Shown here: piece after piece, positions 1 through 51,438 of the stretch
Layout: each line of letters opens with the position of its first letter
Position numbering within the stretch: the first letter of the stretch is position 1
Source of the DNA: a phage
Sequence record: PZ754631.1
Strand: one strand, 5' to 3'
Length of the DNA stretch: 51,438 nt
The notes under the pieces: generated by a model
The model's input: the letters and a program-made list of their open reading frames with translations, nothing else
Database searches by the model: none
Told to the model about the DNA's origin: nothing
Position numbers and translations under genes: made by a program

Positions 1-522
1 ATGGCTAAAAACGTTGAGCCAGCAGTAAAGGCTTGCAATTTTAAAAAACTATATAATAAGCAATATGGCGATATTGCAAAAATGACAAAGGCGCACAAGT
101 ACACGCCGGAACAGGTATTTGATCTGGCTGTACGTTACTTTACGTGGGCGGAGGAAAACCATATACAGGCTGCGGAAACGGCATCCTTTCAGGGTGACGT
201 ATACGAAAGCAAGATTCACAAGCCGCGAGTGTTCACCTTAAACGGATTCCGATTATTCGCTGGCCTTTCTGCTTCCGTACTTGAAAAATGGCGACGTGAG
301 CCAGGATTCAGCGAGGTTATGGACTTTATCGACGGCGTTGTTTACGAGCAAAAATTCCAGCTTGCCGCAAACAATATTGTTAACGCCGGATTCATTGGTA
401 AAGAGATCGGCATTGAAAAGCCAGCTACCGTTACCATTGAGAATAACACAAGCGCCAGCGTTGACGCTGTAACGGCGGAGGAAGTCAAAGAGGCGGTAAT
501 TGACATTCTGGAGAAGATATAA
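1..522 (+). CDS. terS: terminase small subunit
   Basis: 173 aa directly upstream of and overlapping (ATAATG) the large terminase; HTH-like N-terminal region; RBS AGGAGG lies at the window end, implying circular closure. Confidence 0.6.
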   Translation: MAKNVEPAVKACNFKKLYNKQYGDIAKMTKAHKYTPEQVFDLAVRYFTWAEENHIQAAETASFQGDVYESKIHKPRVFTLNGFRLFAGLSASVLEKWRREPGFSEVMDFIDGVVYEQKFQLAANNIVNAGFIGKEIGIEKPATVTIENNTSASVDAVTAEEVKEAVIDILEKI

Positions 523-2090
523 TGCTGATTTGGGAAGACTTAACAGCGGCGCAAAAACGCGCCATTAAGGAAATGAGCGAATATTCATTCGAAAAGATGA
601 TCCGCATTTGGTTTCAACTTCTCCAGGGGCAAAGGTTCTTAGGAAACTGGCATTTCAGTTACCTATGCAGCGAAGTTGAAAAAATAATCAAAGGCGAGTC
701 ACAGAACGTAATTTTCAACATAACGCCAGGCAGTGGTAAAACAGAGATATTCTCGATCCACATGTCACCTTATGCGTCATTGAAAAGTAAGAAGGTGAGA
801 AATCTTAATTTGTCGTTTAGTGATGGCCTTGTACAGCAGAATAGCAACCGCATCAAAGAGATTATTGGTTCTCCAGAGTGGCAGGAGCTATGGCCTGGAA
901 AGCTGGCAAAGGCGAGCGCAAAGGATTTGATTGTAACCGATGGCGGCAAGGTTAAATTACAAGTTAACTCGCGCTCTATCGGAGGTCAGGTTACTGGTCT
1001 GCGTGGCGGCTACATGGACGATGGTTTTACTGGTATGTTGGTTCTTGATGATCCAGACAAGCCGGATGACATGCTTTCTAAGGTGAAGCGCGAAGCCGGA
1101 CACATGCGCCTAAAGAACACGGTGCGATCGCGTCGAATGAAGGACACCACGCCAATCGTAATGGTCCAGCAACGGCTACACGTCAATGATTCAACATGGT
1201 TCATGACAAACGGCGGCATGGGCGGCATCCAGTTTAAGGTGGTTAGTATTCCTGCGCTCGTTACTAAGGAATATCGCGAAACGCTTCCTGACTGGTTAAA
1301 GCCTGAGTTTGATCGCGATGTTTTGTCCAGTAAGCCGGTGATGATTGATGGTGTTGCTCATTATTCGTTCTGGCCTGCTAAGGAAAGCGCGGAGGAATTA
1401 CTTGCACTTCGAAATGCTGATCCGTACACATTCGCTAGTCAGTATCAGCAACAGCCTGTTGCGCTTGGCGGTAACGTGTTTAAAACAGAGTGGTTTCAGT
1501 ATTACGGCAGCAGCGAGAAATGCACGCTACCAAAACCGGATCGCTTTGAATATACATTTATCACTGTTGATACCGCACAGAAAACAGGGGAGCTTAACGA
1601 CTACTCAGTGATCTGTTATTGGGGGATGTATAAAGATCGTGTCTACTTCATTGATGGCGTTCGCGGAAAATGGGAAGCACCGGACCTTGAGACGAATTTT
1701 GTTGCATTCGTTAATCAGTGCTGGAAGCGCAATAAAGAATGCGGAACGTTGCGAAGGATTCATGTTGAAGATAAGTCATCTGGCACTGGCTTGATTCAGA
1801 GTGCAGCGAAAAAAATCATGATCAAGATCAATCCCGTTCAGCGCGATAAAGACAAGGTTACTCGCGCAATGGACGCAGCGCCAGTAATGCGCGCCGGACG
1901 CGTAGCACTTCCAGAATCACATCCTATGCTGGCTGAGATACTAGCTGAAGTTGCGGCGTTTACATTCGATGATAGCCATCCTCATGATGATATTGTTGAT
2001 AACATCATTGATGCGGTTAACATTGAAATGAACATGGCAGATGATCCGGTTGGAAGAATGAAAAAATTGGCAGGTTTGCGGAACAAATAG
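522..2090 (+). CDS. terL: terminase large subunit
   Basis: 522 aa; Walker A-like PGSGKT and Walker B-like VLDDPD ATPase motifs, C-terminal nuclease-like region; position before portal. Confidence 0.85.
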   Translation: MLIWEDLTAAQKRAIKEMSEYSFEKMIRIWFQLLQGQRFLGNWHFSYLCSEVEKIIKGESQNVIFNITPGSGKTEIFSIHMSPYASLKSKKVRNLNLSFSDGLVQQNSNRIKEIIGSPEWQELWPGKLAKASAKDLIVTDGGKVKLQVNSRSIGGQVTGLRGGYMDDGFTGMLVLDDPDKPDDMLSKVKREAGHMRLKNTVRSRRMKDTTPIVMVQQRLHVNDSTWFMTNGGMGGIQFKVVSIPALVTKEYRETLPDWLKPEFDRDVLSSKPVMIDGVAHYSFWPAKESAEELLALRNADPYTFASQYQQQPVALGGNVFKTEWFQYYGSSEKCTLPKPDRFEYTFITVDTAQKTGELNDYSVICYWGMYKDRVYFIDGVRGKWEAPDLETNFVAFVNQCWKRNKECGTLRRIHVEDKSSGTGLIQSAAKKIMIKINPVQRDKDKVTRAMDAAPVMRAGRVALPESHPMLAEILAEVAAFTFDDSHPHDDIVDNIIDAVNIEMNMADDPVGRMKKLAGLRNK

Positions 2091-2120
2091 CACGAATCGA
2101 CAAACCAATATATAATCAAA

Positions 2121-2146
2121 GGCTGGAAAATCCAGCCTTTTTTATT
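2121..2146 (+). terminator. intrinsic terminator-like hairpin after terL
   Basis: GGCTGG-loop-CCAGCC followed by T-run. Confidence 0.5.
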
Positions 2147-2158
2147 GGAGGAAAGATA

Positions 2159-3439
2159 ATGAGTAAATCACGAATCGTTAAGGCTGACGGCTACAACGAG
2201 ATCTTTAAAGGCGAAAATTGCAAATCGCGAGTAGAGCAACCATTCTACATGCAATCAATGCCATACAAGACACTTGCTGACTTTTACGAAAAAGACGGCC
2301 TAGCAAAAAGGGTTATTGACGTAGTACCAGAGGAAATGGTTTCCCCTGGCTTCACGGTTGACGGCGTGGCAGACGAGGCAGCATTCCGTTCTTTGTGGGA
2401 TGAGAAGCGATTGAATGCAAAAATTATTGATGCGCTTTGCTGGTCGCGTTTGTTTGGCGGATCTGCAATCATTGCTCTTGTTCAGGATGGGCGGGCGCTC
2501 AAATCACCTGTAAAGCCTGGGGCCATGCTGGAAGATGTGCGCGTTTATGATCGTTATCAGATTCGCGTTGAAGCGCGCGAAACTAATCCACGCAAGGTTC
2601 GCTATGGCGAGCCAGTGCTTTACACTGTAACGCCGGGCGGAGACTTGCCGGAATACCAGGTACACTACACGCGCGTTTGCATTATCGACGGTGAGCGGAT
2701 ACCTAACGCAAAGCGACGCAGCAATGATGGCTGGGGTGAGTCAGTTCTTAACAAGCGACTTGTTGAGGCTATTGTTGATTATAACTATTGTGAAACGTTG
2801 GCAACGCAATTATTGCGGCGGAAGCAACAGGCTGTATGGAAGGCTAAAGGACTCGCTGACTTGTGCGATGATGAGGAAGGTGTTAGCGCGGCACGCCTGA
2901 GACTTGCGCAGGTTGACGACGAGGGCGGTGTTGGCAAAGCAATTGGTATTGATGCTGAGGATGAGGAATATGATGTTCTTAATTCTGACATCAGCGGCGT
3001 TGATTCTTTCTTGGAAAAGAAAATGGATCGCATCGTTTCCCTTTCAGGTATTCATGAAATCATCCTGAAAAATAAAAACGTTGGCGGCGTTAGCGCAAGC
3101 CAAAACACGGCGCTTGAAACATTCTATAAGCTGATTGAACGAAAACGAGTTGAGGATTACAAGCCTATTCTTGAATTTCTATTGCCGTTCATCATTAGTG
3201 AGCAGGAGTGGAGCATTGAGTTTTCACCTTTGAGCGTACCTAGCGATAAAGATCAGGCTGAAATTCTGAATAAGAATATAGACTCAATCAGCAAGGCTAT
3301 TGATGGTCAGTTCCTTGATGTTGAAGAAGCGCGAGACACGTTGCGAGCAATCGCCCCAAGCGTTAAACTAAAGGAAACTAATAAAATCAAGCTGCCGGAG
3401 CCGACTGAGCCGGAGCCAGGCACACAGGGGAATGAGTAA
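2159..3439 (+). CDS. portal protein
   Basis: 426 aa between terminase and head-morphogenesis gene; strong RBS GGAGG. Confidence 0.75.
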   Translation: MSKSRIVKADGYNEIFKGENCKSRVEQPFYMQSMPYKTLADFYEKDGLAKRVIDVVPEEMVSPGFTVDGVADEAAFRSLWDEKRLNAKIIDALCWSRLFGGSAIIALVQDGRALKSPVKPGAMLEDVRVYDRYQIRVEARETNPRKVRYGEPVLYTVTPGGDLPEYQVHYTRVCIIDGERIPNAKRRSNDGWGESVLNKRLVEAIVDYNYCETLATQLLRRKQQAVWKAKGLADLCDDEEGVSAARLRLAQVDDEGGVGKAIGIDAEDEEYDVLNSDISGVDSFLEKKMDRIVSLSGIHEIILKNKNVGGVSASQNTALETFYKLIERKRVEDYKPILEFLLPFIISEQEWSIEFSPLSVPSDKDQAEILNKNIDSISKAIDGQFLDVEEARDTLRAIAPSVKLKETNKIKLPEPTEPEPGTQGNE

Positions 3440-4203
3440 TGAAAGTGAAAGGCGTTGTTAAACAATGGCGCTTTCCTGAAGCAAGCGAGCGGCAATTTAG
3501 CCGCTCAATTCAGGAGGCAATTAGAGATCTGGTGGTCATCATGCGCAAGCGAACAAAAGCGATGAAGTTTGACGCAACAGATAATGAGATCAACAGCGCA
3601 GAAGATGAAATTAACAACCTGGCAACTGACCTTATAGCTGGCATTGTTTCAACTCTTCCCGCAATCGCGTTGACAATTTATAAATTCAATGCGAAGCAGT
3701 TTATCAATGTTGCCAAGTCAACTGGCGGAAAGGATAATACGGCGGTAATTGTTTTGATCGCGGTTGGCGCTAACGCTAACGAGGACTGGTATCAGACGCT
3801 ATACGGTCAATGGCACGGGCTTACAGAATCATCGCTAAGGAAGTTATTCACAAACATTGTTTCTGATTGGTCAACAAACATTCGAAATGCAAACTTTCGC
3901 GGAAGCAATGATAAACAGGTTAACGATCTTGCAGAAAAGAGATTTGCTGTTTATAGCTCTTGGGGTAAAACGAGATCAGAAAACATTATCGGCGCGTGGA
4001 ATAGTCGCCTGATGCGCCAGCGCCTTTATGATGCTAAGGTGACTCATTATTTCTGGCATGGAATGTTAGATGATAGAGAGCGATTGCAGCATGTGTTATG
4101 GGAAGGTAAAAGAATAGCGCTTGATGCAATTCATGATTTCCCTGGTGAGCCGTGGGGTTGCCGTTGCTGGGCGATTCCAGATTGGAATAATAAAGGAGAG
4201 TAA
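3439..4203 (+). CDS. head morphogenesis protein (Mu F / SPP1 gp7-like)
   Basis: 254 aa following portal with overlapping start; C-terminal conserved PGEPWGCRC region typical of the family. Confidence 0.7.
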   Translation: MKVKGVVKQWRFPEASERQFSRSIQEAIRDLVVIMRKRTKAMKFDATDNEINSAEDEINNLATDLIAGIVSTLPAIALTIYKFNAKQFINVAKSTGGKDNTAVIVLIAVGANANEDWYQTLYGQWHGLTESSLRKLFTNIVSDWSTNIRNANFRGSNDKQVNDLAEKRFAVYSSWGKTRSENIIGAWNSRLMRQRLYDAKVTHYFWHGMLDDRERLQHVLWEGKRIALDAIHDFPGEPWGCRCWAIPDWNNKGE

Positions 4204-4206
4204 TTA

Positions 4207-5319
4207 ATGAAGGCAAAACAAAGATTTGATAGCGTCCAGGTTAAGGCGCATTTTGATGATAATGGCTTTTTAGTAGATCGCCCAATTGTGGCGCGAATTG
4301 GTTTGCAGGAGTACCGCACACCGTATGGAATCAGACGAGAGTTCCGACCAGCGTCAGAAGTGTTTAAGGCGGATTCGCTTGCTACGTTCGCAGGCAAGCC
4401 GATCACTATCGGTCACGTCACAGTGACGCCAGATAATGCGGATCAGGTTGTTGTTGGTTCATGCGCTGGTGCTGGTGTTCCAAATGGTGTTGGCGTTGAA
4501 GTTCCGTTAAGTATTTACTCAAAGCGAGCAATTGAGAGCGCAAAAAAGAAAGACACGGCGGAAATTTCAGTTGGTTACACATCAATTGATATTGATAAAC
4601 CAGGTTGGGGCAATAATAAAACTGGCGATTACTTGTTTGAGGAAGACATTAAGGAAGACTGGAAGCCTGACTCCCCTGATTGGGTTAAATTTGACGCCAT
4701 TCAGACGAATATCCGTGTTAATCACATTGCGCTCGTCTTTCGTGGTCGCGCTGGAATTGCCAAATTAAATCTTGATAGTGAACAGGATTTTCCGTATAGT
4801 GACGAGGTTCTAAATGACAAAGGAGATGAGGAAATGACAGTAAAAATTAAACTTGATGGCGCGGTAGAATTTGATGTTCCAAAGGCCGTTGCTGATCATA
4901 TTGAGGCGTTAAAGGCAGATGCAAAAGCTGCAACCGAAAAGGCTGATGGCCTTGAGGCCGAGCGCGACGCCCTGAAAACTAAAGTCGATGGCATTCCGAC
5001 GCAGATTGCAGAAGCTGTTAAGAAGGCAAAGACTGACGCAGAAGAACACGCCAAGCTAGTTGCAGATGCAACTGAAATTGGCATCAAGTGTGACGGCTTG
5101 GACGCTAAAGCGATCAAAGTTGCTTACGTCAAAGAAGTCACTGGCGCTGATATTTCAGAAAAAGCCGATGCATATATTGAAACAGCTTTTGACCTTGCGA
5201 AGCAGTCTGATAAAATGGCGGCGCAGCGTAAATCTGTTAAGGGCGATTCTTTCGAGTCTGGCAAGAGTGAAAAAACCGACTCCCTTGATCCGACTGCGCG
5301 TTTGAAAAAACTTAAATAA
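4207..5319 (+). CDS. head scaffolding protein (possible protease-scaffold fusion)
   Basis: 370 aa; C-terminal half is Ala/Lys/Glu/Asp-rich predicted coiled coil; located between morphogenesis gene and capsid. Confidence 0.55.
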   Translation: MKAKQRFDSVQVKAHFDDNGFLVDRPIVARIGLQEYRTPYGIRREFRPASEVFKADSLATFAGKPITIGHVTVTPDNADQVVVGSCAGAGVPNGVGVEVPLSIYSKRAIESAKKKDTAEISVGYTSIDIDKPGWGNNKTGDYLFEEDIKEDWKPDSPDWVKFDAIQTNIRVNHIALVFRGRAGIAKLNLDSEQDFPYSDEVLNDKGDEEMTVKIKLDGAVEFDVPKAVADHIEALKADAKAATEKADGLEAERDALKTKVDGIPTQIAEAVKKAKTDAEEHAKLVADATEIGIKCDGLDAKAIKVAYVKEVTGADISEKADAYIETAFDLAKQSDKMAAQRKSVKGDSFESGKSEKTDSLDPTARLKKLK

Positions 5320-5331
5320 GGAGAAATAAAC

Positions 5332-5844
5332 ATGGCTACAATTGGAGCAAGTTATTTTGCTGTAATGTCTCGTGCGTTACCTGGTCAGGTTTCTGACACT
5401 TCAGCTTATAATATTGATGGCGCTTGTGTTCTTGAGAATGCGGCAGGCAATCAGAATAAGTCTGTTTTTGTTGGTGTGGCGGTCCAGCATGGCGGCGTTG
5501 ATGCGATGGGTAATAAACTGATCAAGCCTATGGCGGCAAGCGGCAAGGCTTACGGCGTTGCAATTCGATCTCACTTTCAGACAACTTCGTCTGACGGTCG
5601 AATGATTTATGAATCTGGCGGCGGAATCAACGTAATGACTGAGGGGCGTGTTTGGATGTTGGCTAAAGACGCCACCGCGCCAGCGTTCGGCACTACAATC
5701 AAGCTGTCTGATGATGGTCAGGTTGATACAGGGTCTGGCACTATCGAAACAAACTGGATCGCAACTGGTGACTTTACCGAGTTTCAAGGCTTGAAGCTGG
5801 TAGAGGTTCAGGTGCAAAAAGTTCCGGCAGTTTCTGCTAGTTAA
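5332..5844 (+). CDS. head-associated structural protein, paralog 1 (decoration/cement-like)
   Basis: 170 aa; shares pattern GVAVQ..G.VWML..G..I.L..DG with the next gene; followed by intrinsic terminator. Confidence 0.5.
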   Translation: MATIGASYFAVMSRALPGQVSDTSAYNIDGACVLENAAGNQNKSVFVGVAVQHGGVDAMGNKLIKPMAASGKAYGVAIRSHFQTTSSDGRMIYESGGGINVMTEGRVWMLAKDATAPAFGTTIKLSDDGQVDTGSGTIETNWIATGDFTEFQGLKLVEVQVQKVPAVSAS

Positions 5845-5851
5845 TAAATAT

Positions 5852-5876
5852 GGCGCTCACTGAGCGCCTTTTTTAT
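5852..5876 (+). terminator. intrinsic terminator
   Basis: GGCGCTCA/TGAGCGCC stem plus TTTTTT. Confidence 0.6.
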
Positions 5877-5889
5877 ATTTGGAGTTATC

Positions 5890-6324
5890 ATGAGTGATTA
5901 TTCAGTCATTGTTGGCGCTGAGTCGCCAGGGTGCATGGTCGATTCTTCAATAATGGTGATTAACGGATCTTTCGTGTGCGGAGATGAATTTATTGCGCCA
6001 GGTAAGATTGTGCGACTATCACATATAACAAATGGATACAAAATAGCAAGTGTTAATGGGGATCTAGTTATTGGCGTGGCAGTAAGGCCGCCGGACTCGT
6101 GCATATATGAGGAGGGTGATACCGTTAATGTGGTTAGTAGAGGTAGTGTGTGGTGCTTAACTTCTGAGAGCGAAGCGCCAGAATATGGAGATAAAGTATT
6201 TGTAACTCAAGATGGAGATGCGGCATACAGTGAAGGAGACTTGCTGATTGGTTGGATCTTTACTGGCGAACATGTAAAGGTTGATCATGATTCATATATT
6301 GTCGGGGTAAGCATTAGCGCATAA
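5890..6324 (+). CDS. head-associated structural protein, paralog 2
   Basis: 144 aa; same motif order as 5332-5844 (IGVAVR..G.VWCL..G.KVFV.QDG); immediately upstream of major capsid gene. Confidence 0.5.
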   Translation: MSDYSVIVGAESPGCMVDSSIMVINGSFVCGDEFIAPGKIVRLSHITNGYKIASVNGDLVIGVAVRPPDSCIYEEGDTVNVVSRGSVWCLTSESEAPEYGDKVFVTQDGDAAYSEGDLLIGWIFTGEHVKVDHDSYIVGVSISA

Positions 6325-6407
6325 CACAAAATTATGTTGCACGTTTAACAAAAAATGCTATCATTGGGGCGTTACATACTAACGGCCTTTATATATGGAG
6401 GAAGAAA

Positions 6408-7382
6408 ATGGAAAAAGAAAAATTTGATCAGCTAGATGCGGATATTGTTTCTAGCTATCTAGCTACTCGCGGCGTTAAGGGTGATGCTTCTGATATGGGT
6501 ATCTGGACGGCGCAAGAGCTTCACAAGATCCGCTCAACTGCTTACGAGAAAGAGTATCCGGCAGGTTCGGCACTTCGTGTGTTCCCTGTAACTAATGAGC
6601 TTTCTGATACTGATAAAACTTTTGAATACCAGATGTTTGATAAAGTTGGTTACGCAAAAATTATTGCTGATTACACCGACGATCTGCCGACCGTTGACGC
6701 GCTGATGTCTAGCGAATTTGGTAAAGTGTTCCGCTTGGGTAACGCGTTCTTGATCTCCATTGACGAAATCAAGGCTGGTCAGCGTACTGGTAAGAGCCTT
6801 TCCACTCGCAAGGCAAACGCAGCGCAAAACGCTCATGATCAGGAAGTTAACCGCCTGGTGTTTAAGGGTTCAAAGCCGCATAAGATTCTTTCGGTGTTTG
6901 AACACCCTAACCTGACAAAGATCGTGTCAACTGGCTGGTTAAGTGCTGATGAAAACACTAAGTTCCCGCAGGCAGCATCTGATGAACTGGAAAAGGCTAT
7001 TGAAACCATTCAGACCATCACCAATGGTCAGCACCGAGCAACCAACATCCTGATTCCGCCGTCTATGCGCAAGGTTCTTTCCGTTCGAATGGAAAACACC
7101 ACTGAAAGTTATCTGGAATACTTCCAGAAACAAAACAGCGGAATCACCATTGACTCAATCGCAGAGCTTGAGGATATTGATGGCGCAGGAACGAAAGGTT
7201 GCCTGGTATATGAGAAAGACCCGATGAACATGTCGATCGAAATTCCAGAAGCATTTAACATGCTTCCTGCGCAACCAAAAGATCTGCATTTCAAAGTTCC
7301 GTGTACTTCAAAATGTACTGGCCTGACGATTTACCGTCCGTTTACGCTAGTGCTTATTACTGGCTTGAAAAAATCAGGTTAA
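6408..7382 (+). CDS. major capsid protein
   Basis: 324 aa; strong RBS GGAGG; flanked by intrinsic terminators (hallmark of highly expressed capsid gene); position in head module. Confidence 0.8.
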   Translation: MEKEKFDQLDADIVSSYLATRGVKGDASDMGIWTAQELHKIRSTAYEKEYPAGSALRVFPVTNELSDTDKTFEYQMFDKVGYAKIIADYTDDLPTVDALMSSEFGKVFRLGNAFLISIDEIKAGQRTGKSLSTRKANAAQNAHDQEVNRLVFKGSKPHKILSVFEHPNLTKIVSTGWLSADENTKFPQAASDELEKAIETIQTITNGQHRATNILIPPSMRKVLSVRMENTTESYLEYFQKQNSGITIDSIAELEDIDGAGTKGCLVYEKDPMNMSIEIPEAFNMLPAQPKDLHFKVPCTSKCTGLTIYRPFTLVLITGLKKSG

Positions 7383-7395
7383 TCGTATAACATTG

Positions 7396-7425
7396 GGGAA
7401 TCCTTAACTGGATTCCCTTTTTTAT
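7396..7425 (+). terminator. intrinsic terminator after major capsid gene
   Basis: GGGAATCC-loop-GGATTCCC stem plus TTTTTT. Confidence 0.65.
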
Positions 7426-7438
7426 TGGAGGTTATGAA

Positions 7439-7711
7439 ATGGCTAAAGAAAAAACTGTAACGCTAAAGGTTTCCGGCGTGTGCCTTATCATTGTTGATGG
7501 TGAGCATTATCATCCAGGCAAAGAGTTTGACGTAGAAGAATCAAAATTGAAAACAAGCGCGTTTGAATATCTAATTGCAAAAGGCGATCTGGAGGTTAAA
7601 GACAACTCCGCATTGAACGAAGAAATCAAACAGAGCGCAGCAAGCAAACGTAAAAAAGATCCGCGAGAGGGCAAGAGCAAAGCCGAACTTGAAGACGGCG
7701 GCATCTATTAA
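7439..7711 (+). CDS. hypothetical head-module protein
   Basis: 90 aa ORF with RBS GGAGG between two hairpin terminators. Confidence 0.5.
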
Positions 7712-7758
7712 TAAAGAGGGCGCTTATAGCGCCCTTTGTCATATCTGGAGGAAACACA

Positions 7759-8175
7759 ATGGTTGATGAATTTTTCACTGACGCAGAAATCACGCAGCAA
7801 ATCGTGAAATTAGCTCCACCGATGAAACAGATTGATCCAGATTTAATGGTGGCATGGATTGATCTGGCAAAGGAATTTGTTTGCAAGAAGCGGTTTAAAG
7901 AATCATATCCCAAAGCGGTTGCTCTTTATACGTTGCACCTTATGACGCTTGACGGAGCCATGAAGCAAGAGGGGGAAAGCGTAGAAAGTTACTCGCGGCG
8001 AGTTGCGTCATTTTCCCTGACTGGTGAATTTAGCCAGACATTTGATCGCGTGTCCGGCGATTCAAGCGGAAAAGAGATTAGACAAACTCCGTGGGGCAAA
8101 ATGTATGAGACGTTAAATAGAAAAAAAGGCGGTGGATTTGGCCTTGTGACTGGATTTCGGAGGCGCTGCAAATGA
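7759..8175 (+). CDS. head-tail connector/adaptor-like protein
   Basis: 138 aa; position between capsid and neck genes; RBS GGAGG. Confidence 0.45.
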
Positions 8176-8543
8176 ACTATAACGAGATCGCAAGAATGGC
8201 AACCGAAGGAATTAACTTCTTTAGTGATGGCAACGGTGAGTTTAAGTGCATAACGCAGCGTGGAAGCGTTGAAATCATCGGAGGCGAAGAAGTAGAAAAG
8301 CCAGAGATTAGTGTAATGATTAATGGTTTAATTAGATCACCCAAAGTCCGAGAGGTTGACGGCGAGACAATACGAGTAACCGATAAGTTGGGAGTTTTTA
8401 ACAATAAAGTTGAAATTAAGAACGGGTATCATATTGATGTTGATGGTGAATTATATGTTGTAGTTGAAGCAAGACCAATCAGGCAAACCAATGTCACTGT
8501 TGCTTATCGGCCTATTTTGAGAAGGATTTCTGTACATGGCTAA
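8172..8543 (+). CDS. head-tail joining (neck) protein
   Basis: 123 aa; translationally coupled (ATGA overlap) to neighbours in neck module. Confidence 0.45.
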
Positions 8544-8979
8544 AAACTACACGATAAGGGAATTTCACGGCAACATTGATGCGTGGATAAACGCCATTGA
8601 TAATGGCCTGAAAGATTGCGTTGAGTTGTTCGCCGAAAAAGTGCATACAGATCTTGTTAAGCGTTCTCCGGTTGATACTGGGCGTTACCGTGCAAACTGG
8701 CAGGTAACAGCAAACAAGCCGCCATTGTATGCGCTTAACCAGTACGATAAGCACGGAGACAAAACGATCGCGGAAGGCAAGCGCGCCATATACGCGATTT
8801 TACGAGGTGGCGGCGCAGTAAGAGCCATTTATTTTTCTAACATGCTTATTTATGCTAACGCGCTTGAGTACGGTCATTCAAAACAAGCGCCAGCGGGTGT
8901 GCTTGGTATTGTTGCCGTGAAATTGCGTTCATATATGGCTGAGGCAATAAAAGAGTCGAGGGCAAAAAATGCACTATGA
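8536..8979 (+). CDS. HK97 gp10-like neck/tail component
   Basis: 147 aa; contains SPVDTGRYRANW resembling the HK97 gp10 family signature. Confidence 0.6.
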   Translation: MAKNYTIREFHGNIDAWINAIDNGLKDCVELFAEKVHTDLVKRSPVDTGRYRANWQVTANKPPLYALNQYDKHGDKTIAEGKRAIYAILRGGGAVRAIYFSNMLIYANALEYGHSKQAPAGVLGIVAVKLRSYMAEAIKESRAKNAL

Positions 8980-9367
8980 ATTAATGCTATCGGCGCGTAA
9001 GGCGCTGGCGACTGAATACGAAAGCAGATTCATGATCGCTTATGAAAACGTAGAGTTTACGCCACCTGGTGACGGTTCGCCGTGGTTGAAGTTTGACTAT
9101 TCCGAAGTTGACACAGAATACTTGTCATTAGATCGCAAATGCGTTTCTTATATCGGAATGATTCAGGTTGGCATTGTGTTTCCACCAGGTTACGGAACTG
9201 ACAGGCCGCGCGTTCTCGCTAAAGAGATTGCGAAATTCTTTTACGATGGTAAAATGTTGGAGCATGGTTATATATATGAGGGTGCAAGAGTTCACAAGCC
9301 GCTCAAGAGTGAAAGCGGTTGGATTCTCCCAATAAGGTTTTATGTTCGAATTGAAACAAAGGAGTAA
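8969..9367 (+). CDS. tail completion / tail terminator-like protein
   Basis: 132 aa immediately upstream of major tail protein; overlapping start. Confidence 0.4.
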   Translation: MHYELMLSARKALATEYESRFMIAYENVEFTPPGDGSPWLKFDYSEVDTEYLSLDRKCVSYIGMIQVGIVFPPGYGTDRPRVLAKEIAKFFYDGKMLEHGYIYEGARVHKPLKSESGWILPIRFYVRIETKE

Positions 9368-9372
9368 AAATT

Positions 9373-10035
9373 ATGCATTTACCAAATGGATCGCAAATTT
9401 TCGTTGAGAGCAATCGAGACAGCGAAATCCAAGCAACAGCAGTGTCAAACGCCAAAGATCCTGTTTTCACTGTTGCATCTGGCGGCGCTGCGTACAAGAA
9501 AGGTGATTATGTGATCATCACTGCGTCTTCTTGGGGTAAGCTGATTGATCGTGTTATGCGTGTAAAGGCTAACGGTGAAGAAACAAGCGTAACGCTTGAG
9601 GGCGTTGATACGTCTGATACTAACGCGTTCCCTACTGGCGGCACAGCGTCTTTTGCAAAAATCAGCGCATGGACTGAGATCCCTTGCATTCAGGATTTGT
9701 CGCAGGAAGGAGGCGAACAGCAATACTATACTTATCAGTGTTTGGCAGACGACCAGGAACAGCAGTTACCTACCTATACGAGCGCCGTTTCTCTGACCTA
9801 CACTTTTGCGCACGAATACGATAACGCGATCTATCCGTTACTTCGTACAGCAGATGAATCAAACGCTGTAACAGCGCTTCGCATGTATATACCAAAAGCA
9901 AAAGAGATGCGTTGCTGGGCTGGTGTCCTTTCGTTTAACGAAATCCCGCAGACCACAGTTAACGAAATGGAAACTGTTTCCCTGTCTGTATCCCTGAAAG
10001 GTCGATTCACCTTTCTACCTTCTCAAGTAGCATAA
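9373..10035 (+). CDS. major tail (tube) protein
   Basis: 220 aa; position before chaperone/frameshift pair; followed by strong intrinsic terminator. Confidence 0.75.
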   Translation: MHLPNGSQIFVESNRDSEIQATAVSNAKDPVFTVASGGAAYKKGDYVIITASSWGKLIDRVMRVKANGEETSVTLEGVDTSDTNAFPTGGTASFAKISAWTEIPCIQDLSQEGGEQQYYTYQCLADDQEQQLPTYTSAVSLTYTFAHEYDNAIYPLLRTADESNAVTALRMYIPKAKEMRCWAGVLSFNEIPQTTVNEMETVSLSVSLKGRFTFLPSQVA

Positions 10036-10040
10036 TCACA

Positions 10041-10064
10041 AGGGGCGTTGCGCCCCTTTTTTTG
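10041..10064 (+). terminator. intrinsic terminator after major tail gene
   Basis: AGGGGCG-TTG-CGCCCCT plus T7. Confidence 0.7.
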
Positions 10065-10134
10065 TTACTGTACAATCATGATACACGATTCATAATCAAT
10101 TCTTTTAACAAAAAGTGCTATCAAGGAGAAAGAA

Positions 10135-10452
10135 ATGTCAAAAATGAAATTGACGATTGGGCCGCTTCCTGACTTTAAATTACCAGTGAAATTTGCAATG
10201 CCTAACGGAGAAGATCAAACAATTATCTTCACAGTTCGCCACCGCAAAACAAGTGAGATTCACGAGCGCTACACGTCAGATACTCCAATGAGCGATGTTG
10301 AAATGATCACCTTCCTTGCTTCTGGTTGGAATCTTGATGATGAATTTAACGAAGAAAATATTAAACAGCTTCTTGATTACTACCCAGCAACAGCAATCGG
10401 ATTAACTAGCGCATACATGAAAGCGCTTGCTGGGCAGCGAGTAAAAAACTAA
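10135..10452 (+). CDS. tail assembly chaperone (lambda G-like)
   Basis: 105 aa; ends at stop directly after slippery heptamer AAAAAAC; position before tape measure. Confidence 0.8.
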   Translation: MSKMKLTIGPLPDFKLPVKFAMPNGEDQTIIFTVRHRKTSEIHERYTSDTPMSDVEMITFLASGWNLDDEFNEENIKQLLDYYPATAIGLTSAYMKALAGQRVKN

Positions 10453-10763
10453 AAAGGGCGGTTTACCTGTTTTATCAGAAACCGCCGACAGATGCAGAGC
10501 TTGAGGCTGTTGGCCTTACAAGGGCAGACTATGAAGGAGAAGATCCGCCAGAGGTTATATTTGATGAAAGCATGATGCAATCATGGGATATATTTTGCGC
10601 AATGCAAACGCAATGGAGATGTTCAGGCGGTGGCGCTTACGGATTTGATTATAATGTCTTGCCTATGCTTTTTGAGATTTACAAGGTTGAGGATCGCGAG
10701 ATGGCGCTAAACGACTTGCGAATCATGGAGCAAAAAGCACTTGAAATGATGCATTCAAAATAA
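10135..10763 (+). CDS. tail assembly chaperone -1 frameshift fusion (lambda G-T like)
   Basis: -1 frame is open from the slippery site at 10443-10449 through 10763 with no stop; downstream stem-loop. Confidence 0.7.
10443..10488 (+). other. programmed -1 ribosomal frameshift site: slippery A_AAA_AAC + stop + stem-loop
   Basis: heptamer AAAAAAC 10443-10449, in-frame TAA 10450-10452, 8-bp stem GGCGGTTT/AAACCGCC at ~10457-10486. Confidence 0.7.
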
Positions 10764-10785
10764 GCGCCTACGGGCGCTTTTTTAT
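10763..10785 (+). terminator. intrinsic terminator before tape measure gene
   Basis: AGCGCC-TACG-GGCGCT plus T-run. Confidence 0.6.
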
Positions 10786-10802
10786 TACCTGGAGGATTAA
10801 TA

Positions 10803-13475
10803 ATGTCAGAACAATACGCAGGCTTGACGCTTGGGGTTGATGTTTCTCAACTCAACAATGCTGTAAAGTCTTTGCAGCAATTCAAGAAGGCAAACGACGA
10901 CGCAAAGGGAAGCGTTGAGAGTTTTGTTGATTCAGAGGTTGTTGCAAGACAAAGAGCCAAACAACTGGCTGAGGAATTGGCAAAGCAGAAGCAAGAATTT
11001 AAAGCAATTCAGTCGGCAATAGATCCGACAGCAAGCAAAATGGATAAGTTGCGCCAGGCTGCGACACAGCTTGATGCGCTTTGGAAAAAAGGAATTGTGC
11101 CGGATGATACATTCTTTGAGTTAGGATCAATTCTTGAGACGCAGCAAAATAAACTGATCGCAACTAAGAAGGCGTTAACTGAAGAAGGCCGCGCGGCGCT
11201 TGAGGAAGCAAAAAATAAGGCAAGGGCAGAGGCTGAGGCAAGAAAGTTCATTGCGGCATTGCAGGCGCAAGCTGACGCAGCGGAAAAAACAAAATCAGAG
11301 CTTGTCGAAATGAGAGCCGCACAACTTGGAGTTAGTGCAGAGGCAGCGCCATTTATTGCAAAAATGAAGGAGCAGGAAAAACAAGCCTCAAAACTTGGCG
11401 TTTCTATGGGGCAGTACAAGCAAGCAATGGCACAATTGCCAATGCAGATCACTGACGTTGTTACTTCTCTTGCTTCAGGTATGCCAGTATGGATGATCGC
11501 AATCCAGCAGGGTGGGCAAATCAAGGACTCATTCGGCGGTGTTGCTAATACGTTTAAAGCGCTAATGACATTTGTCACGCCTTTAAGTGTAGGAATGACG
11601 GCGCTGACTGGTGCTCTTGGTTATGCTGCATATAATGCATACAAAGCAAATGCACAATTGAAGGAGATCACAAAAACCGTTCAGGAGGCAACAGGTCTTT
11701 CCGGTGAGTTTGCAGAGCGGATCGCAACTGGAATCCAGGCGCTATCTGACAAGACAGGAGAGAGCGCAGACAATATCGCAAAGGCTTATATAAGCACTAA
11801 GGATGGAGCAAGCGAGGCTATACAAAAACTCGTCGATGTTGGATTTACCTATGACGAAGCAAAGGCAAAAGTAAACGAATACAAAAACGCATCAAGTTTT
11901 GTAAGTCTTAACAATGAAATTGCTGATCATAAAAACAAAGTTCTTGAGCTTGGCGATTCATGGTATGCGGTCTTAAAAGCAAAACGTGATTATGCTTCAC
12001 CGTCCGGCGGGCTGTTGGGGAAAGAACTTGGTTATGTGAATCCAATGCTGCAATTTGCGAAGAACACCTATGAGGATATAAGGAAGATCGTAAAAGATGC
12101 GAATAAGGATATGGCGGAACGAGCAGCACGCATCGACAGAGAAAACCTTTCCTTAAACAGAGTTCGAGCGGCGCAAGAGGCTTTAAACAAAGCCATAGAG
12201 GATCAGAAGAACGTAGCAAGGACAGCAGACGAAGAGTTGAAAAAACGAGCGGCTGAGAACGTGGAGTTCAGGCGAAAAGAGCTTGAAGAGGCGAAGAAGG
12301 CGCAGCAGCAAAAGGAAAAAGTTGGTGGAGTTGTAAAAGCACCAACAGAGCAGCTTGATAAGGAGCTATATGTTCTCAAAGCGCAACTTGAAACACTAAA
12401 AGAGCACCGAACTGTAAATGATGTTATTTCACGCCAGAGGCAATCTTTGTGGAGCATTGAAAAGCAGATCCAGATCCTGGAGGAAGCGCAAAGCAAACGC
12501 AAGCTGACAAAGGCTGAACAGGCGTTACTAAACGAGCAAAAAACAGTTATTGCTATGGCAAAAGAAAAGGCCGAGATAGGCGATCAGATTGTTTTGCAAC
12601 AGAGAAAGAACAAGCAATACCAGGAAGGGCTAAAGTTCATTCAGCAAACTTCAGATGCCATTGATGCTATGAACTTGCGACAGTCTGGAGCTACAGATCT
12701 GCAAATCCAGCGAGAGCTTGAGTTGAAGAAGTTGCGAACTGATTATGTTGCTGGCGGCGGTAGTATCGACGATGAAATTTATCAGCAGATGGAAGCAAAG
12801 CTGAAGGAGTATTACGCCACTGAGGATCAGCTTAGAAATAACTGGATTGCAGGAGCAAAAAACGCATGGGAGGTTTACGGACAAGATGCAATGGATATGT
12901 ACGGCAACGTGCAAGATATTGCAAGCGAGGCGCTCAGCGGTCTAACCAACCAAATGGCTACATTCCTTGCAACAGGAAAGGCAAACTTTAAGAGCTTCGC
13001 AACGTCAATCATCCAAATGATTATCCAGATGATCACGAAGATGGTTATCTTTAATGCCATATCTGGTGCGATTGGAGGTGACACTTGGACGATTGGAAGC
13101 CTTCTTAAAAATGTTGGATTTGCAACTGGTGGATACACTGGCGACGGCGGGAAGTATGAGCCAGCAGGTGTTGTCCATAAAGGCGAGTTTGTCATGACGA
13201 AGGAGGCAACGAAGCGGATCGGAGTTGGAAATCTTTACAAAATGATGCGCGGTTATGCAAATGGCGGCGTTGTTGGCGGCACTTCATACACTGGCGGCGG
13301 AGTTTCATCTGGAGCAACAAATCTTAATATTGGCGGGATCAGCGTTGATATTAACAACGGAAACGATCCGAAAGGATTGGAGACTGGCGTAAAAATGATT
13401 TTCACTGATATGATTAAGCGTTCCTGTACGCAGGGTGGGGAAGTTTACGAATTTGTTATGTCTAAGCGGGGGTGA
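10803..13475 (+). CDS. tape measure protein
   Basis: 890 aa, long coiled-coil-rich ORF downstream of G/GT chaperones; Gly-rich C-terminal segment. Confidence 0.85.
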
Positions 13476-13531
13476 TAGTGAAACTTGAGCAATTCAAATG
13501 GTGTACGCAAACGCAAGGAGGCGGCGGCACT

Positions 13532-13828
13532 ATGACCACATCAAATAACGACAGGGAAATCTCATTTGGTAATGGTTACACGCAGGTTGCGTCAGGAGGG
13601 TTTAACACGGTACGCAGGGAGTTTTCCATTGTCTATGTTGGCAAGGATTACAGAAACGTTGTTGACTTCCTGAATGGACACAGGCTGAAGCCGTTTTTAT
13701 GGTTTATGCCTGACGGTCAACCTGGTCTATTCAGGGTAAAATCTGGTAGCGTTGGATTAACTCCAATATCAGCAACCGTTCAGGAAGTGAAAGCAACATT
13801 TACTGAGCAATTTACATCGATGCAATAA
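13532..13828 (+). CDS. minor tail protein (lambda M-like)
   Basis: start moved to ATG with RBS AAGGAGG (track GTG start at 13472 rejected); position after tape measure. Confidence 0.6.
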   Translation: MTTSNNDREISFGNGYTQVASGGFNTVRREFSIVYVGKDYRNVVDFLNGHRLKPFLWFMPDGQPGLFRVKSGSVGLTPISATVQEVKATFTEQFTSMQ

Positions 13829-13832
13829 TTCA

Positions 13833-13857
13833 AGCCGCCTTTGTGCGGCTTTTTTAT
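13833..13857 (+). terminator. intrinsic terminator
   Basis: AGCCGC-loop-GCGGCT plus T-run. Confidence 0.6.
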
Positions 13858-13889
13858 TGATGATACAATGCACGAAAGGAGGTGCAATT

Positions 13890-14651
13890 ATGGCTAATGA
13901 AACAACAGGTCGCGCGGATCTTGAAAATTGTCTGCAAAGCCTTTACCCTGGCGAGATTATCACGCTAATTGAGATTGACGGCACAAAGTTTGGCGCAAAC
14001 ATTTACCGCATACACAATGAGAACATCTCATACACTGCGGAAGAATTGTTGCAGGCGCGAGAAACTGGAGTTCTTCCGCCGAAAGAGATTACATTCCGTG
14101 GTGAGGTTTACGGCGCGCGCCCGTTCGGAATATCTGGAATCAACTTCACAAGCAACGGAAAGGCTGATAAGCCACAATTGATACTATCAAACCTTGACAG
14201 CCAGGTGAGCGCGATGATTCGCAACTTTAACGGCATGATGCAAGCTAAGGTTACAATCTGGATCACGCCAGCGGAATTAATGGGTAAAGATGGCAACATT
14301 AAAGATGGAGCCTCAAGAAAGCTGGTTTACTACATTGAGCGCCCAAGCCATTACAATAGGATGATGGCAAAATTTGATCTGACATCGCCTTATGATATGG
14401 ATGGAATAATGATTCCTCCGCGAATAACTCAAAGCGTTTGTTATTGGGCGCAGCGTGGATGGTATCGAAGCGGAAAAGGTTGCGGATACAATGGATCGCG
14501 AATGTTTGACAAAGACAACAATCCTGTAACCGATCCATCTCAAGACTTTTGCGCCGGAACTGTAACAGCGTGCAAACTTCGTTTTGGTGCAGATAAGCAG
14601 CTTGATTTTGGCGGCGCACCAGTAGCAAGCCTGTTAAGGAGAAATCAGTGA
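13890..14651 (+). CDS. minor tail protein (lambda L-like)
   Basis: 253 aa; start at ATG with RBS AGGAGG; C-terminal Cys pairs; position. Confidence 0.65.
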   Translation: MANETTGRADLENCLQSLYPGEIITLIEIDGTKFGANIYRIHNENISYTAEELLQARETGVLPPKEITFRGEVYGARPFGISGINFTSNGKADKPQLILSNLDSQVSAMIRNFNGMMQAKVTIWITPAELMGKDGNIKDGASRKLVYYIERPSHYNRMMAKFDLTSPYDMDGIMIPPRITQSVCYWAQRGWYRSGKGCGYNGSRMFDKDNNPVTDPSQDFCAGTVTACKLRFGADKQLDFGGAPVASLLRRNQ

Positions 14652-15382
14652 TGATTAGTGCAAAGATAAAACTTGAAATAATGCAGCACGTAAAAGATGA
14701 ATACCCGCGCGAGGCGTGCGGGGTTATCACTCAAAAGTCGCGGGTACAGAAATATCACCGCATAACAAACGTGCATGATGATCCTGAAAATCATTTTGAG
14801 ATGGGCGCAACTGAATACGTTGAGGCGTGTGAAAGCGGTGAGCTTATTGCTGTTGTGCATAGCCACACAGGAGACGGGGCAAGTACAATTCCAAGCGCCC
14901 ATGACACATGCATGTGTGATGAAATGGGTGTTTCATGGGTTATTGTGTCATGGCCCGAAGGTGATATGAGAATAATTGAGCCTGAATCTCGTCCTCTGAT
15001 TGGTCGCCCGTGGTCGCTTGGGGCGTATGATTGCTGGGGGCTTATTATGGCATGGCACAAGCAACATGGCGTTATCCTGAATGATTTCAGGAAACCATAT
15101 GAATGGTGGAAGCCTGAGCACGGCGAAAATCTTTACCAGGAAAATTATCTGAAAGAGGGTTTTGTTGAAACAGGAGAGCCGCCAAAACCTGGTGATATGG
15201 TTATCTTTCAGCTTTCCGCGCCAGTGTGGAATCATGCAGGCATTTATCTTGGAAACAATCAGTTGCTTCATCATGCCTTTGGCAAGTTGTCAAGGGTTGA
15301 TTTGTATTCTGGATGGTATCAGGAACATGCAAAAATGGTTTGTAGACATAAGGATCTGAAATATGACTTTGAAGGTAATTAA
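14651..15382 (+). CDS. tail assembly protein (lambda K-like; JAB/MPN + NlpC/P60)
   Basis: JAMM-like motif HSHTGDGAS..D and a Cys/His peptidase-like C-terminal half; TGATG coupling to upstream gene. Confidence 0.7.
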   Translation: MISAKIKLEIMQHVKDEYPREACGVITQKSRVQKYHRITNVHDDPENHFEMGATEYVEACESGELIAVVHSHTGDGASTIPSAHDTCMCDEMGVSWVIVSWPEGDMRIIEPESRPLIGRPWSLGAYDCWGLIMAWHKQHGVILNDFRKPYEWWKPEHGENLYQENYLKEGFVETGEPPKPGDMVIFQLSAPVWNHAGIYLGNNQLLHHAFGKLSRVDLYSGWYQEHAKMVCRHKDLKYDFEGN

Positions 15383-15959
15383 ATTATCTGGATCTTTAGG
15401 CCGAAGATTTGGAGTATTTCATAAGCTGGCTGTTGATTCATACCCCGAAGCAATACGCGCACTATCTTCGCAGGTGGAAGGATTCAAGGACTACATGCAA
15501 AGCGAAGTAGGATCGCGAATGCGTTACGCTGTATTTGTTGACGGTAATAATGTAGGGCAGCACGATGAAAAAGCGTGGCAATGTGCAAAGGAAGTGAGGA
15601 TTATTCCAATCCCAACAGGTTCAAAGTCTGGCGGGTTGTTTCAGGTTGTTCTTGGCGCGGTTATTATGGCGACTGCATTTTTCACTGGCGGCTCTTCACT
15701 TGCTTTGATGGGCGCTTTTGCATCTTCTGCCTTCATGATGGGTGGAGCAATGGTACTTGGCGGAGTAATGCAAATGATCTCACCGCAGCAAGGAGGATCA
15801 AGATTGTCATCCCAATCAGCAGAAAACAAGCCGTCTTATGCTTTCGGTGGCGCTGTTAACACAACGGCAGCAGGATACCCAATACCATTGCCATATGGTC
15901 AAAGGACCGTCGGCGGAGCTATCTGGTCGGCTGGCAGCTATGCAGAGGATAAGGCTTAA
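15363..15959 (+). CDS. tail assembly protein (lambda I-like)
   Basis: 198 aa with hydrophobic Gly/Ala-rich C-terminal half; position between K-like and J-like genes. Confidence 0.6.
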   Translation: MTLKVIKLSGSLGRRFGVFHKLAVDSYPEAIRALSSQVEGFKDYMQSEVGSRMRYAVFVDGNNVGQHDEKAWQCAKEVRIIPIPTGSKSGGLFQVVLGAVIMATAFFTGGSSLALMGAFASSAFMMGGAMVLGGVMQMISPQQGGSRLSSQSAENKPSYAFGGAVNTTAAGYPIPLPYGQRTVGGAIWSAGSYAEDKA

Positions 15960-15967
15960 TATAAAAG

Positions 15968-15994
15968 AGTCGCGCGTTGCGCGGCTTTTTTTTT
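15968..15994 (+). terminator. intrinsic terminator before J-like gene
   Basis: 8-bp GC stem plus T9; TATAAT box follows at ~16000. Confidence 0.65.
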
Positions 15995-16039
15995 GCCCGT
16001 ATAATTCAACAAATCAAATAGCACAAAAGGTGAAAAAGC

Positions 16040-19000
16040 ATGGCTGAAAATATGATAACGGGCAGTAAGGGTGGATCATCAAAACCTTATGTGCCGAAAG
16101 AGATGGAAGATAACCTGATCTCAATCAACAAAATCAAAATCCTTCTTGCCGTTTCCGATGGTGAGTGCGATCCATATTTCACGCTTCGCGATCTGTATCT
16201 CGATGATGTTCCGGTAATTGCAGATGATGGAACTGTTAACTATCAGGGTGTGAAAGCTGAATTTCGACCTGGAACGCAGACGCAAGATTACATCCAGGGG
16301 TTTACTGACACATCAAGCGAAGTGACGCTGGCGCGTGACATTACTACATCAAATCCTTATGTAATTTCTGTAACCAACAAAACATTGTCGGCTATCAGAA
16401 TAAAAATGCTAATGCCAACAGGCATTAAGCAAGAGGATAACGGCGATCTTGTAGGTGTTAAGGTCACTTATGCTGTTGATATGGCTGTTGACGGAGACTC
16501 TTACAAAGAAGTATTGCGAGACACCATCGAAGGTAAAACACGTTCAGGTTACGACAGAAGCCGAAGGATTGACCTTCCGGCATTTAATGATCGTGTATTA
16601 CTTAGGGTTAGAAGGGTTACGGCAGACAGCGCATCTTCTCGCGTTACTGATCTGATTAAGCTACAAAGTTACGCTGAGGTTATTGATGCAAAATTCCGTT
16701 ATCCTCTGACTGGTCTTGTATACGTTGAATTTGACAGTGAGTTGTTCCCTAACCAGATCCCTAACATTTCAATCAAGAAGAAATGGAAGTTGATTAATGT
16801 TCCGAGCAATTACGATCCGGTAATGCGAGAGTATCACGGTTCATGGAATGGTACGTTCAAGAAAGCGTGGTCGAACAATCCGGCGTGGGTACTTTATGAC
16901 ATTATCACAAACCAGCGATACGGATTAGATCAGCGAGAACTTGGTGTGCAGGTTGACAAATGGAGTCTTTACGAAGCGGCGCAATACTGCGATCAGAAAG
17001 TACCGGACGGAAAAGGCGGCACAGAGCCGCGTTATCTATGTGATGTTGTTATTCAGAGTCAGATTGAGGCTTATCAGCTTATTCGTGACATTTGCTCTAT
17101 CTTCCGTGGAATGAGCTTTTGGAATGGCGAGAGCTTGTCAATCGTTATTGATAAGCCGCGCGATCCGTCGTACATCTTCACCAATGACAACGTTGTTGAT
17201 GGTGATTTTCAGTACACAACAGCAAGCGAAAAGAGCATGTACACGCAGTGCAACGTGACGTTTGACGACGAACAAAACATGTATCAACAGGACGTAGAGG
17301 GCGTATTCGACACAGAGGCCGCATTGCGCTTTGGATACAATCCGACAAGCATAACAGCGATCGGATGTACACGCAGGAGTGAGGCTAATCGGCGCGGTCG
17401 ATGGATACTAAAAACCAACTTGCGCAGCACTACGGTAAACTTTGCTACTGGACTGGAAGGCATGATCCCATCAATAGGTGATGTGATTGCTATTGCTGAC
17501 AACTTTCACAGCAGCAACCTGAAGTTAAACCTATCAGGGCGCGTGATGGAAGTTTCCGGCTTACAGGTATTCGTTCCGTTTAAGATTGATGCTAGACCAG
17601 GTGATTTCATTATCATCAACAAGCCGGACGGAAAGCCAGTTAAGCGCACAATCTCAAAAGTAAGCGGTGACGGAAAAACCATTGAGCTAAACATCGGGTT
17701 TGGATTTGAAGTTAAACCGGACACGGTTTTTGCAATCGACCGCGCCGATATTGCTTTGCAGCAATACGTTGTAACGAGTATCGGCAAAGGTGATGATGAT
17801 GATGAATTTACATACTCCATCACGGCTGTTGAATATGACCCGAACAAATACGACGAGATTGATTATGGAGTAAACATTGACGACAGGCCAACCTCAATTG
17901 TCCAGCCTGACACAATGGCAGCGCCTGAAAATGTGCAAATATCCTCATACTCGCGAATTGTCCAGGGTGCAAGCGTTGAAACAATGGTTGTGTCGTGGGA
18001 TAAAGTACCTTACGCATCGCTGTATGAAATGCAATGGCGAAAAGGTGATGGCAACTGGCTGAATACACCACAGACTGCAAACAAAGAAATTGAGGTTGAA
18101 GGTATTTATTCAGGAAACTACCAGGTAAGGGTTAGATCTGTTTCCGCTTCAGGTTCTACGTCTCCGTGGTCCAGAATTGTGACAGCATCACTGACTGGTA
18201 AGGTGGGAGAGCCAGGCGCGCCAGTTAACTTAACCGCATCCGACAATGAAGTGTTTGGCATTCGTGTTAAGTGGGGGATGCCAGAAGGGAGCGGAGATAC
18301 GGCATACATTGAGCTTCATCAGTCGCCGGATGGAACGGCTGAAAACTCAAGCCTGCTAACGCTGATCCCGTATCCACAATATGAATACTGGCACGGTACG
18401 CTTCCGGCTGGTCATGTTGTCTGGTATAGAATCCGCAGCGTTGACAGAATCGGCAACGTTTCCGGCTGGACTGATTTTGTTAGAGGCATGGCTTCAGATG
18501 ATGTGGAGGCTGTTTTAGGTGATATTCTTGATAAGATTTTTGATACAGAAGCAGGCAAGGATCTGAAAGAGAACGCCATTGACAGTGCAAACAAGATAAA
18601 GGACCAGGCGCAAGCAATCATCCAGAATGCCCTTGCTAATGATGCTGATATTAAGTGGACGCGAGTACAAAACGGAAAGAGAAAGGCTGAATATGGTCAC
18701 GCTCTTGAGCTTATAGCCACAGAGACTGAGGCGCGAGTGACGCAGATTGAAGAGTTGAGGGCGTCAATCGACGAGGATATTGTTTCAAGCATAAAGACAG
18801 TGCAGGAGGCTATCGCCACAGAATCTGAAACGCGAGCAACTCAAATAAATGCTTTGGATTCAAAATTTACAACTGAAATTGACGGCGTAAAACGCAATAC
18901 AGCAGCAAGCATTAATCAGGTGAATCAAACCATTGCTAATGAGTCAGAAGCGCGCGCGCAGGCCGTTAACGCTCTTGATGCGAAGTTCACAAAGGAGATC

Positions 19001-19618
19001 GAAGATTTAAATGGAGTTATTAAGACTGAGGTTGAGGCTAACATCTCTGAAGTGAAACAGGCTATCGCTAACGAGACAGAGGCAAGGGTGCAGGCTGACC
19101 AGGCGTTAACAGCTAAGTTTGGAGACGTTGAATCTGCATTGTCGCAAAAACTTGATTCATGGGCTGGTGTGTCTTCTGTTGGTGCTAAATACTCAATGAA
19201 ACTTGGGTTAACTTACAACGGGCAGAAGTACAGCGCAGGAATGGTAATGCAGCTTTCGCAGAGTTCATCCGGCCTTATCTCGCAAATCTTGTTTGACGCG
19301 AACAGGTTCGCGATCATGACAAGTTCGACTGGCGGAACGTTTACTTTGCCTTTTGTTGTTGAAAACAACCAAGTTTTCATTAATAGCCTGTTAGTTAAAA
19401 ACGGTTCAATCACAAATGCTATGATCGGTAATTATATTCAGTCGAATAACTTTGTTGCCAATCAGCAGGGTTGGAGGCTGGATAAAAGCGGAAGATTTGA
19501 GAACTACGGTTCTACATCTGGAGAAGGGGCCATGAAGTTGACAAATGAAACGATAAGTGTACGAGACGCAAACGGGCGCTTGCGTGTTCAGATTGGTAGG
19601 CTTACTGGTACGTGGTAA
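16040..19618 (+). CDS. tail tip host-specificity protein (lambda J-like)
   Basis: 1192 aa; size and position; FN3-like central segments; preceded by terminator and -10 box. Confidence 0.8.
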   Translation: MAENMITGSKGGSSKPYVPKEMEDNLISINKIKILLAVSDGECDPYFTLRDLYLDDVPVIADDGTVNYQGVKAEFRPGTQTQDYIQGFTDTSSEVTLARDITTSNPYVISVTNKTLSAIRIKMLMPTGIKQEDNGDLVGVKVTYAVDMAVDGDSYKEVLRDTIEGKTRSGYDRSRRIDLPAFNDRVLLRVRRVTADSASSRVTDLIKLQSYAEVIDAKFRYPLTGLVYVEFDSELFPNQIPNISIKKKWKLINVPSNYDPVMREYHGSWNGTFKKAWSNNPAWVLYDIITNQRYGLDQRELGVQVDKWSLYEAAQYCDQKVPDGKGGTEPRYLCDVVIQSQIEAYQLIRDICSIFRGMSFWNGESLSIVIDKPRDPSYIFTNDNVVDGDFQYTTASEKSMYTQCNVTFDDEQNMYQQDVEGVFDTEAALRFGYNPTSITAIGCTRRSEANRRGRWILKTNLRSTTVNFATGLEGMIPSIGDVIAIADNFHSSNLKLNLSGRVMEVSGLQVFVPFKIDARPGDFIIINKPDGKPVKRTISKVSGDGKTIELNIGFGFEVKPDTVFAIDRADIALQQYVVTSIGKGDDDDEFTYSITAVEYDPNKYDEIDYGVNIDDRPTSIVQPDTMAAPENVQISSYSRIVQGASVETMVVSWDKVPYASLYEMQWRKGDGNWLNTPQTANKEIEVEGIYSGNYQVRVRSVSASGSTSPWSRIVTASLTGKVGEPGAPVNLTASDNEVFGIRVKWGMPEGSGDTAYIELHQSPDGTAENSSLLTLIPYPQYEYWHGTLPAGHVVWYRIRSVDRIGNVSGWTDFVRGMASDDVEAVLGDILDKIFDTEAGKDLKENAIDSANKIKDQAQAIIQNALANDADIKWTRVQNGKRKAEYGHALELIATETEARVTQIEELRASIDEDIVSSIKTVQEAIATESETRATQINALDSKFTTEIDGVKRNTAASINQVNQTIANESEARAQAVNALDAKFTKEIEDLNGVIKTEVEANISEVKQAIANETEARVQADQALTAKFGDVESALSQKLDSWAGVSSVGAKYSMKLGLTYNGQKYSAGMVMQLSQSSSGLISQILFDANRFAIMTSSTGGTFTLPFVVENNQVFINSLLVKNGSITNAMIGNYIQSNNFVANQQGWRLDKSGRFENYGSTSGEGAMKLTNETISVRDANGRLRVQIGRLTGTW

Positions 19619-19661
19619 AATCAAAGCGGGGCATTTGCCCCGCATTTATGGAGGTTTAATA

Positions 19662-19967
19662 ATGGCTGAATATGGTGTTTCAACGTGGGATGCTAACGGG
19701 AAGTATAACAACTACGGAATCAAGCCAGTTTCCGTTGTTGGTGTCATTAGCCTTGCGGCTGGTCAGACAAGCGGATCGTGGAGCTTTAGCATTCCAAGTG
19801 GTTTTAAGGTTGGGTATGTTGTTTCGCTTGATGAGGGTGCTAGAGGGGTTGGAAGGGAAATAGTAGCATCTGGAAACACAATAAGAATCAGTCCTACATC
19901 TTCAGTTGGTGCAAATAGATATTCTTCTTCAAAGTGTGAGTTAGTTGTTTTTCTTGAGAGGGCTTAA
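19662..19967 (+). CDS. hypothetical protein, MAEYG paralog 1 (tail-tip-associated?)
   Basis: RBS GGAGG; starts MAEYGVSTWDANGKY; shares YG..WDA(N/S)GK module with next gene. Confidence 0.55.
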   Translation: MAEYGVSTWDANGKYNNYGIKPVSVVGVISLAAGQTSGSWSFSIPSGFKVGYVVSLDEGARGVGREIVASGNTIRISPTSSVGANRYSSSKCELVVFLERA

Positions 19968-19968
19968 A

Positions 19969-20610
19969 ATGGCTGAATATGGAGCAATGTTATCTTTATC
20001 AAATGGGAATCCATTTATCACACCAAAATCAACGCCATTTTGCTTATATGGCAAGTACACTTATTCATCTTCTGGCACTTCTGCCTATCATAGCGCAAGC
20101 GCAAATATACCATTGAATCAATCTTATCCATGTATGGCATTTATAAAAACAACAAACACACAGCAGCCAACTGCATTAATAGCTTACAGGAATGGTGGCA
20201 ACATTTATGTAAACGGAGGCAATCCATACGGGCAATCATTTACAATGACTGTTTATATATTTGCCATATTCCCTCAAACTCTACCCAAATATGGTATGGC
20301 TATATGGGATGCAAGCGGCAAGTTGGTTTTAACTAATGAAAGCAGGGTGCTAACAGATCTTGTTACAATTGGTACTCCTGGTTCTTCAGGTGGAACGAAT
20401 ATAGATCAAACGTTATCTGGTTCTTATGCCGTTTGCCCTTCAAGGCTTGGTGCGGTTGTAGGCATGGGTGCTTCTGATATATACACATCATGCAGGTATA
20501 ATGGTTCAAGCACAAGGATAGGTGCAGCAAGGACAACGCCAGGAACAGGATCTATAACAAATAACGGAAATTCAATAATTGCAATAAAGACTGATATTTA
20601 CGACCAATGA
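19969..20610 (+). CDS. hypothetical protein, MAEYG paralog 2 (tail-tip-associated?)
   Basis: starts MAEYGAML; contains second copy of module (KYGMAIWDASGK); Ser/Gly/Thr-rich; followed by bidirectional terminator. Confidence 0.55.
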   Translation: MAEYGAMLSLSNGNPFITPKSTPFCLYGKYTYSSSGTSAYHSASANIPLNQSYPCMAFIKTTNTQQPTALIAYRNGGNIYVNGGNPYGQSFTMTVYIFAIFPQTLPKYGMAIWDASGKLVLTNESRVLTDLVTIGTPGSSGGTNIDQTLSGSYAVCPSRLGAVVGMGASDIYTSCRYNGSSTRIGAARTTPGTGSITNNGNSIIAIKTDIYDQ

Positions 20611-20640
20611 AAAAAGGGGCTTACGCCCCTTTATTTTTAT
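20611..20640. terminator. bidirectional intrinsic terminator between convergent genes
   Basis: A-run, AGGGGC-TTAC-GCCCCT, T-run. Confidence 0.7.
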
Positions 20641-20868
20641 TTACAGACTGCAATCAGCGTTTTTAAAGTTATCAATGCTTACCCACTGAAAATTAAACGG
20701 ATAGCCAGCCTTAACAAGAGTGTGTTCGCCAACTCGTTTTACTCCAAAAATAGCAACTGAATACTGCATTCCGCTATTTTCATAAATAGCCGAGCATTCA
20801 CGCTTAGGCATATTTGCACATCCAGTCAGTGCAACGGTGGCAATCAAAACGGCGATTAACTTTTTCAT
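20641..20868 (-). CDS. small outer-membrane lipoprotein, candidate superinfection-exclusion factor (Cor/Llp-like)
   Basis: 75 aa; signal peptide plus lipobox LTGC; own promoter module upstream; located just past receptor-binding genes on opposite strand. Confidence 0.55.
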   Translation of the reverse strand: MKKLIAVLIATVALTGCANMPKRECSAIYENSGMQYSVAIFGVKRVGEHTLVKAGYPFNFQWVSIDNFKNADCSL

Positions 20869-20899
20869 TTTTGTGTCTCCTTAGTTGTTGTTGGTTGCA

Positions 20900-20943
20900 A
20901 CTATACACGATCTTGCGGTGGGCGTTTAGCAAAAAGTGCTATT
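20900..20943 (-). promoter_or_regulatory. early promoter cassette (minus) driving Cor-like lipoprotein
   Basis: on minus strand AATAGCACTTTTTGCTAAA, 19-bp spacer, TATAGT. Confidence 0.5.
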
Positions 20944-21038
20944 CTTGTTCTTTTTGTTATCCGGTGTTCTCAAATCTGCGGAGTCTTAAATTTAGCTCAA
21001 AAAGTGAACAACAATAGAGCGCAATACATACAGATAAA

Positions 21039-21120
21039 TATATACATACATATAAATCAATAAGTTAGTAGTATATATGTTTATATTTGTTTTTCTTGTT
21101 ATCTATGTTTTGTGTGATTT
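21039..21120 (+). repeat. ~75 bp AT-rich element with IHF-consensus core, copy 1
   Basis: exact 16-mer AAATCAATAAGTTAGT (21054-21069) matching WATCAANNNNTTR, followed by TATATATGT..TTATATTTGTTT..CTTGTT shared with copy 2. Confidence 0.6.
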
Positions 21121-21311
21121 TGTGTGTCTGGTGATTTTTTATGTGGTTGTGTATGTGTCAGTGTCTGTGTGTGTCTATATATCTATATCCGGCGCAAATT
21201 GAGGAACAAGAGAACAAAAAGACAACAAAGATATTTATCAATCACTTACATGTAAGTTTTGTTATCAAAGCTGGACAGAACGTTGCTAGAACAGAAAAAA
21301 CAAAACAACTA

Positions 21312-21339
21312 TTGACTAAACGCATCAAATAGCTACAAT
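21312..21339 (+). promoter_or_regulatory. sigma70-type promoter for recombination module
   Basis: TTGACT, 16-bp spacer, TACAAT; ATG about 30 nt downstream. Confidence 0.55.
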
Positions 21340-21368
21340 GCAGGCATACCAACCAACGAGGGCAAATC

Positions 21369-22430
21369 ATGAATAAGTTTATGGCGTACACCAGCGAAGA
21401 AATGAGTAACGAGCTTTATCACGATCCAGAAGCGTGGACGGCTGATTATGTTAGCGGCTCAAGCCTGGCAGAGATTTACAGCACATGCCCGGCAGCGTGG
21501 AAGTTCAAGCCGCGTGACGACAAGAGCAAGGCGCTAGTTTTTGGTACGCAGTCGCATACCAACTTTGAAAGCAGTGAGCTTTTCGAAAAAACCTATCGCC
21601 GTGCGCCAGCGCCAGAAGACTTTAAGGATCTGATAACCAGCCAAACGGCGCTTGCTGCAAAGCTAAAATCATTTGGCCTGAAAGGTACAACAGGAAAGAC
21701 TTACCCTGAACTTATAAAAATGTTGGTTGACTGCGGAGAAGACCTTAACGTTATGTGGTTAATCGACATGATCGCAGAAAGCCAGGCCATGGCCGATGGG
21801 GTTCAGTTAATCGAAGCTAAAGATTACGATGCGTGCGTGGCAATGCGCCAGGTTCTGGAATCAATACCGGAACATAACGCATGTATGAATAGCAAGACGG
21901 CACAACGTGAATTATCGTTGTTCGGTGAAATCAACGGCGTAAAAGTCAAAGTGCGATGCGATCACGTTGACGTAACAAAGAACGTCACCGCAACGCTGAT
22001 TGATGGTTACGATGAAAAAGGTCAGCCAATTTGCCGCGATATTATTTATCCAGAGGCCATTGTGATCACAGACTACAAAACCACAATGAGCGCGAATCCG
22101 GCTGAGTTTATGCGCCTGGCTTACAATCACGGCTATTATTTGAAAATGGCGTTGCAATGTGATTTATTCAGAAAAGCGTATCCAGAAGAAAAGCGACCTA
22201 TAGTTGTGCGACTGTTAGCGCAAGAGAAGAAAGAGCCTTATTTGCCGTTGGCTTTCCGCATGAACAGCGAGCAATTGAAGATCGGGCGCATTCAGTACAT
22301 GAGCGTAATTAACCAGTTTGCCATGTGCCAGCAACATAACGTTTGGCCTTCGTATTCAAACGGCGAGCCGGAGGTTTGCCTTGATACTCCTGATTGGGTG
22401 CGACGCCAGTTTAAGCAATATCTTATTTAA
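21369..22430 (+). CDS. RecB/Cas4-family (PD-(D/E)XK) exonuclease
   Basis: 353 aa; motifs CDHVD and ITDYKTT typical of RecB-like nuclease core; upstream of Erf and SSB. Confidence 0.65.
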   Translation: MNKFMAYTSEEMSNELYHDPEAWTADYVSGSSLAEIYSTCPAAWKFKPRDDKSKALVFGTQSHTNFESSELFEKTYRRAPAPEDFKDLITSQTALAAKLKSFGLKGTTGKTYPELIKMLVDCGEDLNVMWLIDMIAESQAMADGVQLIEAKDYDACVAMRQVLESIPEHNACMNSKTAQRELSLFGEINGVKVKVRCDHVDVTKNVTATLIDGYDEKGQPICRDIIYPEAIVITDYKTTMSANPAEFMRLAYNHGYYLKMALQCDLFRKAYPEEKRPIVVRLLAQEKKEPYLPLAFRMNSEQLKIGRIQYMSVINQFAMCQQHNVWPSYSNGEPEVCLDTPDWVRRQFKQYLI

Positions 22431-22511
22431 ACAGCACAAATAGCTAAACAAATGAAAAATGCGGTGTTATAATTCACCGCATAAGTTAACAACAAGCGTA
22501 AGGAAATAAAC

Positions 22512-22790
22512 ATGGAAAACAAACAAGTGTCAGAGGTAGCAATTCATATCAATAATTTTGCAACTGGCATAGCTATGTTGCTTCGTGACTTTGTTGCGCC
22601 GCTTGATCCAACGGCAGGCGCAGAAGAAATGGAGTACATCAGAAAAGTAATGGATGCAGTCGATAACGTCGTACTTGTTGCAACAATGAGCGAAGACAAC
22701 GAGGAAGCAATCAAGGCAGTAAAAGAAAGTTCTGATCGCATGATGGAAAATCTAATTAAATTACACACCAAAGAAGAAACAAAACATTAA
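22512..22790 (+). CDS. hypothetical protein
   Basis: 92 aa acidic ORF with RBS and own -10 box. Confidence 0.5.
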   Translation: MENKQVSEVAIHINNFATGIAMLLRDFVAPLDPTAGAEEMEYIRKVMDAVDNVVLVATMSEDNEEAIKAVKESSDRMMENLIKLHTKEETKH

Positions 22791-22835
22791 CAGTAACAAG
22801 GCGGCGAAAGCCGCCATTAATTACGGGAATTAATC

Positions 22836-23492
22836 ATGAAACTATCAGAGCAATTCGACAAGGTTTTACCAGCACTGCACAAGGCGCGCAGTTTGTTTGT
22901 AAAGGTTAAGAAGGATAAACAAAATACACACTTAAAAAACCGTTACGCTACACTTGATGCCGTTCTTGATGCAATCACTCCAGCATTGAACGATAACGAG
23001 CTAATGTTGATGCAGGATATGATTGAAAGCGAACAACCTAACCGCATCAAAGTTGAAACAACAGTTCTTCATGTTTCCGGTCAGTGGGTGAAATTCTATG
23101 CTGAATTACCAATCGTTAAAAACGATCCTCAAGGCGTCGGATCTGCATTCACATACGCGCGTCGTTATGCAGCCGCAGCAGCATTTGGCTTAAGCCAGGC
23201 AGACGATGACGCACAGATTGCCGTTAAATCTGCAAACGACTGGAAGCGTGACATTGAGAAATGCGAAAGCGTAAACGAATTGCAAGAAGTGCTTAAATCA
23301 GCATGGAAGGCAAGCGATCCGGCAAGCAAGCAGGTAATTAAAGAGCATTACGAGAAGCGCAAGGCAGAGCTTGAGATCGGCAAAGCACGAGGATTTAATC
23401 CAGCGCAACCAAAGCAAAATCTCGCCTCGCCAGAAGTTGACACAAAAAACGACGAGCAAGTAAAATCACAAAGTATCACTGATTTTGAATAA
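22836..23492 (+). CDS. erf: ERF-family single-strand annealing protein
   Basis: 218 aa; [13 protein letters not shown] region resembling ERF family; between exonuclease and SSB. Confidence 0.7.
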
Positions 23493-23536
23493 TTGACATG
23501 GGGCGCTTGCGCCCCTTTCTTACAGGAGAATAAATA

Positions 23537-23989
23537 ATGCATATTATTACTGGTGAGATCCGAAAAGAGCCGCGAGTAAAGCAAATGCCTAACGGCAGCA
23601 CACTTTATGTAGTTGAACTTTCAGAGCGATACAAAGATAAAGATGGAAACTGGCAATATACAAACTACAGTTTCTTTTTTAATGCGAAAACTGACGGACT
23701 TAATGGTTGGTATGCTGAGGCGTTCCAGGTTGGCAAGGTTATTTCTGTTTCTTGTGACACGCTGCGCATTGAAACGCGCGAATATAACGGAAAGATGTAT
23801 TCAAGTTTAATGCCAGGCGGATTTGCAAATCTTATCTTCAGTCAGCGCGGGGAAAGCCAGCAACAATATCAGCAGCGAACGCAAGGAGGATGGGGGCAGC
23901 CACAACAACAGAATCAACCGCAACAACCGCAACAGCCAAGACAAAGCAATCAGCCTCCTATGGACTTTGACGACGACATTCCTTTCTGA
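23537..23989 (+). CDS. ssb: single-stranded DNA-binding protein
   Basis: 150 aa; OB-fold-like N-terminus, Gln/Pro-rich linker and acidic C-terminal tail DFDDDIPF. Confidence 0.85.
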   Translation: MHIITGEIRKEPRVKQMPNGSTLYVVELSERYKDKDGNWQYTNYSFFFNAKTDGLNGWYAEAFQVGKVISVSCDTLRIETREYNGKMYSSLMPGGFANLIFSQRGESQQQYQQRTQGGWGQPQQQNQPQQPQQPRQSNQPPMDFDDDIPF

Positions 23990-23994
23990 TCAAC

Positions 23995-24018
23995 AAAGGG
24001 GCATTACGCCCCTTTTTC
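23995..24018. terminator. bidirectional terminator between ssb and leftward cluster
   Basis: GGGGC-ATTAC-GCCCC flanked by A- and T-runs. Confidence 0.6.
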
Positions 24019-24261
24019 ACTTTCAGCCATCCCAAGCACGGCAATAACCTTAACAGCAATTCGCTTTGCAAGTTCAGTTTGATGAGCGTTAAGTTTTCCA
24101 GTGGTCATTATTGACAACATTCCGCTCATACTTCCAAGCCCGTTAAAATCTGACATTGCCGATTTCATGATTGAAATTGGTGAGTGACCTTCATCAGCTA
24201 TTGTGTGCGCTCTCTCTGACAGGTCTTTAACTACCTGATCAATTCCTTCACTTTTCGTCAT
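24004..24261 (-). CDS. hypothetical protein
   Basis: 85 aa; last gene of leftward tail-fibre-downstream cluster; ends at bidirectional terminator. Confidence 0.45.
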   Translation of the reverse strand: MTKSEGIDQVVKDLSERAHTIADEGHSPISIMKSAMSDFNGLGSMSGMLSIMTTGKLNAHQTELAKRIAVKVIAVLGMAESEKGA

Positions 24262-24739
24262 TTGCTTTTCCTTCAGGAGTTGATTGCTGTTCTGGCATTA
24301 CAGGCCACGGGCTAATTGATTCCCTTTCTGCTACTGGCTTTTCAGGTTCAATTCCTAAAAACTTTCCTACAAACTCACCAACAAAATTTGAGCTATCGCT
24401 TACATAAACATGCATCCTGTCTAGATCTGCAACCGTAACGCTATTTGGTGCGATCATGATCCTCTGTTGGTGAAAACCGATATACATCACATTAGCCGGA
24501 CGCTCAAGAGTCCCCATATTTGGCGCAATTACGCCCATTATCCAACAATAATGAATGTTGCCATCAAGCGGCTCACATCCAGCGTTAAGCCAGTTTACTT
24601 TCTGGTGAGGAAACGCCATTGATGAATCAGTAGCATCACGCCGTAACGACCATTTAACGCCGCCAATCTCAATGATTTGTTTCGGCCTCATTCCGTTGAA
24701 TTGAGTCACGCCAGCGCCATTTTGATTAATGTTTTGCAT
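24248..24739 (-). CDS. hypothetical protein
   Basis: 163 aa; overlaps neighbours by a few nt (translational coupling). Confidence 0.5.
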   Translation of the reverse strand: MQNINQNGAGVTQFNGMRPKQIIEIGGVKWSLRRDATDSSMAFPHQKVNWLNAGCEPLDGNIHYCWIMGVIAPNMGTLERPANVMYIGFHQQRIMIAPNSVTVADLDRMHVYVSDSSNFVGEFVGKFLGIEPEKPVAERESISPWPVMPEQQSTPEGKANDEK

Positions 24740-24753
24740 ATCGGTTAACCTTT

Positions 24754-25077
24754 TTACATTGATTTCATTTTACGCAATGCGCAGATACAAGCGGCAGCAA
24801 GATCGGTTAATTCTTTCTCAATGCCATGATGCGAGCCGTCTGCCTTTTCGGTCATTAGCTCTTTGTATTCCATTTCTACAATCGACATTAAGCCGCCTGG
24901 CTTGTCAATGTGCGCGTCCCAGGTTTTAGGATGGTGCTTAGTTCTTTCAATAACACTTCCCATAACTGAATCATGTTCATGATCTCGATCATAATCTCCA
25001 TCATGGTCCTTTCCTCCAATTACTACTCGCGGCAAATGCACGCGCGGTAAATGATAGCCAGCGACACGAATTTTCAT
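24754..25077 (-). CDS. hypothetical His-rich protein
   Basis: 107 aa with many His/Asp (HDGDYDRDHEHD, HH pairs); RBS AAGGGGA after a terminator. Confidence 0.5.
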   Translation of the reverse strand: MKIRVAGYHLPRVHLPRVVIGGKDHDGDYDRDHEHDSVMGSVIERTKHHPKTWDAHIDKPGGLMSIVEMEYKELMTEKADGSHHGIEKELTDLAAACICALRKMKSM

Positions 25078-25093
25078 GAGTATATCCCCTTAT

Positions 25094-25117
25094 AAAAAAG
25101 CGCCCCGAAAGGCGCTT
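25094..25117 (-). terminator. intrinsic terminator (minus strand) inside leftward cluster
   Basis: on minus strand AGCGCC-loop-GGCGCT followed by T-run. Confidence 0.55.
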
Positions 25118-25123
25118 GATTTA

Positions 25124-25828
25124 TTAGCAACCGCAGCAGCCAGTCGGCGGAGTCGCCGGAGTAGGCAACTTGAAGTTTACCAATTGCTCTACATGGTTGA
25201 TTTTGCAATTCAGTGCGGCGGTCTGGTTTGCCTGAGAAAGAGCAAAACGCGCTTCCTGCAACTGAGCTTTCATATCGCAAATCAAAACAGCCTGAGAATC
25301 AGCAAACTGTTGACGAATCAGATCTCGCGTTGCGTTACCTTGTCGCTCAATGTTCAGGTTAGTCTCGCAGCAACATCTCTCCGCTGCAATCTGCGCTTGA
25401 TAGGAACGCTCAAGAGCATTAACATCAGCAGCATTAATCGCAGCAACCGTCTGGTTAGTACCGCTAACAATCGCGGTATTCAGTCCGGCGAAACCTTGCA
25501 CCGATGCAAGCAGGTTTTGCGTATTCTGGCTGGTAATGCCGTTAAAGGTTGATGCGGCGGAGCGCTCAACGGCAAGGTTTGTGGAATTTTGACCTTGCAG
25601 AGTTTGCAGCCCCAGGTTGTTTACACCTGTCTGGATGTTATTAATACCATCAAGAACAGCGTTAGCACCGACGGCAACAGCAGCGCCATCACCACCATAG
25701 CCACCACGACCATTAAAGCCGTTACCAAACCATGACCCAATCAGGCCGCCAACAGCACCGCCAAGACCAGCCGCGCCAGCTTCGCCACCAAAACCACCAC
25801 CAGTAGGGAGTAAAGTCATATCTGACAT
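25124..25828 (-). CDS. Gly-rich protein with C-terminal Cys clusters
   Basis: start at MSDM with RBS AGAGGA; N-terminal poly-Gly region, central Gln/Asn/Thr-rich coiled region, CCC and CCGC clusters. Confidence 0.55.
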   Translation of the reverse strand: MSDMTLLPTGGGFGGEAGAAGLGGAVGGLIGSWFGNGFNGRGGYGGDGAAVAVGANAVLDGINNIQTGVNNLGLQTLQGQNSTNLAVERSAASTFNGITSQNTQNLLASVQGFAGLNTAIVSGTNQTVAAINAADVNALERSYQAQIAAERCCCETNLNIERQGNATRDLIRQQFADSQAVLICDMKAQLQEARFALSQANQTAALNCKINHVEQLVNFKLPTPATPPTGCCGC

Positions 25829-26006
25829 AGTAAATTCCTCTTTGACGTTAAAAAAATTAAAAAAAGTTTGCAACATTTATGTTACGACAAAGAGTATGCG
25901 CCAAATTACCAGGAATAGATATAAAACATTTGTAAGCGATATGTCAGCAAATGGCATAAAGACGAAAAAAGGCGCAGCCGTAGCCGCGCCTTGTGATTAT
26001 TTTTTG

Positions 26007-27977
26007 TTAACTCTCAAGAGTTGTGGGCTTGTTGATCAATGCAGAAACAGCCGCCTTCAGTTCTTCAACCTCCTTTTCAAGTTTTGATATTCTTTCTTTG
26101 TTTTCAACATCACGCGCACGTAGAGCCTTTATTGCAGCCAAGCCATCAAGAAGCATCGGAGTTTGGTCAAGATGCCAAAAACCCCCAACATCCTTAACAT
26201 ATTCTCGGTCGATCTGCTTAATTTGCTGTGATATAACCCCTCTTCTTGTTGCGCCTCTGATTTCTTTAGTATGATGCTCATCTTTAAACTTGAATAGCTT
26301 AAACTCCATTCTATCTATGTTTGATAGCGCGCATTCAACGTCAAGATTTCCTAGTACATCATTCATTCTTTCATCAGACACCGCCGACGTCGTTACTTGC
26401 GCCCATGCAGACCACGAAGAAGCATTTGTCTGTATCCTTGTATAAATGCGGTTAGATGTGTCGTAGAATCTCTGTTGGTTCCACCTGCCATTAACACCTT
26501 GTGATGCAGTTTTTCCTTGAGATAATCCTTGCGTTGTTTGTGTAAATAGAGAACCATACGCATTACCAGAATAAGGTGCGTTTGAGTAAGCCCCACCAAT
26601 ATTAAGCCATCCTTGAGGAACAACATTAAAATCCTTTACATCACCAATACCAAGTATATTTGAATTTCCGTTAGGAGAAAGACCACCATCAAACGATACA
26701 TACATCCTCAGTGTTGAGTCTGGCCTTGGTATAGTAACTATGTTTCTTCCAGTGCTGTTATTCCCATTCGCAAAGAACACATTTAAAGCAGTTGACCTGT
26801 CATTCTCAAAGGATATTCTTCTTCCTATTGTGCTGTCATCAACCTGACTAGTTTTTAATGTTATAGCAGGCCAGGTTGTATGTACTGTCATACCAGCAAA
26901 AGTAGGTGAGTGTTGACTATTAAGCCCGATATTGTTACGAATCCCATTTGCATCTTTCGCACCTGTTCCACCTTTATCTATTGGTAAAGCTATACCACTA
27001 TTTGATGTAGAATCCCATGCACCCCAATCGCCATTATTTTTTACGAAAATTCGCTTTGTTCCATCAGCACTTAAAACGAAAGTTTCACCAGATTCTTCAG
27101 TTGTCTGCTTCAATCTGTCTACGCTTAGGTTTTTTCTTGCCTCACCTTTATCTGCAACATCGCTAAGGTTGTTGTTTTTGTTAAGCATATTTGCCGGATT
27201 TATGCTATCCGCATATTCTTTCGCCTTATCTTCAGAAGCCTTAGCGGCATTTTTTGAAGCCAGAGCATCAGAAGCAGATCTGGCAGCTTCGCTTTTGCTT
27301 GTACTCGCCGCGATTTCTGAATTTTTGGCATTTGTCTCGGACGTCTTTGCTGCATTCTGAGAAGCGAGCGCAGCATCCTGAGAATTTTTAGCGGCAATCT
27401 TGCTTTCATTGGCTGCATTCTCTGAATTTTTGGCATTTGTCTCCGACGTCTTTGCTGCGATCTTGCTCGCGTTGGCTGCGTTTTCTGACTCTTTGGCATT
27501 AGTCTCTGACGCTTCTGCTTCGTTCTTTGAATTAAGCGCATCAGCAGCAGATCTTGCCGCGGCATCCTTACTTTGATTCGCAGACGCTGCGTTTTCTTCC
27601 ACCTGTTTAGCCAAATCCTGATAATGCTTCCAATCAAACGTCTTAAAAAATTCCAGCGCTTCCCCGATCTCTGATTCTTTACTCTGATAGTAGCGCAATG
27701 TTTCAGCTACATCTTGAGCAAGCCCATCAACAGTTATTGAGTCATGAAGCAAGATCGCGTAATTTGAGCGAGTAACTACCGCGCCACCAGTTGTAATTGC
27801 ACGAATGCTTGTATCGTTAATAACTTCAGTTATCACGGCAATCTGCAACGGCTGAGTTAAAAATACAATAGTTGCACCAGGGCGAATGAGCGTTAGTTGC
27901 TCTCGCCATTTCGTGTCGTATCCAGTGATATAACCTTGAGCGTCCATTGACGCTTGTCCGGTTCTGTAAATTGCCAT
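26007..27977 (-). CDS. tail fibre protein with C-terminal intramolecular-chaperone-like domain
   Basis: 656 aa (start at MAIYRTG with RBS AGGAGA); Ala/Ser/Asn/Lys/Glu-rich tandem repeats; C-terminal SDERMN segment resembling S74 self-cleaving chaperone domains. Confidence 0.7.
   Translation of the reverse strand: MAIYRTGQASMDAQGYITGYDTKWREQLTLIRPGATIVFLTQPLQIAVITEVINDTSIRAITTGGAVVTRSNYAILLHDSITVDGLAQDVAETLRYYQSKESEIGEALEFFKTFDWKHYQDLAKQVEENAASANQSKDAAARSAADALNSKNEAEASETNAKESENAANASKIAAKTSETNAKNSENAANESKIAAKNSQDAALASQNAAKTSETNAKNSEIAASTSKSEAARSASDALASKNAAKASEDKAKEYADSINPANMLNKNNNLSDVADKGEARKNLSVDRLKQTTEESGETFVLSADGTKRIFVKNNGDWGAWDSTSNSGIALPIDKGGTGAKDANGIRNNIGLNSQHSPTFAGMTVHTTWPAITLKTSQVDDSTIGRRISFENDRSTALNVFFANGNNSTGRNIVTIPRPDSTLRMYVSFDGGLSPNGNSNILGIGDVKDFNVVPQGWLNIGGAYSNAPYSGNAYGSLFTQTTQGLSQGKTASQGVNGRWNQQRFYDTSNRIYTRIQTNASSWSAWAQVTTSAVSDERMNDVLGNLDVECALSNIDRMEFKLFKFKDEHHTKEIRGATRRGVISQQIKQIDREYVKDVGGFWHLDQTPMLLDGLAAIKALRARDVENKERISKLEKEVEELKAAVSALINKPTTLES
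27250..27560 (-). repeat. in-frame tandem repeats inside tail fibre gene (~105 bp period with sub-repeats)
   Basis: near-identical 38-mers TCTGAATTTTTGGCATTTGTCTC(G/C)GACGTCTTTGCTGC at ~27316 and ~27421; protein-level NAK(N/E)SENAAN(A/E)SKIAAK repeats. Confidence 0.6.
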
Positions 27978-28035
27978 GCGTTTTCTCCTATGTTGCATGT
28001 TAATGTCAATGCAGATAATAGCATTTGCTAAGGCC

Positions 28036-28058
28036 AAAAAAAACCCCGCAATGCGGGG
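28036..28058 (-). terminator. intrinsic terminator (minus strand) between primase and tail fibre
   Basis: CCCCGC-AAT-GCGGGG with run of T on minus strand. Confidence 0.6.
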
Positions 28059-28075
28059 TAAATTAGCAGTGACAT

Positions 28076-29008
28076 TTAGAGAATTGATTCAGGTTTGAAA
28101 ACCCTCCTCTCTATCCCTTGCCTGTAATTATCATTAATCGGCATCATAATTTCAAGTCCTCTTTCCTCGGCAGCAATGATCGCGTCACGATCTGTGCTCT
28201 TACAGACAACTCGCATTCTTCTGTTGCCTTTGTACCTGTAAGCTACAATCTCAATGTTAGTTGCATCAAAACAGGCCCAAACCTCCTGACCAGTTGCAAG
28301 ATGAATATGTTGCGCATCAATCCAGTCAACGCAAAGATAGATCGTCTTATCTGTACTTCCTGTTCTCACAACCGATCCGCGCGTGTAGTCCTTTGCGAGA
28401 AAAGACTGTTTACCTTCTTCATCAATGAAAAGCACATTGCACATTTCATCATCAACATCATCGGAATGTACCAGGTAACATGGGAGCGCGTGAATGTATC
28501 GACCATCTTTAACGCCGCAATCATAATGACCATCTTCAGGCGGGTATATTCCTTCATATGTGCTTAACGGCGTGCGATCAAATTTTAATGTTTTTGACAT
28601 AACGCGCTCGCAGCATTCATGGCTTGCCTGCTTCCCAAACGAATAACCAGAATCACGAGACACTCGCTTATTTGCCTTGATTCTATAGTCCTGCGGAACT
28701 TTTCCAAGAAAGCGGCCCAAAATATTGATCACTTCGCTGTAAGGTTCTCCGGTTAGCTTCATGATCCAACCAATTCCAGTATCATTACCGCACACGTTGC
28801 AGATCGCACCGCCATCGCCTTTTTTATCGCCAAGTTTATCTGTCCACCTGAATCGATCCTTTCCGCCGCAGTGGGGGCAAGATTGATGCTTGCCGTTAAA
28901 AACTTCATTTGGAAGACCGCAAATACTTTGTAGCGCCTCACGCCACAATCCTTGCATATATGGGAGAACATCTTCCTTTTGGTAAACCATAAAGTTTTCG
29001 TTGTTCAT
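28076..29008 (-). CDS. DNA primase-like protein (zinc-ribbon)
   Basis: N-terminal CPHCGG...CNVCG zinc ribbon; between HTH protein and tail fibre on leftward unit; start choice uncertain. Confidence 0.6.
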   Translation of the reverse strand: MNNENFMVYQKEDVLPYMQGLWREALQSICGLPNEVFNGKHQSCPHCGGKDRFRWTDKLGDKKGDGGAICNVCGNDTGIGWIMKLTGEPYSEVINILGRFLGKVPQDYRIKANKRVSRDSGYSFGKQASHECCERVMSKTLKFDRTPLSTYEGIYPPEDGHYDCGVKDGRYIHALPCYLVHSDDVDDEMCNVLFIDEEGKQSFLAKDYTRGSVVRTGSTDKTIYLCVDWIDAQHIHLATGQEVWACFDATNIEIVAYRYKGNRRMRVVCKSTDRDAIIAAEERGLEIMMPINDNYRQGIERRVFKPESIL

Positions 29009-29062
29009 ATGCACCTCAAACAAAAAGCCTGACAGATGATAACATCATGCCAGGCATTGTTT

Positions 29063-29536
29063 TTAGCAATTAGTGCTTTCAGGTTTATACAGGAATCCGC
29101 CAGGTTCATAATCTGACATTCTTACCACTCGCAACATTTCACGCTTATCACATCTCTTTGTGAGCGGTTTACCATTGGAATCAAATCGCAGGTCTGGACG
29201 GCAGAATGAAGCGCGATAGCCTTGACAGCCATATTTTTTGTAATCGTTATGCACCTTTTGAGCGCCAGCGGCTGAAATCATACCGCGAACGCGCCACTGA
29301 TTTACAGTTTGCTGGCTAACGTTAAGACGCTTTGCCATTGCTGACACGCTGCCGTAATACTCAATAAGAATGTCAAGCCGTGCTTTTAGTCCGGCGCGCA
29401 CTTCATCTTTTAAAACATAGTATCCTGTAGGGCGCTTGCGCTTCTTCTTATCCTTCCCTCGTCGAGTTCCGTTGTTTCCATTAATTGTGCGCTTGTCAAT
29501 CTTGCCAGTTGATACTGCGATTCGCTGTTCTTTCAT
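29063..29536 (-). CDS. HTH DNA-binding protein (Cro/CI-type)
   Basis: 157 aa; basic N-terminus and HTH-like segment MAKRLNVSQQTVNQWRVRGMIS. Confidence 0.6.
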   Translation of the reverse strand: MKEQRIAVSTGKIDKRTINGNNGTRRGKDKKKRKRPTGYYVLKDEVRAGLKARLDILIEYYGSVSAMAKRLNVSQQTVNQWRVRGMISAAGAQKVHNDYKKYGCQGYRASFCRPDLRFDSNGKPLTKRCDKREMLRVVRMSDYEPGGFLYKPESTNC

Positions 29537-29548
29537 TATTCATTCTCC

Positions 29549-29592
29549 AATAGCATTTTTTGTTAAACGATGATTTAATGATTGTGTATTAT
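29549..29592 (+). promoter_or_regulatory. early promoter cassette driving helicase operon
   Basis: AATAGCATTTTTTGTTAAAC, 18-bp spacer, TATTAT. Confidence 0.5.
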
Positions 29593-29625
29593 ACACGCCA
29601 AATGGCATTACTCAAAGGTTTTAGA

Positions 29626-31671
29626 ATGATTCCAAACATTGAAAAGCAAATATCAGCACTTGGTGAAGCGGTAATTAAATCCATTCAGGAGCGATTCACT
29701 GTTGGCGAGATTGTGCCTTACCCTTACCAGTGCGTTGCATACGCTGAGATCGCAAAGCGTATGAAAAATTATGAGCATCCATTCTTTGTTAAAGCGTCCG
29801 TATCGGCTGGCAAAACATTGATGTTTGCAATGGTTGCTCACCAGTGCCGGAAAATGGGATTGAAAATGATGGTCCTTGCTCGCCAGGCTGAGATTGTGGA
29901 TCAGGATTCTGAAGAGATAACAAATCTTGGTGTGCCGAACTCCATCTATTGTGCAGGACTGAAGACAAAAAGCGCATACTTTCCGATCGTTGTTGGTTCT
30001 GAGGGAACTGTAGTTAATGGACTGTTTAAAGCGCTTGGCGACTATGTTCCGCACGTTATCGGGATTGATGAATGTCACCAGGTGGATTGGGAAGACCTTG
30101 CCGACGCAATAGAGAAAGACGAATCATTTTTACAAATGACAACGAAGAAAGGCGAAAAAGTACCAAATCCAGATTATGACATAACAAAGGGAAGCAGGAA
30201 CAGAAATACAGAGTTCCTGATTGGTGAGGATGGCTTGCCAATGGAGGGAACAGGCCGCACACAATACACTGTCATCATCATGGAAATGATGCGACGTTGC
30301 AGGAAAGCATATGGCCATGAACTGCGCATATTTGGCATGACTGGATCGGAGTTTCGCGGCGTAGTCCCAATCCTGGTAGAAGACAAAAAACAGAAAGGAT
30401 TCTGGCGAGAACAGGTTACTAATATTGACACCAACTACCTTATCAAGTTTGGCTCGGTTGTTCCTACAAATTTTGGAGACGTTGGCGATCTAGGGTATGA
30501 CCTTTCAGAGTTTGAGGCATCCAGTGAGGATGGCGTTGCAGACTTTGACGCTAAAACGCTTCGCAGGATGGAACAAAAAATTCATGAAGAAGCGACCATG
30601 ACAAAGCGCATCATGGCGAAAGTTCACGAGATCTGTAAAAACCGCAACGGCGTACTTGTGACATGTGCAGGAGAAAGGCATTGCAAAGAGGCAGCGGCAG
30701 CGTTGCCACCTGGAACTACTTACAGGATAATTACTGGCAAGACTGGCGACAATCAGCGCAAGGAGTGGCTGAGGGAAGCATACGAGGGGAAGGTTAAATA
30801 CATCTTCCAGGTGCAGGCGCTAACAACTGGCGTTAACGTGCCGTTTTGGGATACGTCTGTTATTCTGCGTAAGATTGGATCGCTAACTTTGCTGATTCAG
30901 CTTTTAGGACGCGGAATGCGACTTCTTAAGAAATGGCATAAGGAACAAGGCTTCAAGAAAGATGATCACCTGGTTATGGATTTTTCAGGAACGATGGACG
31001 AGTTAGGTGAGCTTTATTTTGATCCGATACTGGAACAGGCGCAACATCAGAAGCGATTCAGGAACGGTAAAGATCCGAAGCCTTGCCCTATTTGCGGAAC
31101 TCTTAACAGCTATTACGCTCGTCGTTGTATGCACGTAGACGAAAACGGAAACAGATGCGAGTGGTTCTTTAAATTCAGGACGTGTGATGATCAGATTGAC
31201 CCGCGCACTAAAAAGATTATTCAGCGCGGCTGTGGAACTAAAAATGATATTGCGGCCAGGGTATGCAGACATTGCGACATGTCATTGATTGACCCTAACG
31301 AGAAGTTAAGCGGAAAGCACTACACAAAAAACGACTGGTTCCAGGTGCAATCTTTCTCGGTTGACATGACGAAAAACCAGAAAGGGATAATATTTAATTA
31401 TGAGCTTTCCGATGGCATAGACACTTTCAGGGCGAGAGAGATATTTTTCCCTGAGTCTGAGAGCCAAATTTGCCGCGCAAAATGGCGAAGCGTTGCTCTT
31501 AAGCACATACCGGATCTCCGTGTTGCTGGCATGGTGGCGAGCTATCGTAACGCACGAAAAATAATGCAATATGTTAATCACATCATGCCACCATCGCGCG
31601 TGACTCACCGCAAGACTAGCAAGGGTGAAGATAATTTGTACAAGAAGGACTTTAATTATGGCAATGACTGA
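29626..31671 (+). CDS. superfamily 2 DEAH-box helicase with C-terminal Cys-rich zinc-finger region
   Basis: Walker A-like VSAGKT, DEAH-like GIDECHQ, multiple CxxC pairs C-terminally; start at ATG after promoter module (alternative leaderless ATG ~29602). Confidence 0.7.
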   Translation: MIPNIEKQISALGEAVIKSIQERFTVGEIVPYPYQCVAYAEIAKRMKNYEHPFFVKASVSAGKTLMFAMVAHQCRKMGLKMMVLARQAEIVDQDSEEITNLGVPNSIYCAGLKTKSAYFPIVVGSEGTVVNGLFKALGDYVPHVIGIDECHQVDWEDLADAIEKDESFLQMTTKKGEKVPNPDYDITKGSRNRNTEFLIGEDGLPMEGTGRTQYTVIIMEMMRRCRKAYGHELRIFGMTGSEFRGVVPILVEDKKQKGFWREQVTNIDTNYLIKFGSVVPTNFGDVGDLGYDLSEFEASSEDGVADFDAKTLRRMEQKIHEEATMTKRIMAKVHEICKNRNGVLVTCAGERHCKEAAAALPPGTTYRIITGKTGDNQRKEWLREAYEGKVKYIFQVQALTTGVNVPFWDTSVILRKIGSLTLLIQLLGRGMRLLKKWHKEQGFKKDDHLVMDFSGTMDELGELYFDPILEQAQHQKRFRNGKDPKPCPICGTLNSYYARRCMHVDENGNRCEWFFKFRTCDDQIDPRTKKIIQRGCGTKNDIAARVCRHCDMSLIDPNEKLSGKHYTKNDWFQVQSFSVDMTKNQKGIIFNYELSDGIDTFRAREIFFPESESQICRAKWRSVALKHIPDLRVAGMVASYRNARKIMQYVNHIMPPSRVTHRKTSKGEDNLYKKDFNYGND

Positions 31672-32077
31672 TAAAGGCGATTATCTGGAGTTTTACGAAA
31701 GAGATCCGACGGATACGCTAAAAGAGGAATCTCACCAGATCGGGGCGTTTCAATGGTTAACTTATGCTCATCCTGAATTTCTTGCCTGGCATACTAAAAA
31801 TGAGGGTGACAAGGGGATCGCCACGGCAATGATGGATCAGCAAGCCGGACTAGTTAAGGGCGTAAGTGATTTTATCATCCTGATTGGATTAAAAGGCCGT
31901 TACCCTTTCGCGGCTATTGAGATGAAACGCGTCAATAAGTCTGGCAAGGGTAAGGCTTCACCAGTCAGCAAGGAGCAAAAAGCCTTCTTGCGCCGTGTGC
32001 GTGAGCTTGGCGGATTCGCTGCCGTAACATACGGATATAAGCAATTCATGATCGCAGTAGAATACATGATGAAATAG
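31658..32077 (+). CDS. VRR-NUC domain nuclease
   Basis: PD-(D/E)XK-like GVSDFIIL...AAIEMK motif; stop TAG embedded in promoter module. Confidence 0.6.
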   Translation: MAMTDKGDYLEFYERDPTDTLKEESHQIGAFQWLTYAHPEFLAWHTKNEGDKGIATAMMDQQAGLVKGVSDFIILIGLKGRYPFAAIEMKRVNKSGKGKASPVSKEQKAFLRRVRELGGFAAVTYGYKQFMIAVEYMMK

Positions 32078-32117
32078 CACTTTTTGTTAAAACAGGCGCG
32101 AAGGATTGCGCCATAAT
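32072..32117 (+). promoter_or_regulatory. early promoter cassette (stop codon embedded)
   Basis: AAATAGCACTTTTTGTTAAAAC, 19 bp with GC hairpin, CATAAT. Confidence 0.5.
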
Positions 32118-32151
32118 AACACCAGTTCAACAAGCAACAGGTAATTAAGAA

Positions 32152-32853
32152 ATGAGTAAAGAAACTGAAGTGACATTTGAACAAATAGAACGAGAAACAT
32201 TCATTGGCAATGCTCTTGCTACTGGAGGCCATTACCAGGCCGTTAAACCAAATCAATATTATAAAGTCACTGGCAACCGCTATAACGGCAGCAATACGCC
32301 GGACGTTGTGCGAGATTTGTGGTCTACGCCGTCTGAGCTTGTCGCATGGATGGAAATCGAATACGGTGATTATGACATCGACGCGGCGGCAAGCAAAGAA
32401 AATGCTGTATGTGAAAAATTCTACAGCAAGGAAACAAATTGCTTAAAGCGTTGGTGGGGTAGTAATAAGCATATATGGCTGAATCCACCGTACAGCAATA
32501 TTACGCCATTTGTTAAGAAGGCGATTGAGCAAATGGAGCACAACAACCAGATCGACATTCTGTTACCTTGCGACACATCAACAGGATGGTTTTATGAGGC
32601 GCAACAGCACGCAGCGGAAATAATCTGGATCACTGGAGAAGTTTACCAGGAGGACGGAACAGAATATTCCCGTACCGGACGCCTGGCGTTCACTTCAGCG
32701 CTTACAGGCAAACCAGTGCAGGGTAACAATAAAGGAAGCGTTATTTTCATCATGCGCGAACTTAAAGAAGGCGAGCAGCAGAAAACGCGATACGTTAAGA
32801 TCAGCGACATTTGCCCTTCAGTGGCAGAGCGTCGCGCACGGAAACGGAGCTAA
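32152..32853 (+). CDS. dam: DNA N6-adenine methyltransferase (phage Dam-type)
   Basis: 233 aa with catalytic NPPY motif (LNPPYSN). Confidence 0.7.
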   Translation: MSKETEVTFEQIERETFIGNALATGGHYQAVKPNQYYKVTGNRYNGSNTPDVVRDLWSTPSELVAWMEIEYGDYDIDAAASKENAVCEKFYSKETNCLKRWWGSNKHIWLNPPYSNITPFVKKAIEQMEHNNQIDILLPCDTSTGWFYEAQQHAAEIIWITGEVYQEDGTEYSRTGRLAFTSALTGKPVQGNNKGSVIFIMRELKEGEQQKTRYVKISDICPSVAERRARKRS

Positions 32854-32857
32854 AACC

Positions 32858-33115
32858 ATGCAGAAAGAAAGAAGAGTTTTACTTAATGAAGATGGCGAAT
32901 TTCTTTTGTATCGCGCTATGGTATGCGATGCACTTGATAAAAACCCTAACGTGAAAAAGATGATTGATTGCGATCCGTGGGAATTTTCAAGCGCATTAGA
33001 TATGAGCTTTGAGGAGACAAAAAAACTCCCGCTTGAAAAATGGCACGAACAAATCAGAAATGACATGCAAGAATTTGTCGATTCCTGGAATTTTCAGAAC
33101 GGAATGATCCAATAA
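32858..33115 (+). CDS. hypothetical protein
   Basis: 85 aa ORF coupled to dam; followed by promoter module. Confidence 0.5.
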   Translation: MQKERRVLLNEDGEFLLYRAMVCDALDKNPNVKKMIDCDPWEFSSALDMSFEETKKLPLEKWHEQIRNDMQEFVDSWNFQNGMIQ

Positions 33116-33158
33116 TAGCACTTTTTGTTAAAACGCCCGGCCTTGTGTCGGGCATAAT
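33114..33158 (+). promoter_or_regulatory. early promoter cassette
   Basis: AATAGCACTTTTTGTTAAAAC, 19 bp hairpin spacer, CATAAT. Confidence 0.5.
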
Positions 33159-33190
33159 TATTTCATCAAAACGAACAAGAGGAAAATAAA

Positions 33191-33370
33191 ATGGTTGTTT
33201 ACGATCCACGCGCTTTTAAAATTGCTCAAGAAGTTTCACGCGAATCTGTTGCTGGCGGTTCTGTTAACGGCTATCAGTTTGATTGGTCGGCAGCAATGAC
33301 CCTGCTTAAGGTTGCATATGGTCACGCGCCAATTGAAACAGCGGAGGAATATTATAAGCATGAAGGTTGA
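33191..33370 (+). CDS. hypothetical small protein (59 aa)
   Basis: below track threshold; RBS AAGAGGAA, promoter module upstream, ATGA coupling to next ORF. Confidence 0.45.
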   Translation: MVVYDPRAFKIAQEVSRESVAGGSVNGYQFDWSAAMTLLKVAYGHAPIETAEEYYKHEG

Positions 33371-33602
33371 ACAAGGTAGGCAGGCCGTATGGGATCACGC
33401 AAAGGAGTGCGGGATCTCTGAAGACATAGCCAGGATAGCAAAATATTTTGATATTGCTGACATAAGCATTATCAGCGGCGACAAAATGACATTTCTCAAT
33501 GAACGACCGCGCAAGATGCATCGCGTACCAGCAATACCAACAAAGATTGATTTTAAAGAGGCTATGGCGAAAATTCGCGAGCCGCGCAAATACTACAAAT
33601 GA
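33360..33602 (+). CDS. hypothetical protein
   Basis: 80 aa from internal ATG overlapping upstream stop. Confidence 0.45.
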   Translation: MKVEQGRQAVWDHAKECGISEDIARIAKYFDIADISIISGDKMTFLNERPRKMHRVPAIPTKIDFKEAMAKIREPRKYYK

Positions 33603-33613
33603 GGATTATTATC

Positions 33614-33688
33614 ATGTGGCGTTTGTTACTTTTGCCCTTACCTGTTATGATGGCGATCTCTATTGTATACGTTGTCATAATGAGATAA
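33614..33688 (+). CDS. possible 24-aa hydrophobic micro-peptide
   Basis: MWRLLLLPLPVMMAISIVYVVIMR with RBS GAGGA; very small, speculative. Confidence 0.25.
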   Translation: MWRLLLLPLPVMMAISIVYVVIMR

Positions 33689-33700
33689 GGAGAATTTTTG

Positions 33701-34816
33701 ATGAAGCAAATCAAAATCACAGATGAACAATTTATCAATGAGCGCAAGCAGGGAAAGACATATAAGCAGATCGCTAATGAGTATGGCATGAACGTTCGCA
33801 GCATTGAGCGCCGCGCGGCACGATTAGCAAAGCAAGGTAAAGTTACAACCATCGGATCACCTGGTTTTGGTGTTACTGGAGAATCAAAGCTAATTGATAA
33901 AGATGGCAATGTGGTTATGACATGGATTAAGACAAGTAAGGACCGCGAACAGTTAGAAGCATTAATGCAGGCCGCTATGGATGCATTTAGCGAAGAAGTT
34001 CCTAGACTTGATCCACAGCCAGAATCACAAAAGGATTATAGCGAGACGTTATCACTGTATCCGATCTTTGACATGCACTTGGGCGCAATGGCGCATAAGC
34101 ATGAATGCGGCGAGAATTGGGATACAGCAACAGCAGAGCGCGTAATGAATAATTTCATTGATTATTCCATCCAGTGCGCGCCGGATAGTGAAAAAGCTGT
34201 TTTGCTGATTGGTGGTGATATGCTTCACAGCGACGGACTGGAAGCGGTGACACCTGCAAGCGGTCACGTATTGGATCAAGATAGTAGATATGCAAAACTT
34301 GTTTATGTTGCCATCCGGTCAGTGCGTCGAGCAATTACAAAGCTGTTATCAAAACACAAAAACGTCGAGATTCAGATCATTGAAGGCAACCACGACCAAA
34401 GCGGCATGATCTGGTTGCGCGCAGCAATGGCGGCAGCATATGAGAATGAGCCACGAGTGCATGTTGATGTGTCTCCGCGAGTAGTTCATCACACACAATA
34501 TGGCAAAACGTTCCTGGCATACCATCACGGGCATACTATCCGCAAACCTGAAACATTGCTAATGATGTGCGCGGCAGACTGGCGCGAAGACTTCGGCAAT
34601 TCAAAAATGATGTATGCTCACGTAGGGCACTGGCATCATCAAACAGTAACTGAAACAAGCCTGGGAATTGTTGAAGTGCATAGCACTATGGCGGCAAAAG
34701 ATGCATATGCGGCGCGCGGTGGATGGCGTTCTCGTCGCCGTGCGGCTGTTATTGTTTATGATAAAGAATACGGAGAAGTCGGGCGATTTATGCATTATCC
34801 AGAAATGGCTGGTTGA
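33701..34816 (+). CDS. HTH-domain metallophosphoesterase (calcineurin/Mre11-like fold)
   Basis: N-terminal HTH-like segment (TYKQIANEYGMNVRSIERRAARL); motifs D-x-H (FDMHLG), GD (GGDMLH), GNHD, HHGH, GHWHH in canonical order. Confidence 0.65.
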   Translation: MKQIKITDEQFINERKQGKTYKQIANEYGMNVRSIERRAARLAKQGKVTTIGSPGFGVTGESKLIDKDGNVVMTWIKTSKDREQLEALMQAAMDAFSEEVPRLDPQPESQKDYSETLSLYPIFDMHLGAMAHKHECGENWDTATAERVMNNFIDYSIQCAPDSEKAVLLIGGDMLHSDGLEAVTPASGHVLDQDSRYAKLVYVAIRSVRRAITKLLSKHKNVEIQIIEGNHDQSGMIWLRAAMAAAYENEPRVHVDVSPRVVHHTQYGKTFLAYHHGHTIRKPETLLMMCAADWREDFGNSKMMYAHVGHWHHQTVTETSLGIVEVHSTMAAKDAYAARGGWRSRRRAAVIVYDKEYGEVGRFMHYPEMAG

Positions 34817-34859
34817 ACTTTTAATCATTGAAATATAAATATAAATCATCAATTTAATT

Positions 34860-34891
34860 GGGCGTGGCATTTTGCTTCGCCCTTTTTTTAT
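34860..34891 (+). terminator. intrinsic terminator upstream of lysis cassette (approximate)
   Basis: GGGCG...CGCCC stem followed by long T-run. Confidence 0.5.
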
Positions 34892-34962
34892 TCCTTTTTG
34901 TGCGTTCAATGGTTAGGATACAATCAATTAATTGTTGACTTTTATATACAGGAGATCTAATC

Positions 34963-35178
34963 ATGAAAGATTTTTTAAACGCTGCAACTTCCGGCACTGG
35001 CGGCGCGTCAATCACTGGCGCTGTAACTGGTCAAACAACCATTGCAATAGCCAGCTTCGTTTTGATGGCTGCATTTGGTATGTGGGGCGCTTATCTTCGC
35101 TGGCGTGATAGTAAGGCGCTACGTGACGCGCTTGAATGCGGTGATATTAAGAAAGCTATTGAGATCAGAGGTAAATAA
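34963..35178 (+). CDS. holin (probable pinholin)
   Basis: 71 aa; hydrophobic TM segment(s) and charged C-terminus; directly upstream of SAR endolysin. Confidence 0.7.
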
Positions 35179-35666
35179 TGAGTATAAAACAAAGAGTGAC
35201 CGCTGCGGCTTTTGGCGTTGCTCTTGCCCTTACTTCTCCGCTACTGGAGGAAATAGAAGGAGTAAAACATAAGCCTTACAAAGATATTGCTGGGATATGG
35301 ACGGTTTGCGCCGGAATAACTGGACCTGACGTAATACCAGGCAAAACGTACACACAAAGAGAGTGCGATGCGCTACTGGCAAAGCATATCAAGATCGCAA
35401 AGGATGAAGTTGATAAACGTGTGAAGGTTGACATTCCTGATACAATGCGCGCGGCGATGTATTCATTCACATACAATGCTGGCACTGGTGCTTTTAGAAA
35501 TTCAACTATGCTTAAGCTGATTAATAACGGTCGTTATATGGAAGCGTGCAATCAGTTATGGCGATGGACAAAATACACCAATCCAAAAACAGGAAAGAAA
35601 GAAACGTCTAAAGGACTGCGTAACCGCCGCGCGGTGGAATTTAAATATTGCATTAAGGATCTGTAA
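35178..35666 (+). CDS. SAR endolysin (lysozyme, E-x8-D-x5-T catalytic triad)
   Basis: weakly hydrophobic Gly/Ala-rich N-terminal SAR-like segment; [16 protein letters not shown] triad spacing. Confidence 0.8.
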
Positions 35667-35668
35667 TC

Positions 35669-36055
35669 ATGAGAAAGTTATCAGCAATCGCGATCGCTGT
35701 TATTTTGTCTGGATGTTCAAGCGTTACGCCACTGACCGGATTGATAGGAAGCAAGCCTGAGATAACAGCACAGGCAGGAGCAGAGAACGTAAAGCAGACC
35801 GTTGGCGTTACCGCAAAGCAGGACACCAGTACAAAACAGGAAACTACAATAAAGGAATCTGCGGTTGATAAGGTGGACACGTCCAGCAAGAAGGATTTCA
35901 CTACATCAACCATTCAGGCTAACACCATCAAGGCTGATAAAATCCAGGTCGTGCAAGGTAATAACGGCAGATGGTACGACCCCATAATCATATGCGTGGT
36001 TGTGCTCATTGTGCTGATTTGGCTTTACTGGAGGGAAAAGAAAAAGGAGGCTTAA
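35669..36055 (+). CDS. unimolecular spanin (T1 gp11-like)
   Basis: N-terminal lipobox LSGC plus C-terminal TM helix (IIICVVVLIVLIWLYW); last gene of lysis cassette. Confidence 0.75.
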   Translation: MRKLSAIAIAVILSGCSSVTPLTGLIGSKPEITAQAGAENVKQTVGVTAKQDTSTKQETTIKESAVDKVDTSSKKDFTTSTIQANTIKADKIQVVQGNNGRWYDPIIICVVVLIVLIWLYWREKKKEA

Positions 36056-36068
36056 CGCCTCCTTTGTT
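36041..36068. terminator. bidirectional terminator after spanin gene
   Basis: GGAGGC-TTAAC-GCCTCC flanked by A-run and T-rich tail. Confidence 0.6.
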
Positions 36069-36261
36069 ATTCAATACGCTTTACAGTAACCAACAAAACG
36101 CCGTCCTCATCACACAAATTATGCTCTGATATATCAAACGCTCGCATGTCAGAATGAATGAGCGTTAACATTGCGTGCATGAAATCGTCATGTGAGATTG
36201 AACTTACGGCGCAGAACTTCAATATTTTGTCTATTAGCATTTGACGTAAACAATTCTTCAT
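36067..36261 (-). CDS. hypothetical small protein
   Basis: 64 aa ORF overlapping upstream gene end by 74 nt; start uncertain. Confidence 0.3.
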   Translation of the reverse strand: MKNCLRQMLIDKILKFCAVSSISHDDFMHAMLTLIHSDMRAFDISEHNLCDEDGVLLVTVKRIE

Positions 36262-36580
36262 CGCTCATTTCTCCGATCCGTAAAACATCCCTTACCCATT
36301 CGTTTTGCATACCTTCAAGGCTGTAAAGTTCAAACGAGAAAGGGCGATTTGCCGATCCTTTCTTACACCAGAACTTTCCACCAACTCCATCAAGATAACC
36401 AGCGGTCATCATTCTTGCGCAAAACTCTTTTGAAACAGCAGTCGCAAACATTCTCGGCGTAAATCCTGCGGCCCTTGCGAGCCGCTCACATTCTCTATGC
36501 TGAAATATAAATTTTGCGATATGTTGACGTGTAAACCATTCGAATGACTCACACCAGCGATACAGATCCAGAAGAAACAT
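36188..36580 (-). CDS. hypothetical protein
   Basis: 130 aa; start overlaps stop region of ATPase gene (coupled). Confidence 0.5.
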   Translation of the reverse strand: MFLLDLYRWCESFEWFTRQHIAKFIFQHRECERLARAAGFTPRMFATAVSKEFCARMMTAGYLDGVGGKFWCKKGSANRPFSFELYSLEGMQNEWVRDVLRIGEMSDEELFTSNANRQNIEVLRRKFNLT

Positions 36581-36582
36581 AA

Positions 36583-38166
36583 TTACCCCAGCAATGTTGG
36601 ATTTACGAAAACAACGCCATTAATCACGCAAATATAGTTTCTTTCCTCAAGCATCGGAAGCAGTTGCGTTTCCATGCGCTTCATTACGCCAGCCTGACCA
36701 ACAAACGGCTTAACTTTTCGTGCAGCCTCATATATGGCGCGAACATTCAAGATTCCCTTATTAGCCTTTCCGTGTCGAGTGATAATCTCGATTAGTTTAC
36801 CCATTTCAGCATCATCACCAGCGTAGCCAGAAGCGTTGGCGGCGCTAATGTATGTTTTGCTCAACTCGCTAAACATCAGCAGTGCTTCCTGAACGGTTTC
36901 AACCTCAATCTCTTTCGACTTTTGAGGGTATCCACCAGGATTAAACCAATTGCGGATAGTGTGCAAAACTGAAGCAATCCTGATCACCTGCTTATCCATT
37001 TTGCCAAGCGCACCGCGCAGCATTGTATGCGAATACTTTCCTCCATCAGCAAGGTGCGGCTCCATCTCCTGACGAGCCATGTTAAGAACTCGCATTGCTG
37101 ATTTGCTGATCTTAAGCTGGATGTTTGATTCACTCATGATGTTATGGATCAGCTTAAAATATTGACTTTTCAGTTCTCCATCAACAGGCTCATAAGTCGA
37201 ATCACCGTTATCATCAACAAACTTTCTACGGCCTAAAAATGATTCCTCACGCACAAGCAAATAACGCTCACTTACACCGATACCGCGCGATCCTGCATCC
37301 ATGATGGCATTGATTGTTTCATCCTGGGCAATTACCGCCATACAGCCAAGAGCTTTAAAACTCATATTGTTGTCAGCGTTTGCACGAGCTATAGAAACAT
37401 GACCATGATCCCATGCTTTCAGCACAAGTTCGCTGTTGGTTTTACGTTCGCTATTGGCATATGTCAGACCTAAAAGGCTGTTAATACTCGTTGCCTCGTC
37501 TGAAATCACAGCAAAGTTACCCTGGCGATTGTTGATTCTTGCAAGTCCTTCCGGCGTGGTGTCGGACACAGGGAAAACGATGTCACACATCTTTTCCAGC
37601 TTTTCTTCCAGATCTTCTTTCTCCTGGTACAGAGATTCCATATCAGCGCCGGAACGCTCGCTTTTCATCTCTTTTGCAAGACCTGCCAACTTTGCCTGAA
37701 TCTTTTTTCTTTCCTTCTTTCGCTGATCGTTAATTCTTTCCACTTCCGCAACCATTGGAGCAAGTGCCAGGCTGTTAACGGCAGATTTACCAGTTGAAGG
37801 AGGCTGGCTTGTGACAACATAAAGAGCGGTCGGCTGATCCGTTCCGTGATACTCAACCGTGAAGCGTCCAAGCATTGCAGCAGACACGCAGCCGATAAAA
37901 TGCATATATGCCGATGATTCAGGGAACTGAACTGATCGAGCAATGTTGCGCGCCAACTTTCCAACAACATCAACATCATTGCCAAGAGAAATTACAGGGT
38001 AGCGATCGTTTCCGTTATTAACATCATTAACCTCACCCCAAAAGCTGGACGATTGACGGTATCCGTTTGCCTGAATGGACACGCGCACCGGAGACAATCC
38101 TTGTGCATCAGCTAATTCGATAATTTGTTTTGGTGTTAGTTTATTGGTTTCAAACGAAAAATTCAT
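36583..38166 (-). CDS. P-loop NTPase (primase-associated/D5-like ATPase candidate)
   Basis: 527 aa from MNFSFETNK (RBS AAGGAG); Walker A-like PPSTGKS and Walker B-like FAVISDE; Lys/Glu coiled-coil insert; own promoter module. Confidence 0.6.
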   Translation of the reverse strand: MNFSFETNKLTPKQIIELADAQGLSPVRVSIQANGYRQSSSFWGEVNDVNNGNDRYPVISLGNDVDVVGKLARNIARSVQFPESSAYMHFIGCVSAAMLGRFTVEYHGTDQPTALYVVTSQPPSTGKSAVNSLALAPMVAEVERINDQRKKERKKIQAKLAGLAKEMKSERSGADMESLYQEKEDLEEKLEKMCDIVFPVSDTTPEGLARINNRQGNFAVISDEATSINSLLGLTYANSERKTNSELVLKAWDHGHVSIARANADNNMSFKALGCMAVIAQDETINAIMDAGSRGIGVSERYLLVREESFLGRRKFVDDNGDSTYEPVDGELKSQYFKLIHNIMSESNIQLKISKSAMRVLNMARQEMEPHLADGGKYSHTMLRGALGKMDKQVIRIASVLHTIRNWFNPGGYPQKSKEIEVETVQEALLMFSELSKTYISAANASGYAGDDAEMGKLIEIITRHGKANKGILNVRAIYEAARKVKPFVGQAGVMKRMETQLLPMLEERNYICVINGVVFVNPTLLG

Positions 38167-38193
38167 TGGTGATAACTCCTTTTTGATGCGGCA

Positions 38194-38239
38194 ATAATAC
38201 CGCACCAATGCTACCCGCATTTAACAAAAAATGCTATTT
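38194..38239 (-). promoter_or_regulatory. early promoter cassette (minus) driving P-loop ATPase gene
   Basis: minus strand AAATAGCATTTTTTGTTAAAT, ~19 bp, TATTAT. Confidence 0.45.
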
Positions 38240-38455
38240 GATCCGCTCTATGCTAACTAAGATTTTTTCTGGTTCCCTTGCGCTATTGCAATGCGCGGTT
38301 ACAGAATCAGCAAAATCAAAGTAAAGTGATTTGTGATATGATAATCCAATCAGCCACCCAACCATTGTTTTCTTTATTGGCCTGACTATATCGCCAGGCT
38401 TGAAGGTTTTTGTTGCTGAATGAGTCACCTTATAGCGATATTCAGCCTTGATCAC
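38234..38455 (-). CDS. hypothetical protein
   Basis: 73 aa; stop TAG embedded in promoter motif. Confidence 0.5.
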   Translation of the reverse strand: MIKAEYRYKVTHSATKTFKPGDIVRPIKKTMVGWLIGLSYHKSLYFDFADSVTAHCNSAREPEKILVSIERIK

Positions 38456-38838
38456 TTATACATAGCCTCAAACAAATGACATCCACCAGCGGAAAATCCA
38501 ACTTCTTCGCGGTATAGCGTCCAGCGGTCGCCAGCCTCATCAAACACATAACCAGCAACAGCGCCAAGCGCGCGGCCTTGCTCAATCTGGTAGCGCTTTC
38601 CTTCTTTGAAATGCTTTTTGCACGGAATCTTGTGATCTACAAAGGTGCATTTAATTGTTTTTGTTTTGATATGACGATAGTCAGACTCAACAGCGTTTTG
38701 CCACTTGCTACCCTTTGTAATGTTCTTTACCTGGAATTGCTCCAACTCGATCACATCATTGCTACCAGCAATTTTTTCGTATACAGCTTTATAACGACCG
38801 TTCATCAAAACGTTGGTTTTATTGCAGATAACTTTCAT
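38452..38838 (-). CDS. hypothetical protein
   Basis: 128 aa; RBS AAGGAG; preceded by promoter module. Confidence 0.55.
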   Translation of the reverse strand: MKVICNKTNVLMNGRYKAVYEKIAGSNDVIELEQFQVKNITKGSKWQNAVESDYRHIKTKTIKCTFVDHKIPCKKHFKEGKRYQIEQGRALGAVAGYVFDEAGDRWTLYREEVGFSAGGCHLFEAMYK

Positions 38839-38869
38839 CGTTTATTTCTCCTTTCGTTTCGGTGAGTTG

Positions 38870-38915
38870 ATTATGCCAGGCTTTTACACCTGGCTTTTAA
38901 CAAAAAGTGCTATTT
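38870..38915 (-). promoter_or_regulatory. early promoter cassette (minus)
   Basis: minus strand AAATAGCACTTTTTGTTAAAA, 19 bp hairpin (GCCAGG..CCTGGC), CATAAT. Confidence 0.5.
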
Positions 38916-39620
38916 TGCGTTTGCTTCAAAGACTGCGCGAGCAAAACCGCGCGGAGTGAGGGAGCGGATCATCTTTGTGCGAGATGATTTTCCGCCAGTT
39001 TTGGCCCAACCTGGATTATCCTTGTCGCCATCTTTAGGAATGATTGTTGCGCGCGGAGGAATAACAAATCCGTTTCCAGTCCAAAGGCATGTTTTCTTAA
39101 AGTACCGATCCCGCGCCGGAATAATATCAGGGAAGTCGGGATGCTTATCATCTTCCGGCAGATAGCCAGCATAATCGCACGGATGGAACGTATAATCAGG
39201 CTTTCGCCATAACGTTGACAACTTGCCAACCGGATTTTCGATCATGTAAGGAACACCGAAATAATCAGCTATATCAGCCGCGATCCTGCAAGTGTCGGCG
39301 GCCTCATCCTGGAATGATGGATTCTCAAGGCGCTTTTTGGCCCAATGGCGAGATCCGCTATTTGCAAGGTCGGTGCACGGCGGAAATGCCATAATAAAGT
39401 CAGGAATACCCCATTCCTCACAGCGCGCGCGGTGGTAAAATATTTCATCAATCCAGACGTTAACGTATTCGATATTCTCATGCTGTATGCGCACTGAGTG
39501 GTAATCACCGTGATCAGCATCATCGTAATTAAAGCAAATGCATTTATATCCAGCACCAGCCCAATCTTTAACGGCTTTACCAGATCCATCAAACAAAGAG
39601 AAAATTAAACCCTTATACAT
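38910..39620 (-). CDS. compact C5-cytosine methyltransferase-like protein
   Basis: motif I-like LFDGSG, motif IV-like FPPCTDLANSG (Cys present, Q replaced by T), motif VI-like ENPVG, motif IX-like LTPRGFARAV; 236 aa, no obvious target-recognition domain. Confidence 0.55.
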   Translation of the reverse strand: MYKGLIFSLFDGSGKAVKDWAGAGYKCICFNYDDADHGDYHSVRIQHENIEYVNVWIDEIFYHRARCEEWGIPDFIMAFPPCTDLANSGSRHWAKKRLENPSFQDEAADTCRIAADIADYFGVPYMIENPVGKLSTLWRKPDYTFHPCDYAGYLPEDDKHPDFPDIIPARDRYFKKTCLWTGNGFVIPPRATIIPKDGDKDNPGWAKTGGKSSRTKMIRSLTPRGFARAVFEANAK

Positions 39621-39629
39621 TTCATCACC

Positions 39630-39854
39630 TCAAAACGGAAAGCATCGTGGGCAGTTAGGATCGAAGTTGCAGCCGCAATCATTTACAATCATGGTTGGAT
39701 CTGCAAATGCAGCGCCGCATTCGTGATCCATATCCATTTCACCAAGCGCATCATCAAGCTTTCTGATCTTATATGCAACTTCAAGAGCGGCCTCTTTATT
39801 CAGCCCAGCATCTTCCGCTTTTTGCAGTCGCTCAAAAAATCCGTCCTGGCTCAT
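39630..39854 (-). CDS. hypothetical Cys-rich small protein
   Basis: 74 aa; C-terminal CGCNFDPNCPRC cluster. Confidence 0.5.
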   Translation of the reverse strand: MSQDGFFERLQKAEDAGLNKEAALEVAYKIRKLDDALGEMDMDHECGAAFADPTMIVNDCGCNFDPNCPRCFPF

Positions 39855-39973
39855 TTCATAAACTCCTTCATAAACTCCTTGATAACAATCAGAATAATAG
39901 CAATACCAGCAGTGACAACTAAAAGACCAACAAGGCCAATCATCACACCAAATAAAATATCAAGAAATTTCAT
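39851..39973 (-). CDS. small single-TM membrane peptide (~40 aa)
   Basis: below track threshold; RBS AGGTGA; hydrophobic core GVMIGLVGLLVVTAGIAIILIVI; TGA overlaps next ATG. Confidence 0.4.
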   Translation of the reverse strand: MKFLDILFGVMIGLVGLLVVTAGIAIILIVIKEFMKEFMK

Positions 39974-40022
39974 CATTATTATCACCTTTATTTAAAGGGA
40001 GGCGAAACCTCCCGTTTATTAA

Positions 40023-40250
40023 TTAGATAGCCTTCCAGCTTTCAATAAACATGCTGTTTTCTTCCAGCAGTTTAATCAATTCTTCGCGCGTATATTTGCG
40101 AATTTTACTACCTGGATGTGAGCCAACAACAAACACACCTTTACCACTCGTGATGGTTAACTGGTTGATTCCGCAAGATTTATCCATCTTGATGGCGACG
40201 CGGTGATGTGCATCAACAGTGTGCATTATGTTAGTGACTTTAGCTTTCAT
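40023..40250 (-). CDS. hypothetical protein
   Basis: 75 aa from MKAKV (RBS GAGGA, promoter module upstream); followed by hairpin. Confidence 0.5.
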   Translation of the reverse strand: MKAKVTNIMHTVDAHHRVAIKMDKSCGINQLTITSGKGVFVVGSHPGSKIRKYTREELIKLLEENSMFIESWKAI

Positions 40251-40281
40251 TATGCGATCCTCGTTCGTTGTCGATGCGCTT

Positions 40282-40326
40282 AATATACCAATCAGGCGCA
40301 TACCGGTTTTAACAAAAAGTGCTATT
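40282..40326 (-). promoter_or_regulatory. early promoter cassette (minus)
   Basis: minus strand motif, 19 bp, TATATT. Confidence 0.5.
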
Positions 40327-40612
40327 CAACAACAGATCCAGTTAAAGAGATAAGTGCTCTTGTGATCTTGTGTCTGCGATACTGCCGCGCAACAACCGGA
40401 AGATTTTCACCGCTTTGATGACCGAAGCAGATCGGCAACTCACCTTCAAGAGAGCGGAAGCCGCCAAATTCAAGATCCCGCACTGGCTTTGAGCGCCACG
40501 CTTCAATAAATCCGCGTTCGTCACGCGTGATATAGCGGTATATGTTCGGGAGGGGCAATTGTATCCCCTCAAAATCCACGGTATCGGTATAGCTGTAAAA
40601 CTTAGAACTCAT
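40322..40612 (-). CDS. hypothetical protein
   Basis: 96 aa; stop TAG in promoter motif. Confidence 0.5.
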   Translation of the reverse strand: MSSKFYSYTDTVDFEGIQLPLPNIYRYITRDERGFIEAWRSKPVRDLEFGGFRSLEGELPICFGHQSGENLPVVARQYRRHKITRALISLTGSVVE

Positions 40613-40754
40613 AGTCAACAACTCCAAATTCGTTTACGATTTGCGCCTTATAGAAGCCGCCATTTTTCGCCAGGTTATAACATGCCGCTACAGTTTCAAA
40701 TTCGCGCACTTCCGGCTGGCTGTTTTCGTGTTCCCAGGTAATCAGAGTAACCAT
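40602..40754 (-). CDS. hypothetical small protein
   Basis: 50 aa from MVTL; track start rejected because it covers the promoter -10. Confidence 0.4.
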   Translation of the reverse strand: MVTLITWEHENSQPEVREFETVAACYNLAKNGGFYKAQIVNEFGVVDYEF

Positions 40755-40787
40755 TTTCAAATCCTCGCATTCGTTTTCGATGTGTGT

Positions 40788-40831
40788 AATGTACAGGAAC
40801 ACGAGGATTGAGTTTTAACAAAAAGTGCTAT
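40788..40831 (-). promoter_or_regulatory. early promoter cassette (minus)
   Basis: minus strand motif, 19 bp, TACATT. Confidence 0.5.
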
Positions 40832-41098
40832 TTAGTCCAGGAATTCGATTTCACGTTCTCCAGTTGAAGGATTTACAAGCCAGAATCCGAGCGGTTCGCC
40901 GTAAATACCGCCATAGAATCCAAGCGCCGCCAGATCTTCACCGTTAACAAAGGCCAGATTCCCGCTACGGCTTACGTGCGACACGTTGACGATAGCCGGA
41001 AAGGTGCGTTTTTTAAAATCAGGCCGCAGGGCGTAACATCCATTGTTAAGCAGTCGTGCTTTGCGTTTTACTGGAATAGGTGCATTGATTCGCGCCAT
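40832..41098 (-). CDS. hypothetical protein
   Basis: 88 aa; RBS AAGGAGA. Confidence 0.55.
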   Translation of the reverse strand: MARINAPIPVKRKARLLNNGCYALRPDFKKRTFPAIVNVSHVSRSGNLAFVNGEDLAALGFYGGIYGEPLGFWLVNPSTGEREIEFLD

Positions 41099-41113
41099 CT
41101 TTATTTCTCCTTA

Positions 41114-41386
41114 TTAATCATCTTCAAGCGGATCGTAATCATCAACCACAAAATCAAGCGGGGAATAGTTATCAACCTCAAAGTCAATACATTTTGCCTG
41201 TTCATCACAGTTAGATGTTTCAATCAAATATTCACCGTAATGATCTGGATCATCAAGCCTGGTAACAATGACGCGCGTCATGTGTCGCCCACATCCGTAA
41301 CGATCTGCAAGGTGATCTCGCTGTACGCTAAATCCGTTTTTATATGCGCGTTCAAGCGCGTTTCGTAATGCTTCGTGCTTAACCAT
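41114..41386 (-). CDS. hypothetical protein with acidic C-terminus
   Basis: 90 aa from MVKHEAL; C-terminal DFVVDDYDPLEDD. Confidence 0.5.
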   Translation of the reverse strand: MVKHEALRNALERAYKNGFSVQRDHLADRYGCGRHMTRVIVTRLDDPDHYGEYLIETSNCDEQAKCIDFEVDNYSPLDFVVDDYDPLEDD

Positions 41387-41618
41387 GTTTAACGATCTCC
41401 AGAACATCACAGGACTCGTTAATGAATTTAGCCATACGTTTATCATCACCAACAGGGATTAGCGCATTACACTCGCGTTTGCTACTGAATACCGTCACTT
41501 TATGAAACGATGCGAACGGCATCGACGGGAACTCGACTGTTTTCGTCAAGATCCGCAATCCAATCTTTTTGGCCCTTACCTGGGCCTCTGCAAGTTCAAA
41601 ATCCACTTCATCAATCAT
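41379..41618 (-). CDS. hypothetical protein
   Basis: 79 aa; ATGA coupling to upstream gene. Confidence 0.5.
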   Translation of the reverse strand: MIDEVDFELAEAQVRAKKIGLRILTKTVEFPSMPFASFHKVTVFSSKRECNALIPVGDDKRMAKFINESCDVLEIVKHG

Positions 41619-41887
41619 TTCTTGATCTCCTCAGCAATAAACTTCAGGACTTTGCGCAAAAACACTTCATTATTGATGGTCGCTGGCAATTCCTCTTTCA
41701 CTTCTTGCGGCAGATAGATATTGCCGTGCCAGGTTAAGCAATCGTAATTGATGCGATAAGAGCAAAGCCACTCGCAATCGTTATCCGCTTCCCAAATGCA
41801 GAGTTGCAGAACATCGCCAAAATTCTCAACAGTCAGGTCCAGACCATGACGCTTGGCGAAATTGAAAGTGGTTTTGCTGATGTTCAT
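41615..41887 (-). CDS. hypothetical protein (first gene of leftward early arm)
   Basis: 90 aa; RBS AGGAGAAAG; promoter module immediately upstream. Confidence 0.55.
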   Translation of the reverse strand: MNISKTTFNFAKRHGLDLTVENFGDVLQLCIWEADNDCEWLCSYRINYDCLTWHGNIYLPQEVKEELPATINNEVFLRKVLKFIAEEIKK

Positions 41888-41925
41888 TTGCTTTCTCCTG
41901 ATGGGTATCTCGTTTCGATGTGTCT

Positions 41926-41971
41926 AATGTACCCGATCAGGATGATTCAGTTTTAACAAAAAGTGCTATTT
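41926..41971 (-). promoter_or_regulatory. early promoter cassette (minus), first of leftward arm
   Basis: minus strand motif, 19 bp, TACATT; RBS and ATG of gene 41887. Confidence 0.5.
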
Positions 41972-41982
41972 CTCAACTGGCG

Positions 41983-42024
41983 ATTATTCCAACTATTCCA
42001 TTAATCAGGAATAACAAGAATAAC
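41983..42024. promoter_or_regulatory. operator-like nested inverted repeat in non-coding hub
   Basis: ATTATTCC-AAC-TATTCC-ATTAATCA-GGAATA-ACAA-GAATAAC; half-sites TATTCC/GGAATA duplicated around an ATTAAT centre. Confidence 0.4.
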
Positions 42025-42249
42025 TCATTCGCGATCACCTGGATTGTGAGACTTTGAGTTTGGTCAATTTTAATCAAGTGATTAACTTTTTGTGTGGAGG
42101 GGATAGAGAAACGCGGTCCTCTTGCATCCTTTCCGGCATTCCTGGCGCGCAACATGTTCATTATGTTTCCAGCCGTTCACGCAAATAAGCCTCCGCAGTT
42201 CTTCTACGTTTCATGCCGTCATGCACACAAAAGAAACAAAGTAAAATCT

Positions 42250-42325
42250 ATATAAATACACATTAAATCAATAAGTTAGTTATATATGTATTTATATTTG
42301 TTTCTTATTGTTCTTGTTGTGTGAT
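42250..42325 (+). repeat. ~75 bp AT-rich element with IHF-consensus core, copy 2
   Basis: same 16-mer at 42265-42280 and ~80% identity over flanks to copy 1, same orientation. Confidence 0.6.
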
Positions 42326-42569
42326 GGTTATTGGTATATGTTGCGATTTTTGTTTTGGTGGATATTGATTGTTTATTGTTCGATTTGGTTGGTGATCATG
42401 ATTGCTCATGGTCGCGTATGATTCTTGATGTATTTATGTATATATCCGCGAAAATTCGTGAACAGCCACACAGCCAAAAAACATGACGAGGATTCTTTTA
42501 AAATCATGCGCTTAAGTGTGAATTTTGTTTCCGCGCAATCTCCACACGTATAGCAAACAATTAGAACGC

Positions 42570-42599
42570 TTGACATAGACACGACGCGGTGGCAACATT
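42570..42599 (+). promoter_or_regulatory. candidate rightward early promoter (consensus -35)
   Basis: perfect TTGACA followed 17-18 bp later by weak AACATT; ~40 nt upstream of gene 42638. Confidence 0.35.
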
Positions 42600-42637
42600 G
42601 CAATCACCAACAAACAAGGCAAATAGGAGTTACACTC

Positions 42638-43096
42638 ATGACTATGACAAGTAAAGAATTTTGCGATATGTTGCGAGTCAATGCAGCCTCACTAGCTAAC
42701 GGTGATGTTAGCGAACTGCAAATCAAGGAGCTTGACTTGCAATGTAATATTGCGCCGGAAGACTTGAGGAAAATTAACGCCTCATACATCAGAACGATTA
42801 TGAATCGAACGCCGGAGGTGAAGGCTGTTGGCGCGGTGAAGGTTGAACGCGTTCGAGGTGATGCGGATATTCCTGATTGTTATCGCGTAACCATTAACAA
42901 GAATCCAAAGCGCCGCTTGCTGACAGATGAAGAATTGCCAAAACTTGAAAGCAAGTGGCGAGCAAAGTTTATTGCTCAACTGCTTAAAACACAGCCGCGA
43001 ATCAGCGATCTGGAAGGTGAGCGCCTGGAAGGTGCAGCAATCGCACTTGAGCGAATGAATGAAATGCTTAACGAGATGGTAAAGATGGAGGATTAA
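42638..43096 (+). CDS. hypothetical protein (first gene of rightward early arm)
   Basis: 152 aa; RBS AGGAG; downstream of consensus TTGACA box. Confidence 0.55.
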   Translation: MTMTSKEFCDMLRVNAASLANGDVSELQIKELDLQCNIAPEDLRKINASYIRTIMNRTPEVKAVGAVKVERVRGDADIPDCYRVTINKNPKRRLLTDEELPKLESKWRAKFIAQLLKTQPRISDLEGERLEGAAIALERMNEMLNEMVKMED

Positions 43097-43098
43097 TT

Positions 43099-43362
43099 AT
43101 GGTTATGATGAAAATTCGCAAAGCAACAGATGATTTCATTCGCAGTAATGCGGAAAGCGGTCGCCTGTATGTTGCATTCGTGGAACGCAAGAGAAAGCGC
43201 GGAAAGATCGTTGCGACTGAGCGGTTATTCAAGATGAAGCCGAGAAATGAATGCGAATGCAAAAAGGATTCCGGTTTTTACTTCGGATGCTGTTGCAGCA
43301 CGATAGAAAACGCGCGAATGCTTATAGATGAAGGAAAAGTATACTTCAATCCGGCAGAATAG
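43099..43362 (+). CDS. hypothetical Cys-rich protein
   Basis: 87 aa; CECKK...GCCCS cluster; stop TAG embedded in promoter motif. Confidence 0.5.
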   Translation: MVMMKIRKATDDFIRSNAESGRLYVAFVERKRKRGKIVATERLFKMKPRNECECKKDSGFYFGCCCSTIENARMLIDEGKVYFNPAE

Positions 43363-43402
43363 CACTTTTTGTTAAAACGCCAGGCGCAAAGCCTGGCATA
43401 AT
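43358..43402 (+). promoter_or_regulatory. early promoter cassette (stop codon embedded)
   Basis: AATAGCACTTTTTGTTAAAAC, 19 bp hairpin GCCAGG..CCTGGC, TG-n-CATAAT. Confidence 0.55.
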
Positions 43403-43434
43403 AGCCTCATCGAAACGAGATTGAGGAAAACAAA

Positions 43435-43620
43435 ATGGCACGTCGCATCACCAAAGACCTTAAAGTTCTGAACAAAGAAAACGTAGTTAAAATCCTGGTC
43501 ATCTGGGGATACAACGAAGAAACAGCAAAGCAGAAGGTAGAGGCAGGTTATGACCTGGCTGTAAAAGCAATGCCAAACGACGACGCCAAAGGCATTGCAA
43601 ACTATGTAGCTTTCTTTTAA
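43435..43620 (+). CDS. hypothetical protein
   Basis: 61 aa; promoter module and RBS GAGGA upstream. Confidence 0.5.
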   Translation: MARRITKDLKVLNKENVVKILVIWGYNEETAKQKVEAGYDLAVKAMPNDDAKGIANYVAFF

Positions 43621-43635
43621 TTAGCAGGTGAATAA

Positions 43636-43821
43636 ATGAAAACGAAATTAGTCCATAAATCAGAAATCAAGATCGGCGATACTGTAATTCACAACGGCGA
43701 GCTTAGAACTGTTGGCAAAGAGTCAATAAGCCACGATGAATTTATGGGGATCTTGTTGTTCGGTGACTCTTATCGGTTGGGCTATAAAATGGTTGAGCTT
43801 GTGGAAGAGGTCAAATTCTAA
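43636..43821 (+). CDS. hypothetical protein
   Basis: 61 aa; RBS AGGTGA. Confidence 0.5.
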   Translation: MKTKLVHKSEIKIGDTVIHNGELRTVGKESISHDEFMGILLFGDSYRLGYKMVELVEEVKF

Positions 43822-43865
43822 ATAGCACTTTTTGTTAAAACGCCAATCTGAAAACCTGGCATAAT
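43820..43865 (+). promoter_or_regulatory. early promoter cassette
   Basis: AATAGCACTTTTTGTTAAAAC, 19 bp, CATAAT. Confidence 0.5.
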
Positions 43866-43906
43866 GCATCACATAGGGCGGCACGGGCCGCAGTAACGAG
43901 GATAAT

Positions 43907-44092
43907 ATGATGAAATGCTTCACCACAAAAACAGAATGCGAAACCTATATCAAATCCCAATATGGGGAATGTGCCTTTCAGGTTGGCGTAATATTCGCCT
44001 ATCGCGTCAAGCCAATCGAAGCGAAGGCTTTTGGCGACCTGGTTGAAGGTTCATACATGGCCAGTAACGAGTTCGACGAGGTAACGCGTTGA
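43907..44092 (+). CDS. hypothetical protein
   Basis: 61 aa; promoter module upstream. Confidence 0.5.
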   Translation: MMKCFTTKTECETYIKSQYGECAFQVGVIFAYRVKPIEAKAFGDLVEGSYMASNEFDEVTR

Positions 44093-44301
44093 TGAACTAC
44101 ATCCCAAAATGCCTCAGGGGGACACCTAAGGCAAAAACGAAGCCGCGCAGGCAGGCGATAAAGGAAGCCCAAGTGGCGGCGTTCAATCAGGCAATTAGCG
44201 TCGTGCTGGACAAGTGCCGAATTGAAAAATCTGAAAGAATGAAAGCGAACATGTACGCCGCAGTAAGCGAAATAGCGCGACTGCGAGACAGTGTTAAATA
44301 G
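44089..44301 (+). CDS. hypothetical basic protein
   Basis: 70 aa; coupled start; followed by GC hairpin. Confidence 0.5.
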   Translation: MMNYIPKCLRGTPKAKTKPRRQAIKEAQVAAFNQAISVVLDKCRIEKSERMKANMYAAVSEIARLRDSVK

Positions 44302-44356
44302 CCAACCATGCCCCACTTCACGTGGGGCCAATAACTAATAACAGAGGTAAAATCCT

Positions 44357-44402
44357 GAATAGCATTTTTTGTTAAAACTCAAAAACGATAACCAGGCATA
44401 AT
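44357..44402 (+). promoter_or_regulatory. early promoter cassette
   Basis: GAATAGCATTTTTTGTTAAAAC, 19 bp, CATAAT. Confidence 0.5.
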
Positions 44403-44456
44403 AAATCACATAGGGCGGCACGGCGTCGCCCACAAAACCAATCAGGAGAAAGCACC

Positions 44457-45362
44457 ATGTTAAAACTTGCTAACATTAAATTCCCGATCACTTTCCAATC
44501 TCGCGGCGTTGGTCACTTCATGTTTTCAGACGAAAATACATGCACTAAGTTTAACGAATACGGCAAGCCTGATGTTTCAACAATGGAGATTGAGCACTTC
44601 ATTGATGCGCATAACAGGCACTACAACTCACTCAAAGACTACGGCTATGCAATGCCAGGCTACACTTGCTTGCACTATAAGCCATACAGGGGCCAGGTGT
44701 TACCAGTTCGCTCACCAGAACGCGCAGAGATTCCGGCGGTCGAGATGAAAACCTGCGACTATAAAAAATTGTGGTGCTTAAGCGTGGATAACATCAAGTA
44801 TCCGATCGTATTCCACACTGTTGGTTACTCAACGATTCGTTATACGTCACCAGACAACGGCGTTTATAGCGATGGTCAGAAATCAGATTTTAAAGTTGAT
44901 TTCTTTGTTGATGCTCATAACAAATTCAATCCGCACAACGAAAAGGATAAAGTGTATTACGTGGAAGATATTACTAAACACTTGTTTGGAGAAACTCCAT
45001 TCGGCGGCGGGAAGACGTCTATTGCTCAGGCTATAGATAACGTTGCGCGACGTATTGGTGAGCAGATTCACAGTCAAACAATTAAGGCGTCCGGAGGCTG
45101 GCGTATTGATAAGAGCGGCATTGCCTGTCAAGAAATCGTAACGCAGGGCGCGATTGAAGACATGCCGCTTGGCGCCACGCTAAAAGGCGTCCAAATTGCG
45201 GATGGCACATGGTTTGAATTAACGGCTAAGCCAAAGACGATCGAGATTCATGATGACGTTGTTATTCTTCTTCTTCACTATGGCAGCGCGAAAAACCGGA
45301 CTGTTGCAGGTGAGATAAGCATCAAGCGCGGAACGATGGTTAAGTGGAACGTCAAAGTGTAA
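44457..45362 (+). CDS. hypothetical protein with internal tandem domain duplication
   Basis: 301 aa; N-terminal and central segments are homologous (NIKFPITF...FIDAHNRHYN vs NIKYPIVF...FVDAHNKFNP). Confidence 0.6.
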   Translation: MLKLANIKFPITFQSRGVGHFMFSDENTCTKFNEYGKPDVSTMEIEHFIDAHNRHYNSLKDYGYAMPGYTCLHYKPYRGQVLPVRSPERAEIPAVEMKTCDYKKLWCLSVDNIKYPIVFHTVGYSTIRYTSPDNGVYSDGQKSDFKVDFFVDAHNKFNPHNEKDKVYYVEDITKHLFGETPFGGGKTSIAQAIDNVARRIGEQIHSQTIKASGGWRIDKSGIACQEIVTQGAIEDMPLGATLKGVQIADGTWFELTAKPKTIEIHDDVVILLLHYGSAKNRTVAGEISIKRGTMVKWNVKV

Positions 45363-45405
45363 ATAGCACGAATTGTTAAAACTCAAATGTGGGGTCAGGT
45401 ATAAT
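45361..45405 (+). promoter_or_regulatory. early promoter cassette
   Basis: AAATAGCACGAATTGTTAAAAC, 18 bp, TATAAT. Confidence 0.5.
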
Positions 45406-45434
45406 GGCCTCACTTTCAACGAAGGGGATAAACG

Positions 45435-45680
45435 ATGATTATTGAACAGCATTTTCTTTGCGTTAAGAGCAATAGACCATTCTTCACACCTGGCAAGGTG
45501 TACCAGGGCAAGAAGAATGGCAAGGACGGTCATTCTTATCACGTCCATTGCAATAACGGTAGCAAGTTCTACCTGAATGGATGCGGCGGCACTAAGATTA
45601 TGGCATTTGATCACGTAATTGCTGAATTTGAGCAAATCACCGACGCTGAATTTGAGGAAGTGAAAGATGGAAACAAATAA
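45435..45680 (+). CDS. hypothetical protein
   Basis: 81 aa; promoter module and RBS upstream. Confidence 0.5.
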   Translation: MIIEQHFLCVKSNRPFFTPGKVYQGKKNGKDGHSYHVHCNNGSKFYLNGCGGTKIMAFDHVIAEFEQITDAEFEEVKDGNK

Positions 45681-45888
45681 TCGCGTTAAGCACAAGTTTA
45701 TTGATAATCATGGCGATGCACTTGAGGTATATAAGTTTGGCGATCGCGTGTTTATTGATGGCACGTTTGAAGGTGGGCGCAGGCCGGATTTTAGGTCGAT
45801 ACTCACTATTGACCAGGTGCGCAAGCTGGCGGATAAGTTAAATGATCTGGCAGATGAAATCGAATACAAGCAAATTCATTTTAATTGA
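45667..45888 (+). CDS. hypothetical protein
   Basis: 73 aa; overlapping start. Confidence 0.5.
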   Translation: METNNRVKHKFIDNHGDALEVYKFGDRVFIDGTFEGGRRPDFRSILTIDQVRKLADKLNDLADEIEYKQIHFN

Positions 45889-45899
45889 TAGGTTTGATA

Positions 45900-46541
45900 A
45901 TGAAAAAATACGAATTTGAACTTTTGGGCAGCAAATACCATTTTTCCACGAGCAAGCCGATTGTTATCGTTGACCTGGACGGAACGTTATCAGACGGAAC
46001 GCATCGCTTGCACCTGCTTCCGACAGAAGATTTGCACCTTACAGAAAGTTGGTCTGAGTTCAATAAGGCGGCTGTTGGCGATTCGCCGATTAAGAGCACG
46101 GTTGCAGTGGTTAACGGATTGTGGATGTCGGGATTTGCTATCGTTATCCTGACCGGACGCAGCGATGAAGTGATGGCGGATACCTGCAAATGGCTTAACG
46201 AAAACGGCATCAAGCACGATGCGTTAATCATGCGCCGCAAGGAAGACAACCGAAAAGACACAATCATCAAAGAAGAAGTCTTGCGCGCTATTGGACTGGA
46301 AAACATTGTGTGCGCTTTTGATGATTCGCCAAACGTGGTTAAGCACTTCCGAAGCCTGGGAATCACAACCTATCAGGTCACGGAATACGACAAGCCACAC
46401 GCTCACCTGAAATCTCACGGCGTGGATGAATTGAAGCCAAAAATCGAATGCGAAGGAGAGCACTGTTTTAGTGTGGTTGATGGTAAATGTTTGCGTTGCG
46501 GCGTGGAGGAATTGAAAAATGATGCAATCAACAGTGATTAA
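45900..46541 (+). CDS. HAD-family phosphatase with C-terminal zinc ribbon (PNK 3'-phosphatase-like)
   Basis: HAD motif I VIVDLDGTL; C-terminal CEGEHC...CLRCG. Confidence 0.6.
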   Translation: MKKYEFELLGSKYHFSTSKPIVIVDLDGTLSDGTHRLHLLPTEDLHLTESWSEFNKAAVGDSPIKSTVAVVNGLWMSGFAIVILTGRSDEVMADTCKWLNENGIKHDALIMRRKEDNRKDTIIKEEVLRAIGLENIVCAFDDSPNVVKHFRSLGITTYQVTEYDKPHAHLKSHGVDELKPKIECEGEHCFSVVDGKCLRCGVEELKNDAINSD

Positions 46542-46698
46542 ATTCCTGGGTAGTGACTGCGAGGAAGTCAACGAATGTTTCACCGCTGGCAAGCGTTATC
46601 ATGCCGATGTGTCGAGTGCTGGCAATTACTTTGTGTACGACGACCACGGCAGCACCTGGGCCATTGATCCAGATGATGATGATTTTTCGGTTGAATAG
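46519..46698 (+). CDS. hypothetical small acidic protein (59 aa)
   Basis: below track threshold; RBS GGAGG; stop TAG embedded in promoter motif, as for other early genes. Confidence 0.45.
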   Translation: MMQSTVIKFLGSDCEEVNECFTAGKRYHADVSSAGNYFVYDDHGSTWAIDPDDDDFSVE

Positions 46699-46738
46699 CA
46701 CTTTTTGCAAAAACAGATTATCGGGCTTGCGGTATAGT
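46695..46738 (+). promoter_or_regulatory. early promoter cassette
   Basis: AATAGCACTTTTTGCAAAAAC, 19 bp, TATAGT. Confidence 0.5.
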
Positions 46739-46769
46739 AAGCCCATCAACAACAAACGAGGATTAAATC

Positions 46770-47033
46770 ATGGTTAATAAAGTTGAGTTTTTCAAAGCGG
46801 TAGACAAGATTGACGGCGAGCCAAGTTTCTTTGCTATCCATTCCATTGACCGAGAAGACGTTGCATACAACGTGATTAATAAAAAAGGTATATCAAAACT
46901 TAGTGACCTGGTTGGTTATATTGTGGCAAACGGGAAATGTGCATGGCCCGATTCTCCACGAGAGCCGCGCCGCCGCGACATGCAAAATCCAGTTCTGCTT
47001 TACACGCTGGTAATTGAAGGAGTCAACAAATGA
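46770..47033 (+). CDS. hypothetical protein
   Basis: 87 aa; promoter module and RBS upstream. Confidence 0.5.
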   Translation: MVNKVEFFKAVDKIDGEPSFFAIHSIDREDVAYNVINKKGISKLSDLVGYIVANGKCAWPDSPREPRRRDMQNPVLLYTLVIEGVNK

Positions 47034-47215
47034 TTTGGTTACTTGTATTTTTAGTGGTTTTCTTTTATATTTCAGGATTATTCATCTTCCGCGCATTGGT
47101 TAAAGAGTGTGATTGCACTGATAAAGATCAGCCTCTTGTTCTGATATTCTGGTTTGTGTGGTTTTGGGTGGCGTTTTACCAGATTGTGCGGGATGAAAGC
47201 GGCTTTAAGTGGTGA
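47030..47215 (+). CDS. small membrane protein (2 TM)
   Basis: 61 aa, two hydrophobic segments; ATGA coupling. Confidence 0.5.
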   Translation: MIWLLVFLVVFFYISGLFIFRALVKECDCTDKDQPLVLIFWFVWFWVAFYQIVRDESGFKW

Positions 47216-47270
47216 TTCTTACTATAGCGCATTCATGCAGTGCGCTATGTTGATATAACAACAGGAGATC

Positions 47271-47408
47271 ATGAAGATGCGAAACTTCGAAAAAATCGTA
47301 ACCAAGAAGAAGCGCTACAGCTATGACGAGCACCGCGAGATGAATCAACGCTATCGCAAAAAGCGCCAGCGCCCAGGTAAAAACTCAAGTCGATATGGAG
47401 GCAACTAA
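47271..47408 (+). CDS. small basic protein (45 aa)
   Basis: below track threshold; RBS AGGAGA; Lys/Arg-rich; stop adjacent to kinase start. Confidence 0.4.
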   Translation: MKMRNFEKIVTKKKRYSYDEHREMNQRYRKKRQRPGKNSSRYGGN

Positions 47409-47409
47409 T

Positions 47410-48000
47410 ATGAAACGCGACATTATCATTCTTAACGGACCGCCAGGAGTTGGCAAAGATACGCTTGCGGCATACTTAACGGGTCATCGTTACGCAGCGG
47501 TTAAAGCGTCATTTAAACAGCCTATGTTCGATATTGCATTCTCCATGCTTGGCGTTTTCCGATATGACGAGTTCATTGATCTGTATAACGACCGTGAGCA
47601 GAAAGAAAAGCCTCAAGCAATCTTGCAAGGTAAGTCTCCGCGACAATTCATGATCTGGATTAGCGAAGAAGTCATGAAGCCAGCTTTTGGCGAGCAATAT
47701 TTTGGGAATCGCATGGTTGAGCAAGTACACGAGATGTACAGAGATTTAGCTGTTGTAATTAGTGATGGCGGATTCCCTGAAGAAATCAAGCCGCTCGTTA
47801 AGGCGGGCCATGAAGTTCACATTTGCCGACTGCATCGCGAAGGATTCACGTTTGATGGCGATTCGCGAAACTATATTGACCTGAGCGGATACCATCACCG
47901 CGTCAAGCATTACGACTTCACAATGACTGATGGCGAGCCAGAAAAGACTGTTGACGAGATCATCAAAACTGTCCAGTGGAAACACATTAAGATCAAATAG
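47410..48000 (+). CDS. P-loop kinase (dNMP kinase-like)
   Basis: N-terminal IIILNGPPGVGKDT P-loop resembling phage deoxynucleoside monophosphate kinases; RBS GGAGG. Confidence 0.6.
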   Translation: MKRDIIILNGPPGVGKDTLAAYLTGHRYAAVKASFKQPMFDIAFSMLGVFRYDEFIDLYNDREQKEKPQAILQGKSPRQFMIWISEEVMKPAFGEQYFGNRMVEQVHEMYRDLAVVISDGGFPEEIKPLVKAGHEVHICRLHREGFTFDGDSRNYIDLSGYHHRVKHYDFTMTDGEPEKTVDEIIKTVQWKHIKIK

Positions 48001-48040
48001 CACGAATTGCTAAAAGCGGGGCGCAATGCCTCGCTATAAT
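47995..48040 (+). promoter_or_regulatory. early promoter cassette
   Basis: AAATAGCACGAATTGCTAAAAG, 19 bp hairpin, TATAAT. Confidence 0.5.
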
Positions 48041-48071
48041 GCAAACACCAATCAACGAGAGGGCTTGGAAC

Positions 48072-48473
48072 ATGTTAGAACTTAACGACATTCGCGTTGG
48101 AACAAAATTTCGCGTAACCTGGGCAGATAAATATTGCGGCGTTAGCAAGGGCCAGGTTGTTACTGTGGATAGTATTTATCGCGGATGCAGCAAAGACTTT
48201 CGCCGCCCACGCATCAAGAATGGCTATATCATTACTCGCCGTTTTGGATTTGATCATTATTGCGTAGTGTCAACTCAAGGCGCTTTGATTGAGCTTAAGC
48301 GAATAAGCGATCATCGCGGCTGTCATGTTAAGACAATGAAAACACCATTTCAGCGAGCGCGATACGATGCGCGACGGATGCGCCGACTTGCTCGAAATGC
48401 GATCAAGTTCAAAAATCCTGGCAGTAATTTTTACAGAATGTACAAAGGGATTGCGCGAAATGCTGGGAAATAA
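48072..48473 (+). CDS. hypothetical basic protein
   Basis: 133 aa from MLELND; track start at 48039 rejected because it overlaps the promoter -10. Confidence 0.5.
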   Translation: MLELNDIRVGTKFRVTWADKYCGVSKGQVVTVDSIYRGCSKDFRRPRIKNGYIITRRFGFDHYCVVSTQGALIELKRISDHRGCHVKTMKTPFQRARYDARRMRRLARNAIKFKNPGSNFYRMYKGIARNAGK

Positions 48474-48591
48474 CAACAACGCAACCAATCCAAAGCCGCC
48501 ATTTGATTTTCATGAAATCATGATTGTGTTATTCTTGATTCTCTTAGTTGTTTATTCAGTGAGGGCCGCAATATGGTTTTTAATGCACTAA
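48460..48591 (+). CDS. small membrane peptide (43 aa)
   Basis: internal ATG overlapping upstream stop; hydrophobic IMIVLFLILLVVYSV segment; weak RBS. Confidence 0.35.
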   Translation: MLGNNNNATNPKPPFDFHEIMIVLFLILLVVYSVRAAIWFLMH

Positions 48592-48836
48592 AACGAATCT
48601 TTAAACCTGAATACCGGATCGTTGCTTGCACAGAATGCAAGATTTATTATCTGCAACGCCGCCGCGTTATTAGTGGGGATTGGGAATATCTGACGGATGA
48701 TGCTTTCGGCTTTTGGGCTATGGAGTTCAATAGCTACAGCGAAGCGCGTGAGTACGCTAAAAAGTTGCACAAGTTCAGACCTTACAAGCTACGTTTGCTG
48801 GTTGTCAAAAAATGCGATGTGTGGGATCACGAATGA
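48573..48836 (+). CDS. hypothetical protein
   Basis: 87 aa ORF in early arm. Confidence 0.45.
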   Translation: MVFNALKRIFKPEYRIVACTECKIYYLQRRRVISGDWEYLTDDAFGFWAMEFNSYSEAREYAKKLHKFRPYKLRLLVVKKCDVWDHE

Positions 48837-49012
48837 AAAGAGTAATTATCATTTTTATTGCCCTTATCGCTGGTTGCTACCTGGCATATAATTATAGCGG
48901 CATTGTTGAGTCAATCGGCGGGTTGATTATCTTCATGGCTGGCGGGTATGCTGGCTATTGTGATGGATTCGAAAACGGAAAGCGTTACATGCTGACCGGA
49001 AAAAAGAAGTAA
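48833..49012 (+). CDS. small membrane protein
   Basis: 59 aa from MKRVIII; two hydrophobic segments; ATGA coupling. Confidence 0.45.
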   Translation: MKRVIIIFIALIAGCYLAYNYSGIVESIGGLIIFMAGGYAGYCDGFENGKRYMLTGKKK

Positions 49013-49054
49013 TGTTAACCGCGCCGCTTAGGTGGCGCTAAAAGGAGGAAACAA

Positions 49055-49342
49055 ATGGCTAAAAGCAATCGTAAAATGTTGATTAACGCATTCGAAAAGG
49101 CAGCGCTTGAGCGTGGTTGGAATGACTCATTTCACACAGCAAACTGTATCCGCCGTTACGGATTCAAGAATTGCCGATCCTGGGCGCGTCAAATGGCTTC
49201 ATGGTATGATCTTGATGCGCATTACCTTGATATGGATTGCGCCCTGGTTGAAATGATTGAGCAGGCCGCATTAGAGGATCGACCATTAACGCAATCTGAT
49301 TTTGACGATTTTGTGCGCGATGAAATCTATTACATGAGCTAA
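49055..49342 (+). CDS. hypothetical protein
   Basis: 95 aa; RBS AGGAGG; stop adjacent to promoter motif. Confidence 0.5.
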   Translation: MAKSNRKMLINAFEKAALERGWNDSFHTANCIRRYGFKNCRSWARQMASWYDLDAHYLDMDCALVEMIEQAALEDRPLTQSDFDDFVRDEIYYMS

Positions 49343-49385
49343 TAGCACTTTTTGTTAAAACTTCCGCGAGGGCATTTGTTAAAGT
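49341..49385 (+). promoter_or_regulatory. early promoter cassette (weaker -10)
   Basis: AATAGCACTTTTTGTTAAAAC, 19 bp, TAAAGT. Confidence 0.4.
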
Positions 49386-49417
49386 GTCCTCATTGAAGCG
49401 AAACAGAGGAAATAAAA

Positions 49418-49630
49418 ATGAAAATTCGAATCACCAGGGTTGACATTGACCGTAACGACGGAATCATTACCCTTGAGCAATGCGGATTCAAAGTTGGTGA
49501 CATTGTAGAGGTTGACGGATTCTTTCGCGATGGTTCTTACTGCGTGTTAGCAATACGAAACACAGAAGAAATTCGAATCGGTGATAACATCGGCGTAAAC
49601 CATGACGAATGCGAGGTAGTAGAAGAATGA
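49418..49630 (+). CDS. hypothetical protein
   Basis: 70 aa; RBS GAGGAAA. Confidence 0.5.
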   Translation: MKIRITRVDIDRNDGIITLEQCGFKVGDIVEVDGFFRDGSYCVLAIRNTEEIRIGDNIGVNHDECEVVEE

Positions 49631-49860
49631 TCACGATTAACCTGTCAGAGCAGCAAGCAGCACAGATTATGCGTCATATTTCCGTAATGGGTATTGATGG
49701 TGATTTCTCTGAAGTGGTGAAGCAGATTTATCGCCAACTTGCGCCAGCATCAACAATGGCGTCTGAGGTTGCAGTATGGCGTCACGAGGCAGGATACACG
49801 CAAAGGATGATTGAAGACTGGAAGCGCAAAAACGAGACTGCGGAGGATGCAGGATTATGA
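49627..49860 (+). CDS. hypothetical protein
   Basis: 77 aa from MITINL; ATGA coupling. Confidence 0.45.
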   Translation: MITINLSEQQAAQIMRHISVMGIDGDFSEVVKQIYRQLAPASTMASEVAVWRHEAGYTQRMIEDWKRKNETAEDAGL

Positions 49861-50171
49861 TTTACATTCACTACTACCAGATCGGGACAAACGAAAACAA
49901 GCATGATCGCAGAGCAATTTGTGACACGTTCGAAGATGCGAAAGCACAGCAACGCGTTTTGGGTGGTGTAATTCAGGCTTTTGAGCCAGTGGAAGACATA
50001 GAGCACAGAGAGCATTTGAAAGAGATTGTTGTTGATGAAATTTCATCACTAATCGACGACATGACAAATCACGGTCCTGGTTCTCCGTGGGAAGAAGCTG
50101 GATCGACGGAGTGGGATTGCGCTAAAGTTGCAACGCTTAACAACTTTCGTGATTTGCTCGACGATTTTTAA
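49857..50171 (+). CDS. hypothetical acidic protein
   Basis: 104 aa, Asp/Glu-rich; followed by intrinsic terminator. Confidence 0.5.
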   Translation: MIYIHYYQIGTNENKHDRRAICDTFEDAKAQQRVLGGVIQAFEPVEDIEHREHLKEIVVDEISSLIDDMTNHGPGSPWEEAGSTEWDCAKVATLNNFRDLLDDF

Positions 50172-50180
50172 TTAAAATTG

Positions 50181-50227
50181 AATGCCTCATACAGAGAACA
50201 GGACGCATTTTGACGAGGCATTTTTTA
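50181..50227 (+). terminator. terminator-like hairpin plus T6
   Basis: AATGCCTC...GAGGCATT 8-bp stem (long loop) followed by TTTTTT. Confidence 0.45.
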
Positions 50228-50241
50228 GGTAAGGTGATTCA

Positions 50242-50370
50242 ATGGGTAGCTACATAAAACCGTCGCAGTGGTGCGCACAGAAGCAAGAGGAAGCACTAGA
50301 ACGCGGCGACACTGAAACAGCAATGCACTATTTCGAAATGTACAACTTGTGGAAGAGTAGAGGTCTGTAA
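50242..50370 (+). CDS. hypothetical small protein (42 aa)
   Basis: below track threshold; RBS GGTGA after terminator; TAATG coupling to next gene. Confidence 0.4.
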   Translation: MGSYIKPSQWCAQKQEEALERGDTETAMHYFEMYNLWKSRGL

Positions 50371-50600
50371 TGTTTGGAATGAACGAGGCGCAATTCAACG
50401 CTGCAAAACGCCAGGCTAAGAAGTGCGGCGAGGCAATGAAGGCGGATGTTGAAAAGCGCGGGAAGTATGTTGATGAGGTTATGAAGGGCATTATTGCCGA
50501 ACATTATCAGCCAGTTGCGCCAATGCTGACAATTACTCAATTCATCTGGTTGTGTGGTTATCTTCGTGGGAGATGGGGAAACGCATTTGACCGCGAATGA
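50370..50600 (+). CDS. hypothetical protein
   Basis: 76 aa ORF. Confidence 0.5.
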   Translation: MFGMNEAQFNAAKRQAKKCGEAMKADVEKRGKYVDEVMKGIIAEHYQPVAPMLTITQFIWLCGYLRGRWGNAFDRE

Positions 50601-50746
50601 TTGACAACGATTTCCTGATTGGTTAGCATATTCAACGTTTACATAAGAGCGGCATTAGTGCCGAACGGGTGGCGCGGTTGCCACGCAACAACGGCGATAT
50701 GCAGGTTTTTACCGTAAGACGTATCGCCTTTTTTATAGGTGAATAT

Positions 50747-50980
50747 ATGGAAAAGTACAAATTAACAATTCTTTTTGGCGGTCTTGTTTTTCATCCTTTC
50801 AATGGCTACCACTGCAACAGTTTTACCGTAACTGTATCCGAGGACGACATTGATGATGATGGCAAATTCATTCGAATTGGTGAATGCTTGTACCCAGTGC
50901 ACAATATCAATTGCATCAAGCGCGAGATCGTAAAAGATGATGTACAAGGTAAGGTTGACGATCAGACGGATGGGGCGTAA
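50747..50980 (+). CDS. hypothetical protein
   Basis: 77 aa from MEKYKL with RBS GGTGA. Confidence 0.45.
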   Translation: MEKYKLTILFGGLVFHPFNGYHCNSFTVTVSEDDIDDDGKFIRIGECLYPVHNINCIKREIVKDDVQGKVDDQTDGA

Positions 50981-51122
50981 TTGCTCGTCATGCAAACAAA
51001 GTTTTGAATGTGAGGTTGAAGCGCGCGGAGAGCTTGAGGCAGCAGCAAGAGCAAAAGAGTTGTCCGGCGCTAATCAAGACACTCACCAGTTTTCAATAGA
51101 TCTTGTAAGGAAAATGTCATGA
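50937..51122 (+). CDS. hypothetical Cys-containing protein
   Basis: 61 aa; overlaps upstream gene by 44 nt; ATGA coupling to downstream gene; start uncertain. Confidence 0.35.
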   Translation: MMYKVRLTIRRMGRNCSSCKQSFECEVEARGELEAAARAKELSGANQDTHQFSIDLVRKMS

Positions 51123-51358
51123 GTTCTGTAATTATTGGTTTGGTTGCTTTAATCATTGGTGTTCTAATCGGCTTTGTTGCTGTATCTTTCGTGGTGGCTG
51201 TTGGTGTTCGCTATAAGTCAAAAAAGGGTGAATTTGCTTTAGCGTTTTGGGATGAAGATCAGAAAGTTTGGCAGGTTCGCGGTCACTACTTATCAATCGG
51301 TGGCAGGATTCACAGCACTATGAAGACAAATCCAGAAAAAGTAAAATACAAGTATTGA
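51119..51358 (+). CDS. small membrane protein
   Basis: 79 aa with N-terminal TM helix; followed by intrinsic terminator. Confidence 0.5.
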   Translation: MSSVIIGLVALIIGVLIGFVAVSFVVAVGVRYKSKKGEFALAFWDEDQKVWQVRGHYLSIGGRIHSTMKTNPEKVKYKY

Positions 51359-51366
51359 ACAACTAC

Positions 51367-51389
51367 CCGCCAAATGGCGGGTTTTTTAT
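51367..51389 (+). terminator. intrinsic terminator before the packaging genes (wraps to position 1)
   Basis: CCCGCC-AAAT-GGCGGG plus TTTTTT; TATAAT at 51406-51411 and RBS AGGAGG follow. Confidence 0.65.
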
Positions 51390-51438
51390 TGTCTGCAATT
51401 TGTCTATAATGAGTCTTTGTTATAAAGGAGGGCGCATT

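Follow-up and report, generated by a model that had tools for sequence, protein, structure and literature searches.

Two copies of the same short sequence lie 21 kb apart, in the same orientation, in non-coding parts of a phage genome; what are they for? The window (the whole stretch of 51,438 nt analysed, PZ754631.1) belongs to the T1 family (Drexlerviridae) and is of the Hanrivervirus type. No replication origin was found in T1-like phages (PMC11447400; PMC7718038), and our search of the literature on replication initiation in these phages returned no experimental data.

The exact 16-mer AAATCAATAAGTTAGT reported by the first-pass annotation was confirmed: it occurs twice, both times on the + strand, with no further match in the window even if two mismatches are allowed, and two matches arose in none of 100 dinucleotide shuffles. 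The observation is real and understated. The similarity around the 16-mer, put at ~75 bp, in fact extends over about 110 bp: local alignment of 21039-21147 with 42249-42359 scored 93, against 32 ± 6 (maximum 54) for shuffles keeping local composition. An nhmmer profile built solely from region-A orthologues matched the window only at the two cores of Table 1 (44.8 bits for A, 40.0 bits for B) and found exactly two sites in each complete Tempevirinae genome, always at A and B. Moreover, A/B homology continues through the promoter and leader. The two 16-mers are the centres of paralogous non-coding modules of ~350-450 bp each, fixed at the same two places across T1-like phages, one upstream of the exoVIII/Erf/SSB operon and the other adjoining the mapped pac end. 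In related genomes it is the position of the modules that is kept, whereas the 16-mer is not retained everywhere.

Table 1 Features of modules A and B and of the adjoining genes in the window
Feature	Position	Strand	Remarks
cor	20641-20868	- (leftward)	PHROG 1119
Non-coding region A	20869-21368		500 bp
Module A copy of family 21-nt repeat	20925-20942	-	Reads ATAGCACTTTTTGCTAAA on - strand; upstream of leftward cor
Module A left bracket TGTTCTCAAATCTGCGGAG	20965-20983	+	Inverted counterpart of right bracket; conserved block
Module A core, AT/TA-rich block	21031-21111	+	Least stable 60-bp window of genome (21034-21093)
Exact 16-mer AAATCAATAAGTTAGT, copy A	21054-21069	+	IHF consensus AATCAATAAGTTA at 21055-21067
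Module A G+T-skewed C-poor tract	21070-21180	+	A15 C6 G27 T63; top-ranked G+T window genome-wide
Module A right bracket TATATCCGGCGCAAATTGAGGAACAAGAGAACA	21184-21216	+	CCGGCG-AAAT box plus GAACA repeats
Module A second IHF-consensus box TATCAATCACTTA	21236-21248	+	76 bp upstream of -35
Module A sigma-70 promoter TTGACT-16-TACAAT	21312-21339	+	Promoter scan 10 of 12; serves exoVIII/Erf/SSB
exoVIII/Erf/SSB genes	21369-23989	+ (rightward)	Served by module A promoter
Non-coding region B	41888-42637		750 bp
Module B copy of 21-nt repeat	41952-41969	-	For leftward early genes
B-only segment resembling TLS and T1 pac ends (CGATCACCTGGATTGTGAG / ACTTTGAG)	42030-42100		Not in shared module; placed by similarity only
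Module B left bracket CGTTCACGCAAATAAGCCTCCGCAG	42174-42198	+	A/B comparison
Module B core, AT/TA-rich block	42239-42320	+	Second least stable 60-bp window (42238-42297)
Exact 16-mer AAATCAATAAGTTAGT, copy B	42265-42280	+	IHF consensus at 42266-42278
Module B G+T-skewed C-poor tract	42284-42440	+	A26 C10 G38 T83; second-ranked G+T, lowest C
Module B right bracket TATATCCGCGAAAATTCGTGAACA	42441-42464	+	Conserved CCG(G)CG-AAAT-type block
Module B second IHF-like box AATCATGCGCTTA	42502-42514	+	8 of 9; 68 bp upstream of -35
Module B promoter TTGACA-17-CAACAT	42570-42598	+	Aligned with TLS P01 and atuna TTGACA-17-GATAAT
DUF7174 gene	42638-43096	+ (rightward)	Early genes beyond; served by module B promoter

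Each copy does lie, as first described, within a non-coding region of ~500-750 bp. Three ORFs inside the two regions are broken in relatives 91-95% identical, and a coding reading was rejected. To call these 'both divergent control regions' is inexact, since transcription diverges at three points (~20.9-21.4 kb, 29.54-29.56 kb and 41.9-42.6 kb), two of which carry the element. In Webervirus KP1801, module A is located between the co-directional primase and exoVIII genes and is therefore independent of divergent promoters.

Two same-orientation copies with 16 bp of identity, in a phage endowed with exoVIII/Erf recombination proteins, could be recombination sites mediating deletion, inversion or site-specific exchange, or a duplicated spacer whose copies gene conversion keeps similar. 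We consider this barely credible. Across phages, A copies cluster with A and B copies with B; A/B identity within a genome (0.55-0.73) is not above that between genomes, hence there is no homogenisation, and the modules evolve independently. In the close relative Shigella phage 2019SD1 the two cores differ, A being kept and B non-consensus, and in KP1801 the relative orientation of the modules is inverted. No site-specific recombinase was identified among the annotated genes, and deletion of the intervening 21 kb, which carries replication, tail-fibre and lysis genes, would be lethal.

The duplex stability of the module centres deserves special attention. Nearest-neighbour energies were calculated for all 60-bp and 120-bp windows of six Drexlerviridae genomes from four lineages (the window, T1, TLS, Rtp, atuna and Webervirus KP1801). 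In all six, the A and B centres are the least and second least stable duplexes genome-wide (about 5 SD), at -53 to -59 kcal/mol versus genome means of -82 to -86 (sd about 5); the third least stable site reaches only -63 to -67. Values in the window are -58 for A (mean -82, sd 4.8, rank 1) and -59 for B (rank 2). The ranks hold also in genomes where the 16-mer is not conserved. Conservation of the module A core (0.69-0.72) equals that of the sigma-70 promoter and exceeds that of the adjacent cor gene; in region B of most relatives it is limited to the core, about 42219-42323. Two points speak against taking the minima for origins: long non-coding regions are AT-rich anyway, and in the outgroup phage swi2 the melting minimum, though less extreme, also falls in a divergent intergenic region.

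To the right of each centre, the G+T-skewed, C-poor tracts seen in the first-pass annotation hold ranks 1 and 2 for G+T in the genome (0.84-0.86 versus a mean of 0.50, sd about 0.07), with C at the genome minimum of 3%. The short repeats noted within them are weak: TRF gave the arrays at 21072-21126 and 42302-42320 (periods 10 and 9) low scores only. ORFs over the tracts are not conserved in relatives. Strand composition flips from A/C-rich on the left to G/T-rich on the right exactly at the core, and whatever starts at the centre therefore meets the same strand composition both ways. The skew is absent in T1 and Rtp, which speaks against an origin.

Could the core instead extrude as a cruciform or hairpin, or the tract yield a non-coding G/U-rich RNA? 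The module B core holds an imperfect 40-bp palindrome (42224-42263 / 42284-42323; fold z = -4.3 to -4.5). Copy B gives much more stable folds than its shuffles do (overall z = -4.0 to -4.5), and the B copies of atuna (z = -2.5) and TLS (z = -2.1) modestly more stable ones; however, copy A, all other A copies and the B copies of T1 and Rtp fold no better than shuffles. Together with the lack of Rfam matches in the window and of a terminator after the tract, which moreover gathers indels in close relatives, this makes either structure very unlikely.

Both cores match the IHF consensus WATCAANNNNTTR. In the window, matches to the consensus number 10, versus 4.2 ± 2.05 expected, and four of them lie in or beside the two regions. 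Across the family, 20 of the 45 distinct A/B cores contain a perfect WATCARNNNNTTR, which composition-matched shuffles contain at a rate of 3.4%. Its orientation and its place at the centre of the AT-rich block never change, and the four free positions vary. The first-pass identification of the core with an IHF site is thus supported, as a predicted site, for the lineage of the window, but does not extend to the whole family: among these 45 cores the perfect consensus is absent from Tlsvirus A copies and from all T1-type copies, and IHF is therefore no universal requirement. A second IHF-like box stands nearer to the promoter, and every Tempevirinae A copy has it at a constant distance (76-79 bp) from the -35. 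AT-rich unwinding regions that contain an IHF site are known from oriC, pSC101 and R6K, and IHF sites upstream of phage early promoters, e.g., lambda pL and Mu Pe, are equally well known.

The centres are flanked by short motifs, those that bracket the AT-rich block being inverted. A 21-nt repeat of the family, described for TLS/T1 (PMC11447400), is present in both modules. Alignment of 18 representative orthologues revealed conserved blocks, among them a CCG(G)CG-AAAT-GTGAACA block shared by A and B of several genera; the only CCGCGRAAA in the whole window is in the right bracket of module B, and the left bracket of module A contains one GWGAACA-type site. Short repeats peculiar to each lineage cluster in the two modules, to either side of the centre: all six genomic copies of TGTAACA in T1 and of CCGCGGA in Rtp, 14 of 19 copies of GTAAGAT in KP1801 and four of eight copies of GTGAACA in TLS. 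In these other lineages the bracket motifs are clearly repeated and predicted to bind protein. The window's own repeat, GWGAACA, is weak (4 of 12 copies in the modules), which weighs against an origin; none of the flanking repeats occurs in the third promoter region.

Each centre has a consensus sigma-70 promoter to its right, 260-300 bp away. That of module A is orthologous to TLS promoter P51 and its TTGACTA is the best-conserved block, whereas the module B promoter was not listed by a simple scan because its -10 is weak in the window. TLS has only three predicted sigma-70 promoters, one at each divergence point, and two belong to modules A and B. The region of the third is devoid of any such module; thus, promoter activity in itself does not require the module.

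These features suggest a quite possible, if still doubtful, alternative, in which the modules are extended upstream regions of strong host-type early promoters with no origin role. Bound to the core and to the box near the promoter, IHF would fold the DNA; a phage regulator, e.g., the Cro-like protein (29063-29536), would bind the flanking repeats and switch both early units on or off together, in the manner of lambda with its OL and OR; the TA-rich block would be a bendable or UP-like element or a site of extra promoters, and the C-poor leaders would keep Rho off untranslated early transcripts. This is consistent with A/B homology taking in promoter and leader, with the place of two of the three TLS promoters, with the fixed spacing of the second box (66-79 bp from the -35) and with the established IHF sites at lambda pL and Mu Pe. 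The Cro-like HTH protein is conserved and its recognition helix varies by lineage, as the repeats do; KP1801 has an 18-bp perfect palindrome of its repeat near its promoters, and in region B of T1 the repeat overlaps the -10. The AT-rich block has a conserved TATAAT-like box on its left edge, but inspection showed no -35 for this box. Furthermore, a distance of 260-300 bp is far past the ordinary range of UP elements or activators, a third promoter region manages without module or repeats, and a genome-wide melting extreme of 60-120 bp in six genomes exceeds promoter needs.

The best reading, with a probability of roughly 0.4, is that the modules are IHF-bent DNA-unwinding modules acting as replication origins. 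IHF would bend the module centre and a phage protein would bind the repeats on its flanks; negative supercoiling from adjacent early transcription, fired away from the block by the host-type promoter 260-300 bp rightward, would aid opening of the 60-120 bp TA-rich block, which is predicted to unwind more easily than any other DNA of the genome. The DUF3987-type helicase and primase of the phage would be loaded there, and we propose that both modules therefore serve as origins using the host polymerase. In favour of this reading count the melting extremes, the two copies per genome, the conservation of the core, the IHF consensus, the flanking repeats, the setting of module A in KP1801, the third promoter that does without a module and the switch of strand composition at the core. 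The set of replication genes also counts for it: primase, DUF3987-type helicase and SF2 helicase are present, and neither a polymerase nor a recognisable initiator was identified. DnaA boxes show no enrichment and GATC is underrepresented, both of which argue against an origin. The sole candidate binding protein being Cro-like suggests operators rather than iterons, and since each module holds a rare consensus sigma-70 promoter with the A/B homology running through it, a purely transcriptional role explains much of the same evidence. Origin and early control hub, both proposed earlier, remain the two leading explanations and are now strengthened by the genome-wide melting minima, the family-wide positional conservation and the flanking lineage-specific repeats.

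Region B also contains the packaging start. The pac end of TLS, which mapping placed about 5,882 bp from HindIII (site at 5876), is coordinate 1 of that genome, and the mapped or assigned ends of TLS, T1 and Rtp all fall 214-220 bp left of their own B melting minimum; the SU57 end is in the same untranslated region. The pac-like segment is 93-95% conserved though the overlying ORF is broken, and GATC-containing hexamers cluster beside the genome ends, reminiscent of P1 pac. IHF assists terminase assembly at lambda cos and P1 pac, and the bent element might likewise aid terminase here, with copy A as a secondary packaging site. We regard this as highly improbable: the TGATTG/GATC-rich segment is confined to B, while A, 21 kb distant and genome-internal, has the shared module without it; the cut is >200 bp from the core, and published restriction mapping showed a single pac fragment.

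With the recombination, pac, cruciform, RNA and coding readings rejected or unlikely, the modules are so far the strongest candidates for the replication origins (or early control hubs) of T1-like phages, which have never been mapped, and they resemble several known systems. As in P1 pac and lambda cosB, a packaging start, GATC hexamers and an IHF consensus come together in region B, all inside about 250 bp, but the shared element recurs at A, which packages nothing, and over 200 bp separate the cut from the IHF box. With lambda OL/OR and Cro the genome shares two related control regions, a strong early promoter in each and an encoded Cro-like protein, and with lambda pL and Mu Pe the IHF-like boxes at a fixed distance upstream of the promoter; the differences are the position of the core, 260-300 bp upstream, the absence of the repeats from the regulator's own promoter and the lack, in the window, of a palindromic operator overlapping the promoters.

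In T4 oriF(uvsY) and oriG(34), an unwinding element downstream of a promoter holds an R-loop primer. The unwinding block of the modules likewise has a TATAAT-like box on its left edge and, downstream, a G/T-rich non-template strand, which would favour a stable RNA-DNA hybrid, and module A adjoins recombination genes as oriF adjoins uvsY. Unlike the T4 origins, they lack both a -35 and a MotA-type box, T1 and Rtp do not show the G+T skew, and the likeness is one of sequence and gene position.

SPP1, a pac-type siphovirus of the roughly 45-50 kb class with headful packaging, has two distant origin regions, and its oriL/oriR, like P4 ori/crr, are separated, related cis-acting regions with protein-binding repeats and an adjacent AT-rich segment, as are the modules. 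No homology, in sequence or in protein, to the SPP1 and P4 initiators (G38P, alpha) is known, and SPP1 oriL is inside the initiator gene, whereas both modules are intergenic. Unlike iteron and chromosomal origins, the modules occur twice per genome, their putative origin role comes with no initiator gene found, and their repeats are 7-mers, weak in the window, rather than 17-22-bp iterons; DnaA boxes above chance and a GATC cluster are lacking. What they do share with pSC101 ori, R6K gamma ori and E. coli oriC is an extreme AT-rich, easily melted block with a consensus IHF site in or beside it, short repeated, putatively protein-binding motifs flanking the block and nearby transcription directed away from it.

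The evidence favours reading two paralogous non-coding modules of the window as putative nucleoprotein assembly sites, each centred on an unwinding-prone, IHF-bent block: one in region A, between cor and the exoVIII/Erf/SSB operon, and one in region B, beside the pac-proximal segment. The window is a complete-looking 51.4-kb genome of a T1-like siphovirus, and its region A is 92–96% identical to those of Hanrivervirus (Drexlerviridae, Tempevirinae) phages of Escherichia and Shigella, e.g., Fulano1, pSf-1 and aaroes. About 18–19 GenBank records titled ‘Campylobacter phage’ (MG065636-MG065687) are 93–95% identical over regions A and B, and their attribution to a Campylobacter host looks doubtful. 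The first rightward gene adjoining region B encodes a DUF7174 protein, kept in this position across Tempevirinae (39–47% identity) and with remoter counterparts in T1 and Rtp (18–23%). Within the minus-strand tail-fibre gene, a 63-bp unit is repeated in tandem (2.1 copies, 81% matches).

Gene blocks and non-coding features of the window
Feature	Position	Strand	Remark
Terminase, head and tail genes	up to 20610	+	
cor lipoprotein gene	20641-20868	-	
Region A	20869-21368		non-coding, 500 bp
Exact 16-mer	21054-21069	+	region A
AATCAATAAGTTA	21055-21067		region A
Second IHF-like box, perfect consensus	21236-21248		module A
Sigma-70 promoter TTGACT-16-TACAAT	21312-21339		module A; TLS P51 orthologue
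exoVIII, Erf-like annealing protein, SSB	21369-23989	+	
Block with tail fibre, primase, Cro-like HTH protein	to 29536	-	
Tandem repeat in tail-fibre gene	27397-27527	-	63 bp
Third divergence point	29537-29620		ORF–ORF gap 23 bp
Block with SF2 helicase, VRR-NUC, Dam, repair exonuclease	from 29560	+	
Block with DUF3987-type helicase (36583-38220) and small early genes	36067-41887	-	
Region B	41888-42637		non-coding, 750 bp
Pac-proximal segment	42030-42100		TLS 49850-49902/1-60; T1 48790-48836/1-60
Exact 16-mer	42265-42280	+	region B
AATCAATAAGTTA	42266-42278		region B
Promoter TTGACA-17-CAACAT	42570-42598		module B; TLS P01 orthologue
DUF7174 gene	42638-43096	+	
Small early genes	after region B to genome end	+	
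21-nt repeat, e.g.	32073, 33114, 43358, 43815, 44352, 45356, 46688, 49341	+	
21-nt repeat, e.g.	6342, 10102, 20923, 38218, 38894, 40306, 40812, 41950	complement	

The exact 16-mer central to both modules, described by the first-pass annotation, was recovered at both places; no further match occurs in the window with up to two mismatches allowed, and none of the shuffled sequences had two. The similarity around it stands, but the length of ~75 bp was an underestimate, as 21039-21147 pairs with 42249-42359 (local alignment score 93 vs 32 ± 6 in shuffles keeping local composition). Exact identity of the 16-mer between A and B is confined to a sub-lineage comprising the window, aaroes and one IMG/VR contig. 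The tracts that follow it are G+T-skewed and C-poor as described, ranking first and second genome-wide for G+T (0.84–0.86) and lowest for C (3%); the short repeats ascribed to them are present but weak. This skew is shared by atuna, moderate in TLS and absent in T1 and Rtp, and is thus not a Drexlerviridae-wide trait. Both regions proved to be non-coding over their 500 and 750 bp: the ORFs at 21141-21332 and 42331-42486, considered as sources of small proteins, are disrupted in 91–95% identical relatives. A 62-aa ORF on the minus strand (41973-42161) is frameshifted in 93–95% identical relatives and has no PHROG or Pfam match; it is probably conserved non-coding, pac-like DNA and no gene. Hypothetical proteins are annotated at its counterpart in some database records. 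Helical phasing and curvature were not robust, being high for some indicators in B and not in A.

Regions A and B of the window and of the Drexlerviridae comparison genomes T1, TLS, Rtp and atuna were set out in one orientation, and 43 region-A orthologues from IMG/VR were aligned. The same order of parts is seen in A and B: a copy of the family-wide 21-nt repeat for the leftward gene; a left bracket (short conserved motif) of TGTTCAC-GAAT-TTGCG type; an A/C-rich arm; a TATAAT-like box; the TA-rich core; a T/G-rich tract; a right bracket of CCGCG-AAAAT-TCGTGAACA type, the inverted counterpart of the left one; a second IHF-like box; and, ahead of the rightward gene, a consensus sigma-70 promoter. 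A core profile built from region A only has exactly two matches per complete Tempevirinae genome (~50 kb), at positions A and B, and none elsewhere in these genomes. In region A the core is as conserved as the promoter and more so than the cor gene; in region B conservation is confined to the core in most relatives. Region-B orthologues sought through the right-flanking gene yielded 4 loci, with a multi-genus alignment too divergent to seed a scan, and were collected instead from terS-anchored loci. Portability of the element beyond T1-like phages was rejected, with 0 matches in 72,556 plasmids and 5,426 E. coli genomes; pattern matches in 15 genome_contigs and 4 viral_contigs were otherwise dissimilar to the window and were put down to chance.

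The two regions had been described as marking both divergent control regions. The two are there, but the gene map has a third divergence point, with the Cro-like regulator (29063-29536) and primase genes leftward and the SF2 helicase gene rightward, and none of the module features is present in it. This third point carries a copy of the 21-nt repeat and a conserved GTGTATTATAC box, common to T1, TLS and KP1801. In the Webervirus phage KP1801, module A sits between the co-directional primase and exoVIII genes, so the module is tied to its position and not to divergent transcription.

A nearest-neighbour duplex-stability scan with 60-bp and 120-bp windows placed the A and B cores as the least and second-least stable sites of all six Drexlerviridae genomes scanned: the window, T1 (Tunavirinae), TLS and atuna (Tempevirinae), Rtp (Braunvirinae) and KP1801 (Webervirus). 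The cores lie at −53 to −59 kcal/mol per 60 bp vs genome means of −82 to −86 (s.d. ~5), and the third-ranked site is clearly apart in every genome (−63 to −67). In the window the two 60-bp minima are 21034-21093 and 42238-42297. The ranks hold in T1, Rtp and KP1801 despite little core sequence in common with the window; the universal property of the cores is physical, not the 16-mer. As local extremes of low stability in six genomes, they have the hallmark of DNA unwinding elements. The region of the third promoter ranks only about sixth, and swi2, a phage outside the family, has a single, milder minimum.

The agreement of both cores with the IHF consensus was upheld. AATCAATAAGTTA fits the 13-bp IHF core WATCAANNNNTTR (or WATCARNNNNTTR) and is preceded by an A/T-rich tract (ACATACATATA and ATACACATTA); the window has 10 matches to WATCAANNNNTTR vs 4.2 ± 2.05 expected, four of them in or beside regions A and B. 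All 22 aligned cores have a context of >80% A+T, in sequences chosen by a relaxed consensus. A per-position conservation plot anchored on that consensus is partly circular, and we relied instead on 45 distinct A and B cores, scanned for WATCARNNNNTTR in the 80 bp around each melting minimum. A perfect match occurs in 20 of the 45, compared with 3.4% of composition-matched shuffles, and all 20 have the same orientation near the core centre. They fall into at least seven sequence-distinct groups, with TAAG, TGAG, TAGT, TGGT, CCTT, CTAG or TTAG at the free positions; such enrichment with varying free positions is what selection for an IHF site would be expected to produce. The consensus is not universal in the family: it does not exceed background in Tlsvirus A copies or in any T1-type copy, the B copies of TLS, Stevie and Rtp are one mismatch away, and Shigella phage 2019SD1 has an A core as in the window and an off-consensus B core (AAAAATAAGGATTATT).

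A short motif, different in each lineage, also gathers in the two modules, where it lies to either side of the centre and in either orientation: TGTAACA in T1 and CCGCGGA in Rtp (6/6 genomic copies in the modules in each case), GTAAGAT in KP1801 (14/19), GTGAACA in TLS (4/8) and, weakly, GWGAACA in the window (4/12). CCGCGRAAA has a single occurrence in the window, in module B. No initiator for an iteron-type origin was identified among the phage genes. The repeats were considered as autoregulatory operators of the Cro-like gene, a reading rejected by their absence from its promoter, the third one, in every genome examined. The Cro-like regulator itself is similar to structures of the Cro family (E = 2e-5 and 3e-4), with a recognition helix that differs among lineages. 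In KP1801 each module has one occurrence of an 18-bp perfect palindrome of the GTAAGAT repeat, CGTAAGATGCATCTTACG, or of its 16-bp core (6785-6802 and 23034-23049), close to the sigma-70 promoters; it is a clean candidate operator for a module-binding protein. In region B of T1 a repeat overlaps the −10 element; no dyad operator was found at the promoters of the window.

On this evidence the modules may be replication origins, to which we give a probability of roughly 40%. This reading accounts best for melting minima that are extreme and conserved, the IHF site within an AT-rich block, the module-specific repeats on both flanks, the strand-composition switch at the centre, the independence from divergent transcription in Webervirus, the third promoter doing without a module, and the fact that a phage which supplies its own helicase and primase but relies on host polymerase shows no other candidate origin. 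An oriC-type, DnaA-dependent origin is rejected, since DnaA boxes are unenriched (0–3 one-mismatch boxes per module pair vs 0.9–1.3 expected; no perfect TTATNCACA in the module pairs) and GATC is depleted (0–1 in region A, only in the pac-proximal part of B, vs a genome average of ~5 per kb).

The modules could alternatively be control hubs for early transcription, a reading only slightly less probable. Of the only three sigma-70 promoters predicted in the TLS re-annotation, P01 (region B), P51 (region A) and P57 (the third divergence point), two have a module 260–300 bp upstream and the third has none. A promoter within the duplicated unit is best explained by such hubs, as are the Cro-like protein and the fixed, promoter-proximal second box, WATCA(A/T)NNNCTTA, which in Tempevirinae lies 76–79 bp (A) or 66–68 bp (B) upstream of −35. 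The two readings are compatible, and a transcription-activated origin would combine both. The 21-nt repeat, AATAGCACTTTTTGTTAAAAC, has at least 16 copies in the window; those flanking early genes have the orientation of the genes, and a GC hairpin often follows, with CATAAT ~22 bp downstream. KP1801 has the same ATAGCACTTTTTG joined directly to a TTGACT −35 element. Earlier work on TLS and T1 describes the repeat and lists its function as an open question (PMC11447400).

Taking the origin reading further, replication of T1-like phages may begin at two dispersed paralogous origins, one by the recombination operon and one beside pac, which would need no dedicated initiator of known type: IHF-bent, TA-rich blocks would be opened by supercoiling and transcription, and R-loop transcripts, rich in G and U and directed away from the centre, might prime replication. 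Two such hubs would link early transcription with replication, recombination and packaging. We regard this full scheme as less likely than not. The strongest results (the profile, the melting extremes and the 45-core IHF count) show selection on position, a physical property and a consensus; which process starts at the cores lies beyond them, the function of the modules being read from sequence throughout.

Region B appears to be a composite of pac and module. Coordinate 1 of the T1, TLS and Rtp records lies within its counterpart, where the 2.8-kb terminal repeat of T1 starts; the TLS HindIII site at 5876 matches the published mapping of pac ~5,882 bp from HindIII, and the SU57 paper places a genome end in the same untranslated region. 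In the T1, TLS and Rtp records the end lies 214–220 bp to the left of the melting minimum of B, within a segment rich in TGATTG and GATC that has no counterpart in region A, and hence the shared module is distinct from pac and was rejected as the pac site. The segment is rich in TGATTG/GATG and, immediately leftward of the ends mapped in TLS and T1, has the GATC hexamers CGATCA, TGATCG and TGATCA; they resemble the hexamers that Dam methylates in P1 pac, and the window phage encodes its own Dam. In the window the pac cut is predicted near 42.02–42.05 kb.

A site-specific recombination pair, or deletion or inversion between same-orientation copies, as had been suggested, was not sustained, as the relative orientation is not fixed (inverted in KP1801) and as 2019SD1, TLS and atuna have a B core unlike their A core. 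The two copies showed no concerted evolution. A cruciform or hairpin was rejected as a shared feature, with only some B copies and no A copy folding better than shuffles, and the whole window had no match to an Rfam covariance model at the gathering threshold.

T1 belongs to the seven classic T phages, and its family, Drexlerviridae, ranks with the coliphage groups isolated most often, is notorious for contaminating laboratories and supplies candidates for therapy; to our knowledge, early gene control in the T1 family is essentially unexplored. The two-copy 16-mer has been turned into a precise family-wide prediction of two ~100-bp sites per genome, namely the two melting minima, flanked by lineage-specific repeats and in many lineages bearing an IHF consensus. 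As origins, they would provide cis elements for building T1-based replicons or disabling replication; as control hubs, they would define the early regulatory switch. Separating the shared module from the pac-proximal segment helps to locate genome ends in new assemblies.

Re-annotations report that no replication origin has been found in T1-like phages (PMC11447400; PMC7718038). Our literature search, the Rtp genome paper lying outside it, returned, apart from the TLS and SU57 papers, nothing relevant on T1-family origins, maps of transcription starts or replication intermediates, and nothing on IHF and T1-like phages, including IHF dependence. The paired modules, melting extremes and IHF consensus are absent from the accessible literature; the kind of element is familiar, an AT-rich unwinding block that lies close to early promoters and has an IHF site and repeats on its flanks.

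What the first reader, a model, noticed from the sequence alone, without database searches (positions are those of the whole stretch)
24004..25828. Four-gene leftward cluster of unusual-composition proteins downstream of the tail fibre
Co-transcribed after the tail fibre are a 235-aa protein with a poly-Gly N-terminus, Gln/Asn-rich coiled region and CCC/CCGC cysteine clusters; a His/Asp-rich 107-aa protein; and 163-aa and 85-aa proteins without recognisable motifs. A terminator plus RBS sits inside the cluster. They may be fibre assembly or attachment factors or metal-binding structural proteins, but the compositions also resemble translocation domains of bacteriocin-like proteins.
Basis: partly seen in the sequence, partly recalled or inferred. 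Interest (0 to 1): 0.5.

Follow-up and report, generated by a model that had tools for sequence, protein, structure and literature searches.

The report
Mobile four-gene phage accessory operon
The four odd-looking genes after the tail fibre are real, but they are a self-contained, dispensable four-gene cassette of unknown function that recurs in the same order in many unrelated phages, often nowhere near a tail fibre.

Summary
The window is a T1-like coliphage (Hanrivervirus, Drexlerviridae). All four ORFs exist as described, are under purifying selection (dN/dS 0.08-0.26), and have the reported compositions.

The link to the tail fibre is positional only:
- A strong terminator follows the fibre gene.
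- Phage T1 has the same SSB-fibre junction without these genes.
- The cassette, always in the order P4-P3-P2-P1, also lies after coat genes, between terminase and portal, in an early region, and beside lysis genes, in more than 10 phage lineages.
- It decays or is deleted in viable phages (Bas07 nonsense mutation, 9NA, Seurat, SHIN8, T5-like remnants).

A 5' hairpin and a hairpin after gene 1 are conserved, so P4 is probably made in excess.

The four products:
- P4: conserved N-terminal octapeptide, Gly/aromatic hydrophobic segment, long polar helix, invariant CCC.
- P3: His-rich, with a weak and inconclusive MazG-like signature.
- P2: a beta fold with no structural match.
- P1: small, no detectable relatives of known function.

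No family, defence, structure or literature match assigns a function. My best guess, at low confidence, is a late-acting module aimed at the host envelope. The main rival is a virion fibre with its assembly factors.

The parts
25969..25992 (-). Intrinsic terminator directly after the lateral tail fibre gene. It separates the fibre transcript from the cassette.
   Evidence: 10-bp GC-rich stem plus U-run. Folding energy -19.7 kcal/mol, z -4.8, and 0 of 200 shuffles fold as well.
25893..25898 (-). -10-like hexamer CATACT, a putative cassette promoter with no recognisable -35.
   Evidence: It occupies the same position, 7 nt upstream of the hairpin, as TATTCT, TATACT, TATGCT and TAGAAT in other lineages. 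L022-24 have a canonical TTGTCA-N16-TAGAAT. The consensus scan did not call it in the window, so the assignment is an inference.
25870..25885 (-). Conserved hairpin at the predicted 5' end of the P4 mRNA (GTAAC-ATAAAT-GTTGC).
   Evidence: The pattern occurs once in the window. A stem of at least 5 bp is found at the equivalent place in 14 of 15 lineages against 2.1 expected from shuffles, with at least 8 different stem sequences. On its own it is thermodynamically weak in the window.
25124..25828 (-). P4, 234 aa: conserved N-terminal MSDMTLLP, a Gly/aromatic hydrophobic low-complexity segment, a long polar helix with QGFAGLN and invariant CCC motifs, and a Pro/Cys tail.
   Evidence: PHROG 9288, 'unknown function'. 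Found in 230 phage records.
25098..25117 (-). Hairpin with U-run between P4 and P3, a likely attenuator or 3' stabiliser that favours P4 expression.
   Evidence: -13.9 kcal/mol, z -4.2. A GC-rich hairpin is present at this junction in all 8 diverged loci examined and is annotated as a terminator in phage Sasha.
24754..25077 (-). P3, 107 aa: variable His/Asp-rich N-terminus, and a conserved C-terminal helical domain (HP.TW ... IVEMEYxEL ... KELTDLAAAC).
   Evidence: Weak PRA-PH/MazG Pfam hits in 11 and 4 of 40 homologues. The signal is lost with a broader profile.
24248..24739 (-). P2, 163 aa: antiparallel beta sheet plus two helices, a disordered tail carrying a PWP motif, and conserved H45 C55 C65 H90 H110.
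24004..24261 (-). P1, 85 aa: small protein whose start overlaps the end of P2, suggesting translational coupling.
   Evidence: PHROG 7239, 'unknown function'. No PDB match.
23995..24015 (.). Bidirectional terminator shared by the cassette and the convergent SSB gene.
   Evidence: -13.6 kcal/mol, z -4.2. Phage T1 has a bidirectional terminator at the same SSB-fibre junction.

Best explanation
The four genes form an autonomous, horizontally mobile accessory operon (moron-like), inserted here between the SSB gene and the lateral tail fibre gene. They work as a unit that does not depend on the virion type.

The first gene is bracketed by a 5' hairpin and a 3' hairpin with U-run. I infer that P4 is made in excess and P3, P2 and P1 at lower levels.

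P4 is the effector or building block. It has a conserved N-terminal octapeptide, a Gly/aromatic hydrophobic segment resembling glycine-zipper or fusion-peptide membrane-inserting segments, a long, poorly charged helix and an invariant triple cysteine.

P3 (His-rich), P2 (new beta fold with a His/Cys cluster) and P1 are probably partner or maturation factors, possibly metal-dependent.

Most likely mechanism (inferred, not shown): the module is expressed with the late genes. P4 accumulates in the cytoplasm, reaches the envelope of the Gram-negative host when the holin opens the inner membrane, as endolysins do, and acts there at lysis or egress. The periplasm is oxidising, so its cysteines could cross-link there.

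Shown: the genes are real, conserved, linked, mobile and dispensable, with conserved RNA hairpins and no known family.
Inferred: differential expression, late timing, envelope target and metal use.
For: Module and mobility:
- 40 of 44 loci that carry P2 have P4-P3-P2-P1 in the same order.
- Contexts include: after lateral tail fibres; after the coat gene; between terminase and portal; in an early region of Yersinia phage X1; and beside endolysin, holin and spanin genes in three distant MAG contigs.
- Phage T1 lacks all four genes at the same junction.

Real genes: dN/dS 0.08-0.26.

Dispensable:
- Bas07 has a Q78 stop codon in P4.
- Decayed copies occur in a 9NA-like locus, L037, Shigella phage 2019SD1 and T5-like phages.
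- Seurat and SHIN8 carry deletion fusions of the fibre gene to cassette remnants.

Expression architecture:
- Terminator after the fibre gene, and a hairpin after P4 in 8 of 8 lineages.
- 5' hairpin in 14 of 15 lineages against 2.1 expected, with different stem sequences, preceded by -10-like boxes.

P4 features.

Late or envelope leaning: the cassette is co-oriented with late genes in most contexts and adjacent to lysis genes in all three most distant lineages.

No defence or anti-defence, Pfam, NCBIfam or PDB assignment.
Against: - No signal peptide or clear transmembrane segment. The best 19-residue Kyte-Doolittle mean in P4 is only 1.13.
- The window's own holin, endolysin and spanin genes lie 9 kb away, and phages without the cassette lyse normally.
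- Adjacency to lysis genes could simply reflect insertion at the ends of late operons.
- The promoter in the window has no -35, and the 5' hairpin is weak on its own.
- There are no expression, localisation or proteomic data.
- The roles of P3, P2 and P1 are guesses. The P2 His/Cys positions and the second acidic motif of P3 are not kept in the most distant homologues.
Confidence: 0.4

Rival explanations
1. P4 is a non-essential virion appendage (a whisker, head fibre or side fibre). P3, P2 and P1 are its folding or assembly factors. The cysteines cross-link the fibre after release.
For: - The cassette usually lies inside or at the edge of structural modules and is co-oriented with them.
- P4 has an elongated helical architecture with a conserved N-terminal peptide that could act as an anchor.
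- Its expression signals suggest abundance.
- Non-essential fibres are known elsewhere; T4 fibritin is an example (my own knowledge).
Against: - One invariant N-terminal peptide would have to dock onto unrelated virions: T1-like, 9NA-like, Nonagvirus, eiAU and Yersinia vB_YenM records.
- Yersinia phage X1 carries the cassette outside its structural genes.
- No tail or fibre PHROG or Pfam match beyond a marginal tape-measure hit (E 0.007).
- A His-rich helical protein and a Cys/His beta protein do not resemble known fibre chaperones.
- I found no virion proteomics that detects P4.
Confidence: 0.2
2. It is a counter-defence or host-takeover module. P3 is a MazG-like nucleotide pyrophosphohydrolase (as Atd1 hydrolyses (p)ppGpp), and the other proteins are partners or further inhibitors.
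For: - Enterobacterial P3 proteins carry E70xxE73-x15-E89xxD92.
- 11 and 4 of 40 homologues give weak PRA-PH and MazG Pfam hits.
- There is a weak PDB hit to 2p06, AF_0060.
- Phage MazG-like Atd1 counters TIR-based immunity (bioRxiv 10.1101/2022.06.09.495361).
- The patchy, accessory distribution is typical of counter-defence genes.
Against: - All hits are below the curated cut-offs.
- The second motif becomes xxxH or is lost, and E73 becomes Q, in distant homologues.
- A broader profile loses all MazG and PDB signal.
- The genomic contexts are late, not early.
- PADLOC finds nothing.
- It does not explain an abundant Gly/Cys-rich P4.
Confidence: 0.12
3. The products are tail fibre assembly or attachment factors specific to the adjacent lateral tail fibre.
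For: The cassette lies immediately downstream of a lateral tail fibre gene in Hanrivervirus, Nonagvirus, eiAU and several metagenomic phages. P4 remnants travel with S74-type fibre genes into T5-like phages.
Against: - A strong terminator lies between the fibre gene and P4.
- The same cassette occurs away from fibre genes.
- It sits next to very different fibre alleles.
- T1 has the fibre without the cassette.
- The fibre has its own S74 chaperone domain.
- Bas07, whose P4 carries a stop codon, is the only BASEL Drexlerviridae phage that plaques robustly on O16-restored K-12, which its authors attribute to its lateral tail fibres (PMC8594841).
Confidence: 0.05
4. P4 is a bacteriocin-like protein released at lysis. 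It would enter neighbouring cells through a Gly-rich disordered translocation region with an N-terminal TonB-box-like peptide.
For: - P4 has a disordered Gly-rich N-terminus followed by a long helix.
- By eye, the N-terminal MSDMTLL resembles TonB boxes of group B colicins. This comes from memory and was not tested.
Against: - No Pfam, NCBIfam or PDB match to colicin, pyocin or microcin families at E up to 1.
- No cytotoxic domain, immunity gene or lysis gene in the cassette.
- The C-terminal part is just a helix and a short tail.
Confidence: 0.05

Closest known systems
Phage morons / accessory gene cassettes (autonomous transcription units inserted between conserved genes)
   Same: It is inserted between two genes that are adjacent in T1. 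It has its own promoter-like element and terminators, a patchy distribution and frequent loss, and it moves between unrelated phages.
   Different: Classical morons are usually single genes of temperate phages expressed from the prophage. This one is a fixed four-gene operon in virulent phages, with conserved mRNA hairpins. It shows no marked GC shift: 0.43-0.48 against about 0.44 for the window.
Spanins (Rz/Rz1, T1 gp11) and other holin-dependent envelope effectors
   Same: This is a functional analogy only. P4 has a long helix, a Pro-rich tail with cysteines and a hydrophobic Gly-rich end. The cassette is adjacent to lysis genes in three distant lineages.
   Different: P4 has no transmembrane anchor or lipobox and no sequence similarity to spanins. 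The phages already encode spanins. The cassette also contains three further cytoplasmic proteins.
All-alpha NTP pyrophosphohydrolases (MazG / PRA-PH HisE; phage Atd1)
   Same: P3 is small and helical. Enterobacterial members carry EXXE-x15-EXXD, with weak Pfam PRA-PH and MazG hits.
   Different: The hits are below threshold. The motif is not conserved across the family, and a His-rich N-terminal extension is added.
Colicin translocation domains
   Same: P4 has a Gly-rich, intrinsically disordered N-terminus.
   Different: There is no family match, no receptor-binding or killing domain, and no immunity protein.
Tail fibre assembly chaperones (lambda Tfa, T4 gp38 and gp57A)
   Same: In some phages the cassette lies downstream of a fibre gene, and P1 is small.
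   Different: There is no homology. The cassette is not tied to fibre genes, and the adjacent fibre has an intramolecular S74 chaperone domain.

Membership tests
Tail fibre assembly/attachment factor | Sequence membership in a known chaperone or fibre family (Caudo_TAP/Tfa, gp38, gp57A, fibre PHROGs) | tested here: not met
   Pfam gives no relevant hit at E up to 1. All four proteins fall in PHROGs of unknown function. P4 alone gives a marginal tape-measure hit at E 0.007.
Tail fibre assembly/attachment factor | Obligatory genomic linkage to a fibre gene | tested here: not met
   The cassette lies after coat genes, between terminase and portal and in an early region. T1 has the fibre without the cassette.
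Tail fibre assembly/attachment factor | Required for fibre function or adsorption | not testable with these tools
   Indirect evidence only. Bas07, with a P4 stop codon, plaques robustly on O16-restored K-12, which its authors attribute to its lateral tail fibres.
Moron-like autonomous accessory cassette | Inserted between genes that are adjacent in a related phage | tested here: met
   In T1 the SSB gene abuts the fibre gene through a bidirectional terminator. tblastn finds none of the four proteins in T1.
Moron-like autonomous accessory cassette | Own promoter and terminator | tested here: inconclusive
   The terminators are strong. The window's promoter is only a -10-like box. Canonical promoters are seen at the same place in other lineages. 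No transcript data exist.
Moron-like autonomous accessory cassette | Dispensable, with a patchy distribution | tested here: met
   Nonsense, frameshift and deletion variants occur in viable phages.
MazG / all-alpha NTP pyrophosphohydrolase (P3) | EXXE(12-28)EXXD metal-binding motif | tested here: inconclusive
   The motif is present in enterobacterial members as E70xxE73-x15-E89xxD92. The second motif is lost, or has D changed to H, in L048-L050 and L012. E73 becomes Q in L046 and L047.
MazG / all-alpha NTP pyrophosphohydrolase (P3) | Significant profile match to the family | tested here: not met
   The best Pfam E-values are 4.4e-4 (PRA-PH) and 3.3e-3 (MazG), reported in the summary without bit scores, and the window protein itself matches neither family. 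PDB 2p06 scores only E 0.045. A broader profile gives no hit.
MazG / all-alpha NTP pyrophosphohydrolase (P3) | Pyrophosphohydrolase activity | not testable with these tools
   Needs an enzyme assay.
Colicin-like bacteriocin (P4) | Disordered Gly-rich translocation region | tested here: met
   Residues 1-49 are 41% Gly with pLDDT below 50.
Colicin-like bacteriocin (P4) | Match to receptor-binding or cytotoxic domains, plus a cognate immunity gene | tested here: not met
   No Pfam, NCBIfam or PDB match. None of P3, P2 or P1 matches an immunity family.
Anti-phage defence system component | Match to PADLOC models | tested here: not met
   No hit for any of the four proteins at E up to 1.

The most novel reading that the evidence does not exclude
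The cassette encodes a previously unrecognised kind of phage effector system. An abundant, low-complexity protein with a fusion-peptide-like N-terminus and a triple cysteine (P4) would be matured or loaded by three dedicated small proteins, one with a new fold and one His-rich and metal-binding. It would then assemble on or in the Gram-negative envelope, or into an intracellular scaffold, late in infection. Because it does not depend on the virion type, it can hop between phage families.
Probability: 0.25. Interest if true: 0.75.

Novelty: categorically new. Interest (0 to 1): 0.55.

Why it matters
More than 200 sequenced phages carry this cassette or its first gene. They infect Escherichia, Salmonella, Shigella, Klebsiella, Yersinia, Edwardsiella, Hafnia and Aeromonas and include model BASEL phages. 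Three distant phage-like contigs from metagenomes carry it too. Public records label its genes inconsistently and without support, as sugar-binding protein, TerL, pyrophosphatase, matrix protein or transcriptional regulator.

Treating it as one mobile, co-regulated unit turns four scattered hypothetical genes into a single testable system. Natural knockouts already exist: Bas07 against Bas06, and Seurat, SHIN8 and 9NA. If the module acts on the host envelope, on lysis or on progeny survival, it would add a new class of late phage accessory function. It would also matter for engineering therapeutic T1-like and Nonagvirus phages. If it proves to be a decorative fibre, the gain is modest.

Tried and rejected
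Searches that found nothing useful:
- Pfam, PHROGs, NCBIfam and PADLOC scans of all four proteins gave no functional assignment.
- Profile searches of the PDB for P2, P4, P1 and the P3 domain gave nothing credible.
- The ricin B hit to P4 (E 0.4) is a low-complexity artefact. It may lie behind the 'sugar-binding' label in BASEL records.
- A profile search of 1.84 billion representative proteins with P2 found only 47 clusters, all of the same small family.
- A P2 pattern scan of 185,579 reference genomes found no relatives.
- Rfam found nothing in the region.
- The A6 alignment was too diverse for a pattern scan.

Literature: I found no description of these genes and no clean virion proteomics covering them in work on T1-like phages, 9g, eiAU, BASEL or accessory-gene screens.

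Ideas considered and dropped:
- A papain- or transglutaminase-like Cys-His-Asp reading of P2. The fold does not match, and the residues are not kept in L048.
- A true heptad coiled coil for P4. There is no clear periodicity.
- A transmembrane anchor in P4. The hydropathy is too low.
- The 250-aa upstream start for P4. It is not conserved.
Full report
**What the window is.** Bases 23900-26100 are 95-98% identical to Hanrivervirus phages (Drexlerviridae, Tempevirinae) such as grams, JLBYU09, JakobBernoulli (Bas07) and KarlJaspers (Bas06). Gene order matches phage T1: Cor lipoprotein, RecE-like exonuclease, Erf, SSB, then on the opposite strand the lateral tail fibre, primase and a regulator.

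**Check of the observation.** The four leftward ORFs exist:
- P4, 25124-25828, 234 aa.
- P3, 24754-25077, 107 aa.
- P2, 24248-24739, 163 aa.
- P1, 24004-24261, 85 aa. Its start overlaps the end of P2 by 14 nt.

The compositions are as described:
- P4 residues 1-49 are 41% Gly.
- P4 residues 50-150 are rich in A, N, Q, V, G, L and T, with only 7% charged residues.
- The tail is Pro/Thr/Cys-rich.
- CCC at 152-154 is invariant.
- P3 is His/Asp-rich at its N-terminus.

A hairpin with a U-run followed by a Shine-Dalgarno sequence lies between P4 and P3. All four are real genes: against three diverged loci, dN/dS is 0.08-0.26 with saturated dS.

'Co-transcribed after the tail fibre' does not hold. 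The strongest terminator in the region (-19.7 kcal/mol, z -4.8) follows the fibre stop codon directly.

**The cassette is a module.** tblastn finds P4 in 230 phage records and P2 in 140. Across 44 loci that carry P2, 40 have P4-P3-P2-P1 in the same order and with similar sizes. The contexts differ widely:
- After lateral tail fibres: Hanrivervirus, Nonagvirus JenK1, Edwardsiella phage eiAU-183 and metagenomic phages with S74-type fibres.
- After the major capsid gene: Segz_1, L012 and L046.
- Between large terminase and portal: Sasha, with a Sasha-like arrangement (portal gene downstream of the cassette) in L038.
- As the only rightward unit in a leftward early region: Yersinia phage X1.
- Among hypothetical genes: Aeromonas phage phiWae15.
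- Beside endolysin, holin and spanin genes: three distant phage-like contigs binned with Alphaproteobacteria, Paludibacteraceae and Desulfovibrionaceae MAGs.

T1 lacks all four genes. There the SSB gene meets the fibre gene through a bidirectional terminator. A P2 pattern scan of 185,579 reference bacterial and archaeal genomes found no relatives. So the adjacency to the fibre in this window is positional.

**It is dispensable.**
- Bas07 has a CAA-to-TAA stop at P4 codon 78. It is still the only BASEL Drexlerviridae phage that plaques robustly on K-12 with restored O16 antigen (PMC8594841).
- A 9NA-like locus keeps only a truncated P2 plus P1. L037 lacks P4. Shigella phage 2019SD1 has an inverted P4 fragment and no P3.
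- Seurat and SHIN8 carry deletions that fuse the fibre ORF to the C-terminal remnants of P2 and P4 respectively.
- T5-like Epseptimaviruses carry only frameshifted P4 remnants behind an S74-type fibre gene. These look like passengers of fibre-module exchange.

**Conserved expression architecture.**
- A GC-rich hairpin, usually with a U-run, separates gene 1 from gene 2 in all eight diverged loci examined. It is annotated as a terminator in Sasha.
- Upstream of P4, 14 of 15 lineages have a stem of at least 5 bp in a 44-nt window, against 2.1 expected from dinucleotide shuffles.
- At least eight different stem sequences occur, for example GTAAC/GTTAC, GTAGTC/GACTAC, CCACC/GGTGG, GTGGC/GCCAC and TGTAGC/GCTACA.
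- In most lineages where a -10-like hexamer can be recognised, the stem starts about 5-7 nt after it (window, L004, L007, L008, L010, L012, L022-L029, L032). L022-24 have a canonical TTGTCA-N16-TAGAAT promoter.
- In the window the -10-like box is CATACT (25893-25898) with no -35. The hairpin (25870-25885) contains a G-U pair and is weak on its own.
- My inference is a separate, stabilised P4 message with attenuated read-through into P3-P1, so that P4 is the abundant product.

**The proteins.**

*P4.* AlphaFold2 with 78 sequences gives disorder for residues 1-49, a single helix for 50-220 (pLDDT about 60-84, pTM 0.21) and a disordered tail. The features kept even in the most distant homologues are:
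- an N-terminal M-x-[DS]-x-[TINL]... peptide;
- GG.IGSWFGNG;
- one to three QGF[AS]GLN motifs;
- CCC;
- ATRxL.

The maximum 19-residue hydropathy is 1.13, below that of a typical transmembrane segment. There is no clear heptad periodicity.

*P3.* Enterobacterial members show E70xxE73-x15-E89xxD92. Of 40 homologues, 11 give weak PRA-PH hits and 4 give weak MazG hits in Pfam (best E 4.4e-4), and there is a PDB hit to 2p06 at E 0.045. In distant homologues the second motif is lost or has D changed to H, and E73 becomes Q. A broader profile loses all such hits. Membership in the MazG family is therefore inconclusive. The His-rich N-terminus recurs in distant lineages (L047, L049).

*P2.* The AlphaFold2 model (pLDDT 77, core about 90) is an antiparallel sheet with two helices.
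- BFVD returns only the P2 family.
- The family has just 47 representative clusters among 1.84 billion proteins.
- H45, C55, C65, H90 and H110 are conserved in most members but not in L048.

*P1.* A small protein with no detectable relatives of known function.

PADLOC, NCBIfam and PHROGs give no function for any of the four. I found no paper describing these genes (and the earlier literature searches).

**Interpretation.** What is shown: a real, conserved, tightly linked, mobile and dispensable four-gene operon with conserved mRNA hairpins and no relation to known families. What is inferred: P4 is produced in excess, expression is late, and the target is a conserved host structure rather than the virion.

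The last point follows from two observations. One invariant N-terminal peptide is unlikely to dock onto unrelated virions. The cassette is also usually co-oriented with late genes, and it lies next to lysis genes in the three most distant lineages.

My preferred mechanism is that P4 accumulates in the cytoplasm, reaches the envelope when the holin opens the membrane, and acts there through its Gly/aromatic hydrophobic end and cross-linkable cysteines. P3, P2 and P1 would be low-abundance partner or maturation factors, possibly metal-dependent.
- Autonomous accessory cassette, not fibre-specific: about 0.8.
- This particular envelope mechanism: about 0.2-0.25.

The rivals are listed separately: a non-essential virion fibre with assembly factors, a MazG-type counter-defence module, fibre chaperones and a bacteriocin-like protein.

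**Comparison with known systems and novelty.**
- The cassette behaves like a moron in being an insertion with its own signals, patchy and dispensable. It differs in being a fixed four-gene operon of virulent phages.
- Its resemblance to spanins, colicin translocation domains and MazG enzymes is architectural or compositional only. Each family test was either not met or inconclusive.
- None of the four proteins can be tied to a known family or fold and I found no description, so I rate it as lying outside known kinds of system.
- That rating rests on the absence of matches, not on a demonstrated new mechanism. Interest is moderate (0.55).

Noticed in passing
L001 (phage JakobBernoulli/Bas07), positions 5225-5929; corresponds to window 25124-25828: Bas07 has a CAA-to-TAA nonsense mutation at P4 codon 78, and its record annotates the gene as two CDS. 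According to the BASEL paper, this is the one BASEL Drexlerviridae phage that plaques robustly on O16-restored K-12.
   Followed up: yes
L005 3749-4339 (Salmonella phage polluks) and L014 2791-3393 (phage SE24): T5-like Epseptimaviruses carry frameshifted remnants of P4 directly after an S74-type lateral tail fibre gene. This suggests that fibre modules, with flanking DNA, are exchanged between small siphoviruses and T5-like phages.
   Followed up: partly
L051 3114-3722 (phage SHIN8) and L052 1884-3692 (phage Seurat): The annotated 'tail fiber protein' ORFs end in sequence homologous to the C-terminus of P4 (SHIN8) or of P2 (Seurat). These look like deletion fusions that removed part of the fibre gene and part of the cassette.
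   Followed up: partly
Public records matching window 23900-26100: 19 matching records are named 'Campylobacter phage' with host C. jejuni (A16a, A15b and others). The two listed (A16a, A15b) are about 97% identical to this T1-like coliphage region, and A118 encodes an identical P2. They are probably coliphage contaminants or mis-assigned hosts.
   Followed up: no
Public annotations of the four genes: The same genes are labelled 'putative sugar-binding protein', 'putative TerL protein', 'putative pyrophosphatase', 'matrix protein' and 'transcriptional regulator' in different records. None of these labels is supported by the searches made here.
   Followed up: yes
window 26007-28037 (-): The lateral tail fibre (676 aa) has a C-terminal Peptidase_S74 intramolecular chaperone domain (residues 554-614; E 3e-4, 21.4 bits, just under Pfam's 22-bit cut-off) and an Ala/Ser/Asn/Glu-rich repetitive N-terminal half. 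Only the first 340 or so residues resemble the T1 fibre (38% identity).
   Followed up: partly
window 20641-20868 (-): A 75-aa lipoprotein is 53% identical to T1 Cor, the superinfection exclusion protein. It lies opposite to the tail genes, as in T1.
   Followed up: partly
window 20870-21368: A non-coding stretch of about 500 bp between cor and the recE-like gene is AT-rich, with short TG/TA-rich tandem repeats (21072-21126, 21208-21229). It may be a regulatory region.
   Followed up: no
window 34963-35983 (+): The phage's own lysis cassette (holin, endolysin and a T1 gp11-like unimolecular spanin) lies 9 kb from the finding.
   Followed up: partly
P0160 (223 aa) and L017 (Shigella phage 2019SD1): There are further rearranged cassette variants. 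One is an ORF fusing an N-terminal part of P4 to the C-terminal part of P2. The other is a locus with an inverted P4 fragment and no P3.
   Followed up: no

Follow-up and report, generated by a model that had tools for sequence, protein, structure and literature searches.

Asparagine at the general-base lysine position of the Peptidase_S74 chaperone in a T1-like coliphage lateral tail fibre

Introduction

The minus-strand gene at 26007-27977 of the phage DNA analysed here (sequence record PZ754631.1; "the window" denotes this whole stretch of 51,438 nt) encodes a tail fibre that ends in a chaperone domain of the self-cleaving Peptidase_S74 type, in which an asparagine stands where the catalytic lysine is expected. 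This raises the question of whether such a fibre still releases its chaperone and, if not, what becomes of the fibre. The likeliest reading of the substitution, Asn539, is that an accessory gene has suffered a private mutation abolishing function, not that a new mechanism is at work, and the current understanding of the S74 family is unchanged by it.

The fibre gene and its genomic context

The gene comes from a T1-like coliphage of the Drexlerviridae (Tempevirinae) and encodes its lateral (side) tail fibre. Over its first 25 kb the window is approximately 97% identical to Hanrivervirus phages, and the fibre protein matches tail-fibre families of PHROG (E values down to 1e-90) as well as depolymerase chains in the PDB, which bears out the tail-fibre assignment made in an earlier note on this DNA. 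No identical record was returned by an exact-protein look-up of the 656-aa and 676-aa products, and NCBIfam gave no match for the fibre protein. The minus-strand ORF opens with the ATG at 27977 and closes with the stop codon at 26007-26009 (Table 1). The 676-aa version, extended to a TTG, was rejected as an unlikely start; it begins right after the upstream hairpin (28059-28043), within its T-tail. In the stretch from the upstream terminator to the fibre start codon, the promoter scan detected nothing sigma-70-like under its criteria.

A DNA primase gene (28076-29023) adjoins the fibre gene directly upstream, and the ORFs at 21369-23989 are placed like the exonuclease, recombinase and SSB genes of relatives, a likeness by position alone. 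The fibre locus lies between primase/helicase and recombination-type genes, with the same order in relatives, and lateral-fibre loci of Drexlerviridae have been described at such a genomic position, which is the most variable region of this phage group (PMC8594841). The window has no ambiguous bases and its long core ORFs are intact (terminase, portal, tape measure and a 1192-aa tail-tip protein), and the assembly therefore looks clean.

Table 1. Features of the fibre gene and its flanks, in coordinates of the window
Feature	Position	Strand	Basis and remarks
Intrinsic-terminator-like hairpin and T-tract	25969..25992	-	Just 3' of the fibre stop codon
Lateral tail fibre gene	26007..27977	-	656 aa plus stop; ORF/sequence reading, PHROG and PDB matches
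Peptidase_S74 intramolecular chaperone, aa 534-656, 14.1 kDa	26010..26378	-	Pfam, profile matches, AF2 helix; long C-terminal helix
Asn539 codon AAT, general-base Lys position	26361..26363	-	Lys in all relatives surveyed
Ser534 codon, predicted nucleophile	26376..26378	-	S-D invariant in alignment A1; aligns to the mutated Ser of MyRF 7dc3 ("ADLRAK")
Distal receptor-binding region, approximately aa 336-533	26379..26972	-	Cassette common to 3sent1 and EC167
Ala/Ser-rich heptad shaft, aa 125-257, 19 heptads	27207..27605	-	Heptad register, 21-nt periodicity, repeat searches
38-nt direct repeat, downstream copy	27316..27353	-	Partner of the copy at 27421-27458
38-nt direct repeat, upstream copy (one mismatch)	27421..27458	-	105-nt lag; longest near-exact shaft repeat
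N-terminal virion-attachment domain, approximately aa 1-124	27606..27977	-	Conserved in Hanrivervirus fibres; 7lzj/7vyv match
Shine-Dalgarno AGGAG	27985..27989	-	7 nt 5' of ATG 27977; read from sequence
Terminator-like hairpin	28043..28059	-	Separates the primase and fibre genes

A mosaic fibre in four parts

The fibre consists of a virion-anchor N-terminus, a shaft of 19 Ala/Ser heptads, a receptor-binding cassette and a C-terminal Peptidase_S74 chaperone. Among Drexlerviridae lateral fibres the N-terminal end alone is conserved (PMC8594841). Here, aa 1-124 are almost identical to the fibres of Fulano1, grams, B1.3 and Henu8, in keeping with a Drexlerviridae attachment domain, and nt 1-578 of the gene, which include this domain, share 90-94% nucleotide identity with Fulano1, grams and B1.3. 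The fibre N-terminus also aligns to residues 1-189 of the Klebsiella siphophage depolymerase chains 7lzj and 7vyv (E 2.5e-54 to 4.6e-54). The likeness to these Drexlerviridae fibres therefore covers the anchor, followed in Hanrivervirus by the same Ala/Ser heptad coiled coil, and the same genomic position. The distal half, in contrast, is swapped, being a depolymerase beta-helix in the Klebsiella phages and other S74 tips in Fulano1, grams and B1.3.

The distal cassette has other relatives. Gene nt 1006-1857 are 92.4% identical to the T5-like Salmonella phage 3sent1, a phage of Salmonella Gallinarum, and 85% identical to the Warwickvirus EC167 (88% and 82%, respectively, at the amino-acid level), and some homologues carry the NCBI name "pyocin knob domain-containing S74 family peptidase".

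The C-terminal chaperone

The S74 domain lies at the extreme C-terminus of the protein, aa 534-656 of 656, and ends in a long predicted helix; the last segment is heptad-like (EKEVEELKAAVSAL). The match to Pfam PF13884 (aa 534-594) is marginal, with 21.5 bits for the full-length sequence and 22.9 bits when the domain is scored alone (cut-off 22), which places it in the family. A precomputed PF13884 match is present in 33 of the 34 homologues found, and a homologue profile searched against the PDB matched the MyRF ICA chain 7dc3 (E 2.6e-7) and the L-shaped tail-fibre chain 8hqz_d (E 3.9e-6).

An AF2 monomer of the C-terminal 197 aa, built on a 20-sequence alignment, had a mean pLDDT of 63.1 and a pTM of 0.36, falling below 50 around the motif, with a helix at residues 146-190 of the query (block-mean pLDDT 66-91). 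A Foldseek search of the PDB with this low-confidence monomer returned nothing at E <= 0.001. The structural route was dropped because the native fold is an intertwined trimer, beyond monomer prediction. In endoNF and T5 a folding-sensor Arg from the neighbouring chain (R897 and R1250, respectively) forms the oxyanion hole; the aligned homologues have an Arg approximately 20 residues upstream of the motif (here R514, "..YTRIQTN.."), with AF2 pLDDT below 50 at the motif.

Asparagine in place of the dyad lysine

The cleavage motif reads S534-DERM-N539, and the predicted scissile bond would be Val533-Ser534. In the two closest relatives, EC167 and 3sent1, the motif is SDERMK, encoded with AAG where AAT stands here, and the local flanks are otherwise identical; Asn539 thus reads as a single G>T transversion from the Lys codon, at position 26361, where the plus strand has A (Lys would require C). 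Lysine occupies this column in all 19 aligned homologues, at 67 of 67 viral loci and in 156 of 156 domain instances from 154 proteins, a conservation far beyond chance. It is also kept in every S74-bearing fibre among the Drexlerviridae relatives named above. The scan of viral contigs returned one locus with a single-protein query and 62 loci with an alignment-based query. The Asp that follows the nucleophile is equally constant (156/156), and S534-D535 retains the Ser-Asp pair. The nucleophile itself varies slightly, with Ser in 151 of the 156 instances, Cys in three, Ala in one and Asp in one.

The Lys column aligns to MyRF K592 in the homologue-profile match to 7dc3. This residue has been equated with endoNF K916 (PMC8326128). 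All other invariant columns of alignment A1 are kept, and within the S74 domain the Lys at +5 is the only near-invariant residue that is absent. Restoring it in silico (N539K) raised the Pfam S74 score from 22.9 to 29.3 bits (+6.4). Judged from its sequence, the domain is S74 by descent and, as a peptidase, lacks half of its catalytic dyad.

The surrounding domain shows little sign of erosion. Over the first 113 chaperone residues there are nine differences from EC167, of which four, N539 included, precede the variable C-terminal helix, and dN/dS for the S74 domain is 0.105-0.115. A value of approximately 0.1 argues against general decay of the domain, and therefore for a recent Lys-to-Asn change.

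An exact 23-mer with AAY, the Asn allele, found no match in viral, metagenome or genome collections. The AAR (Lys) control 23-mer gave no viral and six metagenome matches, of which five fell within an unrelated protein; the sixth fell in another gene with an S74 domain, which tblastn did not match to the fibre. The negative result for the Asn allele is uninformative because the control also failed to retrieve this module.

Much of what the earlier note had proposed for this region stood up. The likeness of the C-terminus to self-cleaving chaperones is confirmed by the PF13884 and 7dc3 matches, and the Asn at the expected Lys position (SDERMN) by the three surveys of that column. Its version of the canonical motif, SDxRxK, placed the Lys correctly at +5; the surveyed consensus is SDxxxK, the Arg at +3 being common and not universal. 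Its suggestion of possibly altered autoproteolysis follows correctly from the published K-to-A mutants (PMC8326128, PMC3828593).

Predicted consequence for the fibre

In the mechanism we propose, the N-terminal domain would dock the mosaic trimeric fibre to the tail, the 19-heptad coiled coil would set its length, and the distal cassette, which a T5-like Salmonella phage also carries, would contact a surface glycan. The S74 chaperone would nucleate trimer folding. In the normal course a Lys at +5 would activate Ser534, which would cut Val533-Ser534, free the 14-kDa chaperone and expose the tip. With Asn539 the trimer would still be folded by the chaperone, self-cleavage would be abolished or very slow, and the uncleaved 71-kDa fibre would be mounted on virions with its tip capped and its binding to the primary receptor impaired. 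The predicted masses are 71.1 kDa for the precursor, 57.0 kDa for the mature fibre and 14.1 kDa for the chaperone.

The case for this rests on analogy with mutants of related domains. MyRF K592A is "not cleaved at all" (PMC8326128), and in Dictyostelium MrfA the K772A mutation fully blocks processing (PMC3828593), indicating that the Lys is indispensable in both; these published dyad-Lys mutants are Lys-to-Ala, and the natural residue here is Asn. No K916 data are given in the text or supplement of the K1F tailspike deep-mutational-scan preprint. In T5 pb1, Lys1269 activates Ser1264, and the uncleaved S1264A mutant folds and crystallises, yet does not inhibit T5oad adsorption (PMC4690869), which implies that its binding site is masked. 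Such masking by the chaperone is known from T5 pb1 only, and the receptor-binding domain of pb1 shows no detectable relationship to that of this fibre. From the uncleaved K-to-A mutants and the non-blocking uncleaved pb1 taken together, a capped and probably receptor-blind fibre is the most likely outcome. We consider it somewhat more likely than not that the G>T change has yielded a folded, uncleaved and tip-capped fibre with impaired receptor binding, which the phage tolerates as an accessory. The lateral fibre has an accessory role (PMC8594841), and the phage would stay viable because the fibre is accessory for adsorption on hosts without an O-antigen barrier, such as rough laboratory strains, as we assume here; tolerance would then reflect relaxed selection.

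Backbone cleavage mediated by the Asn itself, through succinimide chemistry, was considered and rejected. The residue lies five positions from the scissile bond, and its context, N539-D540, is not known to support Asn cleavage.

Comparison with known S74 systems

The uncleaved T5 pb1 mutant is the best available model of the Asn variant. Like the present protein, pb1 is a siphophage lateral fibre with an S74 chaperone at its C-terminus; it serves the primary glycan receptor, is accessory to infection, and has its chaperone removed at maturation by Ser1264/Lys1269 (PMC4690869). Unlike pb1, this fibre is half as long and sits on a T1-like virion, and the predicted block to cleavage is natural and at the Lys, whereas that in pb1 was engineered at the Ser. 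Neither the protein nor the profile matched a T5 pb1 chain in PDB sequence searches at E <= 1, and homology to the pb1 "bullet" tip was not found, so the receptor-binding domain of this fibre belongs to a different fold family. Its links to T5-like fibres are the chaperone and the cassette held in common with 3sent1, in which the receptor-binding and chaperone DNA is 92% identical.

Endosialidase NF (endoNF) belongs to the same PF13884 family. It too carries a trimerisation chaperone at its C-terminus, in which the S-D-x-x-x-K cleavage motif precedes an alpha/beta region and a closing helix; its nucleophile is Ser911 and its general base Lys916 (as cited in PMC3828593 and PMC8326128). It differs in that the equivalent of Lys916 is Asn539 here, and the part upstream of the chaperone is a fibre tip rather than an endosialidase beta-helix stalk. 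PDB sequence searches with the protein and the profile returned no endoNF chain at E <= 1, so the relationship runs through the family profile only. The MYRF/MrfA ICA domain is the best sequence match of solved structure (7dc3, E 2.6e-7), and the SDxxxK column aligns to its S587/K592. MYRF and MrfA are, in contrast, eukaryotic membrane-tethered proteins in which cleavage frees a transcription factor, and they serve as a mechanistic proxy only.

Alternative explanations

The main rival to a capped fibre is a base-call error. The Lys (AAG) would then truly be encoded, the T being such an error or a minority or late-passage variant, and the fibre would be an ordinary self-cleaving one. That only one base differs, in the third place of its codon, and that the Asn is private to this sequence among all surveyed relatives, would both suit an artefact; the empty scans for the Asn allele add little weight, as the Lys control failed too. 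Against this, the assembly looks clean, without ambiguous bases and with its long core ORFs intact, and the site lies outside any homopolymer. We regard an artefact as unlikely, though to be taken seriously. If the Asn is real, cleavage might persist through another base, such as Arg537 at +3, a basic residue of a neighbouring subunit or water, perhaps more slowly or in a pH-dependent manner. Ser534, Asp535, Arg537 and all the other conserved chaperone residues are intact, some MyRF active-site mutants are only partly impaired (PMC8326128), and the nucleophile position tolerates natural variation. The invariance of the Lys in all relatives examined, however, argues that no substitute works, and K-to-A abolishes cleavage fully in two independent systems. 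MyRF can dispense with a second Lys close by (K671), and the surroundings of the centre contain no further basic residue, while Lys-bearing relatives equally have Arg at +3, so that Arg537 is not a compensating change. Persisting cleavage is accordingly improbable in our judgement.

The loss of cleavage could also have been retained because it was selected. Without binding by the lateral fibre, virions might diffuse faster and form larger plaques, an advantage when plaques are purified; or the attached chaperone might serve as a new distal knob. Laboratory lambda PaPa offers an analogy, in that larger plaques go with its side-tail-fibre frameshift. Variability in the group is greatest at the lateral-fibre locus (PMC8594841), relatives have much shorter versions (455 aa in grams), and the JLBYU09 fibre is fragmentary. 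A single private substitution, however, fits selection and drift alike, and the JLBYU09 fragment contains 22 N bases, so that faulty assembly, and not biology, may account for it. Adaptive retention seems to us quite improbable, and we give marginally less credence still to an S74 chaperone that remains functional without its dyad Lys, whether by alternative-base, slow or conditional self-cleavage or as a permanent cap that alters fibre binding (a "pseudo-peptidase" state).

If the Asn is real, this fibre would be a natural counterpart of the engineered cleavage-dead S74 mutants. It would also offer an in-virion test of whether T1-like lateral fibres need chaperone release for their function, with a one-base revertant as control. 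For host-range prediction and phage engineering it carries a warning, as a fibre annotated as intact may be functionally capped.

Length variation of the shaft

The shaft, a predicted trimeric coiled coil, is built on repeats. Its DNA has a self-identity of 0.41-0.58 at each multiple of 21 nt (0.57 at 105 and 0.58 at 168), compared with 0.21-0.25 at control lags, and the underlying unit is therefore the 7-aa heptad. TRF reported a period of 63 nt in 2.1 copies at 27397-27527 (score 169), and a repeat search found three 63-nt copies at spacings of 63 and 105 nt. The in-frame repeats claimed in the earlier note are thus real, as a 21-nt heptad array; the tandem repeats of approximately 105 bp it described need revision, since the array repeats primarily at 21/63 nt and the 105-nt spacing is of a higher order, with no clean 105-bp array.

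The fibres of relatives differ in length from this one by -91, -63, -35, -28 and +35 aa, all multiples of seven, and their shafts vary in whole heptads only. The Fulano1 fibre is without exactly 35 aa (aa 174-208; 105 bp) lying between the 38-nt repeat copies. That this indel measures exactly 105 bp and is bordered by a 38-nt repeat indicates that the length variation, which the note had anticipated, is genuine. Shaft length would shift by unequal recombination between the 63- and 105-nt repeats, and the heptad-quantised differences, including the exact 105-bp indel in close relatives, document such tuning of shaft length by repeat recombination. Separately, the grams fibre is much shorter overall, at 455 aa, and the JLBYU09 record holds a fragmentary fibre only.

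An asparagine in place of the dyad lysine

The descent of the fibre is clear: it belongs to the lateral tail fibres of Drexlerviridae that bear an S74 domain, which are well known. Its cleavage motif reads S534-D-E-R-M-N539. In the Warwickvirus EC167 and the T5-like phage 3sent1 the motif is SDERMK and the surrounding codons are identical at the DNA level, the Lys to Asn change being a single G>T at the third codon position (AAG in both, AAT in the window). Lys occupies this column in 19 of 19 aligned homologues, in 67 of 67 phage and viral loci, and in all 156 domain instances (154 proteins) of a survey that took in representatives of a 1.8-billion-protein library; no second Asn-bearing example was found among about 220 relatives. 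The nucleophile column, by contrast, varies somewhat in the same 156 instances (Ser 151, Cys 3, Ala 1, Asp 1). A homologue profile places the N539 column at the Lys of 'ADLRAK' in MyRF (chain 7dc3), which is K592, equated with endoNF K916 in the paper on MyRF (PMC8326128). The earlier note's reading, Asn at the expected Lys position, is thus borne out.

With Lys substituted for Asn in silico, the domain scores 29.3 bits against the Pfam S74 profile instead of 22.9. Apart from this Lys the domain has all of its nearly invariant residues, and the other invariant columns of the 19-homologue alignment are all kept. Chaperone dN/dS is ~0.1 against both close relatives, and 9 of the first 113 residues differ from EC167, only four of them, N539 included, before the variable C-terminal helix. 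Together, these mark the substitution as recent, isolated and no part of a general decay.

A few S74 relatives have an unusual nucleophile position (P0100, P0129, P0130 and P0134), and all keep the Lys. Those with Cys read CDSRLK, CDIRYK and CDATLK, and one 1767-aa protein has three internal S74-like stretches, SDKRIK (the usual Ser), ADERIK (Ala) and DDTRIK (Asp). The 23-nt string encoding SDERMKDV is also found, identical and apparently by coincidence, in an unrelated non-fibre gene of five gut or metagenome contigs (L072, L073, L075-L077; ...FPLKTSDERMKDVTKYGGYTSATIAYYFIV...), which leaves it without value as a positive control for the Lys allele.

Expected effect on fibre maturation

The Lys of an S74 domain removes a proton from the Ser, and after trimer folding the activated Ser attacks the peptide bond in front of it (PMC3828593, PMC4690869). 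Cleavage is wholly abolished in MyRF K592A (PMC8326128) and MrfA K772A (PMC3828593); in MyRF a second Lys nearby is dispensable, and the reaction centre has no other basic residue near it. The cleavage-dead S1264A form of T5 pb1 keeps its fold, as a trimer that can be crystallised, yet it leaves T5oad adsorption uninhibited; its authors concluded that the binding site stays masked until the chaperone is removed (PMC4690869). By analogy, the N539 fibre is expected to fold and to remain uncleaved, at a computed 71.1 kDa rather than 57.0 + 14.1 kDa, with a capped tip that would bind poorly. T5-like lateral fibres play an accessory part on rough laboratory hosts, as has been proposed for those of T1-like phages too (PMC8594841), so loss of cleavage would be tolerated.

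The fibre lacks the dyad Lys, one of the defining catalytic features of the Peptidase_S74 family, and its S74 descent is clear; it is therefore filed as a variant, probably a natural cleavage-dead allele. Cleavage compensated in some way despite the Asn is unlikely, because the Lys is absolutely conserved. A base-call error or minority variant behind the Asn codon is a less probable source, at perhaps one chance in four, and the otherwise clean-looking assembly speaks against an error. Laboratory lambda has a side-tail-fibre defect, and an adaptive loss of cleavage in that manner is possible but improbable. N539 is most likely a private mutation of an ordinary sort, in a gene the phage can do without. 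Such an allele would provide, by one base change, a clean natural experiment on the release of the chaperone in a T1-like virion; it is also a caution for annotating fibres.

Fibre architecture and tip exchange

Features of the fibre gene and its product
Feature	Position	Strand	Basis or remark
Fibre ORF, 656 aa	ATG 27977 to stop 26007-26009	-	Sequence; AGGAG 7 nt 5' of ATG
Terminator-like hairpin, 3' of primase gene	28059-28043	-	Same strand as fibre gene
Terminator-like hairpin, 3' of fibre gene	25992-25969	-	Same strand as fibre gene
Conserved anchor	aa 1-124		E ~1e-54 to N-terminus of Klebsiella siphophage depolymerases 7lzj/7vyv
Shaft	aa 125-257		19 unbroken heptads, type xAxxSxx
Linker	aa 258-335		GGTGAKDA motif, also in fibre 7z47
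Distal tip	aa 336-533		
Peptidase_S74 intramolecular chaperone	aa 534-656		

The anchor is near-identical in Fulano1, grams, B1.3 and Henu8. The tip and most of the chaperone (window 26121-26972) share 92.4% DNA identity with the L-shaped-fibre gene of 3sent1 (L002 3129-3980), a T5-like Tequintavirus from Salmonella Gallinarum, and 85% with EC167. Since the gene's final 166 nt are Hanrivervirus backbone again (91.6% identical to Fulano1), the tip cassette was swapped by recombination, with one (3') joint within the chaperone's terminal helix. The sharing with 3sent1 is a cassette exchange across families, Drexlerviridae and Demerecviridae.

Shaft repeats and length variation

The shaft had been described as containing ~105-bp tandem repeats prone to length variation. 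TRF detects a period of 63 nt (score 169, 2.1 copies), a repeat search finds three 63-nt copies at 63- and 105-nt spacing, and DNA self-identity is 0.41-0.58 at all multiples of 21 nt vs 0.21-0.25 at control lags; the longest near-exact repeat (38 nt, 1 mismatch) has a lag of 105. The 105 nt is therefore genuine as a higher-order spacing of the heptad array, but is not its primary period.

The length variation held up. Between the fixed anchors QVEENA and KEYADSI the shaft measures 128 aa here, 93 in Fulano1 (-35), 37 in grams (-91), 65 in EC167 (-63), 100 in Henu8 (-28) and 163 in B1.3 (+35), all five differences being multiples of 7. The residues absent from Fulano1 are exactly aa 174-208, encoded by the 105 bp that separate the two 38-nt repeats; unequal recombination or slippage leaves just such a mark.

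In JLBYU09, the closest whole-genome relative, the fibre locus (L071 1501-2347) is fragmentary, with two short overlapping annotated ORFs and 22 N bases within and just past the heptad-repeat region; this may be either an assembly collapsed over repeats or a degenerate fibre.

Genomic setting

The window begins at a terminase-small-subunit-like ATG and contains no ambiguous bases, its long core genes are intact, and its first 25 kb are 96-97% identical to Hanrivervirus JLBYU09, Fulano1 and grams (Drexlerviridae, Tempevirinae); it would thus appear to be the complete genome of a T1-like phage. The earlier note had placed the fibre gene exactly where the ORF is read. It lies directly 3' of the DNA primase gene, with a terminator-like hairpin on either side, at the position given for the lateral-tail-fibre locus by the BASEL study, in which this Drexlerviridae locus is hypervariable and conserved at its 5' end only (PMC8594841).

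The Fulano1 fibre CDS (L004 1501-3420) is annotated from an upstream TTG (LALANAIICIDINMQHGRKR-MAIY...). The window's counterpart of this extension begins right after the terminator hairpin, within its T-tail, and has no ribosome-binding site; in Fulano1 the true start probably lies 20 codons further downstream than annotated.

Downstream, the fibre gene is adjoined by a gene for a protein of 235-250 aa (window 25124-25831 (-), or to 25876 from an upstream ATG), with a Gly-rich N-terminus (GGGFGGEAGAAGLGG...), an internal CCC and a C-terminal CCGC. An NCBIfam search with this protein gave no match; it matches PHROG 9288, a function-unknown family, end to end (E 4e-123), and similar-sized genes are found at its position in grams, B1.3 and JLBYU09.

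Follow-up and report, generated by a model that had tools for sequence, protein, structure and literature searches.

Direct repeats of 21 nt, with the consensus aaATAGCACnnnTTGnTAAAA, have been described for phage TLS, where 18 intergenic copies lie along the direction of transcription, with start codons ~76 nt downstream, and form TTT, GAA and AAA subgroups (German et al. 2024, PMC11447400). The authors note it for T1, Rtp and Rogue1 as well; as to its role, which they leave open, they consider a stoperator, an enhancer or a UP element. A fixed register with a -10 and start point, and an identity with the marbox, are not reported there for TLS. A further point of comparison is the micF promoter of E. 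coli, a single chromosomal promoter that makes a small RNA from a degenerate box. It depends, as a class II promoter, on Rob, MarA, SoxS or RamA. For RamA, with a site at about -41 (PMC8811837), and for Rob this is established by experiment and structure, and in the Rob-micF complex Rob touches -47G and -45A and holds sigma region 4 off the -35 (PMC9178005). Class II promoters have no recognisable -35 (PMC10268841). The Rob and RamA transcription-activation complexes at micF have both been solved by cryo-EM.

Phages offer other precedents. T4 middle promoters combine a MotA box with a sigma-70 -10, and sigma is appropriated by MotA and AsiA; the box, TGCTTtA, is centred at -30 and read by phage-encoded MotA, and AsiA remodels sigma. 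The strong, UP-element-assisted early promoters of T5 and T4 carry conserved A/T-containing DNA upstream of the core, as degenerate A/T tracts at the UP consensus position of -59 to -38 that are read by alpha. The stoperators of mycobacteriophage L5 are asymmetric, oriented, multi-copy intergenic sites that serve as repressor roadblocks in a temperate phage, in no set relation to a -10.

The DNA analysed here, a stretch of 51,438 nt (PZ754631.1) that we call the window, is from a T1-like coliphage (Drexlerviridae) with ~92% identity to aaroes and pSf-1, and its repeat is the same element as that of TLS. The repeat itself was thus already known; reading it as a marbox appears to be new. A preliminary description had proposed about twenty stereotyped promoter cassettes, and we count 20, with 12 of them within 38194-49385 and 8 beyond (at 6342, 10102, 20923, 22430, 29060, 29549, 32073 and 33114). 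A cassette runs from the 21-mer AATAGCACTTTTTGTTAAAAC over a spacer to a TATAAT-like -10 and on to a conserved C/A start point; then come a ~25-nt leader with a Shine-Dalgarno sequence, and ATG. At ≤3 mismatches the 21-mer is found 16 times in the window, where 100 shuffles give an expectation of 0, and at ≤5 mismatches 18 times; searching with the generic marbox pattern and with a weight matrix derived from host sites added two more diverged copies, 29060-29080 (minus strand, primase) and 22430-22450 (plus strand). Of the 20 cassettes, 16 have 18 bp between the 21-mer and the -10, and the other 4 have 17 bp. We consider it rather likely that the cassettes are all sigma-70 promoters belonging to the class II MarA/SoxS/Rob type, also termed marbox or robbox promoters. 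The cassettes, with spacer length, -10 and, except for the two antisense copies, the gene that each is taken to drive, and one promoter candidate that has no box, are as follows.

43358..43409, plus strand: cassette; marbox 43358-43378, 18-bp spacer, TG-extended CATAAT, predicted +1 near 43409; spacer hairpin GCCAGGC/GCCTGGC; upstream ORF stops at the TAG within the box; ORF 43435
43821..43872, plus strand: cassette; 18 bp, CATAAT; 5' stem-loop GCGGC/GCCGC opens the leader; upstream TAA overlaps box position 1; ORF 43907
44358..44409, plus strand: cassette, GCAT variant; 18 bp, CATAAT; 5' stem-loop in the 48-nt leader; 301-aa ORF at 44457
45362..45412, plus strand: cassette whose box centre is the GAA variant; 17 bp, TATAAT; upstream TAA overlaps box position 1; ORF 45435
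46694..46745, plus strand: cassette with core GCACTTTTTGCAAAA; 18 bp, TATAGT; hairpin GGGCTT/AAGCCC surrounds the -10; upstream ORF stops at the TAG within the box; ORFs from 46770 through the P-loop NTPase gene
47996..48047, plus strand: cassette, GAA variant; 18 bp, TATAAT; NTPase gene stops at the box TAG; ORF with likely start 48072
49341..49392, plus strand: cassette; 18 bp, TG-extended TAAAGT; ORF 49418
41919..41970, minus strand: first cassette of the left arm; 18 bp, TACATT; ORF start 41887
40781..40832, minus strand: cassette; 18 bp, TACATT; ORF start 40754
40275..40326, minus strand: cassette; 18 bp, TG-extended TATATT; inverted repeat ATGCGC/GCGCAT surrounds the -10; upstream ORF stops at the box TAG; ORF start 40250
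38863..38914, minus strand: cassette; 18 bp, CATAAT; spacer hairpin CCAGG/CCTGG; Dcm-like methylase gene stops at the box TAG; ORF 38838
38187..38238, minus strand: cassette, GCAT variant; 18 bp, TATTAT; helicase gene, start 38166
33114..33165, plus strand: cassette; 18 bp, CATAAT; spacer hairpin GCCCGG/CGGGC; ORF 33191
32073..32124, plus strand: cassette; 18 bp, CATAAT; VRR-NUC gene stops at the box TAG; Dam-like methylase gene (32152)
29549..29599, plus strand: DNA helicase cassette; 17 bp, TATTAT (29587-29592), overlapping the opposite-strand -10 (29593-29588) of the canonical TTGAGT-16-TATAAT promoter of the divergent Cro-like HTH gene; ATG 29626
29029..29080, minus strand: diverged primase cassette GAAAGCACTAATTGCTAAAAA; 18 bp, TATCAT; ATG 29008
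22430..22481, plus strand: diverged cassette AACAGCACAAATAGCTAAACA; 17 bp, TATAAT; inverted repeat GCGGTG/CACCGC surrounds the -10; upstream TAA overlaps the box start; ORF 22513
20893..20943, minus strand: Cor-like lipoprotein cassette; 17 bp, TATAGT; ATG 20868
10071..10122, minus strand: antisense cassette in the late operon; 18 bp, TATCAT; 12 nt upstream of the tape-measure chaperone ATG (10135, plus strand) and facing the back of the major-tail-gene terminator (10041-10066)
6311..6362, minus strand: antisense box ahead of the gene for the major capsid protein (ATG 6408, plus strand); promoter activity doubtful because the -10 is poor (TATGCG)
42565..42594, plus strand: candidate promoter without a box, TTGACA-17-(TGg)CAACAT, ahead of the first two genes of the right arm, DUF7174 (42638-43096) and an 87-aa ORF; counterpart of TLS promoter P01

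The lipoprotein and helicase genes are preceded by a cassette, as had been claimed; the VRR-NUC and ATPase genes, named with them, are not, and it is their stops that lie in the cassette of the next gene. Two copies of the box (6342-6362 and 10102-10122) run antisense into the late operon.

Are these sequences promoters, or repeats that happen to lie between genes? A larger sample, drawn from T1-like contigs in IMG/VR, comprises 292 unique cassettes of many phages. In it the spacer sequence is uninformative, and nAnnnT stands at box position 40 in 226 (77%). Among these 226 register-matching cassettes, -14 is G in 84% and the full TG is present in 47%, -1 is C in 69% and +1 is A in 83%; in the larger sample the median distance from +1 to ATG is 25 nt. 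The earlier view that the cassettes are promoter modules and not plain repeats is borne out by this fixed -10 register, the -14 G, the C/A start point and the unconserved spacer. The same signature speaks against the suggestion that the boxes do not activate at all, and are instead oriented roadblock or repressor sites of a stoperator-like kind, decoys for MarA, SoxS and Rob, or signals acting at the RNA level in read-through transcripts. They are indeed oriented, intergenic and multi-copy, as are the L5 stoperators (a likeness suggested in PMC11447400), the two antisense copies have no gene to drive, hairpins adjoining the box would occur in read-through RNA, and, with twenty high-affinity sites, every genome copy would titrate the activators regardless. 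Unlike L5 stoperators, however, the cassettes stand in a fixed relation to the -10, and the phage is virulent, with no repressor or integrase module in the annotations of its relatives; an Rfam search gave no family match; and a decoy role would be compatible with promoter function and secondary to it. We regard a non-activating role as very improbable.

What, then, might read the box? Positions 2-21 form a near-perfect marbox, the site of E. coli MarA, SoxS and Rob. The E. coli definition, gcannwwntgnnaaa (PMC12052159), is matched exactly 20 times in the window against 1.9 +/- 1.35 expected, and 19 of the 20 are cassette boxes. With a weight matrix built from 73 Salmonella MarA/SoxS/Rob/RamA ChIP-seq sites (PMC10268841), the phage boxes score 14.9-18.1 bits, whereas the host sites have a median of 11.2 and a maximum of 17.9; 22 sites in the window reach at least 14 bits, versus 0.65 in shuffles. 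The core GCACTTTTTGCAAAA of the 46694 cassette is identical to a Salmonella RamA/SoxS ChIP-seq site. About 15 box positions are near-invariant and kept across divergent phages, with GCAC, TTG and TAAA invariant and the T-tract swappable for GAA or AAA, and in 81 boxes from four phages the variation falls at positions 8, 9-11, 15 and 20-21, where the marbox consensus is degenerate. A looser search, for a marbox core at ≤1 mismatch with a -10 at 17-19 bp, gave 23 candidates in the window, 20 in T1, 21 in Rtp and 17 in Klebsiella phage N141 (Webervirus), and the spacers of the T1, Rtp and N141 candidates are unrelated. The hosts of these three phages are all Enterobacteriaceae, which carry MarA/SoxS/Rob-type activators (PMC10268841).

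The geometry of the box is also that of class II: it lies in forward orientation, in place of the -35, centred near -40. In E. coli K-12 micF, ACAGCACTGAATGTCAAAAC is followed after 18 bp by TAGAAT, with +1 eight nt on; the phage counterpart is ATAGCACTTTTTGTTAAAAC, 18 bp and a TATAAT-like -10. Spacing and orientation are the same and 16 of 20 bases are identical, both share the GCAC and AAAAC ends and lack a usable -35, and with +1 set at the conserved A, phage G5 becomes -47 and A7 becomes -45. The phage differs from micF in having ~20 near-invariant copies, which serve protein-coding early and replication genes, in reading TAAA at the B site where micF has CAAA, and in that many of its cassettes add a hairpin and an embedded stop codon. 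Sequence match, orientation, spacing, absence of a -35 and conservation in four phage lineages are all direct observations.

Could sigma-70 RNA polymerase alone read the cassettes, with no need of an activator? The box would then be a UP-like element plus a weak -35 (TTAAAA or TAAAAC at 18-19 bp), helped by the -14 G and the good -10. The -10 is near consensus, and with G at -14 in 84% and TG in 47% one might think of extended -10 promoters, which can do without a -35; a UP element was also raised by the TLS authors (PMC11447400), and a UP-like element with an atypical -35 in the preliminary description. That idea fares poorly, in that GCAC, TTG and TAAA are invariant and include G/C, while the T-tract gives way freely to GAA or AAA, the opposite of what recognition of minor-groove A/T tracts by the alpha C-terminal domain predicts. 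Unlike UP elements, which lie at -59 to -38, the box occupies -51 to -31 and so overlaps the -35. At 16-18 bp spacing no TTGACA-like -35 is found in the cassettes, with 0.6-2.3 of 6 bases matching, and over the usable spacings the mean match is 0.6-3.2 of 6. Some 15 near-invariant positions exceed the constraint usual for sigma and alpha contacts. Reading by sigma-70 polymerase unaided is in our view improbable. In the early region as a whole, sigma-70 promoter-like sites are depleted (17 versus 30.9 +/- 5.5 expected), and TLS has only three canonical promoters (PMC11447400).

A site for a host factor, one of the alternatives offered earlier, is the best supported and can now be specified as a class II marbox for MarA, SoxS or Rob. 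Because the box matches the marbox and sits as it does in micF, the phage probably switches on its early genes through these host proteins. The 21-mer would substitute for the -35 hexamer, and a monomeric host activator of the AraC family would bind there: Rob, MarA or SoxS in E. coli, with RamA as a further candidate in Klebsiella and Salmonella. One helix-turn-helix would read GCAC (-47 to -44) and the second TAAA (-36 to -33), and the bound activator would bring in RNA polymerase by way of sigma region 4 and the alpha C-terminal domain. The TATAAT-like -10, 18 bp downstream, would be read by sigma region 2, with region 3 contacting the -14 G, and the transcript would begin at the conserved A, 7 nt past the -10, with the ribosome-binding site in its ~25-nt leader. 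Binding, activation, the position of the start site and the choice among paralogous activators are what we infer; in the searchable literature we found no binding, transcription or start-site data for any T1-like phage.

In a Keio single-gene screen with phage LL5, whose identity to TLS is >90%, all the genes recovered were receptor, LPS or chaperone genes; rob, marA and soxS were not among them (PMC7229145). No single activator is therefore essential, and that single deletions do not block a TLS-like phage would suit polymerase acting alone; redundancy among MarA, SoxS and Rob, or a basal activity due to the good -10 and the -14 G, could also account for the outcome. Cells not under stress contain little MarA or SoxS, and most of their Rob is sequestered (PMC10268841), an odd fit for a factor required at the outset of a lytic infection.

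Might the phage supply its own reader? Box positions 2-4 and 12-13 are conserved beyond what the host consensus requires, which could be caused by a different, phage-encoded reader of the same DNA. Such a DNA-binding protein, made from a box-less canonical promoter in the manner of T4 MotA at middle promoters, would activate or time the cassettes, and the likeness to the marbox would be coincidence or mimicry. One candidate is the Cro-like HTH protein (29063-29536), which is family-wide (831 Drexlerviridae records) and whose gene owns the near-consensus TTGAGT-16-TATAAT promoter interlocked with the helicase cassette (TLS counterpart, P57). The other is the winged-helix-like DUF7174 protein, the first gene of the right arm, behind the TTGACA promoter; its AlphaFold model (pLDDT 80) predicts a helix-strand-helix-helix-strand-strand core with weak winged-helix matches. 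The cassettes resemble T4 middle promoters in having an activator box in place of the -35, a -10 read by host sigma-70 and many copies. In contrast to T4, the centre of the box lies near -40 and its sequence matches the site of a host activator, and no phage-encoded reader was found: tblastn with MarA detected no AraC-type protein in the phage (best E-value 0.13), and a Pfam scan of 20 window proteins found no AraC-type domain. An asymmetric site with two blocks one helical turn apart fits a monomeric two-HTH protein and not a Cro-type dimer, and the PDB matches of the Cro-like protein are Cro proteins. DUF7174 is not detectable in T1, which has 20 cassettes, and only weakly so in Rtp (E 1e-8, 24% identity). 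The box does not vary between phages that share only 55-70% protein identity, and the chance that an unrelated site would fit the 15-mer marbox at each of its ten constrained positions (two W and eight fixed bases), in the right orientation and -10 register, is ~1e-5. We think a phage-encoded reader unlikely. The proteins put forward for gel-shift assays, 29063-29536 and 33701-34816, are the Cro-like single-HTH protein and an exonuclease with an N-terminal HTH; the choice of these two is not supported. The asymmetric two-block site points to a bipartite AraC-type fold, which both lack.

The stop codon of the preceding gene does lie in the box, as had been noticed: seven upstream ORFs stop at the TAG of positions 3-5, five at a TAA overlapping positions -1 to 2, and one at a TAA at positions 16-18; at the 22430 cassette the TAA overlaps box position 1. 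The box shuts two of three reading frames, so upstream genes extend right up to the next promoter, and its TAG/TAA is a packing feature. The GC hairpins are likewise real. A DNA hairpin with dG ≤ -4 kcal/mol lies between box and start point in 163 of the 226 register-matching cassettes, and 30-mers with dG ≤ -5 make up 26%, versus 1% in downstream controls. Fusion of termination with re-initiation of the next transcript holds for the few cassettes in which a hairpin is followed by a T-run and fails as a general rule; nor could the TAG bring it about, since a stop codon ends translation and not transcription, and terminator-like sites in 36-51.4 kb are no commoner than in shuffles (17 versus 16.3). 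In the window, a true terminator was seen to overlap the primase cassette alone, and elsewhere a few others. The primase -10 is placed within the loop of this intrinsic terminator (stem CCUGGCA/UGUCAGG, then a U-run), which ends the transcript of the Cro-like HTH gene.

Twenty copies of one promoter cassette occur in the window, a number that agrees with the family of about 20 given in the preliminary description, and 12 of them lie within 38194-49385, the interval it covered. A search with AATAGCACTTTTTGTTAAAAC finds 16 copies at no more than 3 mismatches, where none is expected, and 18 at no more than 5; two further, diverged boxes lie at 29060-29080 (minus strand, before the primase gene) and 22430-22450 (plus strand). 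Downstream of the box, as we call the conserved 21-mer, the layout is constant: a spacer of 18 bp in 16 cassettes and 17 bp in four, a TATAAT-like hexamer, and 6-7 nt on a C/A dinucleotide whose A is the predicted start (+1). The leader is A-rich and has a Shine-Dalgarno sequence, with the ATG 21-48 nt past the predicted start and typically 77 nt from the start of the box. Eighteen copies are aimed at a gene and two are antisense, like DR7, a direct repeat of the related phage TLS. For three genes the start of the longest ORF (48039, 40301 and 38220) lies ahead of the point where the cassette is predicted to begin transcription; the real start codons are probably 48072, 40250 and 38166, the last of which agrees with the annotation of phage JakobBernoulli. 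Because the cassettes mark predicted starts, they can be used to correct start-codon calls in T1-like phages.

Does this anatomy hold in a larger sample? Scanning IMG/VR for ATAGCACNNNTTGNTAAAA gave 292 unique cassettes, nearly all on T1-like contigs of 39-53 kb. The box columns of this set are fixed by the collection pattern, and the downstream columns are unbiased. The spacer columns carry about 0-0.2 bits, and the -10 hexamer has base frequencies of T64, A83, T67, A55, A51 and T82 percent. The pattern nAnnnT stands at box position 40 in 226 of the 292, with G at -14 in 84% of these and in 76% of all. Of the 226, 47% have the full TG, 69% have C at -1 and 83% have A at +1; the ATG follows +1 at a median of 25 nt. 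Such a pattern marks a promoter whose -10 is read by sigma-70, and it confirms the order of box, fixed spacer, -10, leader and ATG first noticed in the window.

The genomic setting is that of a well-populated phage group. By megablast, the 38-50 kb segment matches 318 phage records, best at 91-93% identity to Escherichia phages aaroes, vB_EcoP_06, PGN590, JakobBernoulli and herni and to Shigella phage pSf-1. JakobBernoulli (Drexlerviridae, Tempevirinae, Hanrivervirus) is collinear with the window, which is laid out as follows:

1-20 kb, plus strand: structural genes
21-36 kb: recombination, replication and lysis genes
36-42 kb, minus strand: small-gene arm, the left of two divergent arms
42.6-51.4 kb, plus strand: small-gene arm, the right of the two

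A 670-bp non-coding region separates the divergent arms. An imperfect inverted repeat of 40 nt, AT-rich and 73% complementary with 20 nt between its arms, lies there at 42224-42323 along with more AT-rich repeats, and could be a replication origin or an immediate-early control region. Database labels in this group deserve some care: "Campylobacter phage A15a" (GenBank MG065638.1, 22.7 kb) and 19 other "Campylobacter" records match this coliphage, with a 100% identical Cro-like protein, and they are probably T1-like coliphage contamination or mislabelled.

What reads the box? Its positions 2-21, A-T-A-G-C-A-C-(T/G)-(T/A)-(T/A)-T-T-G-(T/C)-T-A-A-A-A-C, fit the binding site (marbox) of MarA, SoxS and Rob, the paralogous AraC-family activators of E. 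coli. They match 13 of the 14 specified positions of the 20-mer marbox consensus AYnGCACnnWnnRYYAAAYn, reportedly given by Martin et al. in 1999. The 15-mer core gcannwwntgnnaaa, derived from ChIP in E. coli (PMC12052159), is present without mismatch in 19 of the 20 cassette boxes and with one mismatch in the twentieth. Exact core matches in the window number 20, against 1.9 +/- 1.35 in shuffles, and 19 of them are cassette boxes. On a host weight matrix built from 73 Salmonella MarA/SoxS/Rob/RamA ChIP-seq sites (PMC10268841, Table 1), the boxes score 14.9-18.1 bits; the median for the host sites is 11.2, and the best of them reaches 17.9. The boxes take 19 of the 20 highest-scoring 15-mers of the window, in which 22 sites reach at least 14 bits where 0.65 would be expected. 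One core, GCACTTTTTGCAAAA at 46698, agrees in every base with a Salmonella site to which RamA and SoxS bind. Across 81 boxes from four phages, variation falls at positions 8, 9-11, 15 and 20-21, just where the host consensus is degenerate. Of the options raised in the preliminary description, a site for a host factor is the best supported.

The arrangement of the cassette also resembles a particular kind of host promoter. What defines a class II marbox promoter is a box in forward orientation that overlaps the -35 (PMC12052159, PMC10268841); such promoters have no recognizable -35 of their own (PMC10268841). In the phage the box is forward in all 20 cassettes, GCAC lying farther from the -10 and AAA nearer to it, just as in micF, and it overlaps the -35 position, the core being centered at -40 when the predicted +1 is the conserved A; the box of rfaY P1 is listed at -41. 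The cassettes likewise combine a sigma-70 -10 with no -35, matches to TTGACA averaging 0.6, 1.6 and 2.3 of 6 at spacers of 16, 17 and 18 bp. In sequence, orientation, position and missing -35 the cassettes look like members of the class, and we infer that binding and activation would go with membership.

The closest comparison is micF, a textbook class II promoter of the MarA/SoxS/Rob regulon. In E. coli K-12 the micF promoter consists of ACAGCACTGAATGTCAAAAC, 18 bp and TAGAAT, with +1 eight nt later; 16 of 20 bases of the phage box are identical to it, and orientation and spacing are the same. The RamA site on micF lies at about -41 (PMC8811837). In the cryo-EM structure of Rob with RNA polymerase, Rob reads both GCAC, the "A site", and CAAA, the "B site" overlapping the -35; it contacts -47G and -45A and holds sigma region 4 off the -35 (PMC9178005). 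With +1 at the conserved A, the predicted start, G5 and A7 of the phage box fall at exactly -47 and -45.

Could the motif be explained by something more familiar? A UP-like element had been suggested, and UP elements are degenerate A/T-rich tracts at about -59 to -38, without required G/C, that serve as sites for the alpha-CTD. The box spans -51 to -31, its G5, C6, C8 and G14 are invariant or nearly so, and its T-tract is swapped for GAA or AAA in about half of the copies, so that the suggestion is not supported. The atypical -35 offered along with it fares no better: no TTGACA-like hexamer stands at 16-18 bp in the cassettes, and TTGYTA, which averages 4.0 of 6 matches as a -35, is 22 bp from the -10 and hence too far. 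Sigma-54 promoters have TGGCAC-N5-TTGCW at -24/-12 and no -10 hexamer. The box reads TAGCAC-N3-TTGYT, with a spacing of 3 not 5 and AG for GG, and a sigma-70 -10 follows 18 bp on. By eye none of sigma-28, sigma-32 and sigma-E fits, and the -10 varies in the fashion of TATAAT. In T4 middle promoters a MotA box, (a/t)(a/t)(a/t)TGCTTtA, is centered at -30 and is read by phage-encoded MotA with AsiA; the present box differs in sequence and in position, with its center near -40, and no MotA or AsiA is annotated in the relatives. Stoperators are repressor sites that have an orientation and are dispersed through transcription units with no set position relative to promoter elements, and a stoperator roadblock does not account for a fixed 17-18 bp register to the -10 and a conserved start point. 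Dcm sites (CCWGG) abut the -10 in 5 window cassettes, yet occupy that position in only 8 of the 292 and so are not general. No Rfam families were found in the window. Canonical sigma-70 promoter-like sites, of the TTGACA-16/18-TATAAT type, are depleted in the early arms, 36000-51438 (17, against 30.9 +/- 5.5 in shuffles).

The repeat itself is known. Phage TLS has a 21-nt direct repeat with consensus aaATAGCACnnnTTGnTAAAA (German et al. 2024, PMC11447400), intergenic, along the direction of transcription and about 76 nt before the start codon; subgroups TTT, GAA and AAA were distinguished, and the repeat is also found in T1, Rtp and Rogue1 (PMC11447400). The window boxes match this consensus and have the same placement. 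Only three canonical sigma-70 promoters were reported for TLS, and the authors suggest stoperators, enhancer sites or UP elements, posing function as an open question; a fixed -10 register goes unmentioned there (PMC11447400). In the searchable literature we found no link between the marbox or MarA/SoxS/Rob and the repeats of T1-like phages, and no start-site or transcriptome data for Drexlerviridae. With both the repeat and the class II marbox promoter class known, it is the assignment of the one to the other that appears to be new.

Is the reader supplied by the host or by the phage? A looser search, for the marbox core at no more than 1 mismatch plus a -10 at 17-19 bp, gives 20 candidate cassettes in T1 (Tunavirinae), 21 in Rtp (Braunvirinae) and 17 in Klebsiella phage KPN N141 (Webervirus), of the same architecture and with unrelated spacers. 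Among the hosts listed for the family, Enterobacteriaceae predominate (Klebsiella, Escherichia, Shigella, Salmonella, Citrobacter, Enterobacter, Cronobacter); marA, soxS and rob are present in many enteric bacteria, and ramA also in some (PMC10268841). The box is invariant though phage proteins diverge to 55-70% identity, and a conserved host protein would most simply explain this. Phage-encoded readers remain rivals, namely a Cro-like protein, an exonuclease and DUF7174. The first two were the helix-turn-helix (HTH) proteins put forward earlier as candidates, and both do have the motif. The Cro-like protein (29063-29536), conserved in 831 phage records, has a single HTH, and the exonuclease (33701-34816) an N-terminal one; such proteins suit an asymmetric two-block site less well than would a reader of AraC type. 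DUF7174 (42638-43096) is encoded by the first gene behind a box-less TTGACA promoter at 42565 and was not detected in T1; it too suits the two-block site less well. Its AlphaFold model (pLDDT 80) has weak winged-helix similarities with no PDB match below E = 0.03, which does not make it a hidden AraC fold. A tblastn search with E. coli MarA, from the K-12 genome, for a MarA-like phage protein reached an E-value of 0.13 at best, for a match within the ORF at 49055-49342, where there is no Pfam hit, and Pfam and PHROGs found no AraC-type domain in the 20 early or regulatory proteins scanned.

We therefore return to the host activators. Sequence identity, orientation, spacing and conservation are observed features of the cassettes. 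From them we infer binding, activation, start sites and the choice of paralogue, and the most likely mechanism runs as follows. A monomer of host MarA, SoxS or Rob, or of RamA, would occupy the box at -50 to -31 and recruit sigma-70 RNA polymerase through class II contacts; the -10 and the G at -14 would position the polymerase, and transcription would begin at the conserved A. Rob, made constitutively and with the highest DNA affinity, is the obvious candidate in unstressed cells. Much Rob is sequestered until freed by bile salts or dipyridyl (PMC10268841). The main counter-evidence is a Keio screen of the TLS-like phage LL5, in which rob, marA and soxS were not recovered (PMC7229145); no single activator, then, is essential. 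Redundancy of the activators or basal strength of the promoters could explain this result.

What would follow for the phages? If the class II marbox reading is right, most early and replication transcription in a family of virulent phages would depend on a stress regulon of the host, which would be unusual. Klebsiella Webervirus and E. coli T1-like phages serve in phage therapy; on this reading their early expression might rise in mar-, sox- or ram-derepressed multidrug-resistant strains, or with bile or salicylate inducers. Phage genomes might be sponges for activators of the MarA/SoxS/Rob type, and the 52-bp cassettes would offer short activator-responsive promoters that are ready to use. 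It is conceivable, though we would not count on it, that the virulent Drexlerviridae as a whole, with more than 800 sequenced genomes, have handed recognition of their early and replication promoters to host MarA/SoxS/Rob/RamA. In that event bile salts, salicylate, oxidants and antibiotics would all modulate infection, as would the marR, soxR and ramR mutations behind multidrug resistance in clinical strains. Some 20 high-affinity boxes per replicating genome copy would titrate the activators and blunt the efflux and stress response of the host. A class II marbox identity would give a concrete answer about the repeat, open to cheap experimental testing.

The box also contains stop codons of upstream genes. 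TAG at box positions 3-5 ends seven upstream ORFs, bearing out the claim that it is often the real stop of the preceding gene; TAA overlapping positions -1 to 2 ends five more. At the 22430 cassette the preceding ORF has a TAA that overlaps position 1, one upstream ORF stops at TAA in positions 16-18, and another at TGA four nt upstream. Two of three reading frames are closed by the box. The A at position 4, found in 74 of the 81 boxes from four phages, creates the TAG at a position where the marbox consensus has an unconstrained n, so that stop embedding looks like a selected packing device.

Are transcript termination and re-initiation fused as well, as the preliminary description held? A stop codon ends translation, and terminator-like sites are not enriched in 36-51.4 kb (17, against 16.3 in shuffles), so the claim does not stand in general. 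The primase cassette is the exception. At 28995-29060 (minus strand) its -10 lies in the loop of a strong intrinsic terminator hairpin (stem CCUGGCA/UGUCAGG, RNA dG -20.3 kcal/mol, z -3.05) followed by a U-run, which ends the transcript of the Cro-like gene. Because transcripts from the embedded promoter lack the 5' arm, this terminator acts on read-through RNA only, and here termination and the next transcript start truly overlap. TLS has the same arrangement at its terminator T57 and repeat DR10.

Within 29537-29625 lies a near-consensus promoter, TTGAGT-16-TATAAT, that belongs to the Cro-like gene itself (minus strand, ATG 29536). Its -10 (29593-29588) overlaps that of the divergent helicase cassette (29587-29592), and its 5' UTR crosses the box. 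The pair may be a bidirectional or toggle arrangement, and P57/DR11 of TLS looks the same.

The short GC hairpin noted in the spacer is statistically real. A DNA hairpin of dG <= -4 kcal/mol lies between box and start point in 163 of the 226 cassettes, and spacer GC is 52% against 41% in downstream controls. A column-pair analysis showed that the six complementary pairs with the strongest enrichment lie in a single unbroken helix (columns 28-33 with 46-51) that joins the spacer (-24 to -19) to the discriminator (-6 to -1) and encloses the -10. At least five of the six pairs are present in 27% of 202 unique cassettes. Permuting the arms lowers the figure to 9.6% (at most 15.8% in any of 1000 permutations), and sliding the register gives 3-10%. 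This register-fixed inverted repeat covaries between cassettes (window examples at 40275-40326, 46694-46745 and 22430-22481). Since the arm sequences differ among cassettes, it is structure that is conserved and not a protein site. A T-run follows the hairpin in few cases. As guesses at its role, we offer stabilization of the upstream mRNA 3' end or shielding of the promoter from read-through. A separate hairpin is seen at 43872-43895 and 44409-44432, where the leaders of adjoining cassettes both begin CAUAGGGCGGCACGG and fold to a 5'-proximal stem-loop (dG -9.7 and -14.1 kcal/mol, z about -1.9), which may be a 5' stabilizer or a common regulatory hairpin.

The two antisense cassettes lie in the late operon:

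10071-10122, minus strand: antisense cassette just upstream of the tape-measure chaperone gene (ATG 10135), with a good -10, TATCAT
6311-6362, minus strand: antisense cassette just upstream of the major capsid gene (ATG 6408), with a poor -10

The first faces the back of the major-tail-gene terminator (10041-10066), and its firing could produce a short antisense RNA or transcriptional interference. Equivalent antisense copies are found in T1 (18851 and 15087), JakobBernoulli and TLS (DR7). The copy that follows the major tail gene of Rtp has sense orientation and precedes an inserted gene.
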